64,000 nucleotides of DNA from the NCBI GenBank assembly GCA_963668625.2, contig CAXXKA010000010.1, forward strand, positions 64,001 to 128,000, given 5' to 3'. The position numbers were made by a program, and so were the translations under genes. The notes beneath the pieces were generated by a model that worked only from the letters and a program-made list of their open reading frames with translations, did not search any database and was not told where the DNA came from. How positions within the stretch are numbered: position 1 is the stretch's first letter; the number at the start of each line of letters is the position of its first letter. Below, in pieces: positions 1-64,000 of the stretch. Source of the DNA: an uncultured candidate division Zixibacteria bacterium (GTDB lineage: Bacteria > Zixibacteria > MSB-5A5 > UBA10806 > 4484-95).

Positions 1-1
1 A

Positions 2-1702
2 TTCGGCCCCGATCCGATCGAATATCGGGCCGAACGCGGTTTACTGGATTTTGCCGAGGAGATGGGGATCATGATCCAGGAGGTGGTTGGCAATAAAATC
101 GGCGATTACTTCCTGCCCTCGTTTGCCGGCGTAGCGTTTTCTCGCAATGATTTCCGCTGGTCACCGCGAATTCGTCGTAGCGATGGCTTGCTGCGCTTAG
201 TACCGGGCCTGGGAACCAGAGCGGTCGATCGGGTCAGTGACGACTACCCGGTGCTTATCGCTCCCGGGCAGCCGGGATTACGCGTGAATGTCACCGCCGA
301 TGAGGTAGTGCGGTATTCGCCCAAGAAAATAGATGTGGTAAATCTCAAGACAAACAAGTTCGAGACCGTGAAAGTGAAAACCCTTCTGAAAGAAATTGGC
401 GAGGAGATACCCGGTATCACGAAAATGATATCCTCATTCGACGGCCACTCTTTAAACAGGCCGCAGCTATTGAATCTCGATTTCGAAAAGAATAATTACG
501 TGATCACTTTCGATAGTTTGCTGGGAGATTCGGGATTCGTAGAACAGATTCATGCCATGTTAAACGTGCTGGAAAACAAGCTCGAAAACCCGGTTGATAT
601 CGAGTTCGCCCATGACGGCAAAGACTTATACCTCCTCCAAAGCCGACCGCAAAGCTATTCACAAGACAGCGCTCCTTCACCGATACCCAAGGATATCGAG
701 GAAAAAGATATCGTGTTTTCGGCAAACAAATATATATCCAATGGTCGCGTGCAGGATATCACGCATATCGTTTATGTCGATCCGGAACGTTACTCGGAAC
801 TACCGGATAGGGAGACGATGCTTGAGATCGGACGGGCCGTGGGCAAACTTAACAAACTTTTGCCTCGAAGGCAGTTCGTGCTGATCGGTCCGGGGAGATG
901 GGGCAGCAGGGGAAATATCAAGCTGGGCGTTAACGTTACCTATTCCGATATCAATAACACAGCCATGTTAATAGAGGTGGCTTTCCAGAAAGGCAACTAC
1001 CTTCCCGATTTATCGTTCGGTACACATTTCTTCCAGGATTTGGTGGAGGCCGAAATTCGCTACCTGCCGCTCTATCCAGACTCGGAGAAAGCTGTATTCA
1101 ATAACCAATTCATGGTCGATTCCGAAAACATCCTACCGATTGTTTTGCCCGAATATGAATATCTGGGTGACACGCTCAGACTCATAGATGTGAGTAAATC
1201 GACTGATGGTAAGGTGCTGAAAGTGCTTCTTAATGCTGATATCAACGAGGCGCTGGGCATACTGACGGAGCCTACGCAGGAACACGAGAAAACTGTTTTA
1301 CGGGATGAGGGTACGGTGATTAAAGGTGATAACTACTGGGCCTGGCGCTTGAAAATGGCAGAATACATCGCCTCACAACTGGATCCGCGACGTTTCGGCG
1401 TGAAAGATATATACGTATTCGGTAGTGTGAAAAACGCTACCGCCGGACCAGCCAGCGATATAGATATACTGGTGCATATCACCGGCGACAGCAAACAAAA
1501 ATCCGAGCTTCTGATATGGTTGGAGGGCTGGAGCTTGAGTCTGGATGAAATGAATTATCTTCGTACCGGATACCGCACGGGTGGTTTACTGGATATTCAT
1601 CTCATAACCGAGGAAGATATCGAAAAGGGTAATAGCTATGCCGCGAAAATCGGCGCATTGACAGATCCGGCGAGAAAGCTCAAAATGAAAAGTATTACTT
1701 GA
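2..1702 (+). CDS. PEP/pyruvate-binding (PPDK/PEP-synthase N-terminal-like) protein with C-terminal nucleotidyltransferase domain; 5'-truncated by window edge
   Basis: Frame is open from base 2 (FGPDPIEYRAERGLLDFAEEMGIMIQEVVG). ATP-grasp motifs MGIMIQEV, GLGTRAVD, VDIEFA, LLQSRP; GPGRWGS and GTHFF motifs; C-terminal FGS...SDIDILV pol-beta-like NTase motif. Confidence 0.8.
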   Translation, partial: FGPDPIEYRAERGLLDFAEEMGIMIQEVVGNKIGDYFLPSFAGVAFSRNDFRWSPRIRRSDGLLRLVPGLGTRAVDRVSDDYPVLIAPGQPGLRVNVTADEVVRYSPKKIDVVNLKTNKFETVKVKTLLKEIGEEIPGITKMISSFDGHSLNRPQLLNLDFEKNNYVITFDSLLGDSGFVEQIHAMLNVLENKLENPVDIEFAHDGKDLYLLQSRPQSYSQDSAPSPIPKDIEEKDIVFSANKYISNGRVQDITHIVYVDPERYSELPDRETMLEIGRAVGKLNKLLPRRQFVLIGPGRWGSRGNIKLGVNVTYSDINNTAMLIEVAFQKGNYLPDLSFGTHFFQDLVEAEIRYLPLYPDSEKAVFNNQFMVDSENILPIVLPEYEYLGDTLRLIDVSKSTDGKVLKVLLNADINEALGILTEPTQEHEKTVLRDEGTVIKGDNYWAWRLKMAEYIASQLDPRRFGVKDIYVFGSVKNATAGPASDIDILVHITGDSKQKSELLIWLEGWSLSLDEMNYLRTGYRTGGLLDIHLITEEDIEKGNSYAAKIGALTDPARKLKMKSIT

Positions 1703-1704
1703 TA

Positions 1705-2589
1705 TTACAATATTTCACGAGTGGCGTGTTCGGGGTTTTCCAGGTCGAATTTTACCAGCGATAATTCTTTGCCATGATACGCAGCGTTGAACATTACGGT
1801 GGCGCCCAGTTTATCTTGCCAGTGACCTGTTATTTGCGAGGATTCGTGAACATGCCCATGAAGCGTTAAAAGAGGTTGCCTCTCCTTTATGAATCTCTCG
1901 ATTGCGATGCTGCCTATATGAGGGTCGAGCGGTACGCCATCTATGAACTTGCCGTCCAGCGCCGCCGTATCCAGATTGGTATTGTACGGCGGGCTGTGAA
2001 ACAAGATGACAGCGTTTTCGAGCGAATCATTGTCGAATAGCTTATCCAAATCTTTTTTTATCGTTGAATATTTTAGTTCGTTTTCTGATACCTTAATGGT
2101 ATGCTTGCCTCTATGTGGCGGGTAGCAGCCGGGATCGACATAGCGGGAAACATCATAACGCTCCCAATCTTTTAACATAAACGGCGTAGGCGGAACATAC
2201 GAGTAACCATAGACATTCCAATTACCGAGTGTGGTTTTGTTGTCGTGGATGTATTCGAACAAGCCGGTGTTTGCCGCCTCGATTATTGTTGCTTCCTCCG
2301 ACCTGGGATCATCATTACCGAGAATGATGAATATCTTCGGATAGTTGGCTCCTAACTCATCCCGGAGATGCCTTAAACCGGGCGTAAGAAATGTATCTAT
2401 AAAACCGCCGCTAATCTTATTCATCTTTAAGCTGAAAGGCAAAATATCGCCGCCAATGAAGATGGCTTCAGGGGGCGCGGTTCCGATACGATCAAATAAT
2501 TTATCGTAGCGGTCTGTTTTACCGTGCAAATCGGATACGAAGTAGCATTCGAACAAACTCACGACCTTCCATTGAAAGCTAAATGTCAA
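1705..2589 (-). CDS. Calcineurin-like metallophosphoesterase (Icc-related)
   Basis: SDLHG, GGD, GNDD, HSPP and HGHVHE motifs. True start may lie slightly downstream of the ORF-track start. Confidence 0.85.
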   Translation of the reverse strand: MTFSFQWKVVSLFECYFVSDLHGKTDRYDKLFDRIGTAPPEAIFIGGDILPFSLKMNKISGGFIDTFLTPGLRHLRDELGANYPKIFIILGNDDPRSEEATIIEAANTGLFEYIHDNKTTLGNWNVYGYSYVPPTPFMLKDWERYDVSRYVDPGCYPPHRGKHTIKVSENELKYSTIKKDLDKLFDNDSLENAVILFHSPPYNTNLDTAALDGKFIDGVPLDPHIGSIAIERFIKERQPLLTLHGHVHESSQITGHWQDKLGATVMFNAAYHGKELSLVKFDLENPEHATREIL

Positions 2590-2882
2590 TTAGATCGAAT
2601 ATAAATATAATTGATACGATTTTCACTATCTATTTATTTCCAAGATACCATGATTTGCAAATATGAAATCATATGGCATATAGTATAGTATATTATGCGA
2701 TTAGGAAATCCATAATAGTTAATGAATGGAACGTTTTATGGATTACCTAATTTAATAAGATAAACCTGGATAAAATAATCGTAAGGTGGAAATTAATGGC
2801 TTTGAAAAAATGGAGATTGCTTTATATTGTGAGTACTTCAAAGCAATTAATGCTCGTGGACAAACCGAACGCTGGAGGTTCA

Positions 2883-4412
2883 ATGAAAAGCGTTAACAAA
2901 CTTCTTTTGATATTTTCGATCAGTATAATATTATTGACTTTTATTGGCGGATGCATTTTCGATAGTGATGAGGAGGAGCCGACAATCAACACCCCTCCCG
3001 AACAACCATCCCTGCCCAATCCGGCTAACGGGGCGAATACAGTGGCTCTTGATGTCGATTTAGTCTGGACATGCTCCGATCCTGATCAGTCCGATACCCT
3101 CTCTTATGATGTATATTTCGGTACCGAATCCGATCCCCCACTTGAGGTATCGGGTTTGTATGTAGCTCAATATAGTCCTACTTTTCAGGGGAATACTCAA
3201 TACTACTGGAAGGTCGTAGCTACCGATTCACACGACCATTCGACCTCTGGCCCGATATGGAGTTTCCTGACATCCGATACCCCAAACTCCGCGCCTGAAA
3301 TACCGAATAATCCTCAACCGCTTCATGGCTCATTTGGGATTCCGATTTCAACCTCTTTAGAATGGGCTTGCGACGACCCCGATAATGATATTTTATTGTT
3401 CGATATTTATTTTGATACCGATACGCTTGCCGGTGGATTCGAACTCGTTGCCGATCATCAAACGCAATTAACCTATCAACCGGAAGCTCTCGATTCGGCT
3501 ACTAATTATTATTGGAAAATTATCGCTTATGATGATTACAGCCATATTAGCGAGGGACCAACCTGGCAGTTCAGAACGGTTTCGGCAGCCAATGAACCAC
3601 CTGATATGCCGCAAATCGGTGCGTTGTCGAATACACCCGATAGCGCTGAAACGGAAGTTTCTTTATCGAGCGTAGTATTAAGCTGGACATGTAGCGATCA
3701 GGAAAACGATGATTTGAGCTATAACGTATATTTCGGTACCGTCAGTCAACCACCGCTCGTTAGCGATCATCAGACGCAAACAAGTTTCAATTTACAAACT
3801 CTCGATAACGGCGTTACTTACTACTGGAGAGTCACTGCTTTCGATAGTGAGGGTAATTCGACTACCAGCGGACTATGGTGGTTTACCACACAGCTGAATA
3901 ATTCGGTGGTGTTTTACTATGGTTCTCCCAATGGCGACCCCGTTACTACCGATGTCGGCGGGTTGTTCGATGTCGATGTATATATCTATACCGATGATGA
4001 TTCATATATCGGTACGATGCTGATATGCCTGGGCACCGATAGTCGGTACGTAGACAGCCTGCTGAACAATGCCGATCCCGGAGCGGAATTCTTTTTCCCG
4101 CTTAACGAATGGGACGGAGCCTGGTTTAATGATCCATATGAATACCAGCCAGGGATTTTCGTTCAGTCATTCCAGGGATACGATGAATTAGCGCCGCCGT
4201 ATATTTCACCTTCACTTCATTTTTCCACGCCTACCAAAGTGATGACAATGAAGATGAAAGCAGTCGATAACAGCAGTTTCGCCGGGCACACATACGATGC
4301 TTTCAGATACGCCGAGGATTTCGTTCAAGGCCCGACCAACGCCAGCGATACCTCAGGGACTATTACTTTCGATTTTAGAGAAGTTTTTAATCAATTGCAT
4401 TTTAATCCGTAA
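2883..4412 (+). CDS. Lipoprotein with three fibronectin-III-like repeats and an uncharacterised C-terminal domain
   Basis: GGAGG RBS before ATG 2883; lipobox IGGC; three repeats of LxWxCxDxD...Y/FDV/IYF...YYWK/RV...WxFxT. Confidence 0.8.
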   Translation: MKSVNKLLLIFSISIILLTFIGGCIFDSDEEEPTINTPPEQPSLPNPANGANTVALDVDLVWTCSDPDQSDTLSYDVYFGTESDPPLEVSGLYVAQYSPTFQGNTQYYWKVVATDSHDHSTSGPIWSFLTSDTPNSAPEIPNNPQPLHGSFGIPISTSLEWACDDPDNDILLFDIYFDTDTLAGGFELVADHQTQLTYQPEALDSATNYYWKIIAYDDYSHISEGPTWQFRTVSAANEPPDMPQIGALSNTPDSAETEVSLSSVVLSWTCSDQENDDLSYNVYFGTVSQPPLVSDHQTQTSFNLQTLDNGVTYYWRVTAFDSEGNSTTSGLWWFTTQLNNSVVFYYGSPNGDPVTTDVGGLFDVDVYIYTDDDSYIGTMLICLGTDSRYVDSLLNNADPGAEFFFPLNEWDGAWFNDPYEYQPGIFVQSFQGYDELAPPYISPSLHFSTPTKVMTMKMKAVDNSSFAGHTYDAFRYAEDFVQGPTNASDTSGTITFDFREVFNQLHFNP

Positions 4413-4434
4413 TGCGGTATTAAAAATAAATAGT

Positions 4435-4475
4435 AAAACATCCCCGGCGAAATTATTTTTTCCGGGGATTGTTTT
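4435..4475 (+). terminator. Intrinsic terminator-like hairpin
   Basis: ATCCCCGG...CCGGGGAT inverted repeat followed by TGTTTT, just after the lipoprotein stop. Confidence 0.6.
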
Positions 4476-4505
4476 GAACCTAATAAACCGTTAATTTGAA
4501 ATAAT

Positions 4506-4820
4506 ATGAGTAGCGATTTTACCGACAGGGTTAAGCATATCATAAAAGAGATACCTCGGGGAAAGGTTGCCACCTACGGACAGATTGCCGCTTTTGCCGG
4601 GAGCCCCCGCGCCGCTCGTCAGGTGGTACGAATTCTCCACTCATGCTCCGAGAAAGATAAGCTACCCTGGCAAAGGGTGGTAAACGGTAGGGGAATGATA
4701 TCATTAAAAACGGGACACGGATACGAGATACAAATGAGTATGCTCAAAAAAGAGGGAGTTAAGTTTTCACTGGATGGCTCTATCGATATGAGTAAATATC
4801 AATGGGCGCCGGGAGATTAA
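4506..4820 (+). CDS. Alkyltransferase-like protein (Atl1/YbaZ type, MGMT family)
   Basis: IPRGKVATYGQIA, RAARQV and PWQRVVN (Trp in place of the catalytic Cys of PCHR). Confidence 0.9.
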   Translation: MSSDFTDRVKHIIKEIPRGKVATYGQIAAFAGSPRAARQVVRILHSCSEKDKLPWQRVVNGRGMISLKTGHGYEIQMSMLKKEGVKFSLDGSIDMSKYQWAPGD

Positions 4821-5914
4821 AATGCTTCCTCGAATGAAATGTAGAATCCGGAGGAATTATCTCCATATCCGAAATCGAACCTGACATTTACTTTCTCATC
4901 ATTTATTCTATATCGTAAACCGAAACCATAAGAGGGTTTCATGTTTTCTGATTTAAAATCGCTCAATTTCGATGAGACATCCCCGATACCGCCGAATACC
5001 GTAGCCCCGATTTTCCACCAGACCGGAAAACGTAACTCCGTTTGCAAGACGTACATCTTTTTATCGGTGTACCTGCCCATGTAATAGCCACGCATTAACA
5101 GGTCTCCGCCTATTTGCGGCAGATGGTTGAACGGGGCATCACCGTTAACGCTGCCATAGTATGCCTGAGTTGCCAGAACGAATCGTTCGTTGAAGGTAAA
5201 ATAGTTACGAAGATCGAAGGTAACCGAGGTGTAGTCGAAATCGCTGCCCGTGTACTCGTGACTTACACCGTAGCTGATTTCTCCCAGATAGCCGGATGAA
5301 GGCCAGAATATGTTATCGCGGGAATCGTACGTAGCAAGTAATTTTATCACCGAATTAGTTCCGCCCTCGCTGCCGATAATGGTTTTATCTTTCAGCGCTC
5401 CCTCAGAATCATATTTTGTCAGGGAGAATTTATCGAAATCGTAACCCATGCCGAAATATAATCCCGGGATGAATTGATATTTCAAACTGGTTTCTAAGAT
5501 GTATTGCTCCGGCGTGAACTCCTCTTTATTATCCTCTGGAGCATCCGTGCCGATGCCGTAAAACTCGCCCGGAAACTTTAAATATACAAGCGTCCCCATA
5601 AAATGGTAGTTCGAGTTATCCCAGTAAACCTCCGAATTAAAACTTATAGCCGCTTGTTTTTTTTGGGTGTAAACGAGTATCGGAGTAAGAGTGGAGGGTT
5701 TGGAATTAGGATAGCGCGTATTGTTAATATAGTTGGCCATCACACCGCCGGCTATTTTTGTTTCCGGTGAATAGTAAAAGAACGGTAATGCCAGAAGAGA
5801 GTTTTTCTTGCTTTCATCTATTGATTGCTCGGAAACGCTATCGGGTTGATTGGCCAATGAATACGAGCCGGTCAATAAATATATAGTAATTACCGAGTAT
5901 CGTATAAAACTCAT
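4817..5914 (-). CDS. Omp85/BamA-TamA family outer-membrane barrel without POTRA domains
   Basis: Signal peptide; MRGY lid motif; GFGLRY; C-terminal EAF; only 365 aa. Confidence 0.8.
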   Translation of the reverse strand: MSFIRYSVITIYLLTGSYSLANQPDSVSEQSIDESKKNSLLALPFFYYSPETKIAGGVMANYINNTRYPNSKPSTLTPILVYTQKKQAAISFNSEVYWDNSNYHFMGTLVYLKFPGEFYGIGTDAPEDNKEEFTPEQYILETSLKYQFIPGLYFGMGYDFDKFSLTKYDSEGALKDKTIIGSEGGTNSVIKLLATYDSRDNIFWPSSGYLGEISYGVSHEYTGSDFDYTSVTFDLRNYFTFNERFVLATQAYYGSVNGDAPFNHLPQIGGDLLMRGYYMGRYTDKKMYVLQTELRFPVWWKIGATVFGGIGDVSSKLSDFKSENMKPSYGFGLRYRINDEKVNVRFDFGYGDNSSGFYISFEEAF

Positions 5915-6049
5915 ACTGCTTTAATCATTTACCTCATCTTTCTAAATATACTTAACACACATAATACAATATTTTCGAGACTAAGTTTCATTAAAATCTA
6001 GATAAAATTATATGTAAGTAATGAGGTATACTTACCCCTGAAGACAGAG

Positions 6050-6733
6050 TTAAAACTTATATGTAAATCCAAACATCAATCGGGGTTCCAGTTTCGGTTG
6101 CCCGATAGCCTCATCGGCATCTTTGTAAACGTAGTCATTACGAGGGTTTACATTATCCCCATCGGGGCTGTATGAGGTATCGTGGCCGGTAAGCCTGGAG
6201 TTGAAATAGTAATCCAATCCCCCGGTGATCACCAAATCGATTTTATTGCTCATGGCGAAATAGCTTTCCAGGCCCGCGCCTAGTCCCCACTGGCTGCCGG
6301 TTATATCGAAATCCTCATTACCACCGATATATTTGAAATTACCGGTAAATTTCGCGTGACGAGGGCCGATCAGGGCATAGGCACGTTTTAATGATAGGAT
6401 GTTCACTTTATATAGAAGGTCAAGCCTGTAATCCCAGGTTCTGCCCGACTTTTCAGGCGTTCCATTGGTAGCATCATTGATGAATATCCGCCTGGCCTCA
6501 GCCGACTTTCCGGGATTGACCGAAGTGTAACCGATCCCGATTCTTGCGCTTAGAGGAAAATCTTTGGCGAAATCGGATATCATGCCGAAAACCTGAAAAC
6601 CCATACCCGAATAATACCCCAGAGATACACCTGCCTCTAATTTAGCCTGGCTTGACCCACGCGATGAAGTTTGCGCCTCCGCGATATTCAACATGGCAAG
6701 TATGACAAGTATTATTATTGTGATTTTTTTCAT
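6050..6733 (-). CDS. Small outer-membrane beta-barrel protein
   Basis: Signal peptide MKKITIIILV...AEA, alternating beta-strand pattern, C-terminal FGFTYKF. Start moved to ATG 6733. Confidence 0.7.
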   Translation of the reverse strand: MKKITIIILVILAMLNIAEAQTSSRGSSQAKLEAGVSLGYYSGMGFQVFGMISDFAKDFPLSARIGIGYTSVNPGKSAEARRIFINDATNGTPEKSGRTWDYRLDLLYKVNILSLKRAYALIGPRHAKFTGNFKYIGGNEDFDITGSQWGLGAGLESYFAMSNKIDLVITGGLDYYFNSRLTGHDTSYSPDGDNVNPRNDYVYKDADEAIGQPKLEPRLMFGFTYKF

Positions 6734-7023
6734 AGCGTCCCTCGCTTTACAAGACAAGTCGGTTCGTTTGAGGATTATACTCATATCAATTATTGTTAAC
6801 GAAACCGTATTATTTTATCAAAAAGTTCCGGGATTAATTGTATATATTTGTACTATATTAGATAACTATAATAAAGATAAGCAGTTAAAACGTATTAATT
6901 CAGTACTGGAAGCGGTCGTATTTGATTTTAATATTATAATTAAAACAACCGCGAGAGATATACTATGATATCTTATTCGCGGCTGTTTTAAATCAGTAGA
7001 TTATGAAAATCGGTTCAGAGGTA

Positions 7024-7377
7024 TTAATTAACGCCCTCTTTCTCGAATTGATCGAGCGCCTCTAATGCCTCGGTACCGTAAACCACCGATGGACCACCGC
7101 CCATTAATATCGCCACACCGATAGTTTCGATAATTTCCTGGCGAGTTGCGCCGGCTTTTAACGCATCATTGATGTGAAACGCGATACAGCCGTTACATCT
7201 GACAGTAATAGCGATTGCCAGAGATATAAGCTCCTTGGTTTTAGTATCAAGAGCGCCTGGTTTAGAAGCCGCCTGATGTAGTTTTGCGAAACTTCCCATT
7301 GTGTCGGGTATCTCTTTGCCGAGCTTGCCCATCAATTCACGTACTCTATTATTGTGTTCGGGAAAATTAGAACCCAT
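7024..7377 (-). CDS. AhpD-like / carboxymuconolactone decarboxylase family protein
   Basis: LDTKTKELI and RCNGCIAFH (CxxC-x3-H); GGAG RBS before ATG 7377. Confidence 0.85.
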   Translation of the reverse strand: MGSNFPEHNNRVRELMGKLGKEIPDTMGSFAKLHQAASKPGALDTKTKELISLAIAITVRCNGCIAFHINDALKAGATRQEIIETIGVAILMGGGPSVVYGTEALEALDQFEKEGVN

Positions 7378-7588
7378 CGTAAAAATCTCCTTCCGGGAGC
7401 AGGTTTTTGCTCCGCTTCTATATAATAATTGGTATAAAATTAGTGTCAATAAAATTCGATAATATAATTCAGTTAAATTATTGAATTTTAATGACTTAAA
7501 TATATTAAAATTTATAATATTGATATGGCGTTATTCGGGCGGATAGTGTATGTTGGAATTTAATCTGATTGATGATAAGGAGTAGTTT

Positions 7589-8860
7589 TTGCGGTCAAAA
7601 GTGATTGTAGTTGGCGGAGGCGCGGCAGGATTAATCGCCGCCGGACAAGCAGCCCTGGCCGGGGCCGAGGTGATCGTTATAGAAAAGAAACCTCAACCGG
7701 GTTTGAAACTTCGTATTACGGGTAAGGGTAGATGTAATCTCACTAACACGGCGCCATTACCGGAATTTCTGGAGCACTTTAACGCCGGCAATAAATTCCT
7801 GCGCTCATCTTTCAGTCGGTTTTTCTCCTCTGATCTGATAGGCTTTTTTAACGAGATCGGAATCGTAACGAAAATAGAGCGTGGTGGTCGGGTATTCCCG
7901 GAAAATAATGACGCTAAAAAGGTGCTTGATCAACTGATGCTCTGGGCTTGCGAATCCGGCGCGAAAATACAGACGCGTATGAAACTGGAATCATTAGTAA
8001 TAGAGAATAATTGCGTAAGAGGCGCCGAGGTCGTTAAAGTCAGCAGAAATAATGAGACGGTAAAACGGGAAATAAAGGCCGATTCGGTTGTTGTTGCAAC
8101 AGGCGGCGTATCGTACCCCGCAACCGGCTCTACCGGGGATGGCTACATACTGGCCGAGTCGGTAGGACATACGATCATTCCCCCGAGGCCGTCACTGGTA
8201 CCGGTTAAAACAGCCGGTAAGACGGCCGGTAAACTTCAAGGGCTAAGCCTTAAGAACGTTAATGTGAAACTGCTTGTAGATGGCCGAAAGGTCAAAGAGC
8301 AGTTCGGGGAGATGTTATTTACGCATTTCGGTCTTTCCGGGCCGATCATCCTGACACTTAGCAATTTTATAGTCGAGGCGGTGATTGCGGGTCGAAAAGT
8401 ATCGCTCGCTATAGATTTGAAACCGGCGCTCGACAGTGAAAAGCTCGACCAGAGAATTCTCAGGGAACTCGAGGAGAACGGCAAGAAGAAATTCCAGAAC
8501 GTGCTGAAAAGCTTACTGCCTCGTAAGCTGATACCGGTATGCTGCGATCAAACCGGTATCGATCAGGAGATACCCTGCAATCAGCTCAAATCCAAAGCTC
8601 GTAGGGTTCTACTTGAATGGCTCAAAGATTTCAGGTTCGATGTCAATGGTTACCTGGGATTCGAGGAGGCTATAATTACAGCCGGCGGGATCAGTTTGAA
8701 AGAGATCAATCCCAAAACGATGGAGTCCAAAATCGTAGGCGGATTATATTTCGCGGGTGAGGTGCTGGATATAGATGCTGATACCGGCGGGTATAACCTT
8801 CAAGCGGCATTTTCCACCGGTTGGGTAGCGGGAAGAGCCGCGGCCGGTGTCAAAATATGA
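7589..8860 (+). CDS. HI0933/YhiN/BaiN-like flavoprotein
   Basis: GGGAAG, ITGKGRCNLTN, TGSTGDGY, GEVLDIDADTGGYNLQAA; TTG start with AAGGAG RBS. Confidence 0.9.
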   Translation: MRSKVIVVGGGAAGLIAAGQAALAGAEVIVIEKKPQPGLKLRITGKGRCNLTNTAPLPEFLEHFNAGNKFLRSSFSRFFSSDLIGFFNEIGIVTKIERGGRVFPENNDAKKVLDQLMLWACESGAKIQTRMKLESLVIENNCVRGAEVVKVSRNNETVKREIKADSVVVATGGVSYPATGSTGDGYILAESVGHTIIPPRPSLVPVKTAGKTAGKLQGLSLKNVNVKLLVDGRKVKEQFGEMLFTHFGLSGPIILTLSNFIVEAVIAGRKVSLAIDLKPALDSEKLDQRILRELEENGKKKFQNVLKSLLPRKLIPVCCDQTGIDQEIPCNQLKSKARRVLLEWLKDFRFDVNGYLGFEEAIITAGGISLKEINPKTMESKIVGGLYFAGEVLDIDADTGGYNLQAAFSTGWVAGRAAAGVKI

Positions 8861-8926
8861 TTATCACATTCGAAGTTATAATTTTAAGTAATACGAAATA
8901 TTAAGTTACGAAAAGGAGGAACATTC

Positions 8927-9454
8927 ATGAGTAAAACCGAGGAAAATTTAAAAGCTGCTTTTGCCGGTGAATCGATGGCTCGTAATAAATATACATACTA
9001 CGCCAAGATAGCCAAGAAAGAGGGTTATCATTATATAGCCAGGCTGTTTTTGGAAACCGCCGAAAACGAGAAACGTCACGCTAAGGATGAGTTCGTTCTC
9101 ATGGGCGGATTGGGCGATACCGCCGCTAATCTCAAGGATGCCGTAGAGGGAGAGATGTACGAAACCGTAACCATGTATCCCGAGTTTGCCGAAAAGGCAG
9201 CAGAGGAAGGCAACCATGAGGCGGCCGTGCTATTTCGCCAGATAGCCAAAATCGAGGCGCATCACCAGGAGCGTTACCAGAAATTACTGGAGAGAGTCGA
9301 AAACGGAACAGTTTATAAACGCGAACAACCTATCAAGTGGAAATGCGACGTATGCGGCTATATCCACGAGGGTAAAGAACCGTTGGCGAAATGCCCCTGC
9401 TGCAAGCATCCCCGAGAGCATTTCGAGCCGGCTAATCTCGAGGATGATATCTAG
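8927..9454 (+). CDS. rbr: Rubrerythrin
   Basis: AFAGES, ENEKRHA, GEMYE, IEAHH diiron ligands; C-terminal CDVC...CPCC rubredoxin site. Confidence 0.93.
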   Translation: MSKTEENLKAAFAGESMARNKYTYYAKIAKKEGYHYIARLFLETAENEKRHAKDEFVLMGGLGDTAANLKDAVEGEMYETVTMYPEFAEKAAEEGNHEAAVLFRQIAKIEAHHQERYQKLLERVENGTVYKREQPIKWKCDVCGYIHEGKEPLAKCPCCKHPREHFEPANLEDDI

Positions 9455-9490
9455 TCGATTCTACCGTTATTCGCATGAAAGTGTAGTACC

Positions 9491-10117
9491 GTGATTTATT
9501 TTGAAATAGATAGATATATCTCCGAAAGGTTGGATTTAATAGAGGCGATACCGGCCCAGCGCGTAGTTCGTCTCGATCAATTATCGGATTACATTAAGAA
9601 TAAGCGAAGCGATAGCAAACCTGTCCGGATTGTTTTTATCTGTACGCATAATTCCCGGAGAAGTCAGCTGGCTCAGGTGTGGTCGCAAGTGATGGTCGCC
9701 AGATTCAATATTTCTGATGTTGCTATATACTCGGGCGGTACGGAGGCGACAGCGTTTAACATTCGAGCTGTCGAGACATTGAAGCGATGTGGGTTCGCCA
9801 TCAACCGGAATACGGACGATAATAATCCGATATATCAGGTTCTTTTTGATGATAGCCATGACGGTATCGAGGCATTCTCCAAGGTTTACGATCAGGCTCC
9901 GAATCCGAGAGAGGATTTTTGCGCCGTGATGACATGTTCTAGTGCGGATGCCGATTGCCCGGTGGTTATGGGCGCCGATAAACGTATCTCATTACCATAT
10001 GATGATCCGAAAGAATATGATGGTACCGATCGTGAACTTGACGCCTACGAGCAGAGATGCAGCCAGATTTGTATCGAGATGATGTATGTATTCTCGCGAG
10101 TTTCATCGGAAAAATGA
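9491..10117 (+). CDS. LMW-PTP-fold arsenate reductase / protein-tyrosine phosphatase
   Basis: FICTHNSRRSQ P-loop, MTCSSADADCP, YDDPK. Confidence 0.85.
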   Translation: MIYFEIDRYISERLDLIEAIPAQRVVRLDQLSDYIKNKRSDSKPVRIVFICTHNSRRSQLAQVWSQVMVARFNISDVAIYSGGTEATAFNIRAVETLKRCGFAINRNTDDNNPIYQVLFDDSHDGIEAFSKVYDQAPNPREDFCAVMTCSSADADCPVVMGADKRISLPYDDPKEYDGTDRELDAYEQRCSQICIEMMYVFSRVSSEK

Positions 10118-10135
10118 CTTCATTGTATTAAAATA

Positions 10136-10181
10136 AAACACCAGGCGCGTAGCACCGCACTTGCGGCGACGCCTGGTGTTT
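10136..10181. terminator. Probable bidirectional terminator
   Basis: Perfect 12-bp inverted repeat AAACACCAGGCG/CGCCTGGTGTTT between convergent genes. Confidence 0.65.
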
Positions 10182-10264
10182 ACATTTACGCTCTAACCTG
10201 CTTTATCTCAGTAACCGTCTCTAACGGATTGCGAAGTATCTGATCGGCAGGTATACTGTTTCAA

Positions 10265-10780
10265 TTATTCAGCTGGAGGAGCTCCGGCAGCCCGGCTTTT
10301 GCTTCTTTCAATTGACTGAAGCGCCAGGTAATTATCACCGAACTTCTGCATCGCGTCGATTTCATTGTCGTACTGGTCGTAATGACGTTCCTCGTCCATT
10401 ACTAGATCCTCGAACAGCTTTTTGGTGGCGGAATCCGCATTAGCGGAGCATTCGTTGGCGAACTTATTATACAGCATTACGCTGCTTTCCTCCATCTCCT
10501 TACCTATCTCGAGCATCTTTTTGACATCGTGGATCTTATCGACTTCCTTGGCCGCGACCATCTCTACCTCGCCGCCCAGAAACAGGATTCTATCGGCCAG
10601 ACGTTCAATATGAAGCATCTCCTCGATAGCGGTTTTTTTGAACAGTCCCGCGAGCAGGTCGTAAGCTTGATCATCGCAATGGAAATGGAAATACATGTAT
10701 TGATGGACTGCCGCCAACTCATCGGCGATTGCTTTATTCAACAGTTCCTGGCTTTTTTCGTGCATGGTTTTCTCCTTCAT
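10265..10780 (-). CDS. bfr: Bacterioferritin
   Basis: ELAAVHQY, EEMLH (heme Met plus ferroxidase ligands), DEERH. Confidence 0.88.
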   Translation of the reverse strand: MKEKTMHEKSQELLNKAIADELAAVHQYMYFHFHCDDQAYDLLAGLFKKTAIEEMLHIERLADRILFLGGEVEMVAAKEVDKIHDVKKMLEIGKEMEESSVMLYNKFANECSANADSATKKLFEDLVMDEERHYDQYDNEIDAMQKFGDNYLALQSIERSKSRAAGAPPAE

Positions 10781-10800
10781 GAAATACTAAGTTAACAGCT

Positions 10801-12231
10801 CTAACCGAGTGCTTTCTTTACACCTTTAGCGTAGTCGGGGTCGGCTTTTTCAAAGTGTTTTAGTTGTCTGTCGATGATTTCCTTCGGAACACCCTCCATA
10901 GCTTCTGCGATTGCTTTATGGAGACGATCCTTCTCATCCTTCGGCATTAACCGGTACAGATTTCCCGCCTGGGTGTAATCATCATTGCCCTCGCGATGAT
11001 CGTACCGGTCGGCGTCGCCCTCGATTTTCAAAGGCGGTTCCTTGAATATATTATTTTCAACCGGGCCGTCAAAGCTATTTGGTTCATAATTTACTTCGCC
11101 ATCACCATTACCATCAAAGCGCATGTAGCCGTCTTTATGATAAGTATTTACTTCAACTTTCGGCTTGTTCACTGGTAAGCTCTCGTAATTCACACCAAGT
11201 CTGTAACGGTGGGCATCGGCATACGAGAATATGCGGAACTGGAGCATTTTATCCGGACTGTGGCTGATACCGGGGACCATGTTGGCCGGTGAAAAAGCGG
11301 CTTGCTCGATTTCGGCGAAATAATTTTCGGGATTGCGATTAAGCTCGACTACGCCGACATCGATGAGCGGGAACTCGCTATGAGGCCAGACCTTGGTTAG
11401 ATCGAACGGATTGTATGAGGTGCTTTTTGCCTGCTCCTCGGTCATGACCTGAATTTTCATGTTCCATTTCGGAAAATCGCCTTTCTCGATGGACTCGTAA
11501 AGGTCACGTTGATGGCTTTCACGGTCGCAGCCAATCAATTTGGCCGATTCCTCGCTGGTGATACATTTAATACCCTGAGCGGTTTTAAAATGGAATTTCA
11601 CCCAGAACCTATCGCCTTTATCATTAATGAGGCTGTAGGTATGGCTGCCATAACCGTTTATATTACGGTAGCTTTTGGGTAGACCCCGGTCGGAAAACAG
11701 TATTGTCACCTGATGCAAGCTTTCCGGCGATAGTGACCAGAAATCCCATTGAGCGGTGTTACTGCGAAGGTTGGTCCTGGGATCGCGCTTCTGGGTGTGA
11801 ATGAAATCCGGGAATTTGTAGGCATCACGGATGAAAAACACGGGTGTGTTATTGCCGACCAAATCCCAGTTTCCTTCCTCGGTATAGAATTTCATCGCGA
11901 AACCGCGAACATCGCGTTCGGCGTCCGCCGCGCCGCGTTCTCCGGCCACGGTTGAAAAGCGGAACAAGCACTCTGTCTTGGCGCCTTTTTGAAGAACTTT
12001 GGCTCTGGTATATTTCGAGATATCCCCGGTGATCGTGAGCGTACCGTAAGCTCCGGAGCCCTTGGCGTGAACTATACGTTCGGGAATACGCTCCCGATTG
12101 AAATGAGCGTGCTTTTCGAATAATTGCCAGTCCTGAACCAGAAGCGGTCCGCGCGGTCCGGCAGTTAATGAGTTTTGATTATCCCCGACCGGTATGCCCG
12201 CCGAGGTAGTAAGTTTCTTCTTCTTAGCCAT
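10801..12231 (-). CDS. katA: Monofunctional heme catalase (small subunit)
   Basis: [15 protein letters not shown] active site and [10 protein letters not shown] heme-ligand signature. Confidence 0.96.
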
Positions 12232-12322
12232 TTTCTTATCTCCCTTCTTTTATCTAAAAAAAGAATTGTTCCAAGCTGCGTTGAATAACATTCATGGTTA
12301 TTCTATCTAAATATTTCTAAAG

Positions 12323-12781
12323 CTATTGTTTGCTTTTCAACTCACAATCGTGGCACAAGCCGCGTATCTCGACATGCCTCGATTCGATTTTAGACCAGCC
12401 GCTTATTACGGTCGGTAGCCTCATCTGATCGAAATCAGGCCAATAGAAATCCTCTATTTTATGACACCGGGTGCATATCAAGTGATGGTGAACCGATAAA
12501 TTTATATCAAACCGAGCCGAATTGTCAAACATCTGAACCCGTTTGATCAGGCCGTGTTTCTCAAATGTACTAATTGTACGATATACCGTATCGAGTGAAA
12601 TTGTTTTAAGACGCTCCCGTACCCGGCTGAAAACGTTTTCGGCAGTCGGATGACCAGGAAAATTAGCCATCTCCTGGAATATCTCCGTTCTTTGATGAGT
12701 CAATTTCAAACCCTTTGCCCGGCATACATGTTCGAATCCCTCCATTAACTCATCGATATTTAGCCTGTTTTTATTTGTCAT
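12323..12781 (-). CDS. perR: Fur-family regulator, PerR type
   Basis: HPTAE, TVYR, RFD...HHHLICTRC..IED, CHDC. Asp at both PerR-type regulatory-site positions; directly upstream of katA-bfr. Confidence 0.8.
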   Translation of the reverse strand: MTNKNRLNIDELMEGFEHVCRAKGLKLTHQRTEIFQEMANFPGHPTAENVFSRVRERLKTISLDTVYRTISTFEKHGLIKRVQMFDNSARFDINLSVHHHLICTRCHKIEDFYWPDFDQMRLPTVISGWSKIESRHVEIRGLCHDCELKSKQ

Positions 12782-13228
12782 CTTATTCCTATCTACAATA
12801 TAATTCCTATATAATATAAATTATGTAAATAAGGTTTGAATGTCTAGTACTTTTGGATATATTTATCATAAATATACATAGTGGGTAATAAGTAAACGGC
12901 AATAACAGCGTAACAAATGTTTTTACATTCATGTAACTGATATTATAATAATAAGTTATATGGCTAATAATACTATATAGTAATATTCTCGGTCAACAAA
13001 TCGAGAGGAAGCTATCCGGGTGCGCTTTCTCCAACTTTGAAAGAAGTACTAATTGCCTTTCTTGGGCTGGGCAACAATCAGGACAGTATTGGAGTATCTG
13101 AAAGCCTCTGAATTAACCAAACCAATAGGAGGTAACGCGGTCTATTATTGCACAATCGCCATTGTCTTCATCTGAGGTGATGAAATCATACGTTAAGCAA
13201 GGGGGATTGACCTTAAATAGCCGACCAG

Positions 13229-13873
13229 TCAATAAATTATTTGCGCTGCCCAGGTTGCTACCAGTACTACTATACCAAACGCTTTGGTGGCGGTCGGTAT
13301 AAAACCCGGTTGAGGATTGTTAAGCGTGGTGTGGATTTTCATGCCCAGCCAATAGCCGATATTTATTGTCAGAATTGAAAGCGCGGCGGCATACAGCCCG
13401 CTTGTACTGATGTAGCTGAAAAATCCCTGAATACCCCCACAGGCGGAATAGACCTCAGGCCGAAAAGCGGCGTTGAAAGACATCAGAGCGGTATACGAAC
13501 CGAGCGCGATAATGACAGCTCCGGCCGAACGCCAGGCTATATGGGAATCGAACCTGTTTCTCATCAAGCGGTACCCCAGCTCGAAAACCAGGCCGTTGAT
13601 CGTTATGGCCGCGGTTTGGGTTGCCCAACAGACATGGAAATTAGGCGCGAAAGATTTATAAAAAAGAGCCACGAACGCGATCAGTACCGCCGACATCGGG
13701 AAATCCGACAGCTTTTTAGACATGACTAAAACGAGCAAACCGAACGAGAATAAAAACGGCGACTTGTGAGGTACGCCGATAGCCACCAGCATATCCGCTC
13801 CGTAAAGCTCGAAAGCTCCCCAGAGTGAGCCGAATATCAAGACGATCAATATCTTTTCAATAATTTTATTCAT
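13229..13873 (-). CDS. Uncharacterised multi-pass membrane protein
   Basis: About 6-7 hydrophobic segments; AAGGA RBS before ATG 13873 (MNKIIEK). Confidence 0.65.
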   Translation of the reverse strand: MNKIIEKILIVLIFGSLWGAFELYGADMLVAIGVPHKSPFLFSFGLLVLVMSKKLSDFPMSAVLIAFVALFYKSFAPNFHVCWATQTAAITINGLVFELGYRLMRNRFDSHIAWRSAGAVIIALGSYTALMSFNAAFRPEVYSACGGIQGFFSYISTSGLYAAALSILTINIGYWLGMKIHTTLNNPQPGFIPTATKAFGIVVLVATWAAQIIY

Positions 13874-14061
13874 ATATCCTTCTGCATTAATCCAAGCTTT
13901 CCCTTGAGATATTAAAGAGAATAGTTTTAAGCCAATCAATTTTAAACTTCTAAAAGAAAACATAATGTAATATATTTTGTCAGGCAAGATAATTATTGTC
14001 TCGCGGATGGTTTGCTAAATGTCACAGTAAATCGAATTTACGTATTGTAAATGGGATCATC

Positions 14062-15459
14062 ATGGAACTGATCGTCAAAAACGGCAAAGTGATTACGGAA
14101 TCCGGCATAGCTCGATTGGATATCGGGATCGTAAACGGCATCATTGCTGATATCCGACCGGAACTGGATGAACGGGCGGATGAGGTTATCGATGCTAAAG
14201 GGATGCTGGTTATGCCGGGCGTTATCGATTCCCATGTGCATATGCAGTTGCCGGCGGGAGGTACTGTCTCCTCGGATGATTTTACCAATGGTACTAAAGC
14301 GGCGGCCTGCGGTGGCGTTACTACCATAGTCGATTTCGCCATTCAGGAAAAGGATCGCACTCTGGCAGAGGCTATCGCTTCAAGGCAAAAGGAAGCCGAC
14401 GGACATGTAGCAATAGACTATGCTCTTCACGCGGTACCTACTGACTGGAATACCGGTACTGCGGATGAGATAAAAAATGTCATAGGTAACGGCGTACCTA
14501 CTTTCAAGATATACATGGTGTATGCTAAGCAAGGATTAATGAGTGATGATGCGGGTTTGTTCACCGCTTTAGAACAAACCTCAAAACACGATGGCATGGT
14601 GACCGTGCACGCCGAGTCGCAAACCGTTCTCGATTTGCTTATTGATAGATATCACAAAAAAGATATGATGGCGAAATATGGTGTATATTGCCATGCTCTT
14701 TCTCGTCCCAACTATATCGAGGCCGAGGCGATATCCCGGGCGGTTACCTGGGCGGAGGCCACCGGCGGCAGGCTGTATATCGTTCATCTCTCCACGGCCG
14801 AGGGTGTTGATATTATCAAACAAGCTCGCGAGCGTGGAATATCGGTTCATGCCGAAACATGTCCGCAATATCTGCTTCTGGATGATTCGGTGTTCGGCGG
14901 ACCTGAAGGCTACCTTTATGCCTGCGCTCCGCCGGTACGGAAAAAGAATGATATCGAAAAGTTGTGGCTTGGACTCGCCGAGGGAGATATCGACGTGTTG
15001 GCTACCGATCATTGCCCGTTTACGATTGAGCAAAAATCAGCCTGGTCAGGTGATTTCACTAAAATACCCTGTGGTTTGCCCGGCGTGGAAACGCTGCTAC
15101 CGTTAATCTATACTTTTGGTGTAACAAAAGGCAGGTTTTCCGAGCAACGACTGGCGCGTTTATTGTGCTCCAATCCGGCTCGCTTGATGGGCATATATCC
15201 TAAAAAAGGAGTTTTGATGACAGGCTCGGATGCCGATATCGTGATTTTCGACCCGAACAAGAAAGCAAAACTCTCTCACAGTGATCTTCAAACGAATTGT
15301 GATTGGTCGCCGTATGAAAATTTCGAACTCACCGGTTTTCCCCGGATGACAATTAGCAGGGGTAAAATCGTATCGGAGAACGGAAAGTTTGTCGGCAGCA
15401 CCTCTCATGGCAAATTCATACGGCGTGGTAGAGTCGATTCTCCATTACATGTAAATTAG
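14062..15459 (+). CDS. hydA: Dihydropyrimidinase / hydantoinase (HydA/HyuA family)
   Basis: IDSHVH, FKIYMVY (carbamylated Lys), VHAE, VHLS, ETCPQYL, ATDHCPF. Confidence 0.92.
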   Translation: MELIVKNGKVITESGIARLDIGIVNGIIADIRPELDERADEVIDAKGMLVMPGVIDSHVHMQLPAGGTVSSDDFTNGTKAAACGGVTTIVDFAIQEKDRTLAEAIASRQKEADGHVAIDYALHAVPTDWNTGTADEIKNVIGNGVPTFKIYMVYAKQGLMSDDAGLFTALEQTSKHDGMVTVHAESQTVLDLLIDRYHKKDMMAKYGVYCHALSRPNYIEAEAISRAVTWAEATGGRLYIVHLSTAEGVDIIKQARERGISVHAETCPQYLLLDDSVFGGPEGYLYACAPPVRKKNDIEKLWLGLAEGDIDVLATDHCPFTIEQKSAWSGDFTKIPCGLPGVETLLPLIYTFGVTKGRFSEQRLARLLCSNPARLMGIYPKKGVLMTGSDADIVIFDPNKKAKLSHSDLQTNCDWSPYENFELTGFPRMTISRGKIVSENGKFVGSTSHGKFIRRGRVDSPLHVN

Positions 15460-15596
15460 CTTTTAATGCTAAATTGCCTTGCATTTGCTATACCGAATTT
15501 CGTATTTTACGCAATGCCGCAATATTTTTATAGGTTTTTATTGCCGTTAGCACGACGGTATTTTTCTGGTCTTTTAAAATATGAAAGAGATAAAAC

Positions 15597-16583
15597 ATGT
15601 CAGGTACATTGTATAACCGAGATTTCATAACCACACAGGAGTGGACCAAGGCCGAATTGGATCAGGCCGTAGAATTAGCTAAAGAGCTTAAGGACAAGAA
15701 ATATAATAAAATTCCTCACCGGCTGCTTGTCGATAAAACCGTATTTTTGTTTTTTTTCGATAAATCGACGCGGACACGTAATTCATTCGAGGCCGGTATC
15801 ACCCAACTCGGCGGACATGCTCATTTTATCGAGGCCTCAACTTCTCAGGTGGCCCATGGCGAAAGCCCGAAAGATATGGGTATCATTCTGTCATCCTATG
15901 GTGATGCAATAGCTATCCGTCATGATTTAGTGCCCGGCGAAGGCAATGCTTATATGAGAGAGGTTGCCGAGCACGCCTCGGTGCCTGTTTTCAATATGCA
16001 ATGTGATGTCGATCATCCGTTTCAAACACTGGCCGATTTGATGACTATCAAGGAACGATACGGTAACGATCTGAGCGGTTTGAAAATTGCCGTTAGCTGG
16101 GCGTACGCCCCTAGCTATGCCAAGCCGATGTCGGTACCACAGGGGCTTATCACGCTGATGACCCGCTATGGTATGGATGTCACTCTGGCACATCCGCCGG
16201 AGTTCAAACTGATGAGCGACCAGATTGAGCTGGCAAAGAACAACGCCTCGGAAAACGGCGGGAATTTCGAAATCGTAGATTCGATGGATGCCGCATTTGA
16301 AAAAGCCGATATCGTTTATCCGAAGAGCTGGGGAATCCATGAGCTTTTCGGTAATCCCGAGGAGGCATTGAAAATCGCCGGAAATTATAAGAAATGGATT
16401 TGCGATGATAAGCTAATGTCCGTAACTAAGAAGGATTCCATTTACATGCACTGCTTGCCTGCGGATCGCAATAACGAAGTAACCGACTCGGTTATCGATG
16501 GCTCGCATTCGGTGATATACCAGGAAGCGGAAAACCGCCTGCATACCTGCAAATCGGTAATGGCACTAACGATGGGTGAATGA
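15597..16583 (+). CDS. ygeW: YgeW-like knotted carbamoyltransferase
   Basis: STRTR, HPFQ, WAYAPSYAKPMSVPQG (YgeW-type), YPKSW, MHCLPAD. Confidence 0.85.
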   Translation: MSGTLYNRDFITTQEWTKAELDQAVELAKELKDKKYNKIPHRLLVDKTVFLFFFDKSTRTRNSFEAGITQLGGHAHFIEASTSQVAHGESPKDMGIILSSYGDAIAIRHDLVPGEGNAYMREVAEHASVPVFNMQCDVDHPFQTLADLMTIKERYGNDLSGLKIAVSWAYAPSYAKPMSVPQGLITLMTRYGMDVTLAHPPEFKLMSDQIELAKNNASENGGNFEIVDSMDAAFEKADIVYPKSWGIHELFGNPEEALKIAGNYKKWICDDKLMSVTKKDSIYMHCLPADRNNEVTDSVIDGSHSVIYQEAENRLHTCKSVMALTMGE

Positions 16584-17184
16584 TCGAATTAGCATGAACG
16601 AGCAAACCTCCAGGATAGCCGCCATTGTACTTGCCGCCGGCGAAGGAAGCAGAATCGGTTGCCCAAAGGCATTGATGGAATACGATGGCAAAAATTTCAC
16701 CCGCATGGTTGTGGAAAATCTTCAAGCCGCGAACTGCGAACCGATAATCGTTGTCGGTGGAGCCGAGGCCGACCGGGTTAAGAAACTCGTCGAAAGTTTG
16801 GACGTTCGATTTTCATTGAACGAGAATTGGCGCAACGGGCAATTCACCTCTCTTAAAGCGGGTGTTTCAAGTTTGAGTGAATATCATGGCGGGGTGCTGA
16901 TGGCGCTGGTCGACCATCCGTTCGTAGCGGGCGGCACCTATGAAGAGCTTATTGATATCGCCTCGAAAAATCCCGATTCGATAATAATACCAGTCATAGG
17001 AAGCAGGAGAGGTCATCCGATAGTAATTCCCGAAATCATTATTCGAGTGATAATAAAAGCGAATGAAAATGTTACTCTTCGCGACATAATAGCCAAACAT
17101 AAGGAACTGGTATTACACCATCCCGTGGAGGATGGAGGTATACTAAAGGATATCGATAGAGTAACGGATTTAGAAAGCGTGTAA
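16576..17184 (+). CDS. mocA: Molybdenum cofactor cytidylyltransferase (MocA/YgfJ family)
   Basis: LAAGEGSR.G.PK, LVDHP, GHP, DID; adjacent to xdh genes. Confidence 0.85.
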   Translation: MNDRISMNEQTSRIAAIVLAAGEGSRIGCPKALMEYDGKNFTRMVVENLQAANCEPIIVVGGAEADRVKKLVESLDVRFSLNENWRNGQFTSLKAGVSSLSEYHGGVLMALVDHPFVAGGTYEELIDIASKNPDSIIIPVIGSRRGHPIVIPEIIIRVIIKANENVTLRDIIAKHKELVLHHPVEDGGILKDIDRVTDLESV

Positions 17185-17188
17185 AGAT

Positions 17189-19435
17189 ATGAGCGTTGTC
17201 GGAAAAAGAGTGAGACGTTCGGAAAGCCCCAACCGTGTGCTTGGCGCCGGGTTGTTCGCCGATGATTTGAAATATCACGGTATGCTTCATGCTGCAATAG
17301 TACGCTCGCCGATTGCCAGGGGGAAAATCCAACACATTGATATTGATGGTATTCTGGGCAAATCCGGCGTTAAGGGCGTTTTCACCTATAAAGATATTCC
17401 CGGCGAAAATTACATCCCGGTGGTTGTCAACGACCAGCCGGCTTTAGCGGTGAGTAACGTTAACTATATCGGTGAACCGATTGCGGTAGTAGTGGCCGAT
17501 AGCAGGCGTAATGCCCGGGCCGCCGCTGCAACCGCAGAGCTGAATATCCGGAAGCTCGAACCCCTGCTTGACTTGCTAGAGGCGCGCCACCATCCTGAGA
17601 TAATTCTTTACGGCAAAGATAATATATTCAAAAAGCTACAGGTCAATCGCGGCGATACGGAAAAAGCGTTCGGCGAATGTGAGATCATCATAGAAAACGA
17701 GTACCGCACACCCTACCAGGAACACGCTTATATCGAACCACAGGCGATGATTGCCATACCAATGCCTGACGGATCGATAGAGATACGCGGTTCTATGCAG
17801 TGCCCGTTTTACGTGCGCAAGGCGGTTACGGCCGTACTGGGTCTTCCAGAAAGCAAGGTACGGGTGATTCAGACGGCCACCGGTGGAGCTTTCGGCGGCA
17901 AGGAGGATGTTCCCTCGCTTTTAGCCTGCCAGGCAGCCATACCGGCCGCTAAGCTGGGTAAACCGATCAAGCTGGTTTACGACCGAACCGAGGATATGAT
18001 ATCAATGTCTAAACGTCACCCGAGCTGGATCAGGTACAAATCGGGCGCTACTCGTGATGGCATATTAAAGGCGGTCGAAACCGAGTATGTCATAGATGGC
18101 GGTGCGTATGCTACGCTTTCGGCCGTGGTGCTGTTCCGGGGGACCGTTCATGCCGCCGGACCATATAAATGTGAGAACGTGAAAGTCGAAAGTTACGCGG
18201 TAGCTACGAATAAAGTTCCCTGCGGAGCGTTCCGTGGTTTCGGTTCGCCTCAGATATTGTTTGCCGCCGAGTCGCAGATGGATCAACTGGCGGCTGAGTT
18301 GAATCTCGACCCGGTAGAGTTCAGGCGCAGGAATCTGCTTCGACCCGGTGATAAAACGATAACCGGTCAATACCTGAAAAACAGCGTCGGTCTGGAGAAG
18401 ACATTGGATAAAACGATTCAGGTTTCCGGCTGGAGTCCCAAAATCAAAAAAGGAATAGATGAGGGTTATGGCTTCTCGACAATCTATTACGGCGTAGGTT
18501 TGGGCGCGGGCGGAAAACATCTGGCGAAAACCGGCGCGAGGGTGATAATACACGAGGACGGCTCCGTGCTGTTCAGTGTAGGTACCACCGAGATGGGGCA
18601 GGGGATGACTACGGTGCTTTCACAGATGGTGGCCGAGGAGCTGAACGTGCCTCTGGAGTGGGTAGACATGATACCCACCGATACCAGCCGCGTACCGGAT
18701 TCCGGGCCGACTGTCGCCTCCCGTTCGACCACGATGTCGGGAAATGCGCTTCGTGATGCCTGTATGAAAATAAAAAGCGTGATGTTGACCGAGGCCTCGG
18801 AGATGACCGGTGTGCCCTCGGCGAAAATAAATTTCGAGGATGCCCGGGTATTCGCTGGTGAAAAGTCCGTTCCAATAATCGATGTCATCAAATCGTGCGC
18901 TTCCAAACGTCTGCCGCTTTCTGCCGAGGGCTGGTACGTGCCGACCGCGATCGATTTCGATGAAAACACCGGCGCGGGTAATGCTTATGTGACATACGCC
19001 TGGGCAACCAACCTGGCGAAAGTCCGGGTGGACAGGCAAACCGGTGAGATATCGGTGTTGAAACTCTGGTCGGCGCATGATATCGGCAAGGCGATCAATC
19101 CTGCCCTGGCCGAGGGACAGATAGAGGGCGGAGTTCTTCAGGGGATGGGCTACGCAGTGATGGAGGATATGAACGCGGATTCCGATGGTAAGATAATCAA
19201 CAGCGAGTTTTCTACATACATTATCCCAACGGCCGAGGATCAACCGAAGATCGTGCCGATTATAGTAGAGGATCCATATCCGGACGGCCCGTTCGGTGCA
19301 AAAGGATTCGGCGAGCAACCGTTGATGGGAGTTGCTCCGGCAATCGCCAACGCCGTTTATGATGCTGTTGGTGTGCGTATTAAAGAGCTTCCGCTTACAC
19401 CGGAAAAAGTTTGGCTGGCAATGAGGCGAAAATGA
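17189..19435 (+). CDS. Xanthine dehydrogenase family molybdopterin-binding subunit 1
   Basis: QEHAYIEP, GGAFGGKED, AFRGFG, EMGQG, TVASR, KGFGE (catalytic Glu). Confidence 0.93.
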   Translation: MSVVGKRVRRSESPNRVLGAGLFADDLKYHGMLHAAIVRSPIARGKIQHIDIDGILGKSGVKGVFTYKDIPGENYIPVVVNDQPALAVSNVNYIGEPIAVVVADSRRNARAAAATAELNIRKLEPLLDLLEARHHPEIILYGKDNIFKKLQVNRGDTEKAFGECEIIIENEYRTPYQEHAYIEPQAMIAIPMPDGSIEIRGSMQCPFYVRKAVTAVLGLPESKVRVIQTATGGAFGGKEDVPSLLACQAAIPAAKLGKPIKLVYDRTEDMISMSKRHPSWIRYKSGATRDGILKAVETEYVIDGGAYATLSAVVLFRGTVHAAGPYKCENVKVESYAVATNKVPCGAFRGFGSPQILFAAESQMDQLAAELNLDPVEFRRRNLLRPGDKTITGQYLKNSVGLEKTLDKTIQVSGWSPKIKKGIDEGYGFSTIYYGVGLGAGGKHLAKTGARVIIHEDGSVLFSVGTTEMGQGMTTVLSQMVAEELNVPLEWVDMIPTDTSRVPDSGPTVASRSTTMSGNALRDACMKIKSVMLTEASEMTGVPSAKINFEDARVFAGEKSVPIIDVIKSCASKRLPLSAEGWYVPTAIDFDENTGAGNAYVTYAWATNLAKVRVDRQTGEISVLKLWSAHDIGKAINPALAEGQIEGGVLQGMGYAVMEDMNADSDGKIINSEFSTYIIPTAEDQPKIVPIIVEDPYPDGPFGAKGFGEQPLMGVAPAIANAVYDAVGVRIKELPLTPEKVWLAMRRK

Positions 19436-19902
19436 AAATAAAATTCAAATTAAATCATGAAGATGTCGAGATAGAGGCTCCGGGGGCCGAGCGTCTGATA
19501 GATATGCTCCGCGAGCGATTCGAACTGGTCGGTACCAAGGAGGGGTGCAGCAAGGGCGAATGCGGCGCCTGCACTATTCTTCTTGACGGCAAACCGGTTT
19601 GCTCGTGCTTGATGCTGGCCTCGCAGGTAATCGGGTGCGAGGTGATCACGATCGAAGGATTGGCAATCGATGGTAAAATGCATCCGGTACAGGAAGCATT
19701 CATAGAGACCGGCGCGGTGCAGTGCGGTTTCTGTTCACCTGGTTTGCTTTTGTCCTCGGCCGCGTTATTAAACGAGATACCGAATCCTGACAGACGGCAA
19801 ATCAGGCGGGCGCTATCGGGTAACCTGTGCCGATGTACCGGCTATGAGAAGATATTCGAGGCGGTGGAGATTGCCTCGCAAATGATGAGCAAAGGCAAGT
19901 GA
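19432..19902 (+). CDS. Xdh/CoxS-type 2x[2Fe-2S] subunit 1
   Basis: GCSKGECGAC, QCGFC, CRCTGY; ATGA overlap with the upstream stop. Confidence 0.93.
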   Translation: MKIKFKLNHEDVEIEAPGAERLIDMLRERFELVGTKEGCSKGECGACTILLDGKPVCSCLMLASQVIGCEVITIEGLAIDGKMHPVQEAFIETGAVQCGFCSPGLLLSSAALLNEIPNPDRRQIRRALSGNLCRCTGYEKIFEAVEIASQMMSKGK

Positions 19903-20753
19903 TCATGGTAAAGCATGATACGATTAATCCGACAAGTTTGAAAGGCGCTCTGGAAAGCCTGGCCGGTAGCAATATCATTCCGATTGCCGGCGGTACCGAT
20001 CTACTGGTGAAACTTCATGGGCAATACGATAAACCCTGGCCCTCGCTACTGGTGTTGGAAAGAGTAAAGCCGCTTCATAAGATTCAGGTAAAGAAAAACA
20101 CGGTAGCTATTGGACCACTGCTAACGTTTTCCGATATCGAACAATCAACGGAGTTGAAGAAATACGCTTTTCAATTAGCGGAGGCCGCCTCGGTAGCCGG
20201 CTCGACCCAGATCAGAAACCGGGCAACGATCGGAGGCAATGTCGCCAATGGTTCGCCATCGGGTGATTTGCTCCCGCCGCTCTACGTGCTGGGTGCGAAA
20301 CTTCGCCTGGCCTCGGTAAATGGTAGTCGTACCGTTCCTGTCGAGGACTTTTTCGAGGGACCCGGCCGGACTATCAAAAATAAAAAAGAATTGATAACCG
20401 CAATCGAGTTCGATAAATCGTATAAAGCCGGTTTTTTCAACCGTCTGGCTACACGGAAAGCGCTGGCGATCAGTAAGGTATCGGTCGCCGCTAATATATC
20501 ACTTAAAAAAAATCGAATAGAAAATATTAAAATTGCTCTGGGCGCGGTTGCTCCCACGGTTATCAGGGCATATGAAACAGAGGAATATCTAAAAGGCAAG
20601 ATGCTGAATGATGATGTTCTGGATAAAGCTATTGGTATCATAACGAGTGAAGCGAAACCTATAGATGATCTAAGATCACTTGCCGAGTATCGCAAGGAGA
20701 TGGTTGGGGTGCTGTTCAAGCGAGGTATCGAGAAATACATGCAGGTAAATTAA
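19899..20753 (+). CDS. Xdh/CoxM-type FAD subunit 1
   Basis: AGGTDL, QIRNRATIGGN, PIDDLRS. Confidence 0.92.
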   Translation: MIMVKHDTINPTSLKGALESLAGSNIIPIAGGTDLLVKLHGQYDKPWPSLLVLERVKPLHKIQVKKNTVAIGPLLTFSDIEQSTELKKYAFQLAEAASVAGSTQIRNRATIGGNVANGSPSGDLLPPLYVLGAKLRLASVNGSRTVPVEDFFEGPGRTIKNKKELITAIEFDKSYKAGFFNRLATRKALAISKVSVAANISLKKNRIENIKIALGAVAPTVIRAYETEEYLKGKMLNDDVLDKAIGIITSEAKPIDDLRSLAEYRKEMVGVLFKRGIEKYMQVN

Positions 20754-23074
20754 TGGGCGCGAGTAAGAAATTCAATGTCCTGGGCACGGCAATCCAACGC
20801 GTAGATTCGCTGGATAAAGTAACCGGCAAGGCTGTCTATGCCGCCGATCACAACGTAACCGGTCAGCTCTTCGGCCGGGTCAAATATCCCGACTATCCCC
20901 ACGCTAAAATCCTATCGATTGATATATCTGAAGCGAAATCATTGGATGGTGTCCGGGCGGTGATGATCGCCGAGGACATTCCGGGAGAGCCATCGTTCGG
21001 CTCGGTCGTTGCTCATCAAATGGCGCTGTGTACCGATAGAGTTCGTTTCTGGGGGGATGCCGTAGCGCTGGTCGCGGCGGATACTCCGGAACTTGCCGAG
21101 TACGCCGTATCACTTATAGAGGTGGAATACGAACCTCTGGAGGTGGTAAGCGATCCTAAAGAGGCGTTAAAGAAGAAGTCTATTAAAATACATAGCGGGG
21201 GTAACCTCTGCGTTCACCATAAGGTATCTAAAGGCGATATAGAAAAGGGATTCGCCCAATCGGATATCATACTCGAACGCGATTACCGTACTCAGAAAAT
21301 TGAACACGCATATCTCGAACCGGAGGCCGTGCTGGCTCGTCCCGGAGAGAATGGCGGCGTTACTATCGTTGGTTCGGTTCAAAACCTCTATACTATAAGG
21401 CGAGCGGTTGCCCGTGTTCTGGGTGTCGAGCTAAGTCGCGTGAGAATAGAGCAGGCGGTTCTTGGCGGCTCGTTCGGCGGTAAGGATGAGGTAATGGGCG
21501 CGATGTGTTGTCGAGCTGCTTTGTTGGCGCTGGCGACCGGCAGGCCGATAAAGATAGTCAACAGCCGCGAGCAATCGATGCGCGAATCGTACAAACGTCA
21601 CCCTTACCGGATAGAATACAAGATCGGCGCTACTGAATCCGGCGTTATCAAAGCGATTCAATCCGTGATGTACGCCGATGCCGGCGCTTATGCCACCATG
21701 TCTCCTTTCGTGACCTGGCGCTCGGTGGTGCACGGTTCGGGGCCTTATCGTATAGCTAATGTCAAAACCGATGTTTACGCGGCTTACACGAACAACTGCT
21801 ACACCGGGGCTATGCGCGGTTTCGGCTCGCCGCAGGTATGTTTCGCGGTGGAATCACTCATAGATGAACTTGCAGAAAAGCTTGGTATGAATCCTTATGA
21901 GTTGAGGATAAAGAATCTCATTAAGGATAACTCGATAACGGCCACCGGTCAAAAATTACAGCATAAGGTCGGTATCAGGCAGGTTCTTGACAACGTAATA
22001 AAACGCGCTGACTATGATGATAAATGGAATCGGTACAGAAAGCAAAGCCCTGCCGACGAGTTCAAACGCGGGATCGGCTTTTCATGCAGCTATCGGGGAG
22101 TTTCGCTGGGGGCCGAGGGTATCGATGCTGCCGGTGTGAATATCTCTATTCAAACGGATGGTTCGATAATAGCCTCGACCGGTTTGATCGAAATGGGGCA
22201 GGGGGCCGCCACTACGATTTCGATGATAATCGCGGAAGAGCTTGGCGTGACCACCGATCATATAAGGTTCTTGAACGCCGACACCTCGATCACGCCCGAC
22301 TCGGGGCCGACCGTAGCCTCGCGTACTACCATAATGGCCGGCAACGCCGCTCGTAACGGTTGCCGTGAGCTTTTGAAAAAACTGAAACCTGTTGCCGCCG
22401 AATATCTGGGCTGCGCTACCGGGCAATTAAAATTAAAAGACAATATTATTCATTCTGATAATAAAGAAATGAATTTCAGTGAGCTTGCCGCGATATGTTT
22501 CGGTAAGGGGATCCCAATGTATACACTTGGCTGGTACAAGTCCCCAAAAACATCGTGGGACGAGGAGACCGGTAAAGGCGAGGCATATTTCACGTTCGTA
22601 TACGGCGCGAACCTGGCGGAGGTTGAGGTCGATTGCGTGACAGGTAAGGTGAGATTGTTGAATTTCATCAGCTCCCACGATCTTGGCAGGGTGGTAAATT
22701 TAAACGGCGCGAAAGGACAGGTTTACGGCGGTGTGGCAATGGGAATGGGATACGCCCTGTTCGAGACATACAGTGAATCCGACGGTATCCCGAAATTCGA
22801 AAACTACGACGAGTACCTGATTCCCACCATATGCGATATGCCACCCGTTGAAATCGAGTTCGTGGAAAATCCCGATAAGCTCGGCCCGTTTGGCGCGAAA
22901 TCGATAGGCGAGCCCGCGTGCGAACTGGCCGCCCCGGCAATCGCTAACGCCATATACAACGCCACCGGCAGACGATTACTCGAATTGCCTATTACATTGG
23001 AACAGGTGTTGATCGGGAAGAACCTGACTCGCACGGAATCACGCGGCTCCTCGAAAGCGCGGGGTGAAGACTGA
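20753..23074 (+). CDS. Xanthine dehydrogenase family molybdopterin-binding subunit 2
   Basis: EHAYLEP, GGSFGGKDE, AMRGFG, EMGQG, TVASR, KSIGE. Confidence 0.93.
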   Translation: MGASKKFNVLGTAIQRVDSLDKVTGKAVYAADHNVTGQLFGRVKYPDYPHAKILSIDISEAKSLDGVRAVMIAEDIPGEPSFGSVVAHQMALCTDRVRFWGDAVALVAADTPELAEYAVSLIEVEYEPLEVVSDPKEALKKKSIKIHSGGNLCVHHKVSKGDIEKGFAQSDIILERDYRTQKIEHAYLEPEAVLARPGENGGVTIVGSVQNLYTIRRAVARVLGVELSRVRIEQAVLGGSFGGKDEVMGAMCCRAALLALATGRPIKIVNSREQSMRESYKRHPYRIEYKIGATESGVIKAIQSVMYADAGAYATMSPFVTWRSVVHGSGPYRIANVKTDVYAAYTNNCYTGAMRGFGSPQVCFAVESLIDELAEKLGMNPYELRIKNLIKDNSITATGQKLQHKVGIRQVLDNVIKRADYDDKWNRYRKQSPADEFKRGIGFSCSYRGVSLGAEGIDAAGVNISIQTDGSIIASTGLIEMGQGAATTISMIIAEELGVTTDHIRFLNADTSITPDSGPTVASRTTIMAGNAARNGCRELLKKLKPVAAEYLGCATGQLKLKDNIIHSDNKEMNFSELAAICFGKGIPMYTLGWYKSPKTSWDEETGKGEAYFTFVYGANLAEVEVDCVTGKVRLLNFISSHDLGRVVNLNGAKGQVYGGVAMGMGYALFETYSESDGIPKFENYDEYLIPTICDMPPVEIEFVENPDKLGPFGAKSIGEPACELAAPAIANAIYNATGRRLLELPITLEQVLIGKNLTRTESRGSSKARGED

Positions 23075-23934
23075 TGATAAATATTAGCAGCTACGACCGA
23101 CCTGACTCGATAGACGAAGCGTTGGCCTTGATATCAGCCGAAAGATACCTGCCGCTTGCCGGAGGTACCGATCTTATCATACAGCTCAGGGCGGGTGAAC
23201 GTTCGAGGGTGCTGGATATCGGCAGGCTCGGGATGGATTATATAACCGAGCACGATAACACGATAGAGATAGGCGCGGCGGCCACTCACACGGCAATTTC
23301 CACCTCTAATTTAGCGGGGAAATACCTTCCACTGCTCAAAATCGCATCGGGGCTGGTTGGCTCCCGGCAGATCAGGAACAGGGGAACGGTTGGCGGTAAT
23401 ATCGCAAACGCCTCCCCCTGCGCTGATACCATACCGGCATTGTTAAACTATGACACCGAACTCGTCCTGATATCCAAAGGCGGAGAACGGCGGGTAAAAT
23501 TGTCTGAATTTACTATCAAGCCGTATGAGACGATTAAACGTGATGATGAGTTATTGAAATGCATCATTTGCAATAAAGATAATTTGAGTGCCGGGCATTC
23601 GTATATAAAGCTGGGAAGGCGGCAGGCGGTTAATATCTCCCGGATGAGCGTGGCGGTTACGGTAACTCGAAATGATAGTGGCCTGTTGGAGGATGTACGA
23701 ATTGCCGCAGGCTCCGTTTTTCCAACAGCCTCGAGAATACCCGGGTTGGAAAGTATGCTAATAAAGAAGAGCGCGACACCCAAACTGATAAGCGAGGCCG
23801 GAGAATACGCCGCGGAATTGATGATAGAACAAAGCGGCACGAGATGGTCTACGCCTTATAAAAAACCGGTGTTAATCGGTTTGATGATAAGAGCTATCAA
23901 TGAGGCAGTTGCCAAAGCAGGGTTAAACAGATGA
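23074..23934 (+). CDS. Xdh/CoxM-type FAD subunit 2
   Basis: AGGTDL, QIRNRGTVGGN, KLGRR. Confidence 0.92.
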   Translation: MINISSYDRPDSIDEALALISAERYLPLAGGTDLIIQLRAGERSRVLDIGRLGMDYITEHDNTIEIGAAATHTAISTSNLAGKYLPLLKIASGLVGSRQIRNRGTVGGNIANASPCADTIPALLNYDTELVLISKGGERRVKLSEFTIKPYETIKRDDELLKCIICNKDNLSAGHSYIKLGRRQAVNISRMSVAVTVTRNDSGLLEDVRIAAGSVFPTASRIPGLESMLIKKSATPKLISEAGEYAAELMIEQSGTRWSTPYKKPVLIGLMIRAINEAVAKAGLNR

Positions 23935-24461
23935 GCATAACCGATAAGATCATATCTGATACCACCGTTGATATAAGTTTCAGGTTAAACGGGGCCGGCT
24001 ATACGAAAAGCGTTCCCTCGAACTTGACTCTTCTGCGTTTTTTGCGCGAGCACATGGGATTAACCGGTACCAAGTGTGGCTGCGAGATCGGCGAATGCGG
24101 AGCTTGCACGGTTTTACTGGACGGTAAAGCCATAAACTCCTGCCTGGTTTTGGCCGGGCAGATAGATGGCGCTAGTATCTGGACAATAGAGGGCGTGAGT
24201 TCGGCCGGCGCGGAGTGCTTAAATCCGATTCAACAGGCATACCTCGACTGTGATGCCGTGCATTGCGGATTTTGTTCGCCGGGAATGATAATGTCCACAC
24301 TGGCGTTGTTCCTCGAAAATATCAATCCTGGCGAGGATGAAATTAAAACAGCTTTAGCCGGTAATCTATGTCGCTGCACAGGCTATATTCAAATTATCGA
24401 GGCTGTAAGTAAAGCGGCTTCGAATATAACGGAAAAAGACTTAAAGAAATTCAGGCATTAA
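23931..24461 (+). CDS. Xdh/CoxS-type 2x[2Fe-2S] subunit 2
   Basis: GCEIGECGAC, HCGFC, CRCTGY. Confidence 0.93.
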   Translation: MSITDKIISDTTVDISFRLNGAGYTKSVPSNLTLLRFLREHMGLTGTKCGCEIGECGACTVLLDGKAINSCLVLAGQIDGASIWTIEGVSSAGAECLNPIQQAYLDCDAVHCGFCSPGMIMSTLALFLENINPGEDEIKTALAGNLCRCTGYIQIIEAVSKAASNITEKDLKKFRH

Positions 24462-24462
24462 T

Positions 24463-25719
24463 ATGAAATTCGATGAACAAAAAATATCAGTAAGCGAACA
24501 TGATCGTAGCTGGGTATCGTATGAGATAGAACGATGCTTGAATTGCTACGATCCGCCCTGCCAGGCAAGCTGCCCGGCGGGAATTCCTATACCATCATTT
24601 ATCAGTTCTCTAAAAACGGGTAATATCAATCGCGCGGTAAAAATTATCTATCAGGCCAACCCGGTTGCTTCTATATGCGGGAAAGTATGCCCTGAGGAGA
24701 TATTCTGCCAGAGCAATTGCACCCGCTCTAAAATAGATTCGCCGGTTAAAATCAGGGAGCTTCACGGTTACGCCACCGATGCGGTTAAGGATTCGAGATT
24801 GAAAGAGAATAAGAAAAAAGGCAGCGTGGCGATAATCGGTTCCGGGCCGGCAGGAATATCATGCGCGACCGTACTATCCGAAAACGGAATGAAAACTACT
24901 ATCTATGAAAAATCGAATACCCCCGGAGGCGTACCATCCAGCAGCATACCCGATTTCCGTCTCGGAGATGATACTATCAGCCTGGATATCGAGCGAGCTG
25001 AAAATACGGGGATTAAGATTATAACTAATAAGCTTATCGATAATCCCTTGGAATTACTCGAGGAGTATAAAGCGATATTCATAGCTACAGGTTTATCGAT
25101 TAATAAGAAAGCTAAATTACCCGGTGGAGATTTGCCCGCAGTGTTGCCGGCGTTGAGTTTCCTGGAAAATGCCCGCACCGAAGGCGTATCATATGTCAGG
25201 GATAAAGATATCGTGATCGTCGGCGGAGGTAATGTTTCGCTGGATGTTGCCGCTACGGCATTGGAATCGGGAGCCTCGTCAGTCAGATTGCTTTACCGTC
25301 GAGGACCGCAACAAATGAAGGTTTGGAGATCGGAACTCGAGGAGGCGCAGTTACGAGGAGCGATCATCGACTATCTCGTGTCACCAATAGAATATCTGTC
25401 TGAATCAAACGTACTGAAAGCCGTTAGATGTATCAGGATGAAGTTATCTAACGATCTCGATACCTCTGACAGACGCGTGCCTGTTCCCGTAGACGGTTCC
25501 GAGTTCATTATTCCCGCCGACTTCATAATAGAGGCAATCGGCATGGAATCCGACTTTTGCAAAGAGATTACCGTCAACCGGGATCAGACAACATCGATTG
25601 AGGGCATTTTCGCAGGTGGTGATTGGGCCAGAGGCGAGGGTACGATAGTAGAGGCGGTTCGGGATGGCAAACAGGCGGCGCATAAAATTATGGCATATCT
25701 GAAAGAGAAAAGCATATGA
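24463..25719 (+). CDS. preT: PreT/GltD-like Fe-S flavoprotein (dihydropyrimidine dehydrogenase subunit-like)
   Basis: CLNCYDPPCQASCP, CGKVCP...CQSNC, GSGPAG, GGGNV, AGGD. Confidence 0.8.
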   Translation: MKFDEQKISVSEHDRSWVSYEIERCLNCYDPPCQASCPAGIPIPSFISSLKTGNINRAVKIIYQANPVASICGKVCPEEIFCQSNCTRSKIDSPVKIRELHGYATDAVKDSRLKENKKKGSVAIIGSGPAGISCATVLSENGMKTTIYEKSNTPGGVPSSSIPDFRLGDDTISLDIERAENTGIKIITNKLIDNPLELLEEYKAIFIATGLSINKKAKLPGGDLPAVLPALSFLENARTEGVSYVRDKDIVIVGGGNVSLDVAATALESGASSVRLLYRRGPQQMKVWRSELEEAQLRGAIIDYLVSPIEYLSESNVLKAVRCIRMKLSNDLDTSDRRVPVPVDGSEFIIPADFIIEAIGMESDFCKEITVNRDQTTSIEGIFAGGDWARGEGTIVEAVRDGKQAAHKIMAYLKEKSI

Positions 25720-26924
25720 TATTAACATCACCGAGACTTCAATCGGAATTTTTAGGAATCAAGCTGGAGAACCCGTTCATACTTTCGGCCGCGCCCTCCA
25801 CCGATGAGCTTGATATAGCTCGCGACGGCTTGAAATCCGGCTGGGCCGGTTTGATACTCAAGACAACCTCGATGCCCACGACCGGTGTAGATTTGGCTTA
25901 TCCCATGATGAGCTCGTTCAAAGACAGCGATAAAGTAATTGGAATGGGCAATATCGATCTGATCAGTATCTACCATATTGATGAGATAGTCAAAAGAGTG
26001 GCTACGCTTAAAAGCGAATTTCCCGGCAAGATGATAGGCGCTTCGATAATGTCCGATTCCAAAGAGGGCTGGCAAACTCTGGTTAAGGAGTTGAAAAACG
26101 CCGGCGCGGATTTGATCGAGTGCAGTTTCTCCTGTCCGCAAGGAAATGTCGGTGAAGATCCCGGCAAGATGCTGGCCCAGAGCGAACCGGCCACCGAGAA
26201 AGTAGCGACCTGGGTGAAAGAAGCCGCCGGTGACTTGCCCGTGCTGATAAAAATATCCCCGCAGGTAACTGATATCGTTGCTATTACCAGGGCCGTAGCG
26301 CGCTCCGGTTGTGATGGTGTAACGGCATCCAACTCGATCCCGGCGCTTATGGGAATCGATATCGAGACATTGAAACCAATCCCCGATGTCAGCGGCTATT
26401 CCACTTATTCGGGATTGACCGGCGTGGCAATCAAACCCATCACCTTGAGAACCATAGCCGAGATAGCCCGCAATGTCGAGGGTATAGTTATCTCCGGTAA
26501 TGGCGGAATCTCGAACTGGCGCGATTCCGTAGAGGTGTTGGCCGTGGGCGCCTCCAATGTGCAGATATGCACGGCGGTGATGATGCACGGATTCGGTATC
26601 ATCGAGGATTTATGTTCCGGGCTGGATGAGTATCTCGTACGGAAAGGCTATGGTTCCGTATCGGATTTGGCCGGTAAAGCTTTACCCGCGCTGACGAATC
26701 ATGACAGCTTACCTCGCCATGAGGTACGAAGCTCGGTTATCGAGGAAAACTGTATAGGTTGTGGCAGATGTTATATAGCTTGCCGTGACGGCGGCCATCG
26801 CGCCATTAGCTGGCATAATGAAAAACGCCTGCCGGAGGTAGATGAAAATAAATGTGTCGGGTGCGGACTGTGTCTTATGGTGCAGCCGGTAGAAAATTGC
26901 CTGGCTTTGAAGATAATTGAATGA
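25716..26924 (+). CDS. preA: PreA-like FMN barrel plus ferredoxin domain (dihydropyrimidine dehydrogenase subunit-like)
   Basis: NPFILSAAP, LKT, NIDLIS, SCPQG, SGNGGI, VQICTAVM, CIGCGRCYIAC and CVGCGLC. Confidence 0.8.
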   Translation: MILTSPRLQSEFLGIKLENPFILSAAPSTDELDIARDGLKSGWAGLILKTTSMPTTGVDLAYPMMSSFKDSDKVIGMGNIDLISIYHIDEIVKRVATLKSEFPGKMIGASIMSDSKEGWQTLVKELKNAGADLIECSFSCPQGNVGEDPGKMLAQSEPATEKVATWVKEAAGDLPVLIKISPQVTDIVAITRAVARSGCDGVTASNSIPALMGIDIETLKPIPDVSGYSTYSGLTGVAIKPITLRTIAEIARNVEGIVISGNGGISNWRDSVEVLAVGASNVQICTAVMMHGFGIIEDLCSGLDEYLVRKGYGSVSDLAGKALPALTNHDSLPRHEVRSSVIEENCIGCGRCYIACRDGGHRAISWHNEKRLPEVDENKCVGCGLCLMVQPVENCLALKIIE

Positions 26925-26952
26925 GTGATTATTTTTTCAGGAGTATATAGTT

Positions 26953-28698
26953 ATGTCATCAAACCCATTTGCCAGACGGTCAACCCAGTCGATCAAGGAA
27001 CTGGTCGAGGTATCCTCGGGAAAGAAGCCTGCGGATATATGTCTGGAAAACGCAAAAATAGTTAATGTTTATTCCAACGAGATTATCGAGGGCAATGTCG
27101 CGATATACCAGGATAGAATTGCCGGTGTAGGGCCGAAATACAAAGCTACCAAAAAAATCAATCTAAAAGGCAAATATATTGCGCCCGGTTTTATAGACGG
27201 TCACTTTCATATCGAATCCTCACTGGTAATTATTCCCGAGTTAGCCCGGGTGATCGTACCTCGTGGGACAACCTCTGTTATCGCCGATCCTCACGAGATA
27301 ACCAACGTGCTCGGGTATGACGGTATAAGGTTCATGCTGGAATCTTCCAAGTATAATCCACTTAACGTTTTTTTCACCCTGCCCTCATGCGTTCCGGCAA
27401 CCGATCTGGAGACCTCCGGCTCATCCATGAAAGCATTCGATATATTTCCGTTCTTTACCGAGAAATGGGTCGTGGGTTTGGGCGAGGTAATGAACTACCC
27501 CGGTGTGCTGAACGGTCAGGATGATGTTATCGAAAAAATCGCTATTACCGAGGGGAAACGTATCGATGGTCACGCGCCCGGAGTTGGTGGCAAAGACCTG
27601 GCCGGATATATCTCCGCCGGTATCGCTTCCGATCACGAGTCGACCTCGCTGGAGGAAGCCCGCGAGAAACTTAGGCTGGGTATGTACGTGATGATACGCG
27701 AGGGCTCCGCGGCTAAAAATCTCGATAGCCTTTTACCCCTGGTGAACCATAAGAACAAAGGTCGATTCATATTCGTAACCGATGATCACAATCCGCTGGA
27801 TATCCTGTCGGCCGGGCATATCGACGGCGTAGTCAGAAAAGCGATCAAGAAAGGTCTCGATCCGATTACCGCCATTCAGCTTGCTACATTGAACCCGGCG
27901 GAGTATTTCGGCGTAACCGATATCGGCGCGATCGCTCCCGGATTGCTCGCCGATATGATCGTGTTCGAGGATTTGAAGAAGATCAATATCACCGATGTTT
28001 ATAAAAGCGGCAAGCAGGTCGGGAAAAACGGCAAGCCTGTTTATGATGATGTCCCGCATCCCCGCCCGGTTATAAGGAGCACGGTCAATATCAAATGGCT
28101 CGAGGGGAACGAGTTTCGTATTCCTGCCGAAAACGGTAAATGCCGCGTTATCGGAATAGTACCGAACCAGCTGGTGACCAATAGCAAGGTATTAAAGCCA
28201 AAAGTTCAGAATGGCGAAGTCGTTTCCGATCCCGGGCGTGATATCCTGAAACTATTCGTACTCGAAAGGCATACCGCCTCGGGAAGAATCGGTAAAGGAC
28301 TGGTGCAAGGGTTAGGTATTAAAAAGGGGGCCGTTGCCACCTCGATAGCTCACGATTCGCATAATATCATTGCGGCAGGTGTTAACGATGAGGACATATT
28401 CAAAGCCGTGATACAGATAAACAAAATCGGCGGCGGTATGGCTGTCGTTGCCGACGGCAAACTTCTGGCGGATGTCAAACTACCGATAGCCGGACTGATG
28501 TCGGATAAATCGATGATTGATGTCGCAGCCGATATCAAGAAGCTCAAGAAGACGATTCGTAAACTGGGTTCGGAACTGGAGGACCCGATGATGACATTGA
28601 GTTTCATGGCGTTGCCGGTTATCCCTCAATTGAAGCTTACTGATTTCGGCTTGATCGATGTCAACAGTTTCCAGCAAGTGGGGCTGTTCGTTGACTGA
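26953..28698 (+). CDS. ade: Adenine deaminase
   Basis: DGHFHIESS, DPHEI, EVMNYPGV, DGHAP, REGSAAKNL, AHDSHN, LPVIP. Confidence 0.93.
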   Translation: MSSNPFARRSTQSIKELVEVSSGKKPADICLENAKIVNVYSNEIIEGNVAIYQDRIAGVGPKYKATKKINLKGKYIAPGFIDGHFHIESSLVIIPELARVIVPRGTTSVIADPHEITNVLGYDGIRFMLESSKYNPLNVFFTLPSCVPATDLETSGSSMKAFDIFPFFTEKWVVGLGEVMNYPGVLNGQDDVIEKIAITEGKRIDGHAPGVGGKDLAGYISAGIASDHESTSLEEAREKLRLGMYVMIREGSAAKNLDSLLPLVNHKNKGRFIFVTDDHNPLDILSAGHIDGVVRKAIKKGLDPITAIQLATLNPAEYFGVTDIGAIAPGLLADMIVFEDLKKINITDVYKSGKQVGKNGKPVYDDVPHPRPVIRSTVNIKWLEGNEFRIPAENGKCRVIGIVPNQLVTNSKVLKPKVQNGEVVSDPGRDILKLFVLERHTASGRIGKGLVQGLGIKKGAVATSIAHDSHNIIAAGVNDEDIFKAVIQINKIGGGMAVVADGKLLADVKLPIAGLMSDKSMIDVAADIKKLKKTIRKLGSELEDPMMTLSFMALPVIPQLKLTDFGLIDVNSFQQVGLFVD

Positions 28699-30025
28699 TA
28701 AAGCTAAGCTAATAGTATCGTGTCAGGATATTTTCACCAATGAAAAAAGCTGTCCGCTTATTCGCTCCGGCGCGATACTCATGGAAGACGGATTGGTCAA
28801 AGAGGTTGGCGAGGCCGGGAAAATTAAAGCTCGATATCCGGAGGCTAAAGTCGAAAATCTCGGCGCCGGCCTAATTACGCCGGGATTGGTTAACCTTCAC
28901 CATCACCTTTACTCCTCTTTCGCCAGAGGCTGGAATCCCGGAACGGAATCTCCGGTTAATTTCCCGCAAATATTAGAACGTATCTGGTGGCGACTCGATA
29001 AAGCTCTTAACCTCGATGATATATACTACTCCGCAATAGTCGGTTTGTGCGAATCGATACGTATGGGAGTAACCGCCGTTGTCGATCACCACGCCGGCCA
29101 GAATATGGTAACAGGTTCGTTGGATAATATCGCCGCCGCATTTACCGAAATAGGTTTGAAAGGTTCGGTCTGTTTCGAGTTAAGCGACAGAGGTGGATCG
29201 AGTATTTTTCAGGATGGGTTAAGCGAAAATATTAACGCTATCGAAAAGTATAATATGACCAACAGTAAGCTCGAACCGATGGTTGGACTTCACGCCTCTC
29301 TGACTCTTTCGGATAAGAGTTTGGAAACGATATATCGCGCAACAAAGGATTCGGGTGCGGGATATCATCTGCATTTGGCCGAGGATAAATCCGATCAAGA
29401 GGATTCGGAATCCAAATATGGTATGAGGGTCACCGAACGTTTTGCCAGGTATAATCTGTTAAATGATAAATCGCTGGCCATTCATGGAGTTCATCTAAAC
29501 GATGATGAAATCAAGATTTTAGCGGATGCCGGCGCAAACCTGGTAATTTGTCCCCGATCGAATCAGAACAACGGCGTAGGTATTCCTCGATGGTGGGACT
29601 ATGATAACGTTAATGTCGGCCTGGGTACCGATGGGATCGATTCGAGTGTTATCAACGAGGCGAAATCTGCGCTATATATAACTCATCACGAGCGTAAAAA
29701 TCCCGATTTCGGATTCGGCCGGCTTAGCGATATGCTTTTCGGGCGCAATCCCGAGATATTCGAAAAAATTACCGGTGTGAGAGTCGGAAAGATAGCTGCA
29801 GGTCATCCGGCTGATATTGTTTATTGGGATTACGACTCACCTACGCCCGTAAATGAAAATAACATAGCCGGCCATTACCTGTACGGGCTGGGCAATCATC
29901 TAGCCGATACCGTTTGGATTGATGGTGAAAAAGTATATGGAAAAGGCGAGTTCAAAAAAATCGATTATAGAAAACTCATGAGCGAAGCACGAGAGGCGGC
30001 CGGTAGTTTATGGCAAAGATTATAA
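28691..30025 (+). CDS. ssnA: SsnA-like metal-dependent aminohydrolase
   Basis: NLHHHLYSSFARG, WWRLDKAL, GLHASLT, HLHLAED, GTDG. TTG start at 28691 overlapping the ade stop is inferred. Confidence 0.85.
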   Translation: MTDKAKLIVSCQDIFTNEKSCPLIRSGAILMEDGLVKEVGEAGKIKARYPEAKVENLGAGLITPGLVNLHHHLYSSFARGWNPGTESPVNFPQILERIWWRLDKALNLDDIYYSAIVGLCESIRMGVTAVVDHHAGQNMVTGSLDNIAAAFTEIGLKGSVCFELSDRGGSSIFQDGLSENINAIEKYNMTNSKLEPMVGLHASLTLSDKSLETIYRATKDSGAGYHLHLAEDKSDQEDSESKYGMRVTERFARYNLLNDKSLAIHGVHLNDDEIKILADAGANLVICPRSNQNNGVGIPRWWDYDNVNVGLGTDGIDSSVINEAKSALYITHHERKNPDFGFGRLSDMLFGRNPEIFEKITGVRVGKIAAGHPADIVYWDYDSPTPVNENNIAGHYLYGLGNHLADTVWIDGEKVYGKGEFKKIDYRKLMSEAREAAGSLWQRL

Positions 30026-31269
30026 AATACAGCCTGAAGTGTGTTTCCTGTGATAAGGAATTTGAGCCCAAATCGAGCGTAATGACCTGTCCCGAATGCG
30101 GCGAGTTCAGGGGCACGCTAGATGTAATCTATCCATACGATGAAATAAAAAGCAGTTTTACGAAACCTTTATCGTTTTATGGCAGAGATTCGGTCTACGA
30201 ATCATTATTGCCTATTATGCCATACGATAATCCTGCCTGCTTGCCTCCCGTACCTGTCGGTTCGACACCTATATTCGAATCACCGGCCTTATCGAAAATA
30301 CTGGGGCTGAACAATCTCTGGCTGAAAGATGACAGCCGCAATCCCTCGGCCTCATTGAAAGACAGGGCGTCGGCAACAACGCTGGCTATGGCTAATGAAT
30401 CTGGCGCCTCGGTAATCGCGGTTGCCTCTACCGGTAACGCCGCCTCCTCGCTGGCAACATTGGCAGCCTCTATGTCGATAACCGCCATGCTGTTCGTCCC
30501 AAAAACTATACCTCGCCCCAAGCTGGCCCAGCTGACTATTCACGGAGCTAAAATTATCTGCCTCGATTGCGACTACGACAGTGCGTTCGACCTATGTCAG
30601 CTTGCCTGTAAAAGATTTGGCTGGTACAACCGTAACACCGCGGTAAACCCGTACACCGGCGAGGGCAAGAAAACAGCCGCGCTGGAAATCGCCTGTAGCC
30701 TGGGGGAATCGCCGGATGTAGTAATATGTCCTGTAGGGGATGGCTGTATACTGAGTGGGATTTACAAGGGATTTTGGGATCTTCGGAAATTAGGCCTTAT
30801 AGATAAGATACCGAGACTTTACGGTGTGCAGGCCTCGGGTTCAGCGCCGCTGGTAAAAGCTTTCGAAAGCGGTAACGATATAACGCCAATCGAAAGTGTC
30901 AACACTATCGCGGATTCCATTTCGGTCGGTTACCCTCGTGATGGCGTTAAAGCGATGAGAGCGGTCAAAAATAGCAGTGGTAAATTCATAACCGTCTCCG
31001 ATGATCAAATAGTTAAAGCTCAGCAACTGGCGGCCTCGAAAGGCGGCGTTTTCGTTGAGCCGGCGGCGGCGGCGGCGATCGCGGGGCTGTTATCACTTAA
31101 CGAGAATAACGAATTCTCGAAAAACGAAAAAATCGTAACCTTACTTACGGGGCATGGCCTGAAAGATATCGACACGGTAATTAAAAATACTAAAACCGAT
31201 ATCGAAATCATGCAACCGGATATCGATATCATAACCGAAAAGATAGAAAAAACTATACGCTGGAGATAA
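30010..31269 (+). CDS. Threonine-synthase-like PLP enzyme (fold type II) with N-terminal Zn ribbon; substrate probably not O-phosphohomoserine
   Basis: CVSC/CPEC, NPSASLKDR (Schiff-base Lys), ASTGNAA, PVGDG, TGHGLK. Confidence 0.8.
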   Translation: MAKIIKYSLKCVSCDKEFEPKSSVMTCPECGEFRGTLDVIYPYDEIKSSFTKPLSFYGRDSVYESLLPIMPYDNPACLPPVPVGSTPIFESPALSKILGLNNLWLKDDSRNPSASLKDRASATTLAMANESGASVIAVASTGNAASSLATLAASMSITAMLFVPKTIPRPKLAQLTIHGAKIICLDCDYDSAFDLCQLACKRFGWYNRNTAVNPYTGEGKKTAALEIACSLGESPDVVICPVGDGCILSGIYKGFWDLRKLGLIDKIPRLYGVQASGSAPLVKAFESGNDITPIESVNTIADSISVGYPRDGVKAMRAVKNSSGKFITVSDDQIVKAQQLAASKGGVFVEPAAAAAIAGLLSLNENNEFSKNEKIVTLLTGHGLKDIDTVIKNTKTDIEIMQPDIDIITEKIEKTIRWR

Positions 31270-31279
31270 AGGAGAACTT

Positions 31280-32332
31280 ATGGCAATCAAGTGGGATGCG
31301 TACAACACTATCACCGATAACATTTTCGATACTATCGGCAGAACACCTTTAGTTAGATTGAGTAAAATCCCCGAACTGACCGGAATCGACTGCGAGATAC
31401 TGGGCAAACTGGAATATTTCTCGCCCTCAGGAAGCTTGAAAGACAGAATTTACCTGAATATGTTCGATCTGGCCGAACAAAGAGGCGAACTGAAACCCGG
31501 TATGACCGTGCTGGAATGCTCGACGGGAAATGCCGGAATCGGTTGCTCTTTCGTAGCCGCCACCAAAGGATACAAGTGCATCATAGTAATGCCCAGGGGG
31601 ATGTCCGAAGAGCGTAAAATGCTCGATATGATTTATGGTTCGGAGATGGTTTACACACCAGGCGGTGAAAGCGATGTCGATTTAGCATTGGAGAAGTTGC
31701 AGGAAATTAAAAATCAGGATCCAGATAAATACTGGGTACCGGCACAGTTCGATAATCCCGACAATATCGAGGCGCATTACCGCACTACCGGTCCTGAGAT
31801 ATGGGAGCAGACGGATGGTAAGTTCGATGCTTTCATCGCGACCCAGGGAACCGGAGGCACGATCACGGGGGCGGGAAGGTATTTCCATCAGTTCAATAAA
31901 GATATCAAACTTTACGCTATCGAACCGGCGGAATGCCCACTTCTTTCAAAACGTGTCTGGGGACCGCATGGCATCGAGGGTATCGGGGATGGTTTCGTGC
32001 CGCTAAATCTCGATGTCTCGATCCTTAGTGGCATTATTACCACTACCACCAAAGAAGCTGTGGAGATGGCTAAAATATTAGCCGCCAAAGAGGGGATATT
32101 CTGCGGAATATCATCGGGTTCTAATGTCGCCTCGGCTGTTAAGCTGGCGAAGAAACATCCGGAGATAAAACGAATCGTAACCATGATTAACGACACGGGT
32201 CAGCGTTATTTCTCGACACCGTTATGCGGGGTGGAGAAACATCTGGAGATACCCGAAAGATCTCACCCTATGGACGATAGAACTATTGCGGAGCTGGATA
32301 AATATCAAGCTGACTGGGAAATTATCGAATGA
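31280..32332 (+). CDS. Cysteine-synthase-like PLP enzyme (fold type II)
   Basis: IGRTPLV, SGSLKDR, CSTGNAG, QFDNPDN, GTGGT, GISSG. Confidence 0.8.
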   Translation: MAIKWDAYNTITDNIFDTIGRTPLVRLSKIPELTGIDCEILGKLEYFSPSGSLKDRIYLNMFDLAEQRGELKPGMTVLECSTGNAGIGCSFVAATKGYKCIIVMPRGMSEERKMLDMIYGSEMVYTPGGESDVDLALEKLQEIKNQDPDKYWVPAQFDNPDNIEAHYRTTGPEIWEQTDGKFDAFIATQGTGGTITGAGRYFHQFNKDIKLYAIEPAECPLLSKRVWGPHGIEGIGDGFVPLNLDVSILSGIITTTTKEAVEMAKILAAKEGIFCGISSGSNVASAVKLAKKHPEIKRIVTMINDTGQRYFSTPLCGVEKHLEIPERSHPMDDRTIAELDKYQADWEIIE

Positions 32333-33537
32333 GTACACCTGATCCCAAAGAGATATTAAAAAGTGCGGAGAAATACCGCGACTACTCCAGCGAGCTGCTC
32401 TCGAAACTGATCAGGATACCGTCGGTTTCCGGTGAGGAGAAAAGCGTAGTCGAATTCCTCGAACAGGAATTCAATGAGTGCGGTGCTGATGAGGTTACTA
32501 TCGATCCTTTCGGCAACATAATCGCCCGGTTGGGTAGCGGTAAGCCGGCAATCGCTCTCGATGCTCATATCGATACGGTCGATATCGGTATGAAAGACCA
32601 GTGGCAAACCGATCCGTTCTCGGGCATAATCCGGGATGGTAAAGTATTCGGCAGGGGAACATCCGACCAGAAAGCCGGTATGGCCTCCATGATGACAGCC
32701 CTGAGAATTCTTAAAGAATGCTGTGATGATTTTCCGTTCACACTGTATTTTACCGGTTCGGTACTGGAGGAGGATTGTGACGGTTTATGCTGGCAGTATA
32801 TTATCAAAGAGGACAAACTAAAACCCGATCTGGTAATCATCACCGAACCAACCGACGGTAAAATCAATCGCGGGCAACGCGGACGTATGGAGATCGAGAT
32901 CGTTACGAAAGGCGTATCATGTCATGGTTCGGCTCCGGAGCGTGGCGATAACGCGATCTACAAGTTGGCCCCGATAATAACCGCCCTCGAGAAACTTAAC
33001 GAGAGATTAAAAACGGATGAGTTCCTGGGGAAAGGCACCCTGGCTATCTCGAGAATTCGATCCAATGCTCCCTCGCTTTGTGCCGTGGCGGATATGGCGG
33101 CGTTATATATAGACAGGCGAACCACCGCCGGCGAGACCGCCGAATCGGTAGTTGCCGAGATTAACGCCTTACCTGAGGTAAGGGCGGCGAACGCTACCAT
33201 AGTGATTCCTGAATATGACAGGCGTACCTGGAACGGGCTGTCGTACCCTACCTCCAAAATATTTCCGGCCTGGGCGCTTCCCGAGAATCATGATTATCTG
33301 GATAAGGCATCAGGATGCTATGAGTCGTTATTCGATACCGAGCCCGTAATAGATAAATGGACGTTCTCGACTAATGGTGTAGCCACTATGGGCATGTTCG
33401 ATATTCCAACGTTCGGTTATGGCCCGGGGATGGAGAAAATGGCACACGCGCCCAATGAGTACATGAATATAGATGACCTCGTGAAATGCTCGGCGTTTTA
33501 TGCCGCTTATCCTTTTGCGTTTGTCAATGAATACTAA
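32329..33537 (+). CDS. ygeY: YgeY family M20 hydrolase
   Basis: DAHIDTV, GRGTSDQK, EEDCDGLCW, RGQRGR, SCHGSAPERGDNA, WTFSTNGV, AHAPNE. Confidence 0.9.
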   Translation: MSTPDPKEILKSAEKYRDYSSELLSKLIRIPSVSGEEKSVVEFLEQEFNECGADEVTIDPFGNIIARLGSGKPAIALDAHIDTVDIGMKDQWQTDPFSGIIRDGKVFGRGTSDQKAGMASMMTALRILKECCDDFPFTLYFTGSVLEEDCDGLCWQYIIKEDKLKPDLVIITEPTDGKINRGQRGRMEIEIVTKGVSCHGSAPERGDNAIYKLAPIITALEKLNERLKTDEFLGKGTLAISRIRSNAPSLCAVADMAALYIDRRTTAGETAESVVAEINALPEVRAANATIVIPEYDRRTWNGLSYPTSKIFPAWALPENHDYLDKASGCYESLFDTEPVIDKWTFSTNGVATMGMFDIPTFGYGPGMEKMAHAPNEYMNIDDLVKCSAFYAAYPFAFVNEY

Positions 33538-33542
33538 TTCAT

Positions 33543-33796
33543 TTCTAGTGTCTGGCTTTTCCTTCTCGTTGCGAAGCGCTGCTTTGTAAGGTGGCTTGTT
33601 TGCAGGCAGAATGCGCATTCTACATGACTCGAGAAGGTTCCCAGGCAGCGCTTGGAAACCAGGGAACCAAGCCTGGCATCGGCAGGACATATCAGGACGC
33701 ATGATACGATGAATATATAATTGTATCAGAAAATATCTTTCACTAATAATCCCAATGAGAAATTTAAAATTTATCGAAAAACACCGGACACTAGTG
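33543..33796 (+). mobile_element. MITE copy 1 (~254 bp; left end degraded, no target duplication visible)
   Basis: Colinear with the copies at 47221 and 60678; right end CCGGACACTAGTG, left end ttCTAGTGTCTGG. Confidence 0.8.
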
Positions 33797-33818
33797 AAAA
33801 TAATAGAAAATTAATCAG

Positions 33819-34595
33819 CTACAATATTTCACTGTGACGTTTAACGCTAATCACCTCGGCGGCGATCGCTATGGCTATCTCGTGTGGCCCCTCGGCGCCA
33901 ATGCTGAGGCCTATCGGTGAGTGAACTTTTTCGAGAAGTTTTATGTCGATGCCATCGCTTTTCAACGCGGCATAGGTTCTGGCTATTTTCTTTTTCGAGC
34001 CAATCATTCCGATATAGGCGTATTCTTTCGTGACGACTTTCGCCAGTATATCTTTATCGTACTTATGACCCTGGGTAACTATTACTATATAGCAATTTCG
34101 GTCAATCTCGGGGATATCTGCCTGGTAGTTTTCATCGGCGAGTATGGTTTGTACCGGCGGCTCGTAATGGGCCAATATCTCTTTTCTGTTATCTATAACT
34201 ATCGTTCGGAAATTCAGGCCTGCCATTACCTCGGTTAATGCCCGGCAGACATGTCCGCCACCGAATATCAGAAGTTTATCCGGGGCATCATATAACTCCA
34301 GGAAGACCTGCGCTTTGCCGCCGCATATCATACCGGTTGAATCCGGTCCGGCCTCCTCCAAATCATATGATTCGAGCAGATGCTTGGCGTATCCGGTAAA
34401 AAGGGAAAGGGCGTTCTCTACGACAATTCTTTCGAAATTACCACCGCCGATCGTCCCCTCCAGCGCGCCATCCCGATATACTATCATCTTGGCTCCGGGT
34501 CGCCTGGGAGTATGACCGGAGGTATCGACCAGCGTTGCCAGCACGCACGGTATCCCACGTTCGATATTATCATTTACTTTTTTAATGATATCCAT
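33819..34595 (-). CDS. xdhC: XdhC/CoxI family Moco-insertion accessory protein
   Basis: GHTPRRPGAKM, GTIGGG, MICGG, YIGMIGS, PIGLSIGAEGPHEIA. Confidence 0.9.
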   Translation of the reverse strand: MDIIKKVNDNIERGIPCVLATLVDTSGHTPRRPGAKMIVYRDGALEGTIGGGNFERIVVENALSLFTGYAKHLLESYDLEEAGPDSTGMICGGKAQVFLELYDAPDKLLIFGGGHVCRALTEVMAGLNFRTIVIDNRKEILAHYEPPVQTILADENYQADIPEIDRNCYIVIVTQGHKYDKDILAKVVTKEYAYIGMIGSKKKIARTYAALKSDGIDIKLLEKVHSPIGLSIGAEGPHEIAIAIAAEVISVKRHSEIL

Positions 34596-34724
34596 CTTAA
34601 AAAATTCTCCTGAATATCTAATTTAAACATATATCTAAGGAATATCAATATTTTGTTTGAATAAATACGGATGGCGGCGATAATCAGTATAGTATAAGTA
34701 GATTATTGTAACGAAACCGGACTA

Positions 34725-35966
34725 TCAATCTCTGTATTTTTTAACTATCAGGCTGGCGTTTCCACCACCGAAACCGAATGAGTTGCTCATGCCGTATTCC
34801 AGGTCGATCGATTCCGTTCCTTTCGTAACATAGTCGAGCGGGCACTCGGGATCGGGTTCGCTGTAGTTAATAGTCGGTGGGATCTTACCGGAATAAACGC
34901 TCATAACCGTAGCGACGAACTCCACCGCTCCGGCAGCCGCCATGAGGTGGCCGATCATCGACTTAATCGAACTGACTTTAAGATTTTTAGCATGTTCGCC
35001 GAACGCTTTGATTATCGCCGCGCTTTCGCATTTATCGTTCAGGACAGTCGAGGTTCCATGCGCATTGATATAACCGATTGCCTCCGGCTCCAACCTGGCA
35101 TCGCGAAGAGCTACTCCCATCACCCGTATCATACCATCACTCTCGGGCTCCGGAGCGGTGAAATGGTAAGCATCTGCAGTATTGCCGTAACCGACAAGTT
35201 CGGCGTAAATTTTAGCCCCACGTTTCCGGGCATGATCGAGATTCTCGAGAATGACTATTCCTGATCCCTCACCCATCACGAAACCATCGCGGTTTTTATC
35301 GAATGGCCGGCAAGCGGTGTTCGGATCGTTGCTGGGGGAGAGCGAGCGAGTAGCGCAGAAACCACCGTATGCCAGCGGCGTTATACAAGCCTCGGAGCCG
35401 CCTGCGAGCATGATATCGGCGTCGCCTCTTTGCAGGATACGGAAAGCATCACCGATAGCGTTCGAGCCGGTGGAGCAGGCAACCGAGGGCGCCGAAAGCG
35501 GTCCTTTCAAACCATGAGTGATCGAGACCATACAGGCGGCCATGTTTACCAGCAGTTTGGAAACAAGAAACGGATTCATGCTTTTCGAACCTTTATTCAG
35601 AAGCGTGGAATGCGCCTCCTCGATAGTTTCGGTACCGCCTATTCCTGAGCCGATTATAACGCCTGCCCTGGTCTTATCGTAGGAGTTGCTGGTCATTCCG
35701 GCATTCTCAATCGCCATTGTGGCAGCCGATAAGCCGAACTGTGAAAAACGATCCATACGCGCGGCTGTTTTTTTCTCGATCCAGTCGACGGCGTTGAAGT
35801 TTTGCACCTCGGCGGCGAGGCTGGAACGAAAATCGGAAACATCGAAATGAGTTACCTCACCGATTCCGTTTCGCCCGGCTATCAATCCCTGCCAGAAATT
35901 TTCAACGCCCAGACCGATTGGTGTTATCGCGCCCAGACCGGTAATTACTACTCGATGTTCTTTCAT
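34725..35966 (-). CDS. fabF: Beta-ketoacyl-ACP synthase II
   Basis: ACSTG (Cys), NAHGTST, KSMIGH, NSFGFGG. Confidence 0.92.
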   Translation of the reverse strand: MKEHRVVITGLGAITPIGLGVENFWQGLIAGRNGIGEVTHFDVSDFRSSLAAEVQNFNAVDWIEKKTAARMDRFSQFGLSAATMAIENAGMTSNSYDKTRAGVIIGSGIGGTETIEEAHSTLLNKGSKSMNPFLVSKLLVNMAACMVSITHGLKGPLSAPSVACSTGSNAIGDAFRILQRGDADIMLAGGSEACITPLAYGGFCATRSLSPSNDPNTACRPFDKNRDGFVMGEGSGIVILENLDHARKRGAKIYAELVGYGNTADAYHFTAPEPESDGMIRVMGVALRDARLEPEAIGYINAHGTSTVLNDKCESAAIIKAFGEHAKNLKVSSIKSMIGHLMAAAGAVEFVATVMSVYSGKIPPTINYSEPDPECPLDYVTKGTESIDLEYGMSNSFGFGGGNASLIVKKYRD

Positions 35967-36364
35967 GGTGACTGCCTGCCTCCTACACTATTACCACAGG
36001 CTGGGATTCCATCAGCATGCCCGTGTTTGAATGTTTTACGCAACATCAACTAGCTTTGTTACTATAACTATAATACAATACCACCCTTTAGTAAACGTTT
36101 TCCGGTCATAAAATGGCATACGAAAAGTAATGACAAATATTTTGGCTCAATTACATTTTCTTAAGCATCTCGTTTGGATTATACTTGCATTGACTGCAGT
36201 CCGGGGTTTTTCAACTTATGCTACAATAGACCGGTCACAATTGATTTTCAATGATATTTTGTATCGATTTTTGCGGATCGATATTACTTGCCTCAGGATG
36301 GAAGGAACGACTATTAAATTGCTTACCAATGAGCCAATAAACCCTCAATTGAGGTTGGCATAAC

Positions 36365-36393
36365 TTGACAAATCGTGATTAACTCGTTATATT
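36365..36393 (+). promoter_or_regulatory. Sigma70-type promoter for the ACT-domain gene
   Basis: TTGACA-17 bp-TATATT. Confidence 0.55.
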
Positions 36394-36531
36394 TAAAACA
36401 AGCACCAGCAATGATATAAGACGTTTATGTTTTCCGGCATCGATTGATATCATTCGGGTCGTCATCACCGAGTAACGACATCAAAGAATAGTATTGAAAT
36501 CGATATAGAGCCTTTAAACAAGGAGTATGTT

Positions 36532-36981
36532 ATGTCACAGAGAGTTTTAGAGGTCGAATATTATCATTGCACGGTGGCCGATAAGCCGGGCGAGGCCAGG
36601 AAGATGCTGGAATTTCTCAGCGAGAAACAGGTCAACCTGATGGCTTTTAACGCATACCCCAGAACCGGCGGTAAAAGCCAGCTCGATTTCTTCCCGGAAA
36701 ACCCGCAGGCTTTAAAGCAGGCTGCCAGTGATGCCGGTATCGAGCTGACCGGCCCGATAAAAGCGTTTCTGCTTCAGGGAGAGGATAAAATAGGCGCGTT
36801 GTACGATCCGCTCTTGAAATTATCCAATGCCGGCGTTAATATCACCGCCAGCACGGCTATAGTTGATGGTACCGGGCGTTTCGGGTATATCGTATGGGTG
36901 AGCGGCACGGAATACGATAAAGCCGCCGAGGCTTTGAAAAGCAGCGATTGGCGCACGATACAAACCAGCCCACCGAAATAG
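36532..36981 (+). CDS. Tandem ACT-domain protein
   Basis: ADKPGEA...NL and EDKIGAL...GVNI ACT motifs; AAGGAG RBS. Confidence 0.75.
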   Translation: MSQRVLEVEYYHCTVADKPGEARKMLEFLSEKQVNLMAFNAYPRTGGKSQLDFFPENPQALKQAASDAGIELTGPIKAFLLQGEDKIGALYDPLLKLSNAGVNITASTAIVDGTGRFGYIVWVSGTEYDKAAEALKSSDWRTIQTSPPK

Positions 36982-37093
36982 GGGGGTCGGGCTTAATACA
37001 TTTTCTGACTTTAACGGATCATCAAAACCGCAGGGATTTTGGCCTGCTCCAACCGATGGTTGAAGGTAGCTGTAACTGGTTCAGAAACTCGGG

Positions 37094-37342
37094 GGATTGT
37101 TGAGAAAGTCTCCTATGGTGTTATTGGGTGTCATTGCGAGAGAGTAAAACGGACGGAGCAATCCGTATGTTATAAACACCGAATAGATTGGTTACTTCAC
37201 TAAGTTAGTAATGGCAGTTTCTATATCGAGCAGTAAGGAATCCTTCCCGTCCTGCAGTATTCATGTAGTATTTCGTCACGTTAGAATGAATAAAGGACTT
37301 CGTCCGGCTGCCAACACGGGCAACAGATTTTTTCGACAACCC
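37094..37342. mobile_element. Degenerate second MITE-like element with internal REP-like palindrome
   Basis: Ends GGATTGTTGAGAAAGTC and GATTTTTTCGACAACCC match 13/17 as an inverted repeat; internal TGTCATTGCGAG...GCAATC motif. Confidence 0.45.
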
Positions 37343-37400
37343 TAAAGTTTGGTAACGAGTAGTAAATATCTCAGGTTGGAAGTATCAATATCCTGAGAGC

Positions 37401-37431
37401 AAAAAAGCCAGGAGATATACCTCCCGGCTTT
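37401..37431 (-). terminator. Intrinsic terminator after cydB
   Basis: AAAGCCAGGAG/CTCCCGGCTTT stem with an A6 tract (U-tract on the minus strand). Confidence 0.65.
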
Positions 37432-37454
37432 CATACTTAATATACAATCTAAGG

Positions 37455-38477
37455 CTAATAGCTCGATTCGTTCAGCTTCACCTTGCCCCGGAAAATCCAA
37501 TATATACTAACCGTGTAAGCGATCACCATCGGCATACCTATGCCGGCTATTATCAACATGATACCAAGTGTTTTCGAGGAGGAGGCGGAGTTGTAGATAT
37601 TAAGCGAATGCTCGGCTATTGGTGTGGAGTAGATCAAGTCCGGGAACATGCCGATACCGAATAAAGTCAGTAAGGCGACCATCGAGGCGCACGAGGACAA
37701 AAAGGCGCGGAAATCATTGCCGTGATGAATCTCGCGCGGGATGTTGGCTATCGCCAGGGCGTTTAATATCGGTACCGCCAGGAATATCGGGTACTGTTTC
37801 AATGCCTCGGTCATATGTTCCACGAACAGCAATGTGGCCAGCGTAGTGAATACGTAGCATATCACGAAAAGGATGATCGTTTTATTAATCCAGCCGCGCA
37901 CTTTCTGCTGAAGCTCTCCCTCCGTTTTCATAGCTGCGTATATCGCGCCGTGCATGATAAATAATGTCACGGTGGTTATGCCCACGATAATCGGGTATGG
38001 TTTCAATAGCGCGAAAAAGCCGCCGATATACTCATGGCTGTTATCGAGTGGTATGCCCCAGGCGATATTACCCAGGGCCACACCGATAAGCAGGGCCGAA
38101 AGTACGCTGGAAACACTGAAGCTGACATCCCAGAACTGACGCCAGGTTTTGCCGGGACGTTTGCTCCTGAAATCGATTGCTACGGCGCGGAAAATTAATC
38201 CCACCAGAAGCAGCATTAAAGCGGTATAAAATCCCGAGAAAGCGGTAGCGTAAACCTCCGGGAACGCCGCGAACAACGCGCCGCCGCCGGTAACCAGCCA
38301 GACCTCGTTGCCATCCCAGACCGGGCCAATGGAATTTATCATTATTCGTCGCTCGGTATCGGTTTTGGTAAACAGGTGAAGACCGCCTATACCGAGGTCG
38401 AAACCATCGAGGATGGCATAGCCGGTAAACAGCACGCCAACCAGTATAAACCAGATCGTGTTTAAATCTATGTTCAT
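37455..38477 (-). CDS. cydB: Cytochrome bd oxidase subunit II
   Basis: LDGFDLG, PVWDGNEVWL, AAFP. Confidence 0.95.
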   Translation of the reverse strand: MNIDLNTIWFILVGVLFTGYAILDGFDLGIGGLHLFTKTDTERRIMINSIGPVWDGNEVWLVTGGGALFAAFPEVYATAFSGFYTALMLLLVGLIFRAVAIDFRSKRPGKTWRQFWDVSFSVSSVLSALLIGVALGNIAWGIPLDNSHEYIGGFFALLKPYPIIVGITTVTLFIMHGAIYAAMKTEGELQQKVRGWINKTIILFVICYVFTTLATLLFVEHMTEALKQYPIFLAVPILNALAIANIPREIHHGNDFRAFLSSCASMVALLTLFGIGMFPDLIYSTPIAEHSLNIYNSASSSKTLGIMLIIAGIGMPMVIAYTVSIYWIFRGKVKLNESSY

Positions 38478-39817
38478 GCTAAATGTCCCTCCTCAACGGT
38501 TATGTCCCCGGGACCTTTCTGTATTTTCTCGTTTAGAAGATAAATAAACAGCACGAAAAGCAGAATGTAAATTAGTGAGAACAATACTATCGAAAATATT
38601 ACCTCGCCGGCATCAACACTTACGGATAGCGCCTCTTGCGTGCGCAGGAGACCATACACTATCCAGGGTTGACGGCCTACCTCGGCGGCTATCCAGCCTA
38701 ACTGATTAGCCATCTGGGGGAGAAGCACCGAGAACACGAGTATGTAGAGATACCATCTACAGGTGAAAAGCGTTTGCCTGAACCAGAGGAACATGGCGAA
38801 CAAGGCCAGTAATATCAGCATCATACCTATTGCCACCATCAAATGGTAGCTCTGAAACACGATCTGCACCGGTGGCCTGTCCTCGGGCGGGAACGCGTTC
38901 AAGCCGGTAATCGGCGTGGTGAAATCACCATGCACCAGGAAGCTGAGCATACCCGGTATTTTAATCCCGACTACCTCCTGCTTGTCTTCGTTGACCCAGC
39001 CGAACAGGTAGAGATCCCCCGGCGCGTTCATATCATAGTGCGCCTCCATCGCCGCCAGTTTGGCCGGTTGTGTATCAGCTACCGTATCGGCGCTGCCATG
39101 ACCGGTTACGAGCTGCAAGACCGAGGCCACCACCGCGACCACGATTCCGATTTTGATAGAGGCTTTGGCGAATTCGATATTTTTCTTTTTCAGAAGATAA
39201 TACGCGCTGACACTGAGTACGAAAAACGCCGCCGCTTGCCAGGCTCCCATGTAAACATGAGATATCCTGTCCAGGAACGATGGATTGAATACCACCTGCC
39301 AGAAATCGGTAATCTCGGCTCTCATGCTATCCCCGAACGGTACTACCTTATGCCCGGCGGGGGTTTGCTGCCAGGAGTTGGCCACCACGATCCAGATGGC
39401 CGAAAGATGAGCGCCGAATGCTACGAGAATAGTCGCGATAAAATGCGTGCGAGGCTTTACCTTATCCCAGCCGAACAGTAGTATGGCCAAAAAGCCGGAT
39501 TCGAGGAAAAACGCGAATACGCCCTCGGCCGCCAGCGCGCTTCCGAAAACATCCCCGACGAACCTCGAATAAGTGGACCAGTTGGTACCGAACTGGAATT
39601 CCATTACGATACCGGTAGCTACTCCCAGGGCGAAAATCAATCCGAATATTTTCACCCAGAATCGGGTCATATTGTGGTAAAGCTCGTTCCCGGTTTTCAT
39701 ATATACGCCTTCCATGATCACCAGGATAAGCCCCAGCCCGATACTCAATGGAGGGAATAAGTAATGAAAACCAATCGTTAATGCGAATTGCATTCGTGAG
39801 AGAAGTTCTAAATCCAT
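38474..39817 (-). CDS. cydA: Cytochrome bd oxidase subunit I
   Basis: [34 protein letters not shown]. Confidence 0.95.
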
Positions 39818-40257
39818 TTACCTACCACTCTGTTAAATATTTAGAAATTTAATTAATTAGCATCCTGCCTTATTGTAAGACCACTCACGGATAATTCAAG
39901 CATTTAATCGCAAGAATAAAAGTCATGCGATAATATAAATTCCAAAACAATTCAACAGGTTCCCGGTTGATATTTATTTTATCAGGTCAAAACCTCGATA
40001 CGATTAGCATATTGCCGTATAATTGCTAAATTATTTTTAGGCTCACTAGTTAGACTTGTTGCATGTACCTTACAAGCCGAGATATCGATACAGGGATAGC
40101 AGTGAAATGCGCTAATGAATTTAATTGGTAGTTTCAGCAAATTCATCGTGGTCATAGATGCCGGCATGGTGTTGACTGGCTATTGATCTTCGCAGTCAGT
40201 GGATAATATTGCTTCCCCTCTGTTACGATTTAGCCAATTGACTAAAATCTCTTGGGC

Positions 40258-40292
40258 TTGCCTAATTTCCCAAAGCTTACTATATTATATGT
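40258..40292 (+). promoter_or_regulatory. Sigma70-type promoter; probably leaderless transcript
   Basis: TTGCCT-17-TATATT, with 6 nt between the -10 and ATG 40293; no Shine-Dalgarno. Confidence 0.4.
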
Positions 40293-41075
40293 ATGACCGA
40301 TAAAAAGGAATCAATACGCGATGATACCGCGAATAGTGAATTCGGTAGCGACTCTGATAGTAAACAGGGGGTTGATCGTAGAATTCAGGCATACCAACAG
40401 AAGTTTCGCCGATTGGCCTCGGAATTATCATTAGCTGAGGCGCGTGAACGTCGGGAGATAGCTTCTGATTTGCATGACCATGTAGGGCAGGCATTGGCTT
40501 TTGTATCGCAAAAAATCAGTACGCTTCAGGGTAATTCGATTTTCTCCGGTATGGAAGATGATTTCAGCAAGATTCTCGAGATTCTGGATCAAACGATTCG
40601 CTATACCAGAAATCTCACAATCGAGATAAGCCCGCCCGTGTTATATGATTTGGGTTTATACCCGGCAATCGAATGGCTGGCCGAGAAATCAACTCAAAAA
40701 TATGAAATCCAAATAGAAGTATCCCAATCGGGAAAATCATCTTCAGTAGATGAATCAATCAAGGTATTTATTTTTAAAACTATTAAAGAGCTGATAAGCA
40801 ACACCTCTAAACATGCCGGCGCGAAACTGGTCGACATAAAGGTAAACTGGGGCAAAGACATGTTCGATGTTGAAGTGTTCGATGACGGTCGGGGTTTTGA
40901 TACCTCGCAATTCGAAAGCGGTTTGTACGAGGGATCTTGTTTCGGGCTGTTCAATATCCGAGAGAGGCTTTCCTATATAGGAGGGACTTTCAAACTTATC
41001 TCCTCTCCCGGAAACGGAACCAGGGTCTCGATCAGTTCACCGTATAAAACATCAGATGAGGCCGATAGTGATTAA
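40293..41075 (+). CDS. Soluble HisKA_3 (NarX/UhpB-type) histidine kinase with no sensor domain
   Basis: ERREIASDLHD H-box, ELISNTSKHA N-box, DDGRGF, FGLFNIRER, PGNGT; no transmembrane or PAS region. Confidence 0.88.
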   Translation: MTDKKESIRDDTANSEFGSDSDSKQGVDRRIQAYQQKFRRLASELSLAEARERREIASDLHDHVGQALAFVSQKISTLQGNSIFSGMEDDFSKILEILDQTIRYTRNLTIEISPPVLYDLGLYPAIEWLAEKSTQKYEIQIEVSQSGKSSSVDESIKVFIFKTIKELISNTSKHAGAKLVDIKVNWGKDMFDVEVFDDGRGFDTSQFESGLYEGSCFGLFNIRERLSYIGGTFKLISSPGNGTRVSISSPYKTSDEADSD

Positions 41076-41715
41076 GGTATTACTCGCTGATGACCATATG
41101 CTGCTGATAGAAGGTCTGCGCCCGCTTCTGGATAAACATCAAAATATAGAGGTGATAGGTGTTGCCCGAGATGGTGTCGAGGCCGTGGAACTTGCCCATA
41201 AAACCAAACCGGATATCATCCTTCTGGACATTTCCATGCCCCGATTGAATGGTATCGATGCCGCCAGAAAGATACTTCGCGATTTAACGGATACGAAAAT
41301 TATCATACTCTCCATGCATGCCGATCGCCGCTACATCCAGGAGGCGATCAGAGCGGGGGCCTGTGGTTACATATTAAAAGAATCGGCGGTTAAAGAGGTT
41401 ATCAGGGCAATAGAGACCGTTCAAAAAGGCGAGTTGTTTTTCAGCCATTCGGTTAAAGATCAGGTACTGCAGGAGTATGTGGAACTGGTAAGAGAGAAGG
41501 AAAGCCTTTCCGAATCGCCGCTGAGTCCCCGGGAGCGAGAGGTTTTACAGCTTCTAGCCGAGGGAAAATCAACGAAAGATGCCGCCGGAATCCTGAATGT
41601 CAGCATTAAAACCGTAGAGAGCCATCGCAAACAGGTGATGGATAAGCTCGGTTTACACAGTATCGCCGAATTGACCAAGTACGCTATCCGCGAGGGACTT
41701 ACGCAAATCGATTAG
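41068..41715 (+). CDS. NarL/LuxR family response regulator
   Basis: LADDH, LLDISMP, LSPREREVL, KTVESHR; GTG start overlaps the kinase stop. Confidence 0.92.
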   Translation: MIKVLLADDHMLLIEGLRPLLDKHQNIEVIGVARDGVEAVELAHKTKPDIILLDISMPRLNGIDAARKILRDLTDTKIIILSMHADRRYIQEAIRAGACGYILKESAVKEVIRAIETVQKGELFFSHSVKDQVLQEYVELVREKESLSESPLSPREREVLQLLAEGKSTKDAAGILNVSIKTVESHRKQVMDKLGLHSIAELTKYAIREGLTQID

Positions 41716-41864
41716 TCGTAATCTACCAAATCCCTTATCGAATTGTACTCTATATGAGAAATCCTTAAGGGAATCATTCCGAAATAATCAGGTAAAGTCT
41801 TATTTTCTTATTTTTAACATTTGGCAATATTAATTTCAGATGAATATTAATTAGGAGGATCAAA

Positions 41865-43070
41865 ATGTTTGACACTGGCAACACCGGCTTTATGCTGGTC
41901 GCAACCAGCCTGGTTATGCTTATGACACCGGGGCTGGCTTTCTTCTATGGCGGCCTCGTGGGGCGTAAAAACGTGCTATCGATCATGATTCAGAGTTTCG
42001 TCTCGATGGGCGTTACTACTATCCTGTGGTATGCCGTAGGCTTCTCGCTCTGTTTCAGCGGAGGCGAGGGAGGTATCATCGGTAATCTCGATATGGCTTT
42101 CTTGAATGGCGTCGATGCCACGACGGCTTTCGGGGACGGCCAGATACCGATGTTCGTTTTCTTCGCTTACCAGATGATGTTCGCTATTATCACTCCCGCC
42201 CTGATTACCGGAGCTTTCTCCAATCGTGTGCGGTTCCCCGCTTACCTGGTATTCCTGGTGGCCTGGCTTCTGCTCGTCTACTTCCCCTTCGTACATATGA
42301 TCTGGGGCGGCGGAATTCTGGCCGAATGGGGTGTGCTTGATTTTGCGGGTGGTATAGCGGTACACAACATTGCCGGTATGGCGGCATTAGCCTCGGTACT
42401 GTTCGTTGGCCGTAGAAGAGTTGCGGATAAAGGCCCACATAGTATTCCCCTGGTTGCGTTGGGTACCGGTTTGCTCTGGTTCGGTTGGTATGGTTTTAAC
42501 GCCGGCAGTGAGCTTCAGGTTGACTCGATCACTGCCCTGGCATTCGTCAACACCGATGTTGCCGCATCATTTGCTGCGATTTCCTGGTTGTTTTTGGAAT
42601 GGACACTGGCCAAGAAGCCGAAAATCGTTGGTTTGTTGACCGGCGCTGTCGCCGGCCTGGCTACGATTACCCCGGCTGCCGCTTATGTCTCGACAAGCTC
42701 CGCCGCAATTATCGGTTTGTGTGCCGGTATAATTTGTTATGGCGCGGTTAGCTTGAAAAACAAGCTCCAGTGGGATGATGCTCTCGATGTCTGGGGCGTT
42801 CACGGAGTCGGCGGTGCGCTGGGTATTATCATGCTTGGCCTGCTGGGCAGTACGGCCGTTAACTCGGCTGGCGCCGATGGCCTATTATTCGGCGGCGTTG
42901 ATTTCTTCTTTAAAGAGCTGGTTGGCATCGTGGTGTCATCCATTTATGCCTTCGTCTTTACATATGCGATGCTCTGGATTATCAATAAGATTACTACCGT
43001 TAAAACGACGGAGGGTGAGGAAACCACTCTTGACGAGTCGTTACACGGCGAAAACGCTTATATCAATTAA
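41865..43070 (+). CDS. amt: Ammonium transporter
   Basis: PGLAFFYGG, YQMMFA, DFAGG.AVH, WFGWYGFN, DDALDV.GVH (twin His intact); AGGAGG RBS. Confidence 0.95.
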   Translation: MFDTGNTGFMLVATSLVMLMTPGLAFFYGGLVGRKNVLSIMIQSFVSMGVTTILWYAVGFSLCFSGGEGGIIGNLDMAFLNGVDATTAFGDGQIPMFVFFAYQMMFAIITPALITGAFSNRVRFPAYLVFLVAWLLLVYFPFVHMIWGGGILAEWGVLDFAGGIAVHNIAGMAALASVLFVGRRRVADKGPHSIPLVALGTGLLWFGWYGFNAGSELQVDSITALAFVNTDVAASFAAISWLFLEWTLAKKPKIVGLLTGAVAGLATITPAAAYVSTSSAAIIGLCAGIICYGAVSLKNKLQWDDALDVWGVHGVGGALGIIMLGLLGSTAVNSAGADGLLFGGVDFFFKELVGIVVSSIYAFVFTYAMLWIINKITTVKTTEGEETTLDESLHGENAYIN

Positions 43071-43094
43071 CGAATAATTGTGGAGTGCTAAACC

Positions 43095-43847
43095 ATGCTA
43101 AATAAAAAATCAATGATAATTTTTCTGACTGCGATATTGGTTGGCAGTTTTACGGTCGGCGTGATGGCAGGCGAGTTATCTGTCAACACCGGTGTCGATA
43201 TGTACAACAGGTATGTCTGGCGCGGCCTCGATATCGCTAACACACCCTCAGTACAGCCGTGTTTGTCCGTCAGCAGTAGCTGCGGATTCGAGCTTGGCGC
43301 CTGGGGAGCTTACACGCTTTCCAACGAGGCCTCCGATAGCGATGAGATCGATTTCTACTTGAGCTATACCCGCGAATTGAATAGCGGCGTGGCTTTCTCT
43401 TTTTTAGCCACCGACTACTACTTCCCCAATGCCGGTATCGATTTCTTTAATTTCAATAACCATGATGACACAGCCGATAATGGCGATCCCGATCCGGGCG
43501 CACACACTATCGAACTGGGTTTATCGATCAGCGGCCCAGAGGCGTTCCCGATGACGTTCTCGGCCTTTTTCAATGTTTACAATGATGCCGGTAATAACGC
43601 TTATTTCCAGCTTGATTATCCCGCGAATGTCGGCGAGACCGCTCTTGATGTGTTCTGTGGTTTTACAGCCGGCAGCGAGGATAATCCCGGTTATTACGGC
43701 ACCGATGAATTCGATTTAATTAACGTGGGCGTCTCCGCCGATAGAGATATCACCGTGACAGATCAATTTTCCCTGCCACTATCTGTTGCTTTAATAGTTA
43801 ACCCTAACGCTGAGATCTCATATCTACTGGCCGGAGTAAGCTTCTAG
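43095..43847 (+). CDS. TorF-like putative porin
   Basis: Signal peptide, YVWRG, EIDFY, DYYFP, C-terminal Phe; 24 bp after amt. Confidence 0.7.
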   Translation: MLNKKSMIIFLTAILVGSFTVGVMAGELSVNTGVDMYNRYVWRGLDIANTPSVQPCLSVSSSCGFELGAWGAYTLSNEASDSDEIDFYLSYTRELNSGVAFSFLATDYYFPNAGIDFFNFNNHDDTADNGDPDPGAHTIELGLSISGPEAFPMTFSAFFNVYNDAGNNAYFQLDYPANVGETALDVFCGFTAGSEDNPGYYGTDEFDLINVGVSADRDITVTDQFSLPLSVALIVNPNAEISYLLAGVSF

Positions 43848-43886
43848 TTGTTTACTTAGTGGAGCGTAAAGCTCGATTTGCCCCCT

Positions 43887-43916
43887 CGGTCGCGAGTTCT
43901 ACTCGCGGCCGTTTTT
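43887..43916 (+). terminator. Intrinsic terminator
   Basis: CGGTCGCGAG-ttcta-CTCGCGGCCG followed by TTTTT. Confidence 0.75.
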
Positions 43917-44151
43917 ATTGATATTAAAACCACCGGTTATTATGCAGTATGTCGTCAGGAAAGAAATGTCAACGTTTCGCAACGGGGAGGAAAGGCCGAG
44001 CAGTAGTTAACTCATCATATGGACTGCTATGTTTTACTTTATCGTAATCCTAATAAAAATGAACTAAACCGCGGAAATTACTTTATTTAGTGCCTACTAA
44101 TGAATTACATCATTAACGATTAATTCAATCCACTTTAATTTGAAACCAAAT

Positions 44152-44190
44152 ATCACTCAATATTCACTAATCCTTAATGAAACCTTAACA
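44152..44190 (+). promoter_or_regulatory. Pho-box-like direct repeats
   Basis: ATCACT, TTCACT, TTAATG and TTAACA at 44152, 44163, 44174 and 44185 (exact 11-bp period). Confidence 0.45.
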
Positions 44191-44341
44191 CTTTTAGGAT
44201 TTTGTTATGGAAATGTTCGAGGGCGTTCTCGGCTGATCGTTTAAGGCGGCCGGGATATGTTATTTAATGATAAAAAGTAGTTCCAATGGAGGTAAGTTGG
44301 TGAGTAAGAAAGTCGACAATAAACAATTAACAGGAGTTTCG

Positions 44342-47209
44342 ATGAGTCTTATGAGTAGAGCCCTGTTTGCCATTTTAATGACAGTATTGTTTTTGTTCAT
44401 ACAAGGTGTAGCTAACGCGGATGAGATATCCTCCGGCTCTATCACCGGCCAACTCGTTGATTCTCAAACCGGTGAACCTCTAATAGGCGCTACGATTTTA
44501 ATAGAGACCACCAAGATGGGGGCAGCCTCCGATATAAACGGCAAATTTACGATATCCAATGTTCCTGCCGGTACATACGATTTATTGATTCGCTATATCG
44601 GTTACTCGGCTGTCACCGTGCAGAAAGCCGAGGTCAAGCCCGGTCTGGCCGTTGAGCTCGACATGGCTTTAACTCCCGATGCCATTCAGGGGCAGGATGT
44701 CATAGTTGAGGCCAGGGCCGTACGAAACAACGATGCCTCCTTATTGAAGAATCGCCAGAAATCACAGTCAATCAGTGATGCTATAAGCGCCGAGTCTATC
44801 TCGCGTACCGGTAGTGGAGACGCGGCCGACGCTATCAAGAAGATTACCGGAGCCTCTGTAGTAGGCGGAAAATACATTTATATCAGGGGACTTGGTGACA
44901 GATATTCTAACGCCCAGTTGAACGGTACTGACTTACCCAGCGCTGATCCCGATAAAAAGGCTTTCCAGATGGATCTTTTGCCCTCGGATTTTCTGGAAAA
45001 TATCATCGTCTCCAAATCATTTACCCCGGAAAAACCCGGGGACTTTTCCGGCGGATCGGTCAATATCAACACCAAGTCCTTTCCTGAAACTTTCACTCTG
45101 AAGGTCTCATCCTCTACCGGCTATAACTCACGGGGCAACTTGAATGATGAGTTCTTGACTTACAATGGCGGCGGTTCCGATTGGGTTGGTATGGACGACG
45201 GTTCCAGGGCTATCCCCGATGATCTGAATTCAGGTGATATACCCCATATAAGTTTTGCTTTCAATGATCCCGAGCTTGCCAATCAGTTGGATAAATTAAC
45301 CAAATCATTTAATTCTAACATGGCGCCGGTTAAAAAAGCCAAACCGCTCAATCAAAGCTATTCGATTGCCACGGGCAATAAAGTCGATTTCCTCGGTAAA
45401 GAACTTGGTTTTCTGGCCAGTTTAAGCTATTCGAATAAATATTCATTATACGAAAACGGCGAGGTCGGCAAGTATCGTCTCTCCGGCAGCACTAACCAAA
45501 CCTACTCGCTTACCAACGACTACAAGTTGACTGATACCAAAGGCTCGAGCGAGGTGTTATGGGGTGGACTAATGACGGCCTCTTGCAAACTCAATAACGA
45601 AAACGAACTCGGATTCAATTTCATCCACACCCAGAGCGGCGAGTCTGCTACGCGCTACCTTACCGGTCAGTTCTTTGATGGCAACCTTCCGCAGAATGCC
45701 ATATATCAAACCCGTGTACTTCAATACACCGAAAGATCATTGAACTCCACCCAGCTAAGCGGTAAGCATTACCTCGGATTATTCAGCGGTATGAATGTTA
45801 AATGGAGCGGTACTTACTCCGCCAACGAGCAGGATGAGCCGGACGTAAGATATTTCTCGAATCACTATATCGTAACAGAATCGGATACGTTCTATACCAT
45901 TCGGCCTTCCATGTATCAGGTGCCGCAGAGGCATTTCCGCAACATGCAGGAGGACAGCTACAATTTCGATACAAAAGCCTCGATCCCGTATATACAGTGG
46001 TCGGGTCTTTCCGGGAAATTCGATTTCGGCGCTTATTTTTCCCATAAAGACAGAAGTTTCCGTCAGAGAGTATTCGAAATTCAAAATCAGGATGTAAATG
46101 CTTATAACGGCGATGCCAACGAGTATTTCTCTGATAGCAACTCCGGTATAATCGATAGCACCGGTGGGTTTTACACTTTCGGTAATTATGTCGTGGAGAA
46201 CTCCGAGCTCAGGGCTAACTATGATGGCGATCTGGATGTCATAGCCGGTTTCGCTATGATCGATATGCCTCTGATGGTTGATCTACGTTTCATCGGCGGT
46301 CTTCGTGTGGAAAAAACCGACATGGAAGTACAAACCTGGGATAATTCATACGATCCCGGAATTCTCGATGATATGGATCTGCTGCCCTCGGCGGGATTAG
46401 TCTATCAGCTTTCGGAAAACATGAATCTGAGAACGTCATATGGTAGAACCCTGGCCAGGCCTACTTTCAGAGAACTTGCTCCGTTTCCATCCTACGACTA
46501 CGCCAACGGCAACCAGGTAATCGGCAATCCTAACCTCGAACGCACCCTGATCGATAATGTCGATTTTCGCTGGGAATGGTTCGACCGTCCGGGGGAGATT
46601 ATCGCCGCCAGCGTATTCGGTAAACAGTTCCGGAATCCTATCGAGAGAACTATCATTAACGATAACGGCGAAATCCAGTACACCAACGTGGATGAAGCGA
46701 GGGTATACGGCGTGGAATTCGAGATGAGGAAAAAGCTGGATGTAATTCATACGATGCTGTCGAATTTCCAACTCGGTGCTAACCTGTCTTTGATCAGGTC
46801 CGAGGTTGATATACCCGAGGAAGAGATGAATCAGATCAGTACCTATGATGAGAACGCGGATGACACCCGTCCGCTGCAGGGACAGTCGCCGTATCTACTT
46901 AATATCGATTTATCTTATAATAATCATGATACCAGGACGGTTGCCGGACTCAGTTTCAATGTTTTCGGTGAACGGATATCCGAGGTCAGTAAAGGCGGTA
47001 CCCCGGATGTTTACGAGCAACCTCAACCGAGTTTGAATCTCCTCTTCAGCCAGAATTTGATCGGAGGTCTGGGATTCAAATTCTCGGCAAAGAACATATT
47101 CGACTCCTCGGTGAAAAAAGTTCATCATTTTAAAGGTAATGATTTCATCAAAGAGGAATATAAATATGGCCGCTCGTTCTCGTTCGGTTTGAGTTACAAT
47201 ATTTCATAA
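44342..47209 (+). CDS. TonB-dependent receptor with N-terminal carboxypeptidase-regulatory-like domain
   Basis: CAGGAG RBS; GEPLIGA, YIRGLGDRYS plug motif, ARPTFRELAP, GNPNL, NIFD, C-terminal aromatic strand. Confidence 0.9.
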   Translation: MSLMSRALFAILMTVLFLFIQGVANADEISSGSITGQLVDSQTGEPLIGATILIETTKMGAASDINGKFTISNVPAGTYDLLIRYIGYSAVTVQKAEVKPGLAVELDMALTPDAIQGQDVIVEARAVRNNDASLLKNRQKSQSISDAISAESISRTGSGDAADAIKKITGASVVGGKYIYIRGLGDRYSNAQLNGTDLPSADPDKKAFQMDLLPSDFLENIIVSKSFTPEKPGDFSGGSVNINTKSFPETFTLKVSSSTGYNSRGNLNDEFLTYNGGGSDWVGMDDGSRAIPDDLNSGDIPHISFAFNDPELANQLDKLTKSFNSNMAPVKKAKPLNQSYSIATGNKVDFLGKELGFLASLSYSNKYSLYENGEVGKYRLSGSTNQTYSLTNDYKLTDTKGSSEVLWGGLMTASCKLNNENELGFNFIHTQSGESATRYLTGQFFDGNLPQNAIYQTRVLQYTERSLNSTQLSGKHYLGLFSGMNVKWSGTYSANEQDEPDVRYFSNHYIVTESDTFYTIRPSMYQVPQRHFRNMQEDSYNFDTKASIPYIQWSGLSGKFDFGAYFSHKDRSFRQRVFEIQNQDVNAYNGDANEYFSDSNSGIIDSTGGFYTFGNYVVENSELRANYDGDLDVIAGFAMIDMPLMVDLRFIGGLRVEKTDMEVQTWDNSYDPGILDDMDLLPSAGLVYQLSENMNLRTSYGRTLARPTFRELAPFPSYDYANGNQVIGNPNLERTLIDNVDFRWEWFDRPGEIIAASVFGKQFRNPIERTIINDNGEIQYTNVDEARVYGVEFEMRKKLDVIHTMLSNFQLGANLSLIRSEVDIPEEEMNQISTYDENADDTRPLQGQSPYLLNIDLSYNNHDTRTVAGLSFNVFGERISEVSKGGTPDVYEQPQPSLNLLFSQNLIGGLGFKFSAKNIFDSSVKKVHHFKGNDFIKEEYKYGRSFSFGLSYNIS

Positions 47210-47220
47210 TTAACAGATGT

Positions 47221-47474
47221 CACTACTGTCCGGCCTTTCCATCTCGTTGCGAAGCGCTGCTTCGCAATGTGGCTTTTTTGCCTGTAGAATGCGCACTCTA
47301 CATGACTCAAGAAGGTTTCCAGGCAGCGCTTGGAAACCAGGAAACTAAGCCTAACATCGGCAGGACATATCAGGATGCATAATACGCTGAATATAATAAT
47401 TATATCGGGAAAATTCTTTCACTAACAATTCCAAGGAGAATTTAATAGACACTGAAAAACACCGGACACTAATG
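47221..47474 (+). mobile_element. MITE copy 2 with 9-bp target-site duplication AACAGATGT
   Basis: Ends CACTACTGTCCGG / CCGGACACTAATG; AACAGATGT at 47212-47220 and 47475-47483. Confidence 0.88.
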
Positions 47475-47626
47475 AACAGATGTATAATTTAAAACAAACC
47501 CAAGCTTAACAAAACTTGAATAAAGGATATCTATCCTTAACGTGAAGTTTGGCTTTGTTAGAAGTAAGTGAAATAATACTAATGCAGGAAAAATTAAACC
47601 CAAATGAAAATCGATGTGGAGGAAAG

Positions 47627-49036
47627 ATGCATCATAAATCTCGAAAAATGTTGAAAATACTAGGATTGCTTTTCGCCGTAGTGATGATCGCTATGATAAG
47701 CGGTTGTAGTGATGATGACGAATCATCAACCGGCCCCGATGACAACGATTCATCGTACGTATATATATTCGATGATACCATCGAGCCGGGCGACAGCGTT
47801 CATCTGATTGCCGGCGAAAACTATCTCGCCAGCGGTTTCGTGTTCGTAGATAGCGGAGCTATCCTTTCAATGGATCCAGGTACGGTCGTGAAATTCAGAC
47901 CCGGCCAGGGTGTAAACGCCAGCGCGCTTATCGTTGCTCGCTATGGTAAAATCTACGCCAACGGCACCGCCGACAACCCGATCATCCTCACCGCCCAGGC
48001 TGATGACGTTGACGATCCCGGCGATCTGCCTTTGACCGCTAAAGGTCTGTGGGGCGGCCTCATCATTCTCGGTGATGCTCCCAATAACAACACTGATGGT
48101 ATTGGCCAGGTAGAGGGTATCCCCTCCGATGAGGAGCGCGGAGCTTTCGGTGGCGATAACTCTGCCAGCAATTCAGGTGTAGTTCGCTATGTATCGATCC
48201 GTCACGGTGGATCGGAAATCGGCGCCGGTAACGAGATCAACGGCCTTACCTTAGGTTCGGTCGGTAGCGGTACTACTATCGAGTATATCGAAGTATTCTC
48301 CAACCTCGATGACGGCGTAGAATTCTTCGGCGGCACCGTAAATACCAAGCATATCGCCGTTGCTTTCTGCGGTGACGATTGCTACGATTATGACGAAGGT
48401 TTCAATGGTAAGGGTCAGTTCTGGTTCGCTATCCAGATGGCTACCGATGGTAACCGTGGTGGCGAGCATGACGGCGCTACCGGTAACGAGCAGGCTACCC
48501 CTTATGCAATTCCGGTTATCTCCAACGCCACTTATATCGGTTCAGGCACAGGCGCATCCAATGCCGATAACGACTACGCGATCATCATGCGCGACAACGC
48601 CGGCGGCCAATACTACAACAGTATCTTCTACGATTTCGTAGGCGGTGGCCTCACCGTTGAGGATATGCCTTCTTCGACGCACCCTGAGGACAGCCGTGGC
48701 AGACTTGAAGACGGCGACATGATTTTTGAAAACAACGTATGGTACAGCTTCGGCGCCGGCAATACCGCCGAGGGGATCTGGGACCAGGATTTCGTAAGAA
48801 CTTATATGACCGATCCCAATAACGACAATGATATTGTCGATCCGGTTTTCGGCGGTGTAAGCCGTTCCGGCGGTGGCCTCGATCCGAGACCCTCAGCTGC
48901 GGAAGCAACCTCAGGAGCTGATATCCCGGGTGACTCATTCTTCGACCAGGTTTCGTATAAAGGCGCGTTCGATCCCTCGGGCACGCTCTGGCTCAGCAGT
49001 TGGACAGCTCTTTCCGAGTACGGTTTCGTTCAGTAA
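47627..49036 (+). CDS. Beta-helix lipoprotein resembling Caulobacter ElpS (TBDR-associated)
   Basis: GGAGG RBS, lipobox ISGC, WGGLIILG, NSGVVRYVSI, NEINGLTLGSVGSGT, DDGVEFFGG, YKGAF. Confidence 0.7.
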   Translation: MHHKSRKMLKILGLLFAVVMIAMISGCSDDDESSTGPDDNDSSYVYIFDDTIEPGDSVHLIAGENYLASGFVFVDSGAILSMDPGTVVKFRPGQGVNASALIVARYGKIYANGTADNPIILTAQADDVDDPGDLPLTAKGLWGGLIILGDAPNNNTDGIGQVEGIPSDEERGAFGGDNSASNSGVVRYVSIRHGGSEIGAGNEINGLTLGSVGSGTTIEYIEVFSNLDDGVEFFGGTVNTKHIAVAFCGDDCYDYDEGFNGKGQFWFAIQMATDGNRGGEHDGATGNEQATPYAIPVISNATYIGSGTGASNADNDYAIIMRDNAGGQYYNSIFYDFVGGGLTVEDMPSSTHPEDSRGRLEDGDMIFENNVWYSFGAGNTAEGIWDQDFVRTYMTDPNNDNDIVDPVFGGVSRSGGGLDPRPSAAEATSGADIPGDSFFDQVSYKGAFDPSGTLWLSSWTALSEYGFVQ

Positions 49037-49058
49037 ACAAGTCTTTTCCTTGATAGAT

Positions 49059-49093
49059 AAAGCGTGGAGGATAAGTTCCCTTCACGCTTTTTT
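49059..49093 (+). terminator. Intrinsic terminator
   Basis: AAAGCGTGGAGG...CCTTCACGCTTT followed by a T-tract. Confidence 0.7.
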
Positions 49094-49236
49094 ATTGTAA
49101 TAGGGGGGAGCGAAAAGGTCGACATCGAGCCAATGATGAGCAAGCGTACGTCAGGAGGGAAGTTATGATATTCCGGTGCGAATACGCGCCCATTTTCCCG
49201 CTTGCAGTTAGAGGAGTATTAAATTAAACTTCCTAT

Positions 49237-50925
49237 ATGATTAAGATAACTTTAAGCAAAGCGCTCCTGGTCTTATTGCTTTTGCTACTCGCGCTATCAT
49301 CTAGTTGTAAATCACTCGAGGAAAAGATAGTTCGTTACCTGGATGCCGCCCATCAAAACTGGAAATTCGAGGGGACAGTACTTATCGCTTATCACGGCAA
49401 GGTTGTTTTCAGTAGGGGATACGGATACGCGAATCAGGAGATAGGCCGGTCCAATACGACTCGAACGAAATTCTTCATCGGATCTATCACGAAGCAATTC
49501 ACAGCCGCCGCGATATTGAAACTTCAAGAGGATGGGCTTCTCGATGTCAGCGATCCGATTTCGCACTACCTTCCCGATTACCCTAAACCGAACGCCGATA
49601 AAATAACCATTCATCACCTGTTAACCCATGGCTCGGGCATTCCTGATTACCTTAGCAATCCTGAAATTCTGCTCAGGAGAACCAGGGAGATCGAAATCGA
49701 TAATCTGATGAAGGCGATAATTAACGAAAAACTGCTGTTCGAGCCGGGTACGGGTTTTAGCTACAGCAATTCGAATTATATAATACTCGGCGCGATTATC
49801 GAGAAAGTATCCGGGCAGTCCTACGAGGCGTATCTCCATAACAAGATATTCAAACCTGCCGGGATGTTAAATTCCGGGTACGCGCGAAGAGAGGCTGGCC
49901 TTCCGGATAGAGCCGATGGTTACACGATCGAGGAACATGGCAAACTTTTGGAGGCCTTGCCCGTACATTTTTCGATTTTGCACACGGCCGGGGCGCTGTA
50001 TTCGACCGTTGAGGATATGTTAAAATGGGATCGGGCGTTATATGATGATAAAATCTTAACCAGTGGATCGGTTAAAGCTATGCTTACGCCGTATACTAAC
50101 GGTTATGGCTATGGCTGGGTTATTGAAAATAAATATGGTCGTGTACACGCGTTTCACGGCGGGTTCGTGGATGGTTACAACTGCACTTTTGACAGGTGGC
50201 TTGATGATGAGCTTTGTGTTGTGGTGTTCAGCAATGAGGACGAGGCGCCGGTCAAGAAAATAGCGCGAGGGCTGGCGGCGATAGCGTTTGGCATGGACTA
50301 TGTCTTCCCGATCAGGAAAACTCCTATAGATAACGAACATATCGATCCGGGGCAGTATGCCGGTATATACCGGATAGATGATAATTTATATAGGTACGTC
50401 ACTCAAGAAAACGACAGTTTATATACGAACCTCCTCGCTCAGCCACGACAGTTGTTGCTGCCTCAAGCACCCGATACTTTTTATTTCATGCTCGATAATA
50501 CCGAGTTATTGTTTTTCGTTAGAAACGATCACGGCGATATAATCGAATGCTTTTTCGAGGATGACCTGGGGGCGATAAAAGCTGAGCTACTGGATAGAAG
50601 TATAAGTGACAGCCTGATGAACGCCAAAAAGGAAATAGTATTACCTCTGGGTATAAGTAAAAAATATGTCGGTATATACCAGTTGGAATCGGAGTTCGCC
50701 GATAGCAATTTGAATTTTACGCTTGAGATAATGTATGCGGGTGGAAAACTAATTGCCGGCGTGATGGGTGAGGATTTCGTCGAGATGTTTCCGGCATCCC
50801 AAACCGAGTTCTTCCACAGGGTTGCCGATTTCAGGATCGAATTTATTCTGGATATTAACTCCGAGGTAACGGGCTGTATTATTAAAATGGGCGGGGATGA
50901 TATCTATGGACGGAAAATCCGGTAG
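49237..50925 (+). CDS. Serine hydrolase (AmpC/beta-lactamase family) lipoprotein with C-terminal DUF3471-like domains
   Basis: GSITK (SxxK), LLTH.SG, YSN, HGG; lipobox-like SSSC. Confidence 0.85.
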   Translation: MIKITLSKALLVLLLLLLALSSSCKSLEEKIVRYLDAAHQNWKFEGTVLIAYHGKVVFSRGYGYANQEIGRSNTTRTKFFIGSITKQFTAAAILKLQEDGLLDVSDPISHYLPDYPKPNADKITIHHLLTHGSGIPDYLSNPEILLRRTREIEIDNLMKAIINEKLLFEPGTGFSYSNSNYIILGAIIEKVSGQSYEAYLHNKIFKPAGMLNSGYARREAGLPDRADGYTIEEHGKLLEALPVHFSILHTAGALYSTVEDMLKWDRALYDDKILTSGSVKAMLTPYTNGYGYGWVIENKYGRVHAFHGGFVDGYNCTFDRWLDDELCVVVFSNEDEAPVKKIARGLAAIAFGMDYVFPIRKTPIDNEHIDPGQYAGIYRIDDNLYRYVTQENDSLYTNLLAQPRQLLLPQAPDTFYFMLDNTELLFFVRNDHGDIIECFFEDDLGAIKAELLDRSISDSLMNAKKEIVLPLGISKKYVGIYQLESEFADSNLNFTLEIMYAGGKLIAGVMGEDFVEMFPASQTEFFHRVADFRIEFILDINSEVTGCIIKMGGDDIYGRKIR

Positions 50926-50965
50926 CAGGAAGTTAAAGTAATTTACCGTCCGGCGGTTGATACCC

Positions 50966-51151
50966 TCAACTGATATTAATCCTGTAGCCGACACGCCTTA
51001 TAGCCTCGATATACCTGCCGTATTTGCCAGGCTTCCTTCTCAAAGAAACCATCTGTACGTCGATTATTCTGTCGGCGGCCAGGTATCCTTTATGCCTTAT
51101 GGCCACCAATAGCTGTTTACGGGAAAATACCCATCTGGGTTTATTGGCCAA
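50966..51151 (-). pseudogene. Remnant of an OmpR/PhoB winged-helix C-terminal domain
   Basis: WVFSRKQLL...DRIIDVQMVSLRRK...YIEAIRRVGYR; no receiver domain; Pro where LRxKL has Leu. Confidence 0.65.
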
Positions 51152-51288
51152 CCATGCTTTCTTTGTTGAATGAAATAAACGAAGCCGTAAAATAAAATGT
51201 TATCCGAAGCTATAAGCGCCTGTCTAGGGGATTATCCTGGATTGAGCCTGAATTACTCGTTAACTAACTTGTCGATATTCGAACCCAT

Positions 51289-53166
51289 CTACTCTGTTGA
51301 TGCCGTTTTGTTTTCCTGATAAAAACAGCTGATCTCATCAATGACCGTTTTTAGCATATGCGGGGATGGCGCGGGCGCTTTGATGTTCACATCATATAAT
51401 TTATATTTTTTAACGTACATCGGATAAATTTCATAGACATTATCACCGAATATGAACGCGTGATTAATATAGTTTCTGGATACAATCGGTCTTTCTTTCA
51501 ATTGCTTTTCGAATAAGTACCTGCCGTTACTGTAATCTTTCATGTCATTCGTGCATCCATAAATATCGCGCATTATTGTTGGAATGATATCGATGTGAGT
51601 AGTAGGGTAATTGATTACTTGCGGTTCTTTACCTGGTATGTAAACAACCAGCGGAACCATTACCTGGTATTTGGTGAAATTGCTGCCATGCCCCCAGTAA
51701 TTGGCTCGATTATCATTCAGCTCATCGGAATGATCCGTAGAAATGATAATGATCGTATTTTCCATTCCACCGAGCGAACAAACCTCCTGCAATATTTTGC
51801 CTATCAGAGCGTCTACGTAGTGGGTAGCATTTTTATAATCATTCATGTATGGTTCCGGATCAGTATCATCGTCAGTCAGAATAAAATTAATATTAGCAGC
51901 TGGCAGGAATATCGAATCATCCTCAGGGTAATCATAAGGGAAGTGATCGGATTTGTAAAATGCGAATGCCATATACGGAGATTGAGTTTCAGCCTGCTCG
52001 TGAATAAACTCGATCGTTTTACGCGTTAGATCTTCATCCTGCTCAACGATTGATTTTCCGGCGAATGATTCGTCGACCTCGATTCCTCGAAATATCGTGT
52101 CTTTAATTTTGTGCCGATTAAAATTCGATTTGGCGTATACTCCGAATGAGTAATCGTTTTCCTCCAGCATATCTATGAATACCGGGTTATCTATCATCGA
52201 ACTGTTTGCTTTAACCGAGGTCCAGTAAGTTGGATGGATTGCATAAAAAAATCCGAAAATCCCCGATACAGTGGAGTTCCCCGAACTGAAATGATTGTTA
52301 AACACCGATGATTTTTGCCCGAGCTCGTATATGTTAGGAGTGATCTCCTCGGTCATTGCATCGAAACGCCAACTTTCCAGGAAAATAACGAGTATGTTGG
52401 GATTATCGTACTCCGTGGATTGTCTAAATTCTAAATCCCTGCGTGGATAGTTCAACGAACTATTCTTTTCCGCGATATCTTGTTCGATCGGTTCATCCGA
52501 CAATGGCAGGAGATCTCCGTATTTTCTGGCATCCCTGCGTGAGATGATTGGAATATATAAAGGAAGATGAGGTGTTATGCCGGTAATTCTAATATCGTTT
52601 TTTTCGTACGCTACTATATGAATAACCTGACTGATCGCAAATGCAGATATCACTATAATTAAAAATGTAACAACCAAATATTTCACTTTTTTGATTTTGT
52701 GACTGATTTTTAAGATTCCTATTTCAAGGGCTATGACTGCGAGAAAAACTAAAAATACGTTTCGAAACGTAGACGCAGGTAAGCCGAATCCATCATGATC
52801 GTTAATAATAACTTCCAGCCAGAAAAGGTCTATATGAAGTTTGGAAATTAAATAAACGAAATGATCGACTAATAAATAGTAAATATATATAGAGATAATA
52901 GCTATAATCGAAAATATCCTTATTGGCTTGACCGGGTAAAAAATGAAAAATGGAATTGATGTTAGCAAGAAGATCACTAAAACGTAATATCCGATTATTA
53001 CGCAAAACAGGTAAAAAAACTGAAACAAGCTGAAGTCGGGATGTTTAATATTAGAAATGAGAAGTAAAAATATCACCGGCACGTTCAACAGCAGAACCAT
53101 TATCAAGTTTCGGTACTGGTCAGCGAAATTATGAACGTTTAATTTCGAGAAAAAACCGTCTAACAT
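51289..53166 (-). CDS. YejM/PbgA-like membrane-anchored sulfatase-fold protein
   Basis: Five N-terminal TM segments, PLYIP, LNYP, ESWRFD, HFSSGNST, STDH, NYWGHGSNF, TTHIDIIPT. Confidence 0.8.
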   Translation of the reverse strand: MLDGFFSKLNVHNFADQYRNLIMVLLLNVPVIFLLLISNIKHPDFSLFQFFYLFCVIIGYYVLVIFLLTSIPFFIFYPVKPIRIFSIIAIISIYIYYLLVDHFVYLISKLHIDLFWLEVIINDHDGFGLPASTFRNVFLVFLAVIALEIGILKISHKIKKVKYLVVTFLIIVISAFAISQVIHIVAYEKNDIRITGITPHLPLYIPIISRRDARKYGDLLPLSDEPIEQDIAEKNSSLNYPRRDLEFRQSTEYDNPNILVIFLESWRFDAMTEEITPNIYELGQKSSVFNNHFSSGNSTVSGIFGFFYAIHPTYWTSVKANSSMIDNPVFIDMLEENDYSFGVYAKSNFNRHKIKDTIFRGIEVDESFAGKSIVEQDEDLTRKTIEFIHEQAETQSPYMAFAFYKSDHFPYDYPEDDSIFLPAANINFILTDDDTDPEPYMNDYKNATHYVDALIGKILQEVCSLGGMENTIIIISTDHSDELNDNRANYWGHGSNFTKYQVMVPLVVYIPGKEPQVINYPTTHIDIIPTIMRDIYGCTNDMKDYSNGRYLFEKQLKERPIVSRNYINHAFIFGDNVYEIYPMYVKKYKLYDVNIKAPAPSPHMLKTVIDEISCFYQENKTASTE

Positions 53167-53359
53167 CTAAATTCTTTCCACTAGCTAATTCGATTGTCCA
53201 AAAATTACTTACTCCACTAATCGAATATTTCTGTTTCGAGGTTTACATACACGTTAAAATAATAGTGCTCCTCGTATCGGAATTCCTCGAACATCTCCGA
53301 TTCCTGGTCTAGTGGATACTTATTTTATATAAGTAATCATATACGAAATCAAGTACAAT

Positions 53360-54706
53360 TTAACGTCCTGTTATCTGCAAATATTTTGTTTTCAGTAGCA
53401 GGTAATTGGTTTTAGCATCCGTTAGTTGATCCTCCGATTGCCTGAGTAAAGCTTGAGCCTCCAACAGATCGGAAACGGTTATCAAGCCGTTTTCGTAACT
53501 ATCATCATTAACTTTCAAATTCTCCTCCGCCTGTTCTTTGGATTCTTCGCTAAGCAGGTACTGAGTATAGGCGTCGGTTAAATCAAGCCAGGATTTCTCG
53601 ATCTGCAATATCAGGAGTTCCGAATTATCCGAAAGATTGTTTTCGGCGATATTCTCTTTTAGATGTCTTTGATGAAGTTCGTGTGAACCTCCCCACCAAC
53701 CCGATATTGGCATCGAAACGGTACCGAATACCATGCCAAAGTCTCGTCCCGGAGCATCATCGAGTTTCAGGTACTGGTAAGCAATACCGATTCCTGCTTG
53801 CGGAAGATACTCGCCCCATTTAATTTTCGTTCGTAGCTTCTCGGCTCTGACCGAGTATTCGAGAAGTTTATATTCAGCCCTGTTTTTCAATGCCACCGCG
53901 CTTTCTACGTAAAGATTAAAAGGCGGATCGATGGAAGCTAATTCGTTCTCGAGTATGAGTGTCGAATCGAGAGGAAAACCCAGATGCTGGTTGAAAGCCA
54001 TTCGGGCGAGATTCTTGCCGTTATTCAATTTTGACTTATTTAAAAGTATTTCGCTTTGTTTAAGTTTAACTTTCAAAACGTCATTCTTCATGACGATCCC
54101 GGAGTTATACGCATCCTCGACCTGTCTTGAAAGACTACCAAGCATTTCTTCGTATTTTTCTATCGTTCCAATTTTTTCCTCCAGAGACACTATAAGCCAG
54201 TATCGATCCTTTGTCAAAAGCGTAATCTCGTCCCTGGTCAATCTGTCCAGGGATATAGAAACTCTTTCTCCCAGAGCGGCGAGCTTGTTACCATTAACTA
54301 TTCTACCGCCGGCAAATATCGGTTGGATGATATTTATATAACCGATAGTACCCTCGTCTAAAAATCCCATTGTCGAGCCGGGAAAATAAGCGAATTGATT
54401 GGCATCGGGTAGATTGTCAGGATTACCATCATATACAGGCAGGTCCCCGCCCTCGGTCTCCATTTCCATCAAAGGTTTTTCTGACTGAAACATCACCCCG
54501 CCGGCGCTTATGCTGGGGAAGTAGTTTGTAATCGCTGATTTTTTCATCTGCCGTGCGGCTTCAATCTCCAACTCGCTATTTTTAACCCTGCCGTTATTTT
54601 CCAGAGCGAGCTTTATGCTTTCCTCTAAAGTTAGAACCTCCTGGGCGAGGCATAGATTTGCCAGTAGAGATATTATCAACAGGAAGAGAATATTATACTT
54701 TTTCAT
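53360..54706 (-). CDS. TolC-family outer-membrane efflux channel
   Basis: LTLEESIKLALENN, QPIFAGG, YENG.ITVSDLLEAQ. Confidence 0.9.
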   Translation of the reverse strand: MKKYNILFLLIISLLANLCLAQEVLTLEESIKLALENNGRVKNSELEIEAARQMKKSAITNYFPSISAGGVMFQSEKPLMEMETEGGDLPVYDGNPDNLPDANQFAYFPGSTMGFLDEGTIGYINIIQPIFAGGRIVNGNKLAALGERVSISLDRLTRDEITLLTKDRYWLIVSLEEKIGTIEKYEEMLGSLSRQVEDAYNSGIVMKNDVLKVKLKQSEILLNKSKLNNGKNLARMAFNQHLGFPLDSTLILENELASIDPPFNLYVESAVALKNRAEYKLLEYSVRAEKLRTKIKWGEYLPQAGIGIAYQYLKLDDAPGRDFGMVFGTVSMPISGWWGGSHELHQRHLKENIAENNLSDNSELLILQIEKSWLDLTDAYTQYLLSEESKEQAEENLKVNDDSYENGLITVSDLLEAQALLRQSEDQLTDAKTNYLLLKTKYLQITGR

Positions 54707-57700
54707 GCTAATTCAGCCTCCCCGACTTTGGTGTTTTCCCGCTTGTGAAAAGTATAGTAGAGAACCGGAATGACTACCAGGCAAAGCAACATTCCGGATA
54801 TCAATCCAAAACAAATAACCGATCCCAGCGGCCCCCATAAAGGCGAACGGCTTATGATCATTGGGACTACGCCTACCGCCGCCGCTGACGAGGTAAGGAA
54901 TATGGGCCGCATTCTTCGTTTAGCAGCCGCAATAGCGGCTGTCTCGGGGCTGTGTCCGTGCTCTCGGCGCAACTCCTCGGCGTATGAAATATATATTATA
55001 CCGTTACGAACGACGATTCCTATCAGTCCTATAATACCGATGAAAGCGGTCATGCTGAAAGGATAACCCGTTACGAACACTCCGAATGATGCGCCGAAGA
55101 TGCTTAAAGGTATCGTCATCATTATCAAAATTGCGATTTTTGATTTTTTGAATTGCACGAGCAGAATAAAAAAGATGATAACGATACTCGTGAATAAAGC
55201 GTAATAGAGCGGCGTCATTATTTCCGCTCCGTGTTCATGATCGCCACCATATTCGATCGATACGCCGGGTGGCAGGTTAATCTTGTCGATCAGGGTTTTT
55301 GCCGGACCGAATACTTTAGCTGTGTATATCCCCCGCTCGACATCAGACAGAACGGTAAGCGTGCGAACCCCGTTCCGTCTTACTATTTCTCCCTCTGTCC
55401 ATTCAGGCTCTATGTTGCCCAGCTGACGGACTTGAGTCGAAGATACTAAGTATGGGGATGTTACATATTGATCCAGGATATCATCGATACTGGTCTTGGT
55501 CTTTTTATCGATTTTTAGATTTACGCTTAGCTGGTAGTCACCTTCCCATACTGTCGTTACGGGGAATCCCTTGGTTCCGATCATAAGCGAGTAATCCAGT
55601 AATTGCTTGGAATAACCCATTCGGCTTACTTCATCCTCATCCAAATTTAGCCTGACAGCTTGATATGGTTGTTCGTAATCGGTTCTGACCCAGCGAGAAC
55701 CTTTGGTTTTTCTCAAAATATCGGCGACAAGCAATGATGTATTTTTTAAAACCGCTATATCGTCTCCTAAAATTCTTATCTCTATGGGCGCTTTAGCTAG
55801 GCTCATTGCGAGTTGTCGCCATTTGATAGATGCCCCGGGATTGTTTTCGCTCCGCGTATCGGTGTATTGATCCAAAATCTCTTTCGTAGCTTTCGGAGAC
55901 TCCGTAATTACCAATAACTGGCCATAGTTTTTGGAAGGAAAATTAGGCGCATATAGTGAATTAAAACGTGGCGAACTGGTACCAACGAAAGCCGCTACTT
56001 CCTCTACACGATCATCCTCGAGCAGAAGTTTTTCGATCTCCGCCATGGTCTTATCGGTTTGATCCAGAGAACTCCCCACGGGAAGGTAAACCTCAACCGC
56101 GAATTGATTACGTTCGACATTTGGGAAAGATTCCTGTGGAGTATTCGCTAATAAAAGCAAACCCACCAGAAAAGAAAGTCCGCCTATTGCTATAACAGTC
56201 TTTTTCTTCCTAAAAGATTTTTCTATAAAACCATCGTATTGTTTTTGCAGCCAATCTAAAAAGGCGCCTTTTTTGCCAAGGGCTTCGTTTTTCACGCCAT
56301 ACTTGATAAATTTGTAGCTTAACATTGGAATCAGTATAGCCGAAACATAAAGCGAGATGAAAAGGGCGTAACCGATCACGTATGGCAGAGAGAAAATGAA
56401 ATCCCCTCCCATACCGGTCATGAAAAGGGTCATGGGGGCGAAACAGAAAATAATTATCAACGTAGCCGAAAAAACCGATCCGAATAAATCCGTTACGCTT
56501 TTTGATGCCGCCTCTTTCGGAGAAATACCGCTATCCAATTTTTCCACATAGTTATCTATGATAACTATGGCATTATCTACTACCATTCCAAGTACGACGA
56601 TCAAGCCTGCTAAAGATACGGTTTGAAGAGAAAAACCGGTAATCCACATCACACCCAACGTTATTAATATTGAGGTCGGAATTGCGGATGCCGCTACGAG
56701 TGCGACTCTCCTGGGTAATAAAATCACGGTTACCAGGATCACCGATATAATAGCTATCAGGAATTCTACCAGGAAATTATATACGGCCCTCGAGACGAAG
56801 TGAGGCATATCGGAAATGATCCCGACTCGAATATCAGAGGGAACATCGATAACGAATTTATCGATTATTTTTTGAACCTCGCTGCCGTATTGCACGATAT
56901 TATGACCGGGAAGCATCTCCAGTGATACGATGAGGCTTTTTTTGCCGTTCAATCGAATATATGACTGGGGATCTTCATACTCTCTTACTATTGTCGCGAT
57001 ATCTTTTACTCGAATCACATTTCCGGTTGGATCGGAGTAGACTATCTTGTTTGCAATATCACTTTCCGTATGATAAGAAGATGGAATATGTATCGGACGG
57101 ATATATTGACCGTCGTCTATTTCCCCCGAGTAATTAACGGTACCCTCGGGATTCAATGCCAGGTATACCATTAACGGTTTAATACCGTAGTTAGTCAGTT
57201 TGGAATCATCGATATATACATTGATTACTTCCTGCTGCAATCCGAAATGTTTTACCCTTGATGTTGATGGTATTTTACGTACGGCATCTTCGAATCTCTC
57301 TACGAAAAATTCCAATTCCTTATATGTTCTCGTCTCCGATTCGATTCCTAATAGGATAGCGGAGGTATTCCCGAAATCATTATTAGCGGTAAGGGATACC
57401 ACGCCGGATGGCAACTCGCTTTTGAATTCGTTTAGGCCATGCCGAAGTTTTGCCCAGAATACTTTCGGAGCCTCCACATCCTCCTGAACCTCGACATAAA
57501 TGACCATCACGTTTTCTTTGGAAACGGAGTAGGTTTTTTCTTTGTCCACTTCCTCGTATTGGAATAAGTAGTTTTCGACCTTCTTGGTCAGTCGCTCTTC
57601 TACCTGGTTCGAGGTTGCGCCGGGATAGACGCCGATAATCAATCCCTGACGGATCGTGAATTCGGGGAACTCATCGCGCGGCATTAGGATTAATGCCACG

Positions 57701-57789
57701 ATTCCTAAAATTATCAGTACTGATGTTACTGATATAATTAGCTGTTTGTAGCGAATTATATTATCTATCAGTGTATTTTTATCACTCAT
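54703..57789 (-). CDS. RND efflux permease (AcrB/CzcA superfamily)
   Basis: GMVVDNAIV, GIVVRNGI, RMRPIFLTS; 1028 aa. Confidence 0.93.
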   Translation of the reverse strand: MSDKNTLIDNIIRYKQLIISVTSVLIILGIVALILMPRDEFPEFTIRQGLIIGVYPGATSNQVEERLTKKVENYLFQYEEVDKEKTYSVSKENVMVIYVEVQEDVEAPKVFWAKLRHGLNEFKSELPSGVVSLTANNDFGNTSAILLGIESETRTYKELEFFVERFEDAVRKIPSTSRVKHFGLQQEVINVYIDDSKLTNYGIKPLMVYLALNPEGTVNYSGEIDDGQYIRPIHIPSSYHTESDIANKIVYSDPTGNVIRVKDIATIVREYEDPQSYIRLNGKKSLIVSLEMLPGHNIVQYGSEVQKIIDKFVIDVPSDIRVGIISDMPHFVSRAVYNFLVEFLIAIISVILVTVILLPRRVALVAASAIPTSILITLGVMWITGFSLQTVSLAGLIVVLGMVVDNAIVIIDNYVEKLDSGISPKEAASKSVTDLFGSVFSATLIIIFCFAPMTLFMTGMGGDFIFSLPYVIGYALFISLYVSAILIPMLSYKFIKYGVKNEALGKKGAFLDWLQKQYDGFIEKSFRKKKTVIAIGGLSFLVGLLLLANTPQESFPNVERNQFAVEVYLPVGSSLDQTDKTMAEIEKLLLEDDRVEEVAAFVGTSSPRFNSLYAPNFPSKNYGQLLVITESPKATKEILDQYTDTRSENNPGASIKWRQLAMSLAKAPIEIRILGDDIAVLKNTSLLVADILRKTKGSRWVRTDYEQPYQAVRLNLDEDEVSRMGYSKQLLDYSLMIGTKGFPVTTVWEGDYQLSVNLKIDKKTKTSIDDILDQYVTSPYLVSSTQVRQLGNIEPEWTEGEIVRRNGVRTLTVLSDVERGIYTAKVFGPAKTLIDKINLPPGVSIEYGGDHEHGAEIMTPLYYALFTSIVIIFFILLVQFKKSKIAILIMMTIPLSIFGASFGVFVTGYPFSMTAFIGIIGLIGIVVRNGIIYISYAEELRREHGHSPETAAIAAAKRRMRPIFLTSSAAAVGVVPMIISRSPLWGPLGSVICFGLISGMLLCLVVIPVLYYTFHKRENTKVGEAELA

Positions 57790-57807
57790 TGTTATTCAGG
57801 TGCCCTT

Positions 57808-58881
57808 CTATCGATTAGCTATTTGTATTTTTGAATCGTTAACCAATTTATGTTGTCCTGAAATGACGATCAGATCACCAATAGCCAGGCCTTTTGCTAT
57901 TTCGATCCCTTCGCTCATCAGTCTGCCGATTTCGACATATTTTCTTAAAGCCCTGTCGTGGTCTTCATTGATACCGTAAACGAATGATTTGCCGTTTTCA
58001 TCGACTTGAACCGCCTGATGCGGAATAACGACCCCACTGAATACCGCTGAGGTTCGGATTCTGGCATCGCAAATCATACCTGGTTTTATGGAATGGTCTT
58101 TATTATCAATGCCTATTTTTATTTTGTAAGTATGAACTATCGGGTCTGCAACTACGCCGATCTCCTCGACTATACCCTCGAACTGCTTCTTACCCAGTGC
58201 GGCTATCGTTATTGAGGCTTTTTGCCCTTTTTTAATGAGCGCTATTTCGCTCTCGGAAATTGGCGCCCTGGCAAATACTTTATCGATTTTTACGATTTTT
58301 ATTGCCGTCACCAATGGAGAAACATTCATACCCGGTTCGATAAACCGAGCGCCCACGAATCCCTCGACAGGAGAGTATAACTTGCAATCATCGAGGTTCT
58401 TCAGGGAAATCGCTGCATTTGCCCTGGCTTGCTGCAAGCGCGTTACAGCCTCTATATACTTTATCTCAGGCAAGTTGCCGTTTTCATACATCGGTTTAAG
58501 TCTTTTAAAAGCATCTTCGGCTTGCTGTAATGTCGCCTGGGACAGATCATACATGTTACTATAAGTCGCATCATCCAATACCGCTAAAAGCTGTCCGGCC
58601 TCGATGAAATCGCCCTCGGAAACCGGTACGTCGGTAACAGTACCTTTTATGGGAAAGCCCAGGGGAATAGATTCTGATTCTTCGATGGTACCGCTGTATG
58701 CGAATGATTCCTTTTGGCTAAATCTTTCAACCTGAAGAACTTGAACTTTAATCGGAATATCGTTTAAAACGCGATCCTCCGCATGTGTATCACTTGTAAT
58801 ACAATAAAGAATCAATACGCCACCGACAAATACGGTAACTATTGATTTGAAAACTGTTTTTATTGAAATTTCCAATTTCAT
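57808..58881 (-). CDS. RND periplasmic adaptor (membrane fusion protein)
   Basis: Lipoyl-like VSEGD, LYSPVEG, KPGM, GL..GD.IV.SG. Confidence 0.9.
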   Translation of the reverse strand: MKLEISIKTVFKSIVTVFVGGVLILYCITSDTHAEDRVLNDIPIKVQVLQVERFSQKESFAYSGTIEESESIPLGFPIKGTVTDVPVSEGDFIEAGQLLAVLDDATYSNMYDLSQATLQQAEDAFKRLKPMYENGNLPEIKYIEAVTRLQQARANAAISLKNLDDCKLYSPVEGFVGARFIEPGMNVSPLVTAIKIVKIDKVFARAPISESEIALIKKGQKASITIAALGKKQFEGIVEEIGVVADPIVHTYKIKIGIDNKDHSIKPGMICDARIRTSAVFSGVVIPHQAVQVDENGKSFVYGINEDHDRALRKYVEIGRLMSEGIEIAKGLAIGDLIVISGQHKLVNDSKIQIANR

Positions 58882-58911
58882 CGATTTTCCCCACTTTATT
58901 AAAATTGTATA

Positions 58912-58927
58912 ATGTGTATATACACAT
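58912..58927. promoter_or_regulatory. Putative MarR operator
   Basis: Perfect 16-bp palindrome ATGTGTATATACACAT; a 12/16 match lies at 59430-59445 upstream of marR. Confidence 0.6.
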
Positions 58928-58942
58928 AAATTAACAAAAAAA

Positions 58943-59389
58943 TTAATTTCTTTCCAAGTTATCCAGCATCTCCTGAAGTACTGTGAGACATTTACTGACT
59001 TTATTTTCGTTTATTCCCTGATATACCGACTCACTGAATTGAAGCATGAAGGGATACATCTCACCATTCAATTGTTTGCCTGATTTAGTAAGATAGATCA
59101 ATTTTTTACGCTTATCATTCTGGCCGGGTACTCTCAAAACCAGATTAAGTTTTTCGAGGCCGTCTACCATTCGGGAAATAGTAGTTCTTTCTCTATCGGC
59201 TTTTTCTGCCAGAATACCCAGAGTTAATCCATCTTCTTTTTTCAGAATGAGCAACACTAGAACCTGTTCAAGGGTTAATTCGAGGCCCATATCATCCATC
59301 ATCTTTTTAACTTTACGTCTAAGTATAAGCCATGTATGAGCGATCGTTTTTAGAAGTTCTTCATGGCATGGTTTATATTCAAAACTCAC
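58943..59389 (-). CDS. MarR family regulator
   Basis: LT.EQ..VL, TTISRMVDGLEK, DKR...IYLT..G; GTG start with AAGGAG RBS. Confidence 0.9.
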   Translation of the reverse strand: MSFEYKPCHEELLKTIAHTWLILRRKVKKMMDDMGLELTLEQVLVLLILKKEDGLTLGILAEKADRERTTISRMVDGLEKLNLVLRVPGQNDKRKKLIYLTKSGKQLNGEMYPFMLQFSESVYQGINENKVSKCLTVLQEMLDNLERN

Positions 59390-60068
59390 TAATTCTCCTT
59401 TGCAAGGATGTAAAGGCCTTCAGTTTAATAGATGCATATACATATATAATTATCGTAAAAAGTCAAGTATATATTAATGATTTTTAAAAAATAGCATGAA
59501 ATAATTGTGAAATGTCATATAAGACTATGAAAAGCTTAGTGTTAACATATAAATATTATCGATTAAATCGGTCTATCATTTGACCAACTGATTTTATCTT
59601 CAAATATTAGGTGTAGATAAAAATATATTTCAGGTTGGCTATAAATATATAATAGCGGTAGTTGTATTCCTTCAGAGCCTACCGTGCCATTTGGGCATGG
59701 TAGGCCTTGACGGGTTACATTCATTACATAATAAACCGCAAAGCTGAACGCTAAGGAAATCAGACCCAATAACCAAACTATCTCGCAACAAGTTAACATA
59801 TTGACGCTACAAAATTGTTACAGATTTTGAATTCAATATTGATAATAACCGATTATCGTATTGTTAATGCGAAAACAAAAAAGATCGCGCTTCAGCCGCC
59901 TTTCTTACCACGTCCAGCTTCTAACAATATTGCTTTATATTTAGACTTCTATTACTGCCATTAATATTTAAAGTGGCTTATTCCCGACCTTAAATGTAAC
60001 CGACTTGCTGTTAGATTAACCATATGGCATCGGTTACTCGCTGGTTGGTTTTAATGTTGTCCCGATGT

Positions 60069-60194
60069 TTAACTATTGGGAAGCGGAGTGGGCTTCGGCT
60101 GCTTATCATGCTTTTCTTTTGTTTTTTGATCCTTTTTACTTTTTTTCTGTTTCTGACTCTTGTCCCTATCCTTTTTCCCGCCTTTGTCACCCAT
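60069..60194 (-). CDS. 41-aa lysine-rich small protein (not in the ORF track)
   Basis: AAAGGAG 7 nt before ATG; MGDKGGKKDRDKSQKQKKSKKDQKTKEKHDKQPKPTPLPNS*. Confidence 0.6.
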   Translation of the reverse strand: MGDKGGKKDRDKSQKQKKSKKDQKTKEKHDKQPKPTPLPNS

Positions 60195-60677
60195 AGTGTA
60201 ACTCCTTTCGGTTTGCTATTTAGCGTCCCGCCGCGGGGTTTGCAGCCAAACCGCTATTACTGTAAACGCCTATATTTATTAGGCTGAAGGCTAAAATGAC
60301 ATTATTCGATATCCTTTACTATTAGCGTAGCGTGTCAGGCAATCGATGTCAACAAGAATCATGAATAATAACTAAAACTTTATACTTTGTTTCAAAACCT
60401 GGGGGATAAATTACAAGTAATCATAATTGAATTAGGATTTAAACTTTGCTAAGCAAAAATTATCTGGCTTTCAATAACCAATGAAACGTATTGGGAAAAG
60501 AGTAAAGGGTGAATGATTTGGAATGATCCACCACTTAATTCAACGATTTTTAATCCCAAATGGGCCGATCCGTTGACGGTCATGCAGAGATATCTGAGGA
60601 GCTATACCATGTAAGCTCGAAATTCACTCGCCAATTTATCTACCCGACACCTTTAAAACTGATTAGCATTATTGAAT

Positions 60678-60932
60678 CACTAGTGTCCGGTCTTTTCATC
60701 TCGTTGCGAAGCGCTGCTTCGCAACGTGGCTTGTTTGCCGGCAGAATGCGCATTCTACATGATTCAAGAAGGTTTCCAAGCAGCGCTTGGAAACCAGAAA
60801 ACCAAGCCTAACATCGGCAGGATATGTCAGGATGAATGATACGCTGAATAAAATAATTATATCGGAAAATATTTTTCATTAACAATTCCAAGGAGAAATT
60901 TAAAATTTAACGAAAAACACCGGACACTAGTG
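60678..60932 (+). mobile_element. MITE copy 3 (best preserved) with 9-bp target-site duplication TTATTGAAT
   Basis: Perfect 13-bp inverted ends CACTAGTGTCCGG/CCGGACACTAGTG; TTATTGAAT at 60669-60677 and 60933-60941. Confidence 0.9.
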
Positions 60933-61142
60933 TTATTGAATATAAAATAAGTTTCTCAAAAAACATTTTCATATTATCGTTTTGATCATGTGGCAATTGG
61001 TAATCCCGGATACCGTTTAAACATATTAATTCGACCTAATCCTAAAAGTATCTTGACTTTTGCCTTGGCTGATCTAACTTATAAAGTAGTCCAACTAATT
61101 AGGACAAATCATTGACGCCTGATATGAAAATGAGGAACCAGT

Positions 61143-63449
61143 ATGGCATCTGTTATTCGGTATTATGAGGGAATCGGCTCCGTTGCCGTAATCGGCAATT
61201 ATCTGCCTCGCCTGTGCGGTATAGCGACATTCACGACTGACCTGGTTGAGGCCTTAACGGCAGAAGCACCTGATATTAATTGCTGGGCGGTTGCCATGAA
61301 TGACAAGCCCGAGGGGTATGCATATCCCGACAAAGTGCGATTTGTAGTCAACCAGAACAGACTTGCCGATTACGGTGTGGCCTCGGAGTTTCTCAATATC
61401 GGTCAGACTGATATTGTCTGCGTGCAGCATGAATACGGTATTTTCGGCGGCCCGGCTGGCAGCCATCTTTTAAAACTTCTTGGTGAACTTCGCATGCCAA
61501 TCGTGACAACGCTGCATACGGTATTAAGAGATCCCGCCCCGGAGTATCGTGAGGTCATGCGCAAGCTGGCTGACCTGTCCGATAAACTAATCGTGATGAG
61601 CCGGAAGGCTTTCGATTTCCTTCAAGATATTTATGGCGTGCCGAAGGAGAAAATCGCCTTCATTCATCATGGCATTCCCGATATGCCTTTCATTGATCCC
61701 AACTTTTACAAAGATAAATTCGGGGTGGAAGGTAAAAAGGTACTTCTCACATTCGGTCTTCTTTCCCCCAATAAAGGTATTGAAAGTGTGCTGCAAGCAC
61801 TGCCGTCCATTATTGCAGAACATCCCGATGTCACTTATATCATCTTGGGAGCTACACATCCGCATATTATAAAAACGCATGGGGAGGAATATCGTATCAG
61901 CCTGCAGCAGCTCGTGCGCAAACTCAATATCAGCAATCATGTTATTTTTCATAACCGGTTTGTCGAACTGAAAGAGCTGTGCGAGTTTCTCGGAGCCGCT
62001 GATATATACGTAACCCCTTATCTTCAAGAATCCCAGATTACATCCGGGACGCTTGCCTATGCTATGGGAACCGGAAAAGCGGTTATTTCAACCCCGTACT
62101 GGTATGCGACGGAGATGCTTGCCGAAGGAAGGGGAATAATTGTTCCATTCAAAAGCCCTGATGCTATAGCGAAAAATGTCATCGATCTTTTCAATAACGA
62201 TATGAACCTGCAAACGATACGCAAGAAAGCCTATATATTTTGTCGCGAAGCGATCTGGAAGGAGGTGTCCCGAAGATATCTCGAGGTTTTCAGCGAAGTT
62301 CAGCTCAATCGCTCCCAGCACCCCCGTCCCCGTTACTTGTACATTGAGAACATCAAATCCATCACGAATTTCGATCTCCCGGAGATGAAGCTTGACCACC
62401 TTAAAAGCCTGACCGATGATACCGGCATCTTACAGCATGCCACCTATACCGTTCCGGACCGTGACCATGGCTACTGCACCGATGACAATGCCAGAGCGCT
62501 GATGGTTACCGCTATGGGCCGGGAATATCTCGATACGAATAACACGCGCCTCAATTCGCTCAGTAACCGTTATCTCGGCTTTCTACTGCATTCCTTCAAT
62601 GCCGAGAAGGGGAGATTTCGTAATTTCATGACCTATGATCGGCAGTGGACTGAAGAGGTGGGATCGGAGGATGCTCATGGCAGAGCGCTCTGGGGTATTG
62701 GCAAGGCTGTTGATTTTTTTGACAATCCAGGACAGATGGTAATGAGCATGACTCTCTTCAATAAAGCGATAAAATCCGTGGAGAACTTTAAATCGCCCAG
62801 AGCTATCGCTTTTGCCCTGGTGGGCATTCACGCCTACCTTGATAAATTTTCAGGCGACAGTGAAGTGCGAAGAGTTCGGAAAATCATTGCAAACAGGCTT
62901 TTCGATCAGTTCAAAAATAATGCAACAACAAACTGGCCCTGGTTGGAGAACGCTTTAAACTATGCCAACGGAAAGCTGCCACATGCCCTGCTTTTATCCG
63001 GTCAATGGATGCAGCGTAGTGACATGGTAGAAATGGGGCTCAGATCGCTTAAATGGTTGCTTGCTATCCAGACCGAAGATAATCACTTTGTCCCAATCGG
63101 CAACAACGGATGGTATGAGAAAGGCGGCACAAAAGCCCGATTCGATCAACAACCCATCGAGGCTAATGCCATGATCGGAGCTTGCGTTGAGGCCTTTAAT
63201 ATCACCCTGGATAAAACCTGGATCGACAGTGCTGTCATGTGTTTCAGTTGGTTTATTGGCCACAATGATCTGAATATGTCGCTTTATGATCCAAAGACCG
63301 GCGGTTGCCGGGATGGGCTTATGGCTGACGGTATCAATCAGAATGAAGGCGCCGAGTCAACCCTTGCCTGGCTGCTTTCGCTTATGACTTTACAGAATCT
63401 CCATGCCAACGAGATTCTCAGACAAGCATCATCCCAATTAGACGATTAA
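61143..63449 (+). CDS. GT4 glycosyltransferase fused to a C-terminal helical glycoside-hydrolase-like domain
   Basis: PRLCGIATF, QHEYGIF, NKGIE, SGTLAYA; C-terminal GYCTDDNARAL, SEDAHGR, FDQQPIE, GGCRDGL, NEGAES. Confidence 0.85.
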   Translation: MASVIRYYEGIGSVAVIGNYLPRLCGIATFTTDLVEALTAEAPDINCWAVAMNDKPEGYAYPDKVRFVVNQNRLADYGVASEFLNIGQTDIVCVQHEYGIFGGPAGSHLLKLLGELRMPIVTTLHTVLRDPAPEYREVMRKLADLSDKLIVMSRKAFDFLQDIYGVPKEKIAFIHHGIPDMPFIDPNFYKDKFGVEGKKVLLTFGLLSPNKGIESVLQALPSIIAEHPDVTYIILGATHPHIIKTHGEEYRISLQQLVRKLNISNHVIFHNRFVELKELCEFLGAADIYVTPYLQESQITSGTLAYAMGTGKAVISTPYWYATEMLAEGRGIIVPFKSPDAIAKNVIDLFNNDMNLQTIRKKAYIFCREAIWKEVSRRYLEVFSEVQLNRSQHPRPRYLYIENIKSITNFDLPEMKLDHLKSLTDDTGILQHATYTVPDRDHGYCTDDNARALMVTAMGREYLDTNNTRLNSLSNRYLGFLLHSFNAEKGRFRNFMTYDRQWTEEVGSEDAHGRALWGIGKAVDFFDNPGQMVMSMTLFNKAIKSVENFKSPRAIAFALVGIHAYLDKFSGDSEVRRVRKIIANRLFDQFKNNATTNWPWLENALNYANGKLPHALLLSGQWMQRSDMVEMGLRSLKWLLAIQTEDNHFVPIGNNGWYEKGGTKARFDQQPIEANAMIGACVEAFNITLDKTWIDSAVMCFSWFIGHNDLNMSLYDPKTGGCRDGLMADGINQNEGAESTLAWLLSLMTLQNLHANEILRQASSQLDD

Positions 63450-63464
63450 TATAAAGGATTGGCT

Positions 63465-64000
63465 ATGCGTATTGCGATGCTCTCACCGATTGCCTGGCGC
63501 ACCCCGCCGCGACACTATGGCCCGTGGGAAAGTGTGGTCTCCCTTCTAACCGAAGGATTGGTATCACGCAACCATGACGTTACTCTTTTCGCAACTGGCG
63601 ATTCGATAACAAGCGGCAAGCTACATGCCGTATGTGCGCGGGGATATGAAGAAGATCATTCCATTATACCTAAAGTATGGGAGTGCTTGCACATTTCAGA
63701 ACTTTTCGAGCACGCAGAGGAGTTCGACATTATCCACAATAATTTTGATTTTCTACCATTGACCTATACCAGCTTTATTACCACGCCGGTTGTTACCACC
63801 ATTCACGGCTTTTCATCGCCGGGGATTCTGCCGGTTTACAAGAAATACAATAACAAAGTGTTCTATGTTTCCATCAGCGAAGCCGATCGATCGCCGGATC
63901 TTGACTATATCAAGACTATTCATCACGGCATAGATATAAATCAGTTTGATTTTCAGCCGGAGCCGGATGATTATCTGCTTTTTTTCGGGCGTATTCATCA
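63465..64000 (+). CDS. GT4 glycosyltransferase, 3'-truncated by window edge
   Basis: AAAGGA RBS; MRIAMLSPIAWRTPPRHYGPWE...VTLFATGDS...FDIIHN...TTIHG...IHHGID...LLFFGRI; open to the window end. Confidence 0.85.
   Translation, partial: MRIAMLSPIAWRTPPRHYGPWESVVSLLTEGLVSRNHDVTLFATGDSITSGKLHAVCARGYEEDHSIIPKVWECLHISELFEHAEEFDIIHNNFDFLPLTYTSFITTPVVTTIHGFSSPGILPVYKKYNNKVFYVSISEADRSPDLDYIKTIHHGIDINQFDFQPEPDDYLLFFGRIH

Follow-up and report, generated by a model that had tools for sequence, protein, structure and literature searches.

A putative NAD(P)H-linked variant of the reductive purine degradation cluster in an uncultured Zixibacteria bacterium

Described uricolytic clusters and the Zixibacteria locus

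In E. coli K-12, the uricolytic region is organized as ygeW-ygeX-ygeY-hyuA-yqeA ... mocA-ygfK-ssnA-ygfM-xdhD (Li 2025, PMC12507026; Liu 2025 preprint 10.1101/2025.04.24.650524). A PreA-like dehydrogenase, "X1", has been noted beside hyuA/ygeW/ygeY/ssnA/xdh (Barba 2013, PMC4016543). In C. difficile, the PydA homologue UacX performs the YgfK step, and a Chloroflexota variant of the pathway uses a luciferase-like F420 reductase (Li 2025, PMC12507026).

The DNA studied here, a window of 64,000 nucleotides (the whole stretch that was analyzed), comes from an uncultured, sediment-type bacterium. Families were called with NCBIfam and Pfam, NCBIfam scores being set against their curated cut-offs, and the entire genome was searched (4.3 Mb on 10 contigs, 95.9% complete). 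The open reading frames and family matches delineated a cluster of 17 genes at positions 13996-34595 (Table 1). Between 15597 and 33537, the genes follow each other on the plus strand with overlaps of 1 to 41 bases or gaps of 1 to 28 bases, so that the genes and close spacing listed in the initial annotation were found as described. Its view of the locus as a variant of the reductive urate/2,8-dioxopurine cluster, in what is a non-gut candidate phylum, was also borne out. We consider the locus a probable selenium-cofactor-independent form of this reductive purine/urate (2,8-dioxopurine) pathway, linked to NAD(P)H.

Table 1. Features of the cluster, with positions in the window and family scores relative to curated cut-offs
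Feature	Position	Strand	Family match
HyuA-type D-hydantoinase/dihydropyrimidinase	13996..15459	+	TIGR02033, 468, above cut-off 393
Short YgeW-like carbamoyltransferase, 328 aa	15597..16583	+	YgeW NF005538, 274, below 453
MocA-like molybdenum cofactor cytidylyltransferase	16576..17184	+	TIGR03310, 131 bits, below cut-off 186
Xdh trimer 1	17189..20753	+	xanthine dehydrogenase family, below equivalog cut-offs
Xdh trimer 1 subunits	Mo 17189-19435; 2Fe-2S 19411-19902; FAD 19899-20753	+	
Xdh trimer 2	20753..24461	+	xanthine dehydrogenase family, below equivalog cut-offs
Xdh trimer 2 subunits	Mo 20753-23074; FAD 23074-23934; 2Fe-2S 23931-24461	+	
PreT-like NAD(P)H/FAD/Fe-S subunit	24463..25719	+	Pfam Fer4_20 + Pyr_redox_2
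PreA-like FMN/Fe-S subunit	25716..26924	+	NF006183, 403, above 335
Adenine deaminase (Ade)	26953..28698	+	TIGR01178, 656, above 472
SsnA amidohydrolase	28658..30025	+	NF005540, 462, above 444; TIGR03314, 436, below 455.5
ThrC-like fold-type-II PLP enzyme	30010..31269	+	TIGR00260, 201, above 167
CysK-like fold-type-II PLP enzyme	31280..32332	+	TIGR01139, 345, below 351
YgeY M20 hydrolase (ureido-group hydrolase)	32329..33537	+	NF009555, 542, above 321
XdhC-type Mo-cofactor insertion chaperone	33819..34595	-	Pfam XdhC_CoxI + XdhC_C; TIGR02964, 151, below 162

SsnA is carried by 15 of the 285 genomes of the phylum, including that of the window. As far as their contigs extend, all 14 others keep the order YgeW-like, MocA, Xdh1, Xdh2, PreT, PreA, (Ade), SsnA, ThrC-like, CysK-like, (YgeY), XdhC, indicating that the arrangement is not due to chance. 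The PreT/PreA-like pair and the two PLP enzymes, which had been placed inside the operon, thus belong to a conserved synteny. Ade occupies the same position in 9/14 of these loci, as does XdhC, several of the other contigs stopping short of the latter; in 5 of 6 relatives, the MocA-like gene is flanked by the YgeW-like gene and Xdh1.

The cluster shares with the E. coli region SsnA (35% identity to the E. coli protein), HyuA (38%), YgeY (52%), a YgeW-type carbamoyltransferase, a MocA-like protein and in-cluster Mo hydroxylases. HyuA, whose true start may lie near 14062 as the family match opens at residue 23-26, is the only gene of its type in the genome and adjoins the cluster in only some of the relatives whose flanks were examined. 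The YgeW-like protein is 41% identical to E. coli YgeW and about 36 residues shorter; its best NCBIfam model is YgeW, its nearest solved structures are those of E. coli YgeW (3Q98, 2YFK), and it is 75-84% identical across the 6 relatives examined at this position. In contrast to E. coli, the Zixibacteria cluster lacks YgfK, YgeX/DpaL, an XdhD-type Mo subunit, YqeB and a linked carbamate kinase gene. It harbors instead the PreT/PreA-like, ThrC-like and CysK-like proteins, two XdhABC-type trimers with XdhC, and an adenine deaminase.

Molybdenum enzymes and the ring reductase

The two Xdh trimers are the sole Mo hydroxylases of the genome. Mo subunit 1 (motifs GGKE, FRGFG and GEQP) shares 31% identity with XdhA of E. 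coli and 27% with its XdhD; Mo subunit 2 (GGKD, MRGFG and GEP) is 40% identical to Mo subunit 1. Sequence comparison revealed no XdhD-type insertion in either of them. Glu606 of this insertion has been proposed to orient urate (Li 2025, PMC12507026), and the insertion with Glu606 is present in 3/3 Chloroflexota cluster Mo subunits. Since YqeB was not found in the genome either, there is no recognizable catalyst for the formation of 2,8-dioxopurine. The initial annotation had overlooked this caveat, and the complete route that it described is not sustained: besides the lack of an XdhD/DOPDH-type enzyme, carbamate kinase is unlinked and the window cluster has no permease, a xanthine/uracil permease being found within the cluster of 3 relatives.

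The XdhA-like Mo subunits, the missing YqeB and the remodelled PreA pocket described below would all fit a reductive purine pathway whose ring reduction acts on a substrate other than 2,8-dioxopurine. We regard this as decidedly unlikely, because E. coli has the same set of SsnA, HyuA, YgeW-type protein and YgeY. Following the chemistry given in Li 2025, such a downstream set would imply the same 2,3-diureidopropionate intermediate and hence a CH2 derived from purine C6.

We then favor 2,8-dioxopurine as the substrate of the PreA-like protein, the proposed purine-ring reductase. Genome-wide, YgfK had no match above the cut-off, the best matches spanning its GltD-like part only. The PreT-like protein is 32% identical to E. 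coli PreT and 31% to YgfK residues 454-849, and the PreA-like protein is 36% identical to E. coli PreA. In every relative with a sufficiently long contig, the PreA-like gene precedes SsnA by one or two genes, much as ygfK adjoins ssnA in E. coli, and a PreT-like gene adjoins it in every locus reaching that far. At the position of pig DPD Asn668, the window protein carries a serine, with the catalytic Cys671 retained. This is so in 13/13 SsnA-linked copies, among them one Eisenbacteria and one deltaproteobacterial locus, whereas the residue is asparagine in 3/3 pyrimidine-type enzymes (DPD of pig, PreA of E. coli and a second PreA encoded by one relative, G254).

The replacement of YgfK suggested initially is real, but that by a PreA-type reductase had already been published (Barba 2013, "X1"; Li 2025, UacX). 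As in the window, UacX and X1 are DHOD/DPD-superfamily FMN enzymes (UacX, PF01180) standing in for YgfK beside ssnA, hyuA, ygeY and xdh. Li 2025 describes UacX as lacking an FAD/NAD(P)H partner and as presumably ferredoxin linked, whereas here a PreT-like subunit is adjacent; the window protein, which exceeds the PreA equivalog cut-off, is set apart from X1/UacX by these published descriptions only. What is new is the PreT partner and the serine at the Asn668 position in SsnA-linked copies. To call the exchange a non-orthologous displacement was an overstatement, since YgfK itself contains a PreT-like domain. The Chloroflexota clusters are likewise environmental and non-gut, and many of those sampled also have ThrC-like and/or CysK-like genes. 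Unlike the window, they possess XdhD-type Mo subunits and reductases of the F420 type or made of a YgfK N-terminal domain plus ferredoxin.

The PreA score, and the fact that PreA and HyuA are each the only gene of their kind in the genome, would also suit a mixed island. In such an island, PreT/PreA, HyuA and YgeY would form an ordinary reductive route for uracil/thymine, purines would merely be oxidized or deaminated by the Xdh trimers, Ade and SsnA, and the two PLP enzymes would serve amino acid biosynthesis; the ThrC-like gene is indeed alone in the genome above the TIGR00260 cut-off. Several observations make this highly improbable. The PreA-like protein differs from the pyrimidine-type enzymes at Asn668 and is linked to SsnA in three phyla, the adjacency of HyuA is inconsistent, and G254 has a separate PreTA (33-38% identity) adjoining a HyuA homologue. 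Moreover, the ThrC-like and CysK-like genes are restricted to 16 SsnA-type genomes of 285, and the ThrC-like protein lacks Arg160 of threonine synthases.

Two PLP enzymes and the absence of DpaL

Both PLP enzymes resemble threonine synthase or CysK in their type II fold, PLP lysine and cofactor-binding loops; in contrast to these, their orthologues are confined to purine-cluster genomes of the phylum. The identical 16 of 285 genomes encode both, adjoining SsnA where contigs permit. ThrC-like orthologues share 49-65% identity (next best match, at most 37%), and those of the CysK-like protein 72-82%, with its C-terminal extension of about 35 residues (next best, at most 49%, without extension).

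The ThrC-like protein has an N-terminal CxxC...CxxC segment, and its best structural matches are threonine synthases (212 bits, PDB sequences). Four solved threonine synthases (2ZSJ, 2D1F, 6CGQ and 1UIM) share T88, S155, R160 and N188, which we take to be the phosphate-binding site; here, they are replaced by A144, A211, T216 and D244. None of 88 rows of the ThrC-like family has Arg at the R160 position, and 82 have Asp at that of N188, counts that are biased because the retrieval patterns contained motifs later counted. The other ThrC-family gene of the genome (C8:125622-126722) reaches none of the threonine synthase cut-offs, and hom/thrB are not among its neighbors. As the ThrC-like gene is the only one attaining the TIGR00260 cut-off, a housekeeping role is excluded by its distribution alone.

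Of 74 ThrC-like rows from outside the phylum, 29 are located no more than 8 kb from purine-pathway genes, and at least 12 loci contain a module of YgeY, YgeW-like, (carbamate-kinase-like) and ThrC-like genes, such modules occurring in many phyla. In the tree, purine-context rows are mixed among 46 rows that lack this context, from Caldilineaceae, Pseudomonas and Verrucomicrobia among others; the context label has to change 12 times, and well-supported branches force at least 5 of these changes.

DpaL is absent from the window's genome (best scores of 40 and 43 bits, where the cut-offs are 274 and 532), so that its absence, like that of YgfK, extends from the window to the genome. It was found in 0/15 Zixibacteria searched, in 0/28 genomes with ThrC-like purine modules outside the phylum (including G300, flagged as unpublished) and in 0/44 such genomes overall. 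At a loose threshold, however, the ThrC-like family and DpaL are not mutually exclusive. In a sample of 43 SsnA-positive Chloroflexota, 38 have a ThrC-like homologue at E <= 1e-75, including all 4 with DpaL, where the match is weaker and unlinked; only 7 of the 38 have it within 10 kb of SsnA. These 4 genomes do not overlap with the 11 having a CysK-like or SsnA-linked ThrC-like gene, which is not significant alone (estimated P of about 0.3), and 28/43 have neither DpaL nor such a linked gene. In two of the four (L135 and L136), DpaL is distant from any pathway gene. As DpaL is itself a PF00291 enzyme, the swap would be one between paralogous families, and "non-orthologous displacement" again says too much. 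Our literature search retrieved no paper describing replacement of DpaL by ThrC-like/CysK-like enzymes. We propose the ThrC-like protein as a candidate terminal lyase in place of DpaL.

The CysK-like enzyme retains the PLP lysine, GTGGT loop and Ser of canonical cysteine synthases, narrowly misses the TIGR01139 cut-off, and best matches O-acetylserine sulfhydrylase CysK structures (2EGU and others, 272 bits); its substrate loop is altered (STGNAG instead of TSGNTG). These canonical features leave room for assimilatory beta-replacement in an otherwise unchanged pathway, 2,3-diaminopropionate or albizziin being converted to serine (ThrC-like, with water) and cysteine (CysK-like, with sulfide), or urea being expelled from albizziin by the CysK-like enzyme. 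A solved CysK homologue, 3X43, is an O-ureido-L-serine synthase and handles a ureido compound, and the retention of the two enzymes side by side in 16/16 Zixibacteria is not accounted for by a single lyase activity common to both. Nevertheless, we consider beta-replacement rather unlikely. The ThrC-like gene occurs alone in at least 12 other loci and the CysK-like gene without it in the clusters of L130 and L131, suggesting overlapping roles; the genome has a housekeeping CysK elsewhere (435 bits). In addition, YgeY is encoded elsewhere in 7/7 checked genomes that have the rest of the pathway but a cluster without YgeY, so that a YgeY bypass is not indicated. A point against the lyase reading is that ThrC and CysK enzymes usually act on L-substrates, whereas the pathway intermediates have been proposed to be D (Percudani, PMC12990295).

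A proposed route from adenine to pyruvate

Retaining the lyase reading, we infer the catalytic assignments as follows. Ade and the two XdhABC-type molybdenum enzymes would turn adenine/hypoxanthine into oxidized purines, and one Xdh trimer would also have to yield a C6-unsubstituted, 2,8-dioxopurine-like substrate. The C5=C6-type double bond would be reduced by the PreT/PreA-like pair, in the role of YgfK/UacX, after which SsnA, acting on the reduced purine, and HyuA may cleave both rings and so form 2,3-diureidopropionate. The short YgeW-like transferase would free one ureido group as carbamoyl phosphate, which could yield ATP via the unlinked carbamate kinase, and YgeY would hydrolyze the other to leave 2,3-diaminopropionate. 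Finally, the ThrC-like and/or CysK-like enzyme would remove the beta-substituent by PLP chemistry, producing pyruvate and ammonia and thereby replacing DpaL/YgeX.

Composition of the cluster and its genomic setting

The purine cluster of the window is compactly organized: the gene junctions between 15597 and 33537 are overlaps of 1-41 bases or gaps of 1-28 bases. Its genome comprises 4.3 Mb in 10 contigs and is 95.9% complete. Across this whole genome, no match to YgfK rose above the cut-off of 835, and the best scores for DpaL (YgeX) were 40 and 43 bits against cut-offs of 274 and 532. Together with the family matches collected in the table, these genome-wide absences confirmed the gene content that the initial annotation had read as a variant anaerobic purine cluster with two core enzymes replaced. 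A carbamate kinase (NF009007, 340 > 266) is encoded on another contig, outside any arginine deiminase operon.

Location and assignment of the cluster genes and of further features in the window, in its genome (G000; C1 and C8, contigs) and in fetched loci of other genomes (L). Scores are given against cut-offs.
Feature	Location	Match	Remark
Purine cluster	window 13996-34595		16 co-directional genes and 1 convergent gene
HyuA/D-hydantoinase		TIGR02033, 468 > 393	
Carbamoyltransferase, 328 aa		top model YgeW, 274 < 453	nearest structures YgeW 3Q98 and 2YFK; ~36 residues shorter over aligned region
MocA-like transferase		family search	
Two Mo/FeS/FAD trimers (Xdh1, Xdh2)		xanthine-dehydrogenase family	equivalog cut-offs not reached
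PreT-like flavoprotein		family search	
PreA		NF006183, 403 > 335	
Adenine deaminase (Ade)		656 > 472	
SsnA amidohydrolase		NF005540, 462 > 444	
ThrC-like PLP enzyme	window 30010-31269 (+)	TIGR00260, 201 > 167	
CysK-like PLP enzyme	window 31280-32332 (+)	345.1 < 350.95, equivalog cut-off	
YgeY		NF009555, 542 > 321	
XdhC			opposite strand to rest of cluster
Upstream flank	window 7589-12781		HI0933-like flavoprotein, rubrerythrin, ferritin-like protein, catalase, Fur-family regulator
Downstream flank	window 37455-39817		cytochrome bd oxidase CydAB
Putative ORF, 252 aa	window 13229-13987 (-)	no Pfam match at 1e-5	abuts HyuA start
Putative ORF, 208 aa	window 9491-10117 (+)	no Pfam match at 1e-5	
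Second selD copy	G000:C1:154251-155174		one in-frame TGA
Other ThrC-family gene	G000:C8:125622-126722 (L127 6623-7720)	below every threonine-synthase cut-off	no hom/thrB neighbors
Second, pyrimidine-type PreT/PreA	L017 18-3402 (genome G254)	33-38% identical to cluster pair	adjoins HyuA homologue at far end of purine cluster
Cluster-adjacent HyuA homologue	L031 2141-3528 (genome G261)		matches as three pieces in different frames
YgfK N-terminal-type gene	L133 13196-15205		directly downstream of SsnA
YgfK N-terminal-type gene	L122 4668-6668		~1.5 kb downstream of SsnA
Xdh genes, F420 luciferase-like, DUF6282, CysK-like, ThrC-like	L059 ~6100-11200; also L060, L107		Dehalococcoidia/Anaerolineae; arylmalonate-decarboxylase/hydantoin-racemase-like gene also present

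The pathway was solved by Li et al. 2025 (PMC12507026) and in the Liu et al. 2025 preprint. According to both, XdhD (DOPDH) converts urate to 2,8-dioxopurine, which is then reduced by YgfK (DOPOR); ring opening by SsnA and HyuA yields 2,3-diureidopropionate, the ureido groups are removed by YgeW and YgeY, and DpaL turns 2,3-diaminopropionate into pyruvate. The best interpretation of the cluster is a variant of this reductive urate/purine pathway with three departures from the models established for E. coli and Clostridium, namely, a PreT-coupled PreA-like reductase, a ThrC-like and a CysK-like enzyme for DpaL, and XdhABC-type Mo enzymes.

The flanks of the cluster, which downstream also include FabF, are unrelated to the pathway. 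With oxygen-defense and respiration genes on either side of this "anaerobic" purine cluster, the organism is probably exposed to oxygen.

Of the 285 genomes of the phylum, 15 encode SsnA; they belong to three families within a single class. We analyzed the DNA around all 14 other copies. Wherever the contig reaches, all 14 loci keep one gene order, running from the YgeW-like protein through MocA, Xdh1, Xdh2, PreT, PreA, SsnA, the ThrC-like enzyme and the CysK-like enzyme to XdhC, with Ade before SsnA in 9 of them and YgeY before XdhC except in the three genomes of genus g11, where it is encoded outside the cluster, elsewhere in the genome. HyuA adjoins the cluster only in the window and in three relatives, G246, G261 (in pieces) and G254 (at the other end); the pieces in G261 may reflect a frameshifted gene or an assembly error. 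A xanthine/uracil permease gene lies between Xdh2 and PreT in three relatives, and none is present in the window cluster.

Ring reduction and the molybdenum enzymes

The replacement at the ring-reduction step, put forward in the initial annotation, turned out to be a known kind of variant, because two such proteins are already in print: C. difficile UacX, a PydA homologue (PF01180) that replaces YgfK (Li et al. 2025, PMC12507026), and the PreA-like "dehydrogenase X1" encoded beside hyuA, ygeW, ygeY, ssnA, xdhABC and yqeA (Barba et al. 2013, PMC4016543). Li et al. 2025 (PMC12507026) also present an F420 luciferase-like reductase candidate in Chloroflexota. UacX is described there without an NAD(P)H/FAD partner, whereas here a PreT-like subunit is adjacent in every case. 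Sequence identity amounts to 31% between the PreT-like protein and the GltD-like part of YgfK and to 36% between the PreA-like protein and its E. coli counterpart, PreA.

All 13 SsnA-linked PreA-like copies (the window, 10 Zixibacteria, one Eisenbacteria locus and one deltaproteobacterial locus) carry a serine at the position of Asn668 of pig DPD and keep Cys671. We take these two positions to serve pyrimidine binding and proton donation, respectively. An asparagine is found at the former in pig DPD, in E. coli PreA and in the second PreA of G254, and no second PreA was found in the window's genome. Overall, the PreT-coupled PreA-like reductase is best read as a known swap in a new sub-form.

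Full-length YgfK is present in 3 of the 28 purine-context genomes outside the phylum and in 0/15 Zixibacteria. Additionally, 5/28 genomes encode YgfK N-terminal-type proteins of ~670 aa; they contain 4Fe-4S motifs, and their match to YgfK is restricted to its N-terminal 400 residues. These look like a form of YgfK devoid of the NAD(P)H module.

The genome encodes no Mo hydroxylases other than the two Xdh trimers of the cluster, whose Mo subunits, Mo1 and Mo2, resemble E. coli XdhA (31%) more closely than XdhD (27%). Glu606 of XdhD has been proposed to orient urate (Li et al. 2025, PMC12507026). The XdhD insertion bearing this residue is shared by 3/3 Chloroflexota cluster Mo subunits and is absent from Mo1, Mo2, five Zixibacteria orthologues or E. 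coli XdhA. Likewise, no match to YqeB, a marker of the selenium-cofactor trait, was found in the genome. Because of these two results, the 2,8-dioxopurine-forming step is left with no recognizable catalyst, and the complete route proposed in the initial annotation was not borne out. The active-site motifs of Xdh1 and Xdh2 did not sort the two enzymes into a xanthine dehydrogenase and a urate reductase. Either one of the XdhA-like trimers would have taken over 2,8-dioxopurine formation or the entry into the pathway would differ. The Mo enzymes of the cluster are apparently XdhABC-type and selenium-cofactor-independent. The chaperone XdhC is encoded inside the cluster and SelD in two copies in the genome, the second of which probably yields a selenocysteine-containing SelD.

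Two PLP enzymes proposed for the lyase step

From their residues and gene neighborhoods, the ThrC-like and CysK-like enzymes, both fold-type-II PLP enzymes, are best read as standing in place of DpaL. The PLP lysine of the ThrC-like enzyme, K117, is invariant. T88, S155, R160 and N188 (T. thermophilus numbering), presumably the residues that hold the phosphate of O-phosphohomoserine, are common to the four solved threonine synthases. At the corresponding positions, the window protein has A144, A211, T216 and D244. Among 88 family rows, the R160 position is occupied by T, L, M or N and never by R, and the N188 position by D in 82, counts that are not independent of selection because the retrieval patterns contained two of the counted motifs. 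An aspartate at the N188 position would fit a leaving group of the ammonium or ureido kind. In common with canonical cysteine synthases, the CysK-like enzyme has the PLP lysine, the GTGGT loop and the serine; it reads STGNAG where CysK has TSGNTG and ends in a conserved C-terminal extension of ~35 residues. A housekeeping CysK (435 bits) is encoded elsewhere in the genome.

In the literature searched, supplements aside, we found no description of ThrC-like or CysK-like enzymes in place of DpaL. The available texts of Li et al. 2025 and the Liu preprint, again apart from supplements, name neither threonine synthase nor cysteine synthase.

A bypass of YgeY by the CysK-like enzyme was suggested by the absence of YgeY from the clusters of g11 and from the Chloroflexota clusters carrying only the CysK-like gene. 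It was rejected as unsupported, because YgeY is encoded elsewhere in the genome in 3/3 g11 and 4/4 CysK-only genomes. An obligate complex of the two enzymes was also set aside, since each of the genes occurs without the other.

Distribution of the variant and its meaning

Within the phylum, orthologues of the ThrC-like enzyme (49-65% identical) occur in 16/285 genomes, the 15 with SsnA and the fragmentary G247, the next-best match being at most 37% identical. Exactly the same 16 genomes encode CysK-like orthologues (72-82% identical, extension covered), and here the next-best match is at most 49% identical and ends around residue 315.

Outside the phylum, an alignment of 11 ThrC-like proteins, used as the query against named genomes, returned 80 loci at 40-65% identity in Chloroflexota, Calditrichota, delta-type proteobacteria, Eisenbacteria, Acidobacteriota, Gemmatimonadaceae, Elusimicrobia, Ignavibacteriales, a Bacilli MAG, Verrucomicrobia and some Pseudomonas. 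Purine-pathway genes lie within 8 kb in 29 of the 74 non-Zixibacteria rows kept after removal of five duplicates of loci already in our genome set and of rows below 330 aa. A module recurs in at least 12 loci: YgeY, a YgeW-like protein, an amino-acid-kinase-family (carbamate-kinase-like) protein and then the ThrC-like enzyme, which takes the place that ygeX holds in E. coli, between ygeW and ygeY. Dehalococcoidia and Anaerolineae loci carry a CysK-like (52-56% identical) and ThrC-like pair beside Xdh genes, and two Chloroflexota genomes have the CysK-like gene alone in the order Ade, YgeW-like, CysK-like, HyuA, XdhD-like, SsnA. DpaL was found in 0/28 purine-context genomes, in 0/15 Zixibacteria and nowhere in the window's genome. 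Set against the YgfK counts, this makes the lyase swap independent of the reductase swap.

Near the Xdh, CysK-like and ThrC-like genes of L059, L060 and L107 there is no SsnA, YgeY or YgeW, and SsnA and YgeY were found nowhere in G291, one of the genomes concerned. This arrangement may represent a further rewired route.

Several results cut against the lyase swap. In a quick maximum-likelihood tree, the purine-context ThrC-like rows (43/89) are interspersed with no-context rows, among them a Caldilineaceae-type clade of 21 rows as well as sequences from Pseudomonas (6), Chloroflexia (4) and Verrucomicrobia (3); on this tree the context label changes 12 times, and starred branches force at least 5 of these changes. 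Five no-context genomes each encode at least two further ThrC-family genes. In the window's own genome, no gene except the ThrC-like one exceeds the TIGR00260 cut-off, the other ThrC-family gene scoring below all threonine-synthase cut-offs. An even sample of 301 Chloroflexota genomes contained 43 with SsnA over the cut-off. A ThrC-like match at E <= 1e-75 was present in 38 of these, only 7 of them within 10 kb of SsnA, and the CysK-like gene in 8; none of DpaL, the ThrC-like and the CysK-like genes is in a linked position in 28/43. DpaL occurs in 4/43, separated from SsnA by 48 kb or more or placed on a different contig; at the DpaL loci L135 and L136, the 10 kb to either side hold no pathway gene. 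All four genomes have a weaker, unlinked ThrC-like homologue. These 4 genomes do not overlap with the 11 carrying the CysK-like or a linked ThrC-like gene; this separation alone is not significant, and related genomes do not count as independent samples. For the converse of exclusivity, the phylum of the Bacilli genome G309 was sampled for DpaL-type clusters, but SsnA was over the cut-off in just 2/251 genomes, too few to be informative.

Our broadest proposal is tentative, and as a whole we hold it to be possible rather than probable: the ThrC-like and CysK-like enzymes would be two undescribed activities (diaminopropionate or ureido-alanine [albizziin] lyases, possibly one per enantiomer or substrate) with which the reductive urate pathway would usually end in environmental bacteria, and in Zixibacteria an ordinary XdhABC-type, selenium-cofactor-independent Mo enzyme would independently have taken over urate 6-dehydroxylation. 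Should diaminopropionate or albizziin prove to be the substrate of the two enzymes, this would define two new PLP activities, correct a widespread misannotation as "threonine synthase" and "cysteine synthase", and make the order and stereochemistry of ureido cleavage directly approachable.

The oxygen-free urate pathway, solved in gut bacteria in 2025, is being engineered into probiotics against gout, and heterologous expression could be simpler with an enzyme set that is NADH-linked and selenium-independent. By title and opening of the abstract, the listed papers on 2,8-dioxopurine concern gut or host metabolism or its tools, except for one unrelated thiopurine/DNA-glycosylase study. A published commentary describes the pathway as confined to selected anaerobes. 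The cluster and its relatives suggest that it, or a close variant, exists as a set of interchangeable parts in uncultured environmental phyla, here in an organism equipped with catalase and cytochrome bd.

Follow-up and report, generated by a model that had tools for sequence, protein, structure and literature searches.

A PreT/PreA-type flavoenzyme encoded beside ssnA in a Zixibacteria bacterium: a probable 2,8-dioxopurine reductase in reductive urate breakdown

The reductive, anaerobic urate pathway, which proceeds via 2,8-dioxopurine, was solved only in 2025. In Escherichia (E.) coli the 2,8-dioxopurine reductase of this pathway is YgfK (Li et al. 2025, PMC12507026; Liu et al. 2025, preprint). 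Together with SsnA, the ring-opening enzyme that acts on the reduced purine in the pathway as published, YgfK converts 2,8-dioxopurine to ureidomethyl-hydantoin and 5-ureido-dihydrouracil (Li et al. 2025, PMC12507026); reduction therefore occurs at C5-C6 and hydrolysis at C4. In the same study, YgfK on its own yielded no product. The idea that YgfK can be replaced is itself already published: according to a passage in Li et al. 2025 (PMC12507026), a PydA homologue of C. difficile named UacX (UniProt Q181U4) takes its place, and "DHase X1" was described by Barba et al. 2013 (PMC4016543). X1 and UacX probably correspond to each other. An assay of UacX is described in the Methods of Li et al. 2025, with no result for UacX found in the main text. 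In a literature search we found no description of an NAD(P)H-linked, PreT/PreA-type 2,8-dioxopurine reductase or of a residue signature for such an enzyme, and the names "PreT" and "PreA" occur 0 times in the text of two 2025 pathway papers.

Here, we analyze a stretch of 64,000 nucleotides (the window) from an uncultured candidate division Zixibacteria bacterium. The preT-preA pair found in this window (24463-26924) probably encodes an NAD(P)H-linked Fe-S flavoenzyme of two subunits that is built like dihydropyrimidine dehydrogenase (DPD) and would have been re-specialised for 2,8-dioxopurine in the reductive urate pathway. The pair is located in a cluster composed of the following genes:

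13996..15459, + strand: HyuA-like hydantoinase/dihydropyrimidinase (TIGR02033, 468 bits vs cut-off 393; 38% identical to E. coli HyuA)
15597..16583, + strand: YgeW-like carbamoyltransferase, short form, 328 aa (Pfam OTCace_N, OTCace; 41% identical to E. coli YgeW; best NCBIfam match YgeW, 274 bits, below the cut-off of 453)
16576..17184, + strand: MocA-like molybdenum cofactor cytidylyltransferase (Pfam NTP_transf_3)
17189..20753, + strand: xanthine-dehydrogenase-type set 1 (Mo subunit 17189-19435, 2Fe-2S 19411-19902, FAD 19899-20753; Pfam, NCBIfam)
20753..24461, + strand: xanthine-dehydrogenase-type set 2, 40% identical to set 1 (Mo subunit 20753-23074, FAD 23074-23934, 2Fe-2S 23931-24461; Pfam, NCBIfam)
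24463..25719, + strand: PreT-like subunit, proposed electron input (N-terminal 2x[4Fe-4S], FAD/NAD(P)H domain; Pfam Fer4_20 17-110, Pyr_redox_2 121-402)
25716..26924, + strand: Ser-type PreA-like subunit, 402 aa, proposed catalytic subunit reducing 2,8-dioxopurine (FMN TIM barrel followed by a C-terminal 2x[4Fe-4S] domain)
26953..28698, + strand: adenine deaminase (TIGR01178, 656 bits vs cut-off 472)
28658..30025, + strand: SsnA amidohydrolase, 1.7 kb downstream of the PreA-like gene (NCBIfam NF005540, 462 bits vs cut-off 444; 35% identical to E. coli SsnA)
30010..32332, + strand: two PLP enzymes, threonine-synthase-like (30010-31269) and CysK-like (31280-32332) (Pfam PALP both; both below NCBIfam cut-offs)
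32329..33537, + strand: YgeY M20 hydrolase (NF009555, 542 bits vs cut-off 321; 52% identical to E. coli YgeY)
33819..34595, - strand: XdhC-type molybdenum-cofactor insertion chaperone (Pfam XdhC_C, XdhC_CoxI)

The two PLP enzymes are encoded at the position expected for a diaminopropionate ammonia-lyase of the YgeX type. Promoter and terminator scans yielded sites no more numerous than in shuffled sequences.

The stop codon of preT and the start codon of preA overlap in ATGA at 25716-25719, i.e., the PreA-like gene has a PreT-type partner directly upstream. Such a PreT-like gene is found in 71 of the 77 Ser-type loci (the type is explained below), and fused PreT-PreA forms also occur among them (P0122, P0124, P0126), which supports the well-known pairing of the two subunits. 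In the 402-residue protein Pfam identifies DHO_dh (8-307) and Fer4_21 (341-397), that is, a TIM barrel and a 2x[4Fe-4S] ferredoxin domain as in the fold of DPD domains IV-V. The preliminary description of this DNA had placed the gene at 25716..26700, which covers the TIM-barrel part; the true ORF ends at 26924, and the C-terminal 2x[4Fe-4S] domain had been left out. HMMER aligns the protein to residues 535-850 and 912-1003 of pig DPD (E 3.1e-65), and its predicted structure (pLDDT 92) matches DPD chains with TM scores of 0.89-0.91. It scores 403 bits against the NCBIfam PreA equivalog NF006183 (cut-off 335), a threshold that is also passed by all Ser-type relatives and a model that does not separate the Ser-type and Asn-type clades. 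The gene is the only PreA-type gene of its own genome. Current automatic annotation names its product PreA, a uracil-reducing enzyme; likewise, PreA is every source-given name in one homologue listing and all but one in another.

Translation of the ORF and alignment with pig DPD revealed the three motifs to which the preliminary description had drawn attention: NIDLIS at residues 79-84, ECSFSCPQG at 135-143 and ASNSI at 204-208. HMMER pairs "lelnlscphg" of the pig enzyme with "iecsfscpqg" of the window protein, and "gvtatntvsg" with "gvtasnsipa", which corresponds to the replacements Asn668>Ser137, His673>Gln142, Thr735>Ser205 and Thr737>Ser207, while Ser670, Cys671 and Asn736 are kept. The catalytic acid Cys671, located on the S-C-P loop, aligns with Cys140 in SFSCPQG, i.e., the catalytic Cys is retained, as had been noted. 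In the family alignment N79 shares a column with the N of NIELI[ST] in the Asn-type relatives, equivalent to Asn609; the HMMER pairwise alignment shifts that stretch. The pocket signature of the protein is N79 D81 C136 S137 S139 C140 N206 S207, and two members of the uracil-ligand set (Asn609, Asn668, Ser670, Asn736, Thr737) are replaced, namely Asn668 by Ser137 and Thr737 by Ser207. SFSCPQG is found in 120/120 of the closest database homologues listed (>=60% identity) and is therefore not a chance feature.

The residues differ in what they reveal about the pocket. At the Asn668 position, the 43/43 Asn-type PreA relatives have Asn and all canonical members of the Ser-type clade have Ser. The Asn>Ser change emphasized earlier is thus confirmed and is diagnostic of the clade, and Glu611>Asp81 (NIDLIS vs NIELIS), absent from the preliminary description, is equally diagnostic: both are invariant across one clade of 77 sequences. 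An unbiased scan yielded 11 clade-specific positions, two of which (D81 and S137) are among eight listed ligand-contact residues (p = 0.017). Cys671, Ser670, Asn609 and Asn736 are conserved throughout the canonical Ser-type clade. The claim that His>Gln is a pocket change does not hold, because E. coli PreA, a characterised uracil reductase, also has Gln (CNFSCPQ). Leu669>Phe, considered here as a further pocket signal, was rejected on the same basis (IECNFSCPQ in E. coli PreA); since E. coli PreA has both, these two are ordinary features of bacterial PreA. The Thr737>Ser change is present in the window protein as stated previously, but is limited to a subclade, as the ssnA-linked members from sample B (described below) retain AINT.

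On the tree, the sequences with Ser at position 137 form a single clade (77 of 131 rows; support 99), which requires one state change. E. coli PreA is placed with the Asn-type sequences, which form the sister group, and the Ser-type branch is separate (support 99 and, in a second tree, 100). The preliminary description had suggested a survey of whether the motif tracks with ssnA linkage, and this is the case: among loci with >=8 kb of flank on both sides, ssnA is found at 39/39 Ser-type and 0/31 Asn-type loci, a link between residue and context that within the PreA lineage amounts to a single evolutionary event, in which Ser137 is not separable from 10 other clade-specific changes. Over all distinct loci the numbers are 59/77 for the Ser type and 0/53 for the Asn type, where the loci of sample A were chosen by us (40 of about 154 matches, weighted to mid and low scores).

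At the level of genomes, YgfK scores above its cut-off in 0/74 of those that carry a canonical Ser-type gene (0/1 for the genome of the window, then 0/4, 0/47, 0/16 and 0/6), where absence means "not found", since most of these genomes are metagenome bins. In the genome that harbors the window, the best match to the YgfK model TIGR03315 reaches 309 bits, below the cut-off of 835 bits, and PreT reaches 238 bits in the central part of the model only. The mutual exclusion of the Ser-type clade and YgfK is not absolute: in three genomes (G001, G356, G642) divergent clade members are found alongside true YgfK, and in these members either Asn736 is replaced by Asp or Cys671 by Phe. Sample B comprises 301 genomes, of which 68 are ssnA-positive; here, 35 have YgfK, 16 a Ser-type PreT/PreA, 13 X1 and 4 none of these, with zero overlap (Fisher test, YgfK vs Ser type, p = 8e-7). 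The 233 ssnA-negative genomes of this sample yielded 0 YgfK, 0 Ser-type proteins and 1 weak X1 match. Three genomes (G289, G316, G092) each hold one Asn-type copy beside PreT and one Ser-type copy beside ssnA, and in two of them the Asn-type copy also adjoins a dihydropyrimidinase. Of the earlier suggestion that the enzyme is a stand-in for YgfK, the comparative-genomic side is strong, given the ssnA counts, the 74 genomes and the three two-copy genomes, while the residue argument needed the corrections outlined above.

The X1 lineage, which is also found beside ssnA, has INS at positions 736-737 and Ser at the Asn668 position, an assignment that depends on aligning ELS across the deleted Cys loop. 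X1 branches outside all PreA-like rows (support 97), and an AU test rejects a grouping of X1 with the Ser-type clade, defined after inspection of the tree (p-AU 0.0056). The window protein does not belong to the X1 orthologous group, which is clostridial, about 360 aa in length and without PreT. In listings of the homologues of one sample-B Ser-type protein and of a Clostridium X1 protein, and in an exact look-up of ten X1-type proteins, the name C. difficile did not appear. As judged from the tree and the alignment, the Asn>Ser change in X1 appears to have arisen separately from that in the Ser-type PreA. This pattern raises the possibility, to which we give slightly less than an even chance, that Asn668>Ser arose convergently as a switch of specificity from pyrimidine to 2,8-dioxopurine, gained independently in the PreT/PreA and the older X1 lineages; the pathway would then have no fewer than three ring reductases that are unrelated or were recruited independently (YgfK, X1/UacX and Ser-type PreTA), and one alignment column would separate urate from pyrimidine degraders among proteins named PreA.

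The mechanism that we propose is modeled on homologous enzymes. NAD(P)H, the presumed electron donor, would reduce FAD in PreT, from where four [4Fe-4S] clusters would carry the electrons on to FMN in PreA. A hydride would then be transferred from FMN to C6 of 2,8-dioxopurine, C5 would be protonated by the retained Cys140, and the dihydro product would be hydrolyzed by the adjacent SsnA. PreT/PreA would in this way do the job of YgfK, which was not found in the genome. In comparison to uracil, 2,8-dioxopurine bears an additional imidazolone ring, fused to the edge formed by C4 and C5. In the 1H7X structure, as summarized in a section of a 2024 review (PMC10970046), O4 of 5-fluorouracil contacts Asn668 ND2 (3.1 A), Ser670 OG and Asn736 ND2, and O2 is bonded to Asn609 and Thr737. 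Asn668>Ser137, the sole invariant change among the hydrogen-bonding uracil ligands, would take away the amide group from which uracil O4 receives a hydrogen bond, and Glu611>Asp81 would shorten a neighboring side chain. An enlarged pocket at Asn668>Ser, as the preliminary description envisaged, may be suggested on the basis of these published contacts.

The substrate is deduced from the ssnA neighborhood only, and in principle a different purine-derived heterocycle of the cluster (xanthine, urate, 8-oxopurine or ureido-uracil) could be reduced rather than 2,8-dioxopurine, which we consider unlikely. Both xanthine-dehydrogenase sets are closer to E. coli XdhA than to XdhD (31% vs 27% identity), and because neither favors XdhD, formation of 2,8-dioxopurine by this cluster can only be presumed. 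Details of the pathway differ here as well, because the cluster includes an adenine deaminase and a YgeX homologue is absent (TIGR01747 gave no match anywhere in the genome). However, it is SsnA that, in the published pathway, draws the reaction of YgfK with 2,8-dioxopurine forward, and ssnA is found beside the gene at every well-flanked Ser-type locus, while the exclusivity with YgfK and X1 fits one common reaction.

That the protein is an ordinary dihydropyrimidine dehydrogenase for uracil and thymine, found by chance in a large nucleobase-catabolism cluster, appears still less probable, even though it passes the PreA equivalog cut-off, is encoded next to preT and retains the catalytic Cys as well as Asn609 and Asn736. 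Reduction of uracil by the enzyme is conceivable, because its gene is the sole PreA-type gene of the genome and shares the cluster with a dihydropyrimidinase-family gene. An ordinary pyrimidine enzyme would be expected neither to differ from the Asn-type relatives at the O4 ligand Asn668, replaced by Ser in the canonical clade, nor to be found beside ssnA, which is seen at none of the 53 Asn-type loci, and the three genomes that hold both types keep them in separate contexts. In other enzymes, modules of the PreT/GltD type act as adapters between NAD(P)H and Fe-S clusters, and a xanthine-dehydrogenase set is found immediately upstream of preT, as it is in most related loci that reach that far. 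Therefore, PreT/PreA might be conceived as a module that merely passes electrons to or from the adjoining molybdenum hydroxylase and reduces no heterocycle itself. This possibility is hardly credible, because each xanthine-dehydrogenase set already includes an FAD and a 2Fe-2S subunit and the conserved Cys671, Ser670, Asn609 and Asn736 would be superfluous in a pure electron carrier. Reduction of 2,8-dioxopurine by PreT/PreA thus remains the reading that we prefer.

The reductive urate pathway now serves in the search for urate-lowering bacteria and in their engineering, and marker surveys based on ygfK would miss users of the PreT/PreA form, which in sample B account for 16 of the 68 ssnA-positive genomes. 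If Ser137 is a specificity switch, it would provide a simple rule for reannotation of proteins named dihydropyrimidine dehydrogenase and would allow a small mutational study of how a pyrimidine enzyme became a purine enzyme. If the switch is indeed convergent, the pathway would reach environmental phyla (Zixibacteria, Ignavibacteria and others), in genomes that also encode catalase and cytochrome bd.

Hidese et al. are said to have described E. coli PreT/PreA in 2011 as an NAD-dependent dihydropyrimidine dehydrogenase. This system resembles that of the window in having preT upstream, the same Pfam domains, the FSCPQ loop with the catalytic Cys and a C-terminal ferredoxin domain, and the two PreA proteins are 36% identical over 399 residues. 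In contrast, E. coli PreA carries NMEQI, AINTV and, at position 668, Asn; its gene is found away from any ssnA cluster, and the window protein is placed in a distinct sister clade with good support. Pig DPD (PDB 1H7X and related structures) is the best match in sequence and fold, and its domain order is that of the fused Ser-type forms, but it is a single chain of 1025 residues in which Asn668, Glu611, Thr737 and His673 take the places of Ser, Asp, Ser and Gln in the window protein.

The window enzyme would catalyze the same reaction as E. coli YgfK, with the same SsnA partner, and the two share the NAD(P)H/FAD/FMN/Fe-S logic; the window PreT matches the central part of YgfK (positions 439-837). 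Nevertheless, YgfK belongs to a different family, and its N-terminal barrel is without the SCP Cys loop in a three-sequence alignment that is poor outside a few motifs. UacX/X1 and the window protein are both members of the DHO_dh family (PF01180); the former takes the place of YgfK next to ssnA, and the latter probably does so as well. X1-type proteins differ in their length of about 360 aa, in having no PreT partner and in the missing Cys loop (ELSTHY), and a passage in Li et al. 2025 (PMC12507026) describes UacX as being without an FAD domain and probably ferredoxin-dependent. By description, as cited in a part of the same paper (PMC12507026), the ferredoxin-dependent dihydropyrimidine dehydrogenase PydAc of Clostridium chromiireducens has a PreA-like FMN and Fe-S catalytic unit, but it functions alone, without PreT, and acts on pyrimidines.

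The PreA-like gene is found in a 20-kb cluster (13996-34595), for the most part on one strand, whose content corresponds to the reductive urate pathway genes without YgfK, YgeX and YqeA. In order, the cluster is composed of:

HyuA-like hydantoinase, first in the cluster
15597-16583, short YgeW-like carbamoyltransferase (328 aa vs 396 in E. coli); its best NCBIfam model is YgeW, under every cut-off
MocA
17189-24461, two xanthine-dehydrogenase sets, upstream of PreT
24463-25719, PreT-like gene (Fer4_20 and Pyr_redox_2), upstream of preA
25716-26924, + strand, PreA-like gene, 402-aa open reading frame
adenine deaminase
SsnA (462 bits, cut-off 444)
30010-32332, two PLP enzymes, threonine-synthase-like and CysK/SbnA-like
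YgeY (542 bits, cut-off 321)
XdhC, on the opposite strand, at the end

Between the two xanthine-dehydrogenase sets identity is 40%, and both are closer to E. coli XdhA (31%) than to XdhD (27%); similarity singles out neither of them as a producer of 2,8-dioxopurine, if either makes it at all. The genome (completeness 95.9%) harbors no YgfK over the cut-off (best match 309 bits vs 835), its only PreA-type gene is that of the window, and a carbamate-kinase-like gene is located outside the cluster. A YgeX-type diaminopropionate ammonia-lyase is absent from the cluster (the genome has no TIGR01747 match) and two other PLP enzymes are found at its place. The final pathway step may be performed differently in this organism; the threonine-synthase-like gene comes after ssnA in many related loci. 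Elsewhere in the genome (contigs C8 and C1; C8:1163217-1164503, C8:1138152, C1:154251) are an open frame of 1064 aa, whose match to YgfK is confined to the central, GltD-like part, and two copies of selD, one of which contains an in-frame TGA. The flanks of the cluster (7589-12781 and 37455-39817) encode catalase, a ferritin-like protein, rubrerythrin, cytochrome bd oxidase and a regulator of the Fur family. This organism is probably not a strict gut-type anaerobe, even though the pathway has been described in anaerobes.

The PreA-like protein is composed of a Pfam DHO_dh domain (a dihydroorotate-dehydrogenase-type TIM barrel, residues 8-307), followed at the C terminus by a ferredoxin domain with two clusters (Fer4_21, residues 341-397). 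It scores 403 bits against the NCBI PreA equivalog model (NF006183, cut-off 335) and matches pig dihydropyrimidine dehydrogenase (DPD) over DPD residues 535-850 and 912-1003 (HMMER, E 3.1e-65). An AlphaFold model built with 38 aligned relatives has a mean pLDDT of 92, and the known structures most similar to it are chains of DPD (TM 0.89-0.91 on the query). The preT stop and preA start overlap (ATGA), and single-chain relatives of 830-861 aa contain the same four domains in the order of DPD; the two proteins are therefore taken to form a single enzyme whose electron path resembles that of DPD. In the last ferredoxin motif, CxxCxxCxxxQP (residues 380-395, window 26853-26900), Gln390 occupies the expected position of the fourth Cys, which could reflect a three-Cys cluster or an unusual ligand. 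At this position the Ser clade, i.e., relatives with Ser at the position of pig Asn668, has Gln in 13 of 78 rows, Cys in 56 and Arg in 4, while Cys is found in all 38 Asn-type rows that cover the region.

The preliminary description held that the pocket of this protein is changed to accommodate a bicyclic dioxopurine, making it a functional stand-in for YgfK. The motifs on which this reading was based, NIDLIS (79-84), ECSFSCPQG (135-143) and ASNSI (204-208), are present, and the HMMER alignment with pig DPD ('lelnlscphg' with 'iecsfscpqg', 'gvtatntvsg' with 'gvtasnsipa') bears out Asn668>Ser, His673>Gln and Thr737>Ser as well as the retention of Ser670, Cys671 and Asn736. The observation thus holds, with corrections to what is diagnostic. 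E. coli K-12 PreA, a bona fide bacterial uracil reductase that is 36% identical to the window protein, reads IECNFSCPQ and AINTV, so that the Phe of the FSCPQ loop and the His>Gln exchange were both rejected as signals and are not informative about a purine pocket. The Thr737>Ser exchange is restricted to the subclade of the window; ssnA-linked sample-B members of the clade read CSFSCPHG and AINT. SFSCPQG is shared by each of the 120 nearest database homologues (60-81% identity). An alignment of 133 PreA-like open reading frames, with an unbiased scan for clade-specific positions, identified Ser137 (Asn in 43/43 Asn-type relatives), Asp81 (pig Glu611; Glu in 43/43) and Met64 (window 25905-25907), which is found in all canonical Ser-clade members where the 43 Asn-type proteins have the Arg of an S-P-R motif. 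Eight more positions are clade-specific, including the neighbours Leu60 and Tyr62.

A scan of species-representative genomes yielded 53 true homologous loci (44-79% identity), by record title from Zixibacteria, Ignavibacteria/Bacteroidota, Eisenbacteria, Krumholzibacteriia, Myxococcales, Phycisphaerales, Pseudomonadota and one Mageeibacillus bin. The order xanthine-dehydrogenase set, PreT, PreA recurs throughout, with SsnA, PLP, YgeY and YgeW genes nearby. Asn-type controls were obtained by running the PreA model on two samples of 301 genomes each. In sample A (the phylum of the compared genome G002) 143 genomes exceeded the PreA cut-off, and 40 of about 154 matches were hand-picked across scores, with an emphasis on middle and low ones; in sample B (the phylum of G001) 41 genomes matched at E<=1e-70, and 40 of 43 matches were taken, the three omitted scoring 638-679 bits. 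Among all distinct loci, two duplicates removed, ssnA (at least 150 bits) is present in 59 of 77 Ser-type loci and in none of 53 Asn-type loci. Each of the 18 Ser-type loci without ssnA is truncated by a contig end; where at least 8 kb is available on both sides, the counts are 39/39 and 0/31. Asn-type loci encode PreT and a dihydropyrimidinase-like protein instead of SsnA, and three genomes (G289, G316, G092) harbor one copy of each type, every copy in the context of its own type. In a FastTree phylogeny of 131 rows, the 77 Ser-type rows form one side of a single branch (support 99), next to a group with E. coli PreA and PydA-like Asn types. With a single state change, the link between residue and context within PreA represents one evolutionary event, and its weight comes from the linkage having persisted in many phyla at identities as low as about 45-50%. 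A separate sample-B subfamily of PreA-like proteins (loci L161-L166; ELNVSCPMP, ISNS; 290-319 bits, under the PreA cut-off) lacks PreT and is encoded next to xanthine dehydrogenases; ssnA does not occur in the stretches covered, and five of the six genomes have YgfK.

A canonical CS[FY]SCP gene is present in 74 genomes (the window's own genome, G002-G005, 47 further genomes, 16 of sample B and 6 of sample A), and in none of these was YgfK found over the cut-off. In sample B, SsnA is present in 68 genomes and YgfK in 35, all ssnA-positive; the 16 Ser-type genomes are likewise all ssnA-positive and lack YgfK (Fisher p = 8e-7, descriptive because the genomes are related). The 68 divide without overlap into 35 with YgfK, 16 with Ser-type PreTA, 13 with a third reductase type and 4 that have none of these. 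Exclusivity with YgfK has exceptions, as three divergent Ser-clade members share a genome with a true YgfK. That of G001 reads CSMSCPQG with Asn736>Asp; those of G642 (L159:9402-10631) and G356 (L160:9485-10708) read CSISF, i.e., catalytic Cys671>Phe, are encoded between true ygfK and ssnA, and may be degenerate or repurposed copies. Loss of a catalytic or ligand residue in all three fits redundancy once YgfK is present. The main point of the stand-in proposal, which is carried by the ssnA linkage and the exclusivity with YgfK, is well supported by comparative genomics, while the residue argument is supported only in part, the Phe and Gln being ordinary and the Thr737 exchange confined to a subclade.

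A rationale for the Asn668 position is offered by 5-fluorouracil bound to DPD (PDB 1H7X; PMC10970046, a 2024 review), where O4 is contacted by Asn668 ND2 (3.1 Å), Ser670 OG (3.3 Å) and Asn736 ND2 (3.0 Å), O2 by Asn609 ND2 and Thr737 OG1, N1 by Asn609 and N3 by Asn736, with C6 close to the Glu611 carbonyl. YgfK and SsnA convert 2,8-dioxopurine to ureidomethyl-hydantoin and 5-ureido-dihydrouracil, in which C6 is CH2, C5 is CH and C4 is a new carbonyl (Li et al., PMC12507026); the reduction of 2,8-dioxopurine thus takes place at C5-C6, as does the one catalysed by DPD. In this putative substrate, C4 bears N9 of the fused imidazolone where uracil has O4, so that the O4-side ligand would be the residue that must change; Ser137, smaller than Asn, could accept a hydrogen bond from N9-H.

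Seventeen ssnA-positive sample-B genomes have neither YgfK nor the Ser type. The third reductase type was found in 11 of 16 ssnA neighbourhoods examined among these. It combines DHO_dh and ferredoxin domains in about 360 aa, has neither a PreT partner nor an S-C-P loop, and carries the motifs NTELWSEL, ELSTHY and LINS[FL]GPC. A search with one such protein identified 14 sample-B genomes, 13 of them ssnA-positive and none with YgfK or the Ser type. This type is already known as 'DHase X1', which branches off before PreA/PydA and occurs with hyuA, ygeW, ygeY, ssnA, xdhABC and yqeA (Barba et al. 2013, PMC4016543). HMMER pairs its 'ELST' with 'ELNI' in a DHODH B of known structure and MAFFT with 'ECSF' of the window protein, so that Ser occupies the Asn668 position in X1 too, as it does position 737. 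In an IQ-TREE phylogeny rooted on the genome's own PyrD (EINISCPN), X1 falls outside all PreA-like rows (support 97) and the Ser clade branches from within the Asn-type PreA; forcing the two together is 46 log-likelihood units worse (p-AU 0.0056, for a group defined post hoc with the tree already known). Two ssnA-linked lineages thus appear to have independently exchanged the same O4-binding Asn for Ser, which gives the strongest reason to think that the residue itself matters and not clade membership alone.

Model NF006183 passes Ser-type proteins, and source-given names of homologues are PreA throughout the list for the window protein and in all but one case for a sample-B Ser-type protein, which looks like systematic database-wide over-annotation. 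Our literature searches turned up no account of a PreT/PreA branch that is linked to NAD(P)H and was recruited independently to the pathway as its third ring reductase, nor of the Asn668>Ser/Glu611>Asp signature or its apparent convergence with X1; the terms PreT and PreA do not occur in the two 2025 urate-pathway papers. The general idea that a PydA-type reductase substitutes for YgfK is already in print: UacX, a C. difficile PydA homologue in place of YgfK, has no FAD domain and probably depends on ferredoxin (Li et al., PMC12507026). X1 is probably the same protein; source names of X1-type proteins include Clostridium, Paraclostridium, Halanaerobium, Desulfotomaculum and others. The network analysis of Li et al. 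scored as UacX any PF01180 protein near ssnA (PMC12507026), which would take in the PreT/PreA form as well, without setting it apart.

Follow-up and report, generated by a model that had tools for sequence, protein, structure and literature searches.

Two adjacent genes for fold-type-II PLP enzymes, one ThrC-like (ThrCl, 30010-31269) and one CysK-like (CysKl, 31280-32332), are located in an operon for reductive purine breakdown that lacks the 2,3-diaminopropionate (DAP) ammonia-lyase YgeX/DpaL, and as judged from sequence, gene position and distribution the two enzymes probably replace YgeX together, acting on DAP and possibly on albizziin too. The 16 genes at 13996-33537 of the window (the whole stretch of 64,000 nucleotides analysed) form a single operon of the reductive (2,8-dioxopurine) pathway for the anoxic breakdown of uric acid and purines. 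According to the ORF calls, both genes are found on the plus strand between those of SsnA (28658-30025) and YgeY (32329-33537). The SsnA and ThrCl genes overlap by 16 nt, a gap of 10 nt separates the ThrCl stop from the CysKl start, and the CysKl and YgeY genes overlap by 4 nt; the two genes are translationally coupled between their neighbours, as the sequence-only reading had described.

By position the operon opens with a HyuA-like D-hydantoinase/dihydropyrimidinase for hydantoin ring opening (13996..15459; TIGR02033 468 bits, cut-off 393; 38% identity to E. coli HyuA, 470 aa), the listed TTG start of which may be too far upstream, the model match beginning at residue 26. It is followed by a short YgeW-like carbamoyltransferase of 328 aa (15597..16583), for which the YgeW model NF005538 was the top NCBIfam match with 274 bits, below its cut-off of 453 (41% identity to E. 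coli YgeW, 347 aa), and by a MocA-like molybdenum cofactor cytidylyltransferase (16576..17184; PF12804 112 bits; TIGR03310 131 bits, below the cut-off of 186). Two molybdenum hydroxylase sets come thereafter, the first with Mo, 2Fe-2S and FAD subunits (17189..20753), under every xanthine dehydrogenase equivalog cut-off, and the second with Mo, FAD and 2Fe-2S subunits (20753..24461; 27-31% identity to E. coli XdhA and XdhD), both recognised by the Pfam families MoCoBD_1/2, Fer2_2 and FAD_binding_5. The two-subunit reductase with PreT-like and PreA-like components (24463..26924; PreA NF006183 403 bits, cut-off 335; the first subunit matches Fer4_20 and Pyr_redox_2) is a candidate dearomatising reductase standing in for YgfK, to which the PreT-like subunit shows 31% identity (E. 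coli YgfK, 407 aa). The remaining genes encode an adenine deaminase (26953..28698; TIGR01178 655.7 bits, cut-off 472.5), the ring-opening amidohydrolase SsnA (NF005540 462 bits, cut-off 444; 35% identity to E. coli SsnA, 423 aa), ThrCl, a Zn-ribbon threonine-synthase-like enzyme of an STGNA/EGKKT clade, CysKl, a cysteine-synthase-like enzyme with a CSTGNA loop (PF00291, 243 bits for each of the two), and the M20 ureido-group hydrolase YgeY (NF009555 542 bits, cut-off 321; 52% identity to E. coli YgeY, 393 aa). All of these are on the plus strand. The 3' boundary is marked by a convergent gene on the minus strand (33819..34595; PF13478, PF02625) for an XdhC-family molybdoenzyme maturation factor, orthologs of which (50-56% identity) are found in the equivalent position in loci L008, L009, L010 and L013, and a carbamate kinase homolog is encoded outside the operon, elsewhere in the genome.

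According to Li et al. 2025 and Liu et al. 2025, the reductive route converts urate and purines first into ureidomethyl-hydantoin, then into 2,3-diureidopropionate and finally into DAP. The clusters described there from E. coli, C. difficile and C. sporogenes share with the window SsnA, YgeY, HyuA, a carbamoyltransferase, one or more Mo hydroxylases, a dearomatising reductase and MocA. They differ from it in that the window operon has two other PLP enzymes instead of YgeX, a PreT/PreA-type two-subunit reductase in place of YgfK, a short YgeW homolog (328 aa), its carbamate kinase elsewhere and an adenine deaminase inside the operon; a replacement of YgfK is also described by Li et al. 2025 for C. 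difficile, where the PydA-type reductase UacX takes its place. The searched preprints on the reductive pathway made no mention of enzymes of the ThrCl or CysKl type.

The gene order in E. coli K-12 is ygeW-ygeX-ygeY-hyuA-yqeA, so the CysKl gene occupies the ygeX position relative to ygeY, and YgeX itself was not found in the host genome, where the best TIGR01747 match reached 40 bits against a cut-off of 274, a cut-off exceeded by the E. coli protein used as control. The earlier expectation that the two genes stand where a DAP ammonia-lyase belongs is borne out. YgeX is likewise a fold-type-II PLP enzyme (PF00291) and has the same pathway context, namely SsnA, YgeY, HyuA, a carbamoyltransferase and Mo hydroxylases, but it is not orthologous to either enzyme (E. 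coli YgeX gave BLASTP scores of 36 bits with ThrCl and 35 bits with CysKl), and two enzymes are present here in place of one. The loop around G-N also differs, reading T-D-G-N-H in YgeX and S-T-G-N-A in both ThrCl and CysKl.

Active-site residues of the two enzymes were assigned by alignment to solved relatives, together with the structural literature. ThrCl has the fold and the PLP lysine motif of the class I threonine synthases (solved examples 2zsj, 2d1f, 6cgq and 1uim; matched with E-values between 2e-61 and 3e-49), but bears an N-terminal Zn ribbon. Where 2zsj, 2d1f and 6cgq read astgnT and n-svnpyRiegQkt, ThrCl reads astgnA and ntavnpyTgegKkt, so that STGNT has become STGNA and NSxNPxRxEGQKT has become NTAVNPYTGEGKKT, in agreement with what had been noticed in the sequence; furthermore, PVGNAGN is changed to PVGDGCI and ATAI to ADSI. 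The Thr and Arg replaced in this way are the phosphate-binding residues of threonine synthase. The STGNA loop is a family trait of ThrCl and no chance substitution: among the 120 nearest proteins in the database, with the query counted, 119 carry S[TS]GNA. ThrCl belongs to a clade separate from the STGNT/GQKT threonine synthases (SH-like support 95), and this clade is tied to SsnA-type clusters across phyla; ThrCl is distributed in step with SsnA rather than with threonine biosynthesis.

CysKl retains the fold, the Lys motif, GTGGT and GISSG of the solved cysteine synthases 2egu, 7n2t and 4aec (E-values near 1e-80), which read ePTSGNTgig where CysKl reads eCSTGNAgig. This change, too, had been recognised beforehand, and it holds for the whole family: all 120 orthologs have C80, S81, T82 and A85, and in the corresponding positions canonical CysK (n=119) has P, T, S and T with 98-100% conservation. 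Altogether 38 positions are family-specific, among them PTSGNT to CSTGNA, Q to E233, A to D237, an inserted D132 and a conserved C-terminal extension of 35 aa. Residues E233, D237 and D132, gained relative to canonical CysK, are invariant; by alignment they lie in loops that line the CysK active site, and they would favour the departure of a positively charged beta-amino group. CysKl orthologs share 62-89% identity across phyla, compared with at most 48% for canonical CysK in the phylum sample.

It is extremely improbable that ThrCl and CysKl are a standard threonine synthase and a standard cysteine synthase with housekeeping roles, located in the purine operon by chance. ThrCl indeed exceeds the TIGR00260 threonine synthase cut-off (200.9 bits, cut-off 167.1; below those of all six PRK-type ThrC models) as the only host gene to do so, CysKl with 345.1 bits on TIGR01139 is just about 6 bits short of the CysK cut-off (350.95), and relatives are named threonine synthase or cysteine synthase A in public records, but the motif changes span both families and the ThrCl clade is separate from canonical ThrC. 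The host genome contains seven PF00291 genes, namely IlvA, a CBS-like protein, CysK, a second ThrC paralog, a DcyD-family member, ThrCl and CysKl. The CysK among them is canonical (435 bits) and coexists with CysKl, and no homoserine kinase (thrB) was found in this genome above the curated cut-off, both of which count against a housekeeping role, as does a close relative (G032, 99% complete) without the cluster, which had neither a TIGR00260 match nor any ThrC-family gene. Of the separate housekeeping genes that had been proposed as a check, cysK was thus found, but no textbook thrC was found in the host genome, its second ThrC paralog being non-canonical as well. Because ThrCl is the only TIGR00260 gene and no class II ThrC was found in the host genome, a threonine synthase role of ThrCl is conceivable; as judged from sequence, nevertheless, both enzymes look like non-housekeeping paralogs.

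In the phylum, the distribution of ThrCl and CysKl follows SsnA and excludes DpaL. CysKl orthologs (75-100% identity; next match 48%) are present in 5 of the 151 genomes of the phylum sample, SsnA (E<=1e-40) in the identical five, and ThrCl orthologs (49-100%; next match 36%) in these alone, with ThrCl adjacent to and between SsnA and CysKl in all five. This coincidence is hard to reconcile with housekeeping enzymes; it represents few independent events, since the compared genomes share kinship. DpaL was detected in 47 of the 151 genomes, a background frequency that refers to this phylum sample, and in none of the five carriers; it was likewise absent from 40 further CysKl-carrying genomes, so that DpaL and CysKl never occurred together among 45 such genomes, and from 80 CysKl loci and 80 ThrCl loci. 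The CysKl loci contained ThrCl (35 of 80), an SsnA-like gene (29), YgeY (20) or a Mo subunit (25), and at least one purine marker was present in 55 of the 80 (38 of the 46 of at least 15 kb). Among the metagenome loci of ThrCl a marker was found in 33 of 80, and in 25 of the 33 of at least 10 kb. The marker-free remainder, 25 CysKl and 47 ThrCl loci, refers to the available sequence, many of these loci being short. In five genomes with a CysKl locus that was without ThrCl, a ThrCl ortholog was encoded elsewhere (5/5), adjoining an SsnA-like gene in two of the five.

The same survey bears on the possibility that ThrCl alone is the DAP/albizziin lyase and the CysK-fold enzyme has a side job, such as removing aminoacrylate, or a different by-product of amino acid type, by trapping or detoxification. 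ThrCl always accompanies SsnA and stays the same from locus to locus; the CysK-fold enzyme beside it is of two unrelated-looking types (350-aa CysKl type in 4/80 loci, ~490-aa type in 26/80), and no CysK-fold gene was seen in 9 of the 33 ThrCl loci of at least 10 kb. Moreover, five of five Methylomirabilota/Rokubacteria genomes have CysKl but neither SsnA nor ThrCl, so the function of CysKl is not limited to purine breakdown. This explanation is nonetheless unlikely: all five SsnA genomes of the phylum sample retain both genes side by side, a CysK-fold gene accompanies ThrCl in the other 24 of the 33 longer loci, and in many phyla CysKl takes the ygeX position beside YgeY and a YgeW-like gene (orthologs of 15597..16583 with 66-75% identity).

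Because the operon is without DpaL and the distribution follows SsnA and excludes DpaL, a role of both enzymes at the YgeX stage, on DAP or albizziin, is the best-supported reading. As specialised fold-type-II PLP paralogs filling the place of YgeX/DpaL, they would receive the free C3 amino acid left after removal of the ureido groups, that is DAP or possibly its precursor albizziin, and convert it through an aminoacrylate intermediate to pyruvate and ammonia; both the substrates and the elimination chemistry are inferred from sequence and context. Two B6 enzymes would then finish purine breakdown by releasing pyruvate and ammonia from its last fragment. The original proposal of new DAP/albizziin lyases is supported in part: the specialised paralogs and the DpaL-free operon have held up, and a YgeX-stage role is the likeliest.

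One or both enzymes might instead catalyse beta-replacement, giving cysteine from DAP or albizziin and sulfide, or serine with water, in which case the carbon and nitrogen of the purines would end up in amino acids rather than being burnt to pyruvate. In CysKl the catalytic framework of CysK is largely kept (the SLKDR Lys motif, GTGGT, QF and GISSG), with 345 bits on the CysK model, albizziin is on chemical reasoning isosteric with O-acetylserine, the PDB matches include a ureido-handling CysK homolog, the O-ureido-L-serine synthase 3x43, and the normal ThrC reaction ends with the addition of water. Such a diversion is rather unlikely, however, given the canonical CysK already present in the host, the absence of sulfur-supply genes within the operon, and the strict exclusion with the catabolic lyase DpaL, which suggests a catabolic step of the same kind; pyruvate is also the better match for a fermentation operon that yields energy and includes a carbamoyltransferase, with a carbamate kinase homolog elsewhere.

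Very improbable is a service function in which ThrCl and CysKl provide sulfur or selenium in a compound (e.g. selenocysteine or a thiol) needed for maturing both Mo hydroxylases. It would agree with the genes for MocA and an XdhC-type maturation factor, with the NCBIfam labels linking SsnA and YgeY to selenium metabolism, and with the ability of CysK-type enzymes to use selenide. It leaves the exclusion with DpaL unaccounted for, and four of the five Methylomirabilota CysKl loci have no match to the Mo-hydroxylase or other cluster proteins of the window (the fifth, L072, has weak XDH-like matches). The E. coli and clostridial clusters mature similar hydroxylases without ThrCl or CysKl.

For joint replacement of YgeX, a division of labour can be guessed at, with about as much chance as one pick among four: the D-specific hydantoinase of the pathway should yield D-configured DAP, which ThrCl, consistently tied to SsnA clusters, would racemise or otherwise convert, and the CysK-fold partner, which elsewhere also occurs alone, would act as the true DAP ammonia-lyase. 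Against two enzymes speaks E. coli, where the single lyase YgeX suffices. A Thr preceding G-N may serve D-substrates. The E. coli D-serine ammonia-lyase DsdA, a fold-type-II lyase with the loop G-S-T-G-N-L, has the S-T-G-N core in common with ThrCl, CysKl and the ~490-aa CysK-fold partner (W-P-S-T-G-N-Y/F); its BLASTP likeness is only marginal (about 28-30 bits, E 0.002-0.008).

The ThrC-like and CysK-like PLP enzymes, hereafter ThrCl and CysKl, are encoded near the 3′ end of a run of 16 co-directional genes that spans positions 13996–33537 of the window. On the forward strand, ssnA (28658–30025) overlaps the ThrCl gene (30010–31269) by 16 nt, the CysKl gene (31280–32332) begins 10 nt past the ThrCl stop and ygeY (32329–33537) overlaps its end by 4 nt; the tight coupling of both genes between ssnA and ygeY, described earlier from the sequence alone, was thus borne out by the ORF coordinates. 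Both products match PF00291 with 243 bits. The operon was deduced from the spacing of the genes alone, because promoter-like sites (36 versus 29.1 ± 4.9 in shuffles) and terminator-like sites (20 versus 20.6) in 13000–32900 occur at chance level. The ssnA ORF as listed shares 41 nt (28658–28698) with the adenine deaminase gene, and its model match begins at residue 18, so that the true start may lie downstream of the listed one.

The anaerobic urate pathway was solved only in 2025, its last step being assigned to YgeX (Li et al. 2025; Liu et al. 2025). According to the main texts of these papers, urate is reduced to 2,8-dioxopurine, which is then dearomatised by YgfK or, in C. difficile, by a PydA-type reductase; SsnA opens the ring to yield ureidomethyl-hydantoin, HyuA opens the hydantoin, the two ureido groups are taken off by YgeW and YgeY, and 2,3-diaminopropionate (DAP) is converted to pyruvate and ammonia by YgeX, the DAP ammonia-lyase also called DpaL (Li et al. 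2025; Liu et al. 2025). The corresponding gene orders in E. coli K-12 are ygeW-ygeX-ygeY-hyuA-yqeA and mocA-ygfK-ssnA-ygfM-xdhD. The window operon shares SsnA, YgeY and HyuA with the known reductive urate cluster, all three scoring, like the adenine deaminase and the PreA-like subunit, above curated NCBIfam cut-offs; identity to the E. coli proteins amounts to 52% for YgeY, 41% for YgeW, 38% for HyuA and 35% for SsnA, and the PreT-like subunit is 31% identical to YgfK. Each pathway step has a candidate enzyme except the last one. Whereas the known pathway ends in YgeX, none was found in the genome holding the window: the best match to TIGR01747 reached 40 bits (IlvA) against a cut-off of 274, with the E. 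coli control above the cut-off, and E. coli YgeX matched ThrCl and CysKl with only 36 and 35 bits, respectively. Neither a cysteine-synthase-like nor a threonine-synthase-like enzyme is mentioned in the main texts of Li et al. 2025 and Liu et al. 2025, and no description of a replacement of YgeX by such PLP enzymes was found in the urate, dioxopurine or diaminopropionate literature at the level of titles and abstract openings.

As to the remaining enzymes of the operon, two full three-subunit Mo-hydroxylase sets lie in tandem at 17189–24461, in the orders Mo, FeS, FAD and Mo, FAD, FeS. No xanthine dehydrogenase equivalog cut-off of NCBIfam was reached by either set; these XDH-type sets and the PreT/PreA-type reductase were identified at family level and their substrate roles are predicted, in that the oxidation of purines to urate may fall to one set and the reduction of urate to 2,8-dioxopurine to the other. 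The PreT-like and PreA-like pair (24463–26924) takes the place of the single 1032-aa YgfK of E. coli and resembles the UacX solution of C. difficile, but with a separate FAD/NAD(P)-type subunit kept. The YgeW-like enzyme (15597–16583), a short 328-aa form, scores 274 bits on the YgeW model, under the cut-off of 453, and almost as many on the models for N-acetylornithine and ornithine carbamoyltransferases, again below cut-off; it is 66–75% conserved beside CysKl and YgeY in other phyla. A carbamate kinase homolog is found elsewhere in the genome (C6:294644; 348.6 bits, under the cut-off of 358.25), and about 8 kb downstream of the operon a 401-aa membrane protein ORF (41865–43070) appears, by eye from its translation, similar to Amt-type ammonium transporters.

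Alignment of ThrCl with the solved threonine synthases 2zsj, 2d1f and 6cgq placed its SLKDR segment on the sfKDR that contains the Schiff-base lysine. Canonical ThrC has S-T-G-N-T and N-S-x-N-P-x-R-x-E-G-Q-K-T, whereas ThrCl has STGNA and NTAVNPYTGEGKKT instead (astgnT and n-svnpyRiegQkt in the solved enzymes versus astgnA and ntavnpyTgegKkt), in agreement with what the sequence-only reading had stated. The replaced threonine and arginine are presumably those that bind the substrate phosphate in threonine synthase. The loop S[TS]GNA recurs in 119 of the 120 database proteins nearest to ThrCl, and in a wider set of 151 family sequences (149 representatives of clusters formed at 50% identity, and two close sequences) the commonest states are alanine after G-N and threonine (57) or leucine (40) at the arginine position, threonine after G-N being combined with arginine in one row only (P0376). 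New invariant acidic residues of ThrCl are D244, D302 and D311. In a FastTree tree of 140 sequences, the 119 S[ST]GNA/GKK sequences taken from the loci all fell into one clade with an SH-like, i.e. only local, support of 95, canonical ThrC and other paralogs being placed outside. Among the family models, ThrCl exceeded the cut-off of TIGR00260 (200.9 versus 167.1 bits) and remained below those of NF006050 (255.8 versus 303), NF004170 (202 versus 421), NF004996 (180 versus 266), NF006205 and NF005035.

Three solved CysK enzymes have ePTSGNTgig where CysKl has eCSTGNAgig, which confirms the CSTGNAG motif read earlier in place of PTSGNTG. This motif is invariant in 120 CysKl orthologs, PTSGNT being present in 98–100% of 119 canonical CysK sequences, and the two sets are fixed differently at 38 positions, including C80, S81, T82, A85, E233 (Gln in CysK), D237 (Ala in CysK), an inserted D132 and a conserved 35-residue C-terminal extension. 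A look-up in the ESM Atlas gave nothing beyond generic cysteine-synthase cluster names. CysKl scores below both CysK cut-offs, by a few bits each (TIGR01139, 345.1 versus 350.95; TIGR01136, 340.2 versus 344.15). A β-replacement reaction of ThrCl, CysKl or both leading to cysteine or serine is considered quite unlikely.

Within a sample of 151 genomes of the phylum, CysKl orthologs (75–100% identity; next best match 48%) are confined to five, namely the genome holding the window (G000) and G028, G066, G106 and G115. The same five possess SsnA at E ≤ 1e-40 (two of them above cut-off) and, between SsnA and CysKl, ThrCl orthologs of 49–100% identity (next best 36%); DpaL at E ≤ 1e-30 is present in 47 of the 151 genomes (45 above cut-off) and in none of these five. 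Because the genomes are related to each other, this coincidence reflects few independent events.

At 95.9% completeness, the genome holding the window contains seven PF00291 genes; besides ThrCl and CysKl, NCBIfam identifies them as IlvA, a CBS-like enzyme, canonical CysK, a second paralog of ThrC and an enzyme of the DcyD family. Of the separate housekeeping thrC and cysK genes for which the sequence-only reading had proposed a search, a canonical cysK does exist elsewhere (435.1 bits versus a cut-off of 351), but the second ThrC paralog is itself non-canonical, with an SSGNA loop and phenylalanine at the arginine position. This Zn-ribbon paralog (366 aa; locus L006, G000:C8:125622–126722) reaches 159.5 bits on TIGR00260, just under 167.1, and adjoins a 247-aa gene of unknown family; no threonine-pathway neighbours are evident around it, as judged from ORF starts. 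Formally, ThrCl may make threonine in this organism, since it is the sole gene of the genome above the TIGR00260 cut-off, a search of the genome for the class II ThrC N-domain gave no match and the second paralog is non-canonical. Against such a role, the cluster copy is also the only match above this cut-off in G028, G066, G106 and G115, and G032, a 99% complete genome of the same family without the cluster, has no TIGR00260 match at all, whereas 14 of 14 control genomes have one; moreover, ThrCl orthologs keep to the five genomes with SsnA, and no gene of the genome holding the window exceeds the cut-off for homoserine kinase (thrB). That ThrCl and CysKl are simply an ordinary ThrC and CysK is thus most improbable.

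Beyond the phylum, an alignment scan of GTDB species genomes with CysKl gave 520 confirmed relatives, the best 80 of these 520 loci being distributed among Zixibacteria, Ignavibacteria, Acidobacteriota, KSB1, Nitrospinota, Methylomirabilota and others. ThrCl at ≥40% identity was present at 35 of these 80 loci, an SsnA-like gene at 29, ThrCl at most 800 nt from an SsnA-like gene at 22, YgeY at 20, a YgeW-like gene at 13 and a Mo-hydroxylase subunit at 25; at least one such marker was found at 55 of the 80, and at 38 of the 46 loci of at least 15 kb. A service of ThrCl and CysKl in cofactor supply is regarded as very unlikely. DpaL was found at none of the best 80 loci, nor in the whole genomes behind 40 CysKl loci (0/40; 0/39 without the unpublished genome G187). 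Five genomes with a ThrCl-free CysKl locus all had a ThrCl ortholog (45–48% identity) elsewhere, adjoining an SsnA-like gene in two and on the same contig as one in two more. In Methylomirabilota/Rokubacteria with CysKl (63–64% identity), neither a ThrCl ortholog nor SsnA was found in five of five genomes (four of four without the unpublished G187), the best ThrCl matches (35%) being canonical STGNT/GQKT threonine synthases and the best SsnA match reaching 25%; the neighbours at one such CysKl locus (L076), i.e. RNase HII, SRP54 and a CoA-transferase, gave no functional hint. Two loci from Blastocatellia (L031 and L043) contain CysKl, ThrCl, an SsnA-like gene and a 568-aa Amidohydro_3 protein, accompanied by a thioredoxin-like gene in L031 and by a CN_hydrolase and a three-subunit Mo hydroxylase in L043. 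No HyuA, YgeY, YgeW-like gene or reductase was found within 10 kb at either locus, and they may represent a variant of aerobic soils in which the ureido steps are carried out by different enzymes.

The ThrCl-centred alignment scan of metagenomes gave 589 confirmed relatives. Among the best 80 of these 589 loci, a purine-cluster marker was present at 33 (25 of the 33 loci of at least 10 kb) and DpaL at none; a CysKl ortholog was found at only four, and another CysK-fold gene, 25–40% identical to CysKl, at 26 (21 of the 33 longer loci). In purine clusters from metagenomes, ThrCl is usually accompanied by a CysK-fold protein of about 490 residues. Examples of this partner at L154:12239–13699 and L178:11261–12736 (486 and 491 residues; weak CysK scores of 80–93 bits) carry the asparagine loop WPSTGN[YF] and have no recognisable S-x-K-D-R lysine motif; their clusters encode a genuine SsnA (536 bits at L154), carbamoyltransferases at both loci, HyuA and carbamate kinase at L154, and YgeY at L178. 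A glycosyltransferase-like gene lies between the partner and ThrCl in L154. Based on the counts at ThrCl-centred loci and on the clade, ThrCl consistently accompanies SsnA-type clusters that lack YgeX, usually together with one of two CysK-fold kinds. The scan speaks against a reading in which CysKl alone stands in for YgeX. That only one of the two replaces YgeX is judged unlikely.

PLP enzymes act on substrates with a free primary amine, which in the published pathway arises only once the 2-ureido group has been taken off, as in albizziin and DAP. The adjoining YgeY, the exclusion of DpaL, the lost ThrC and CysK signatures and the new invariant acidic residues point to ThrCl and CysKl as the putative enzymes of the YgeX step. 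The pair is predicted to work like YgeX, membership of the YgeX family (TIGR01747) not being meant. In the inferred elimination chemistry, an external aldimine would form and the α-proton would be removed, after which the β-amino (or β-ureido) group would be lost and aminoacrylate released, to be hydrolysed to pyruvate and ammonia.

The hydantoinase of the operon is of the D-specific type (TIGR02033), and D-configured intermediates have been argued for in the pathway, YgeX accepting both isomers (Li et al. 2025). The YgeX loop is T-D-G-N-H, whereas E. coli D-serine ammonia-lyase has G-S-T-G-N-L, and ThrCl, CysKl and the partner of about 490 residues all have S-T-G-N. The residue preceding G-N presumably lies on the cofactor face at which D-substrates lose their proton. 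From the hydantoinase type, the D-intermediates and the loop shared with D-serine ammonia-lyase, a tentative division of work may be drawn, in which ThrCl would convert or racemise the D-isomer and feed an L-specific CysK-fold lyase; this would account both for the link of ThrCl to the SsnA route and for the ability of CysKl to stand alone elsewhere. A two-step PLP relay, for which no precedent is described, is a rather doubtful proposal: the ThrC-fold enzyme would racemise the D-DAP or D-albizziin from the D-specific hydantoinase route, or change it in another way, and pass the product on to the CysK-fold enzyme, which, turned from a β-replacement synthase into an eliminating lyase, would remove the β-amino or β-ureido group.

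The gene neighbourhoods show many environmental bacteria, among them Zixibacteria, Ignavibacteria, Acidobacteriota, KSB1 and many metagenome lineages, that are predicted to run the urate pathway without YgeX. In its place they have two uncharacterised PLP families, called threonine synthase and cysteine synthase by annotation pipelines. Surveys that count ygeX would miss such organisms, and the colouring of neighbourhoods by PF00291, as used for YgeX in Fig. 3g of Li et al. 2025, cannot separate YgeX from ThrCl and CysKl. Metabolic models would wrongly credit such genomes with threonine and cysteine synthesis. If the relay were true, thousands of database entries from environmental bacteria and archaea that bear the name threonine synthase or cysteine synthase A would be purine-catabolic enzymes.

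P0256 (718 aa), a representative of the ThrCl family, has an N-terminal inositol-monophosphatase-family domain fused to it; the fusion partner was set aside as a functional clue, such a domain being present in one of eight long relatives and thus too isolated. A ThrC-like paralog with an STGNL loop, 35% identical to ThrCl (L096, G091:C215:3593–7741), adjoins a ThiF/MoeB-like ORF and a CysK/CysM-like ORF, and this locus, judged from ORF starts, looks like a cluster of the sulfur-carrier-protein type.
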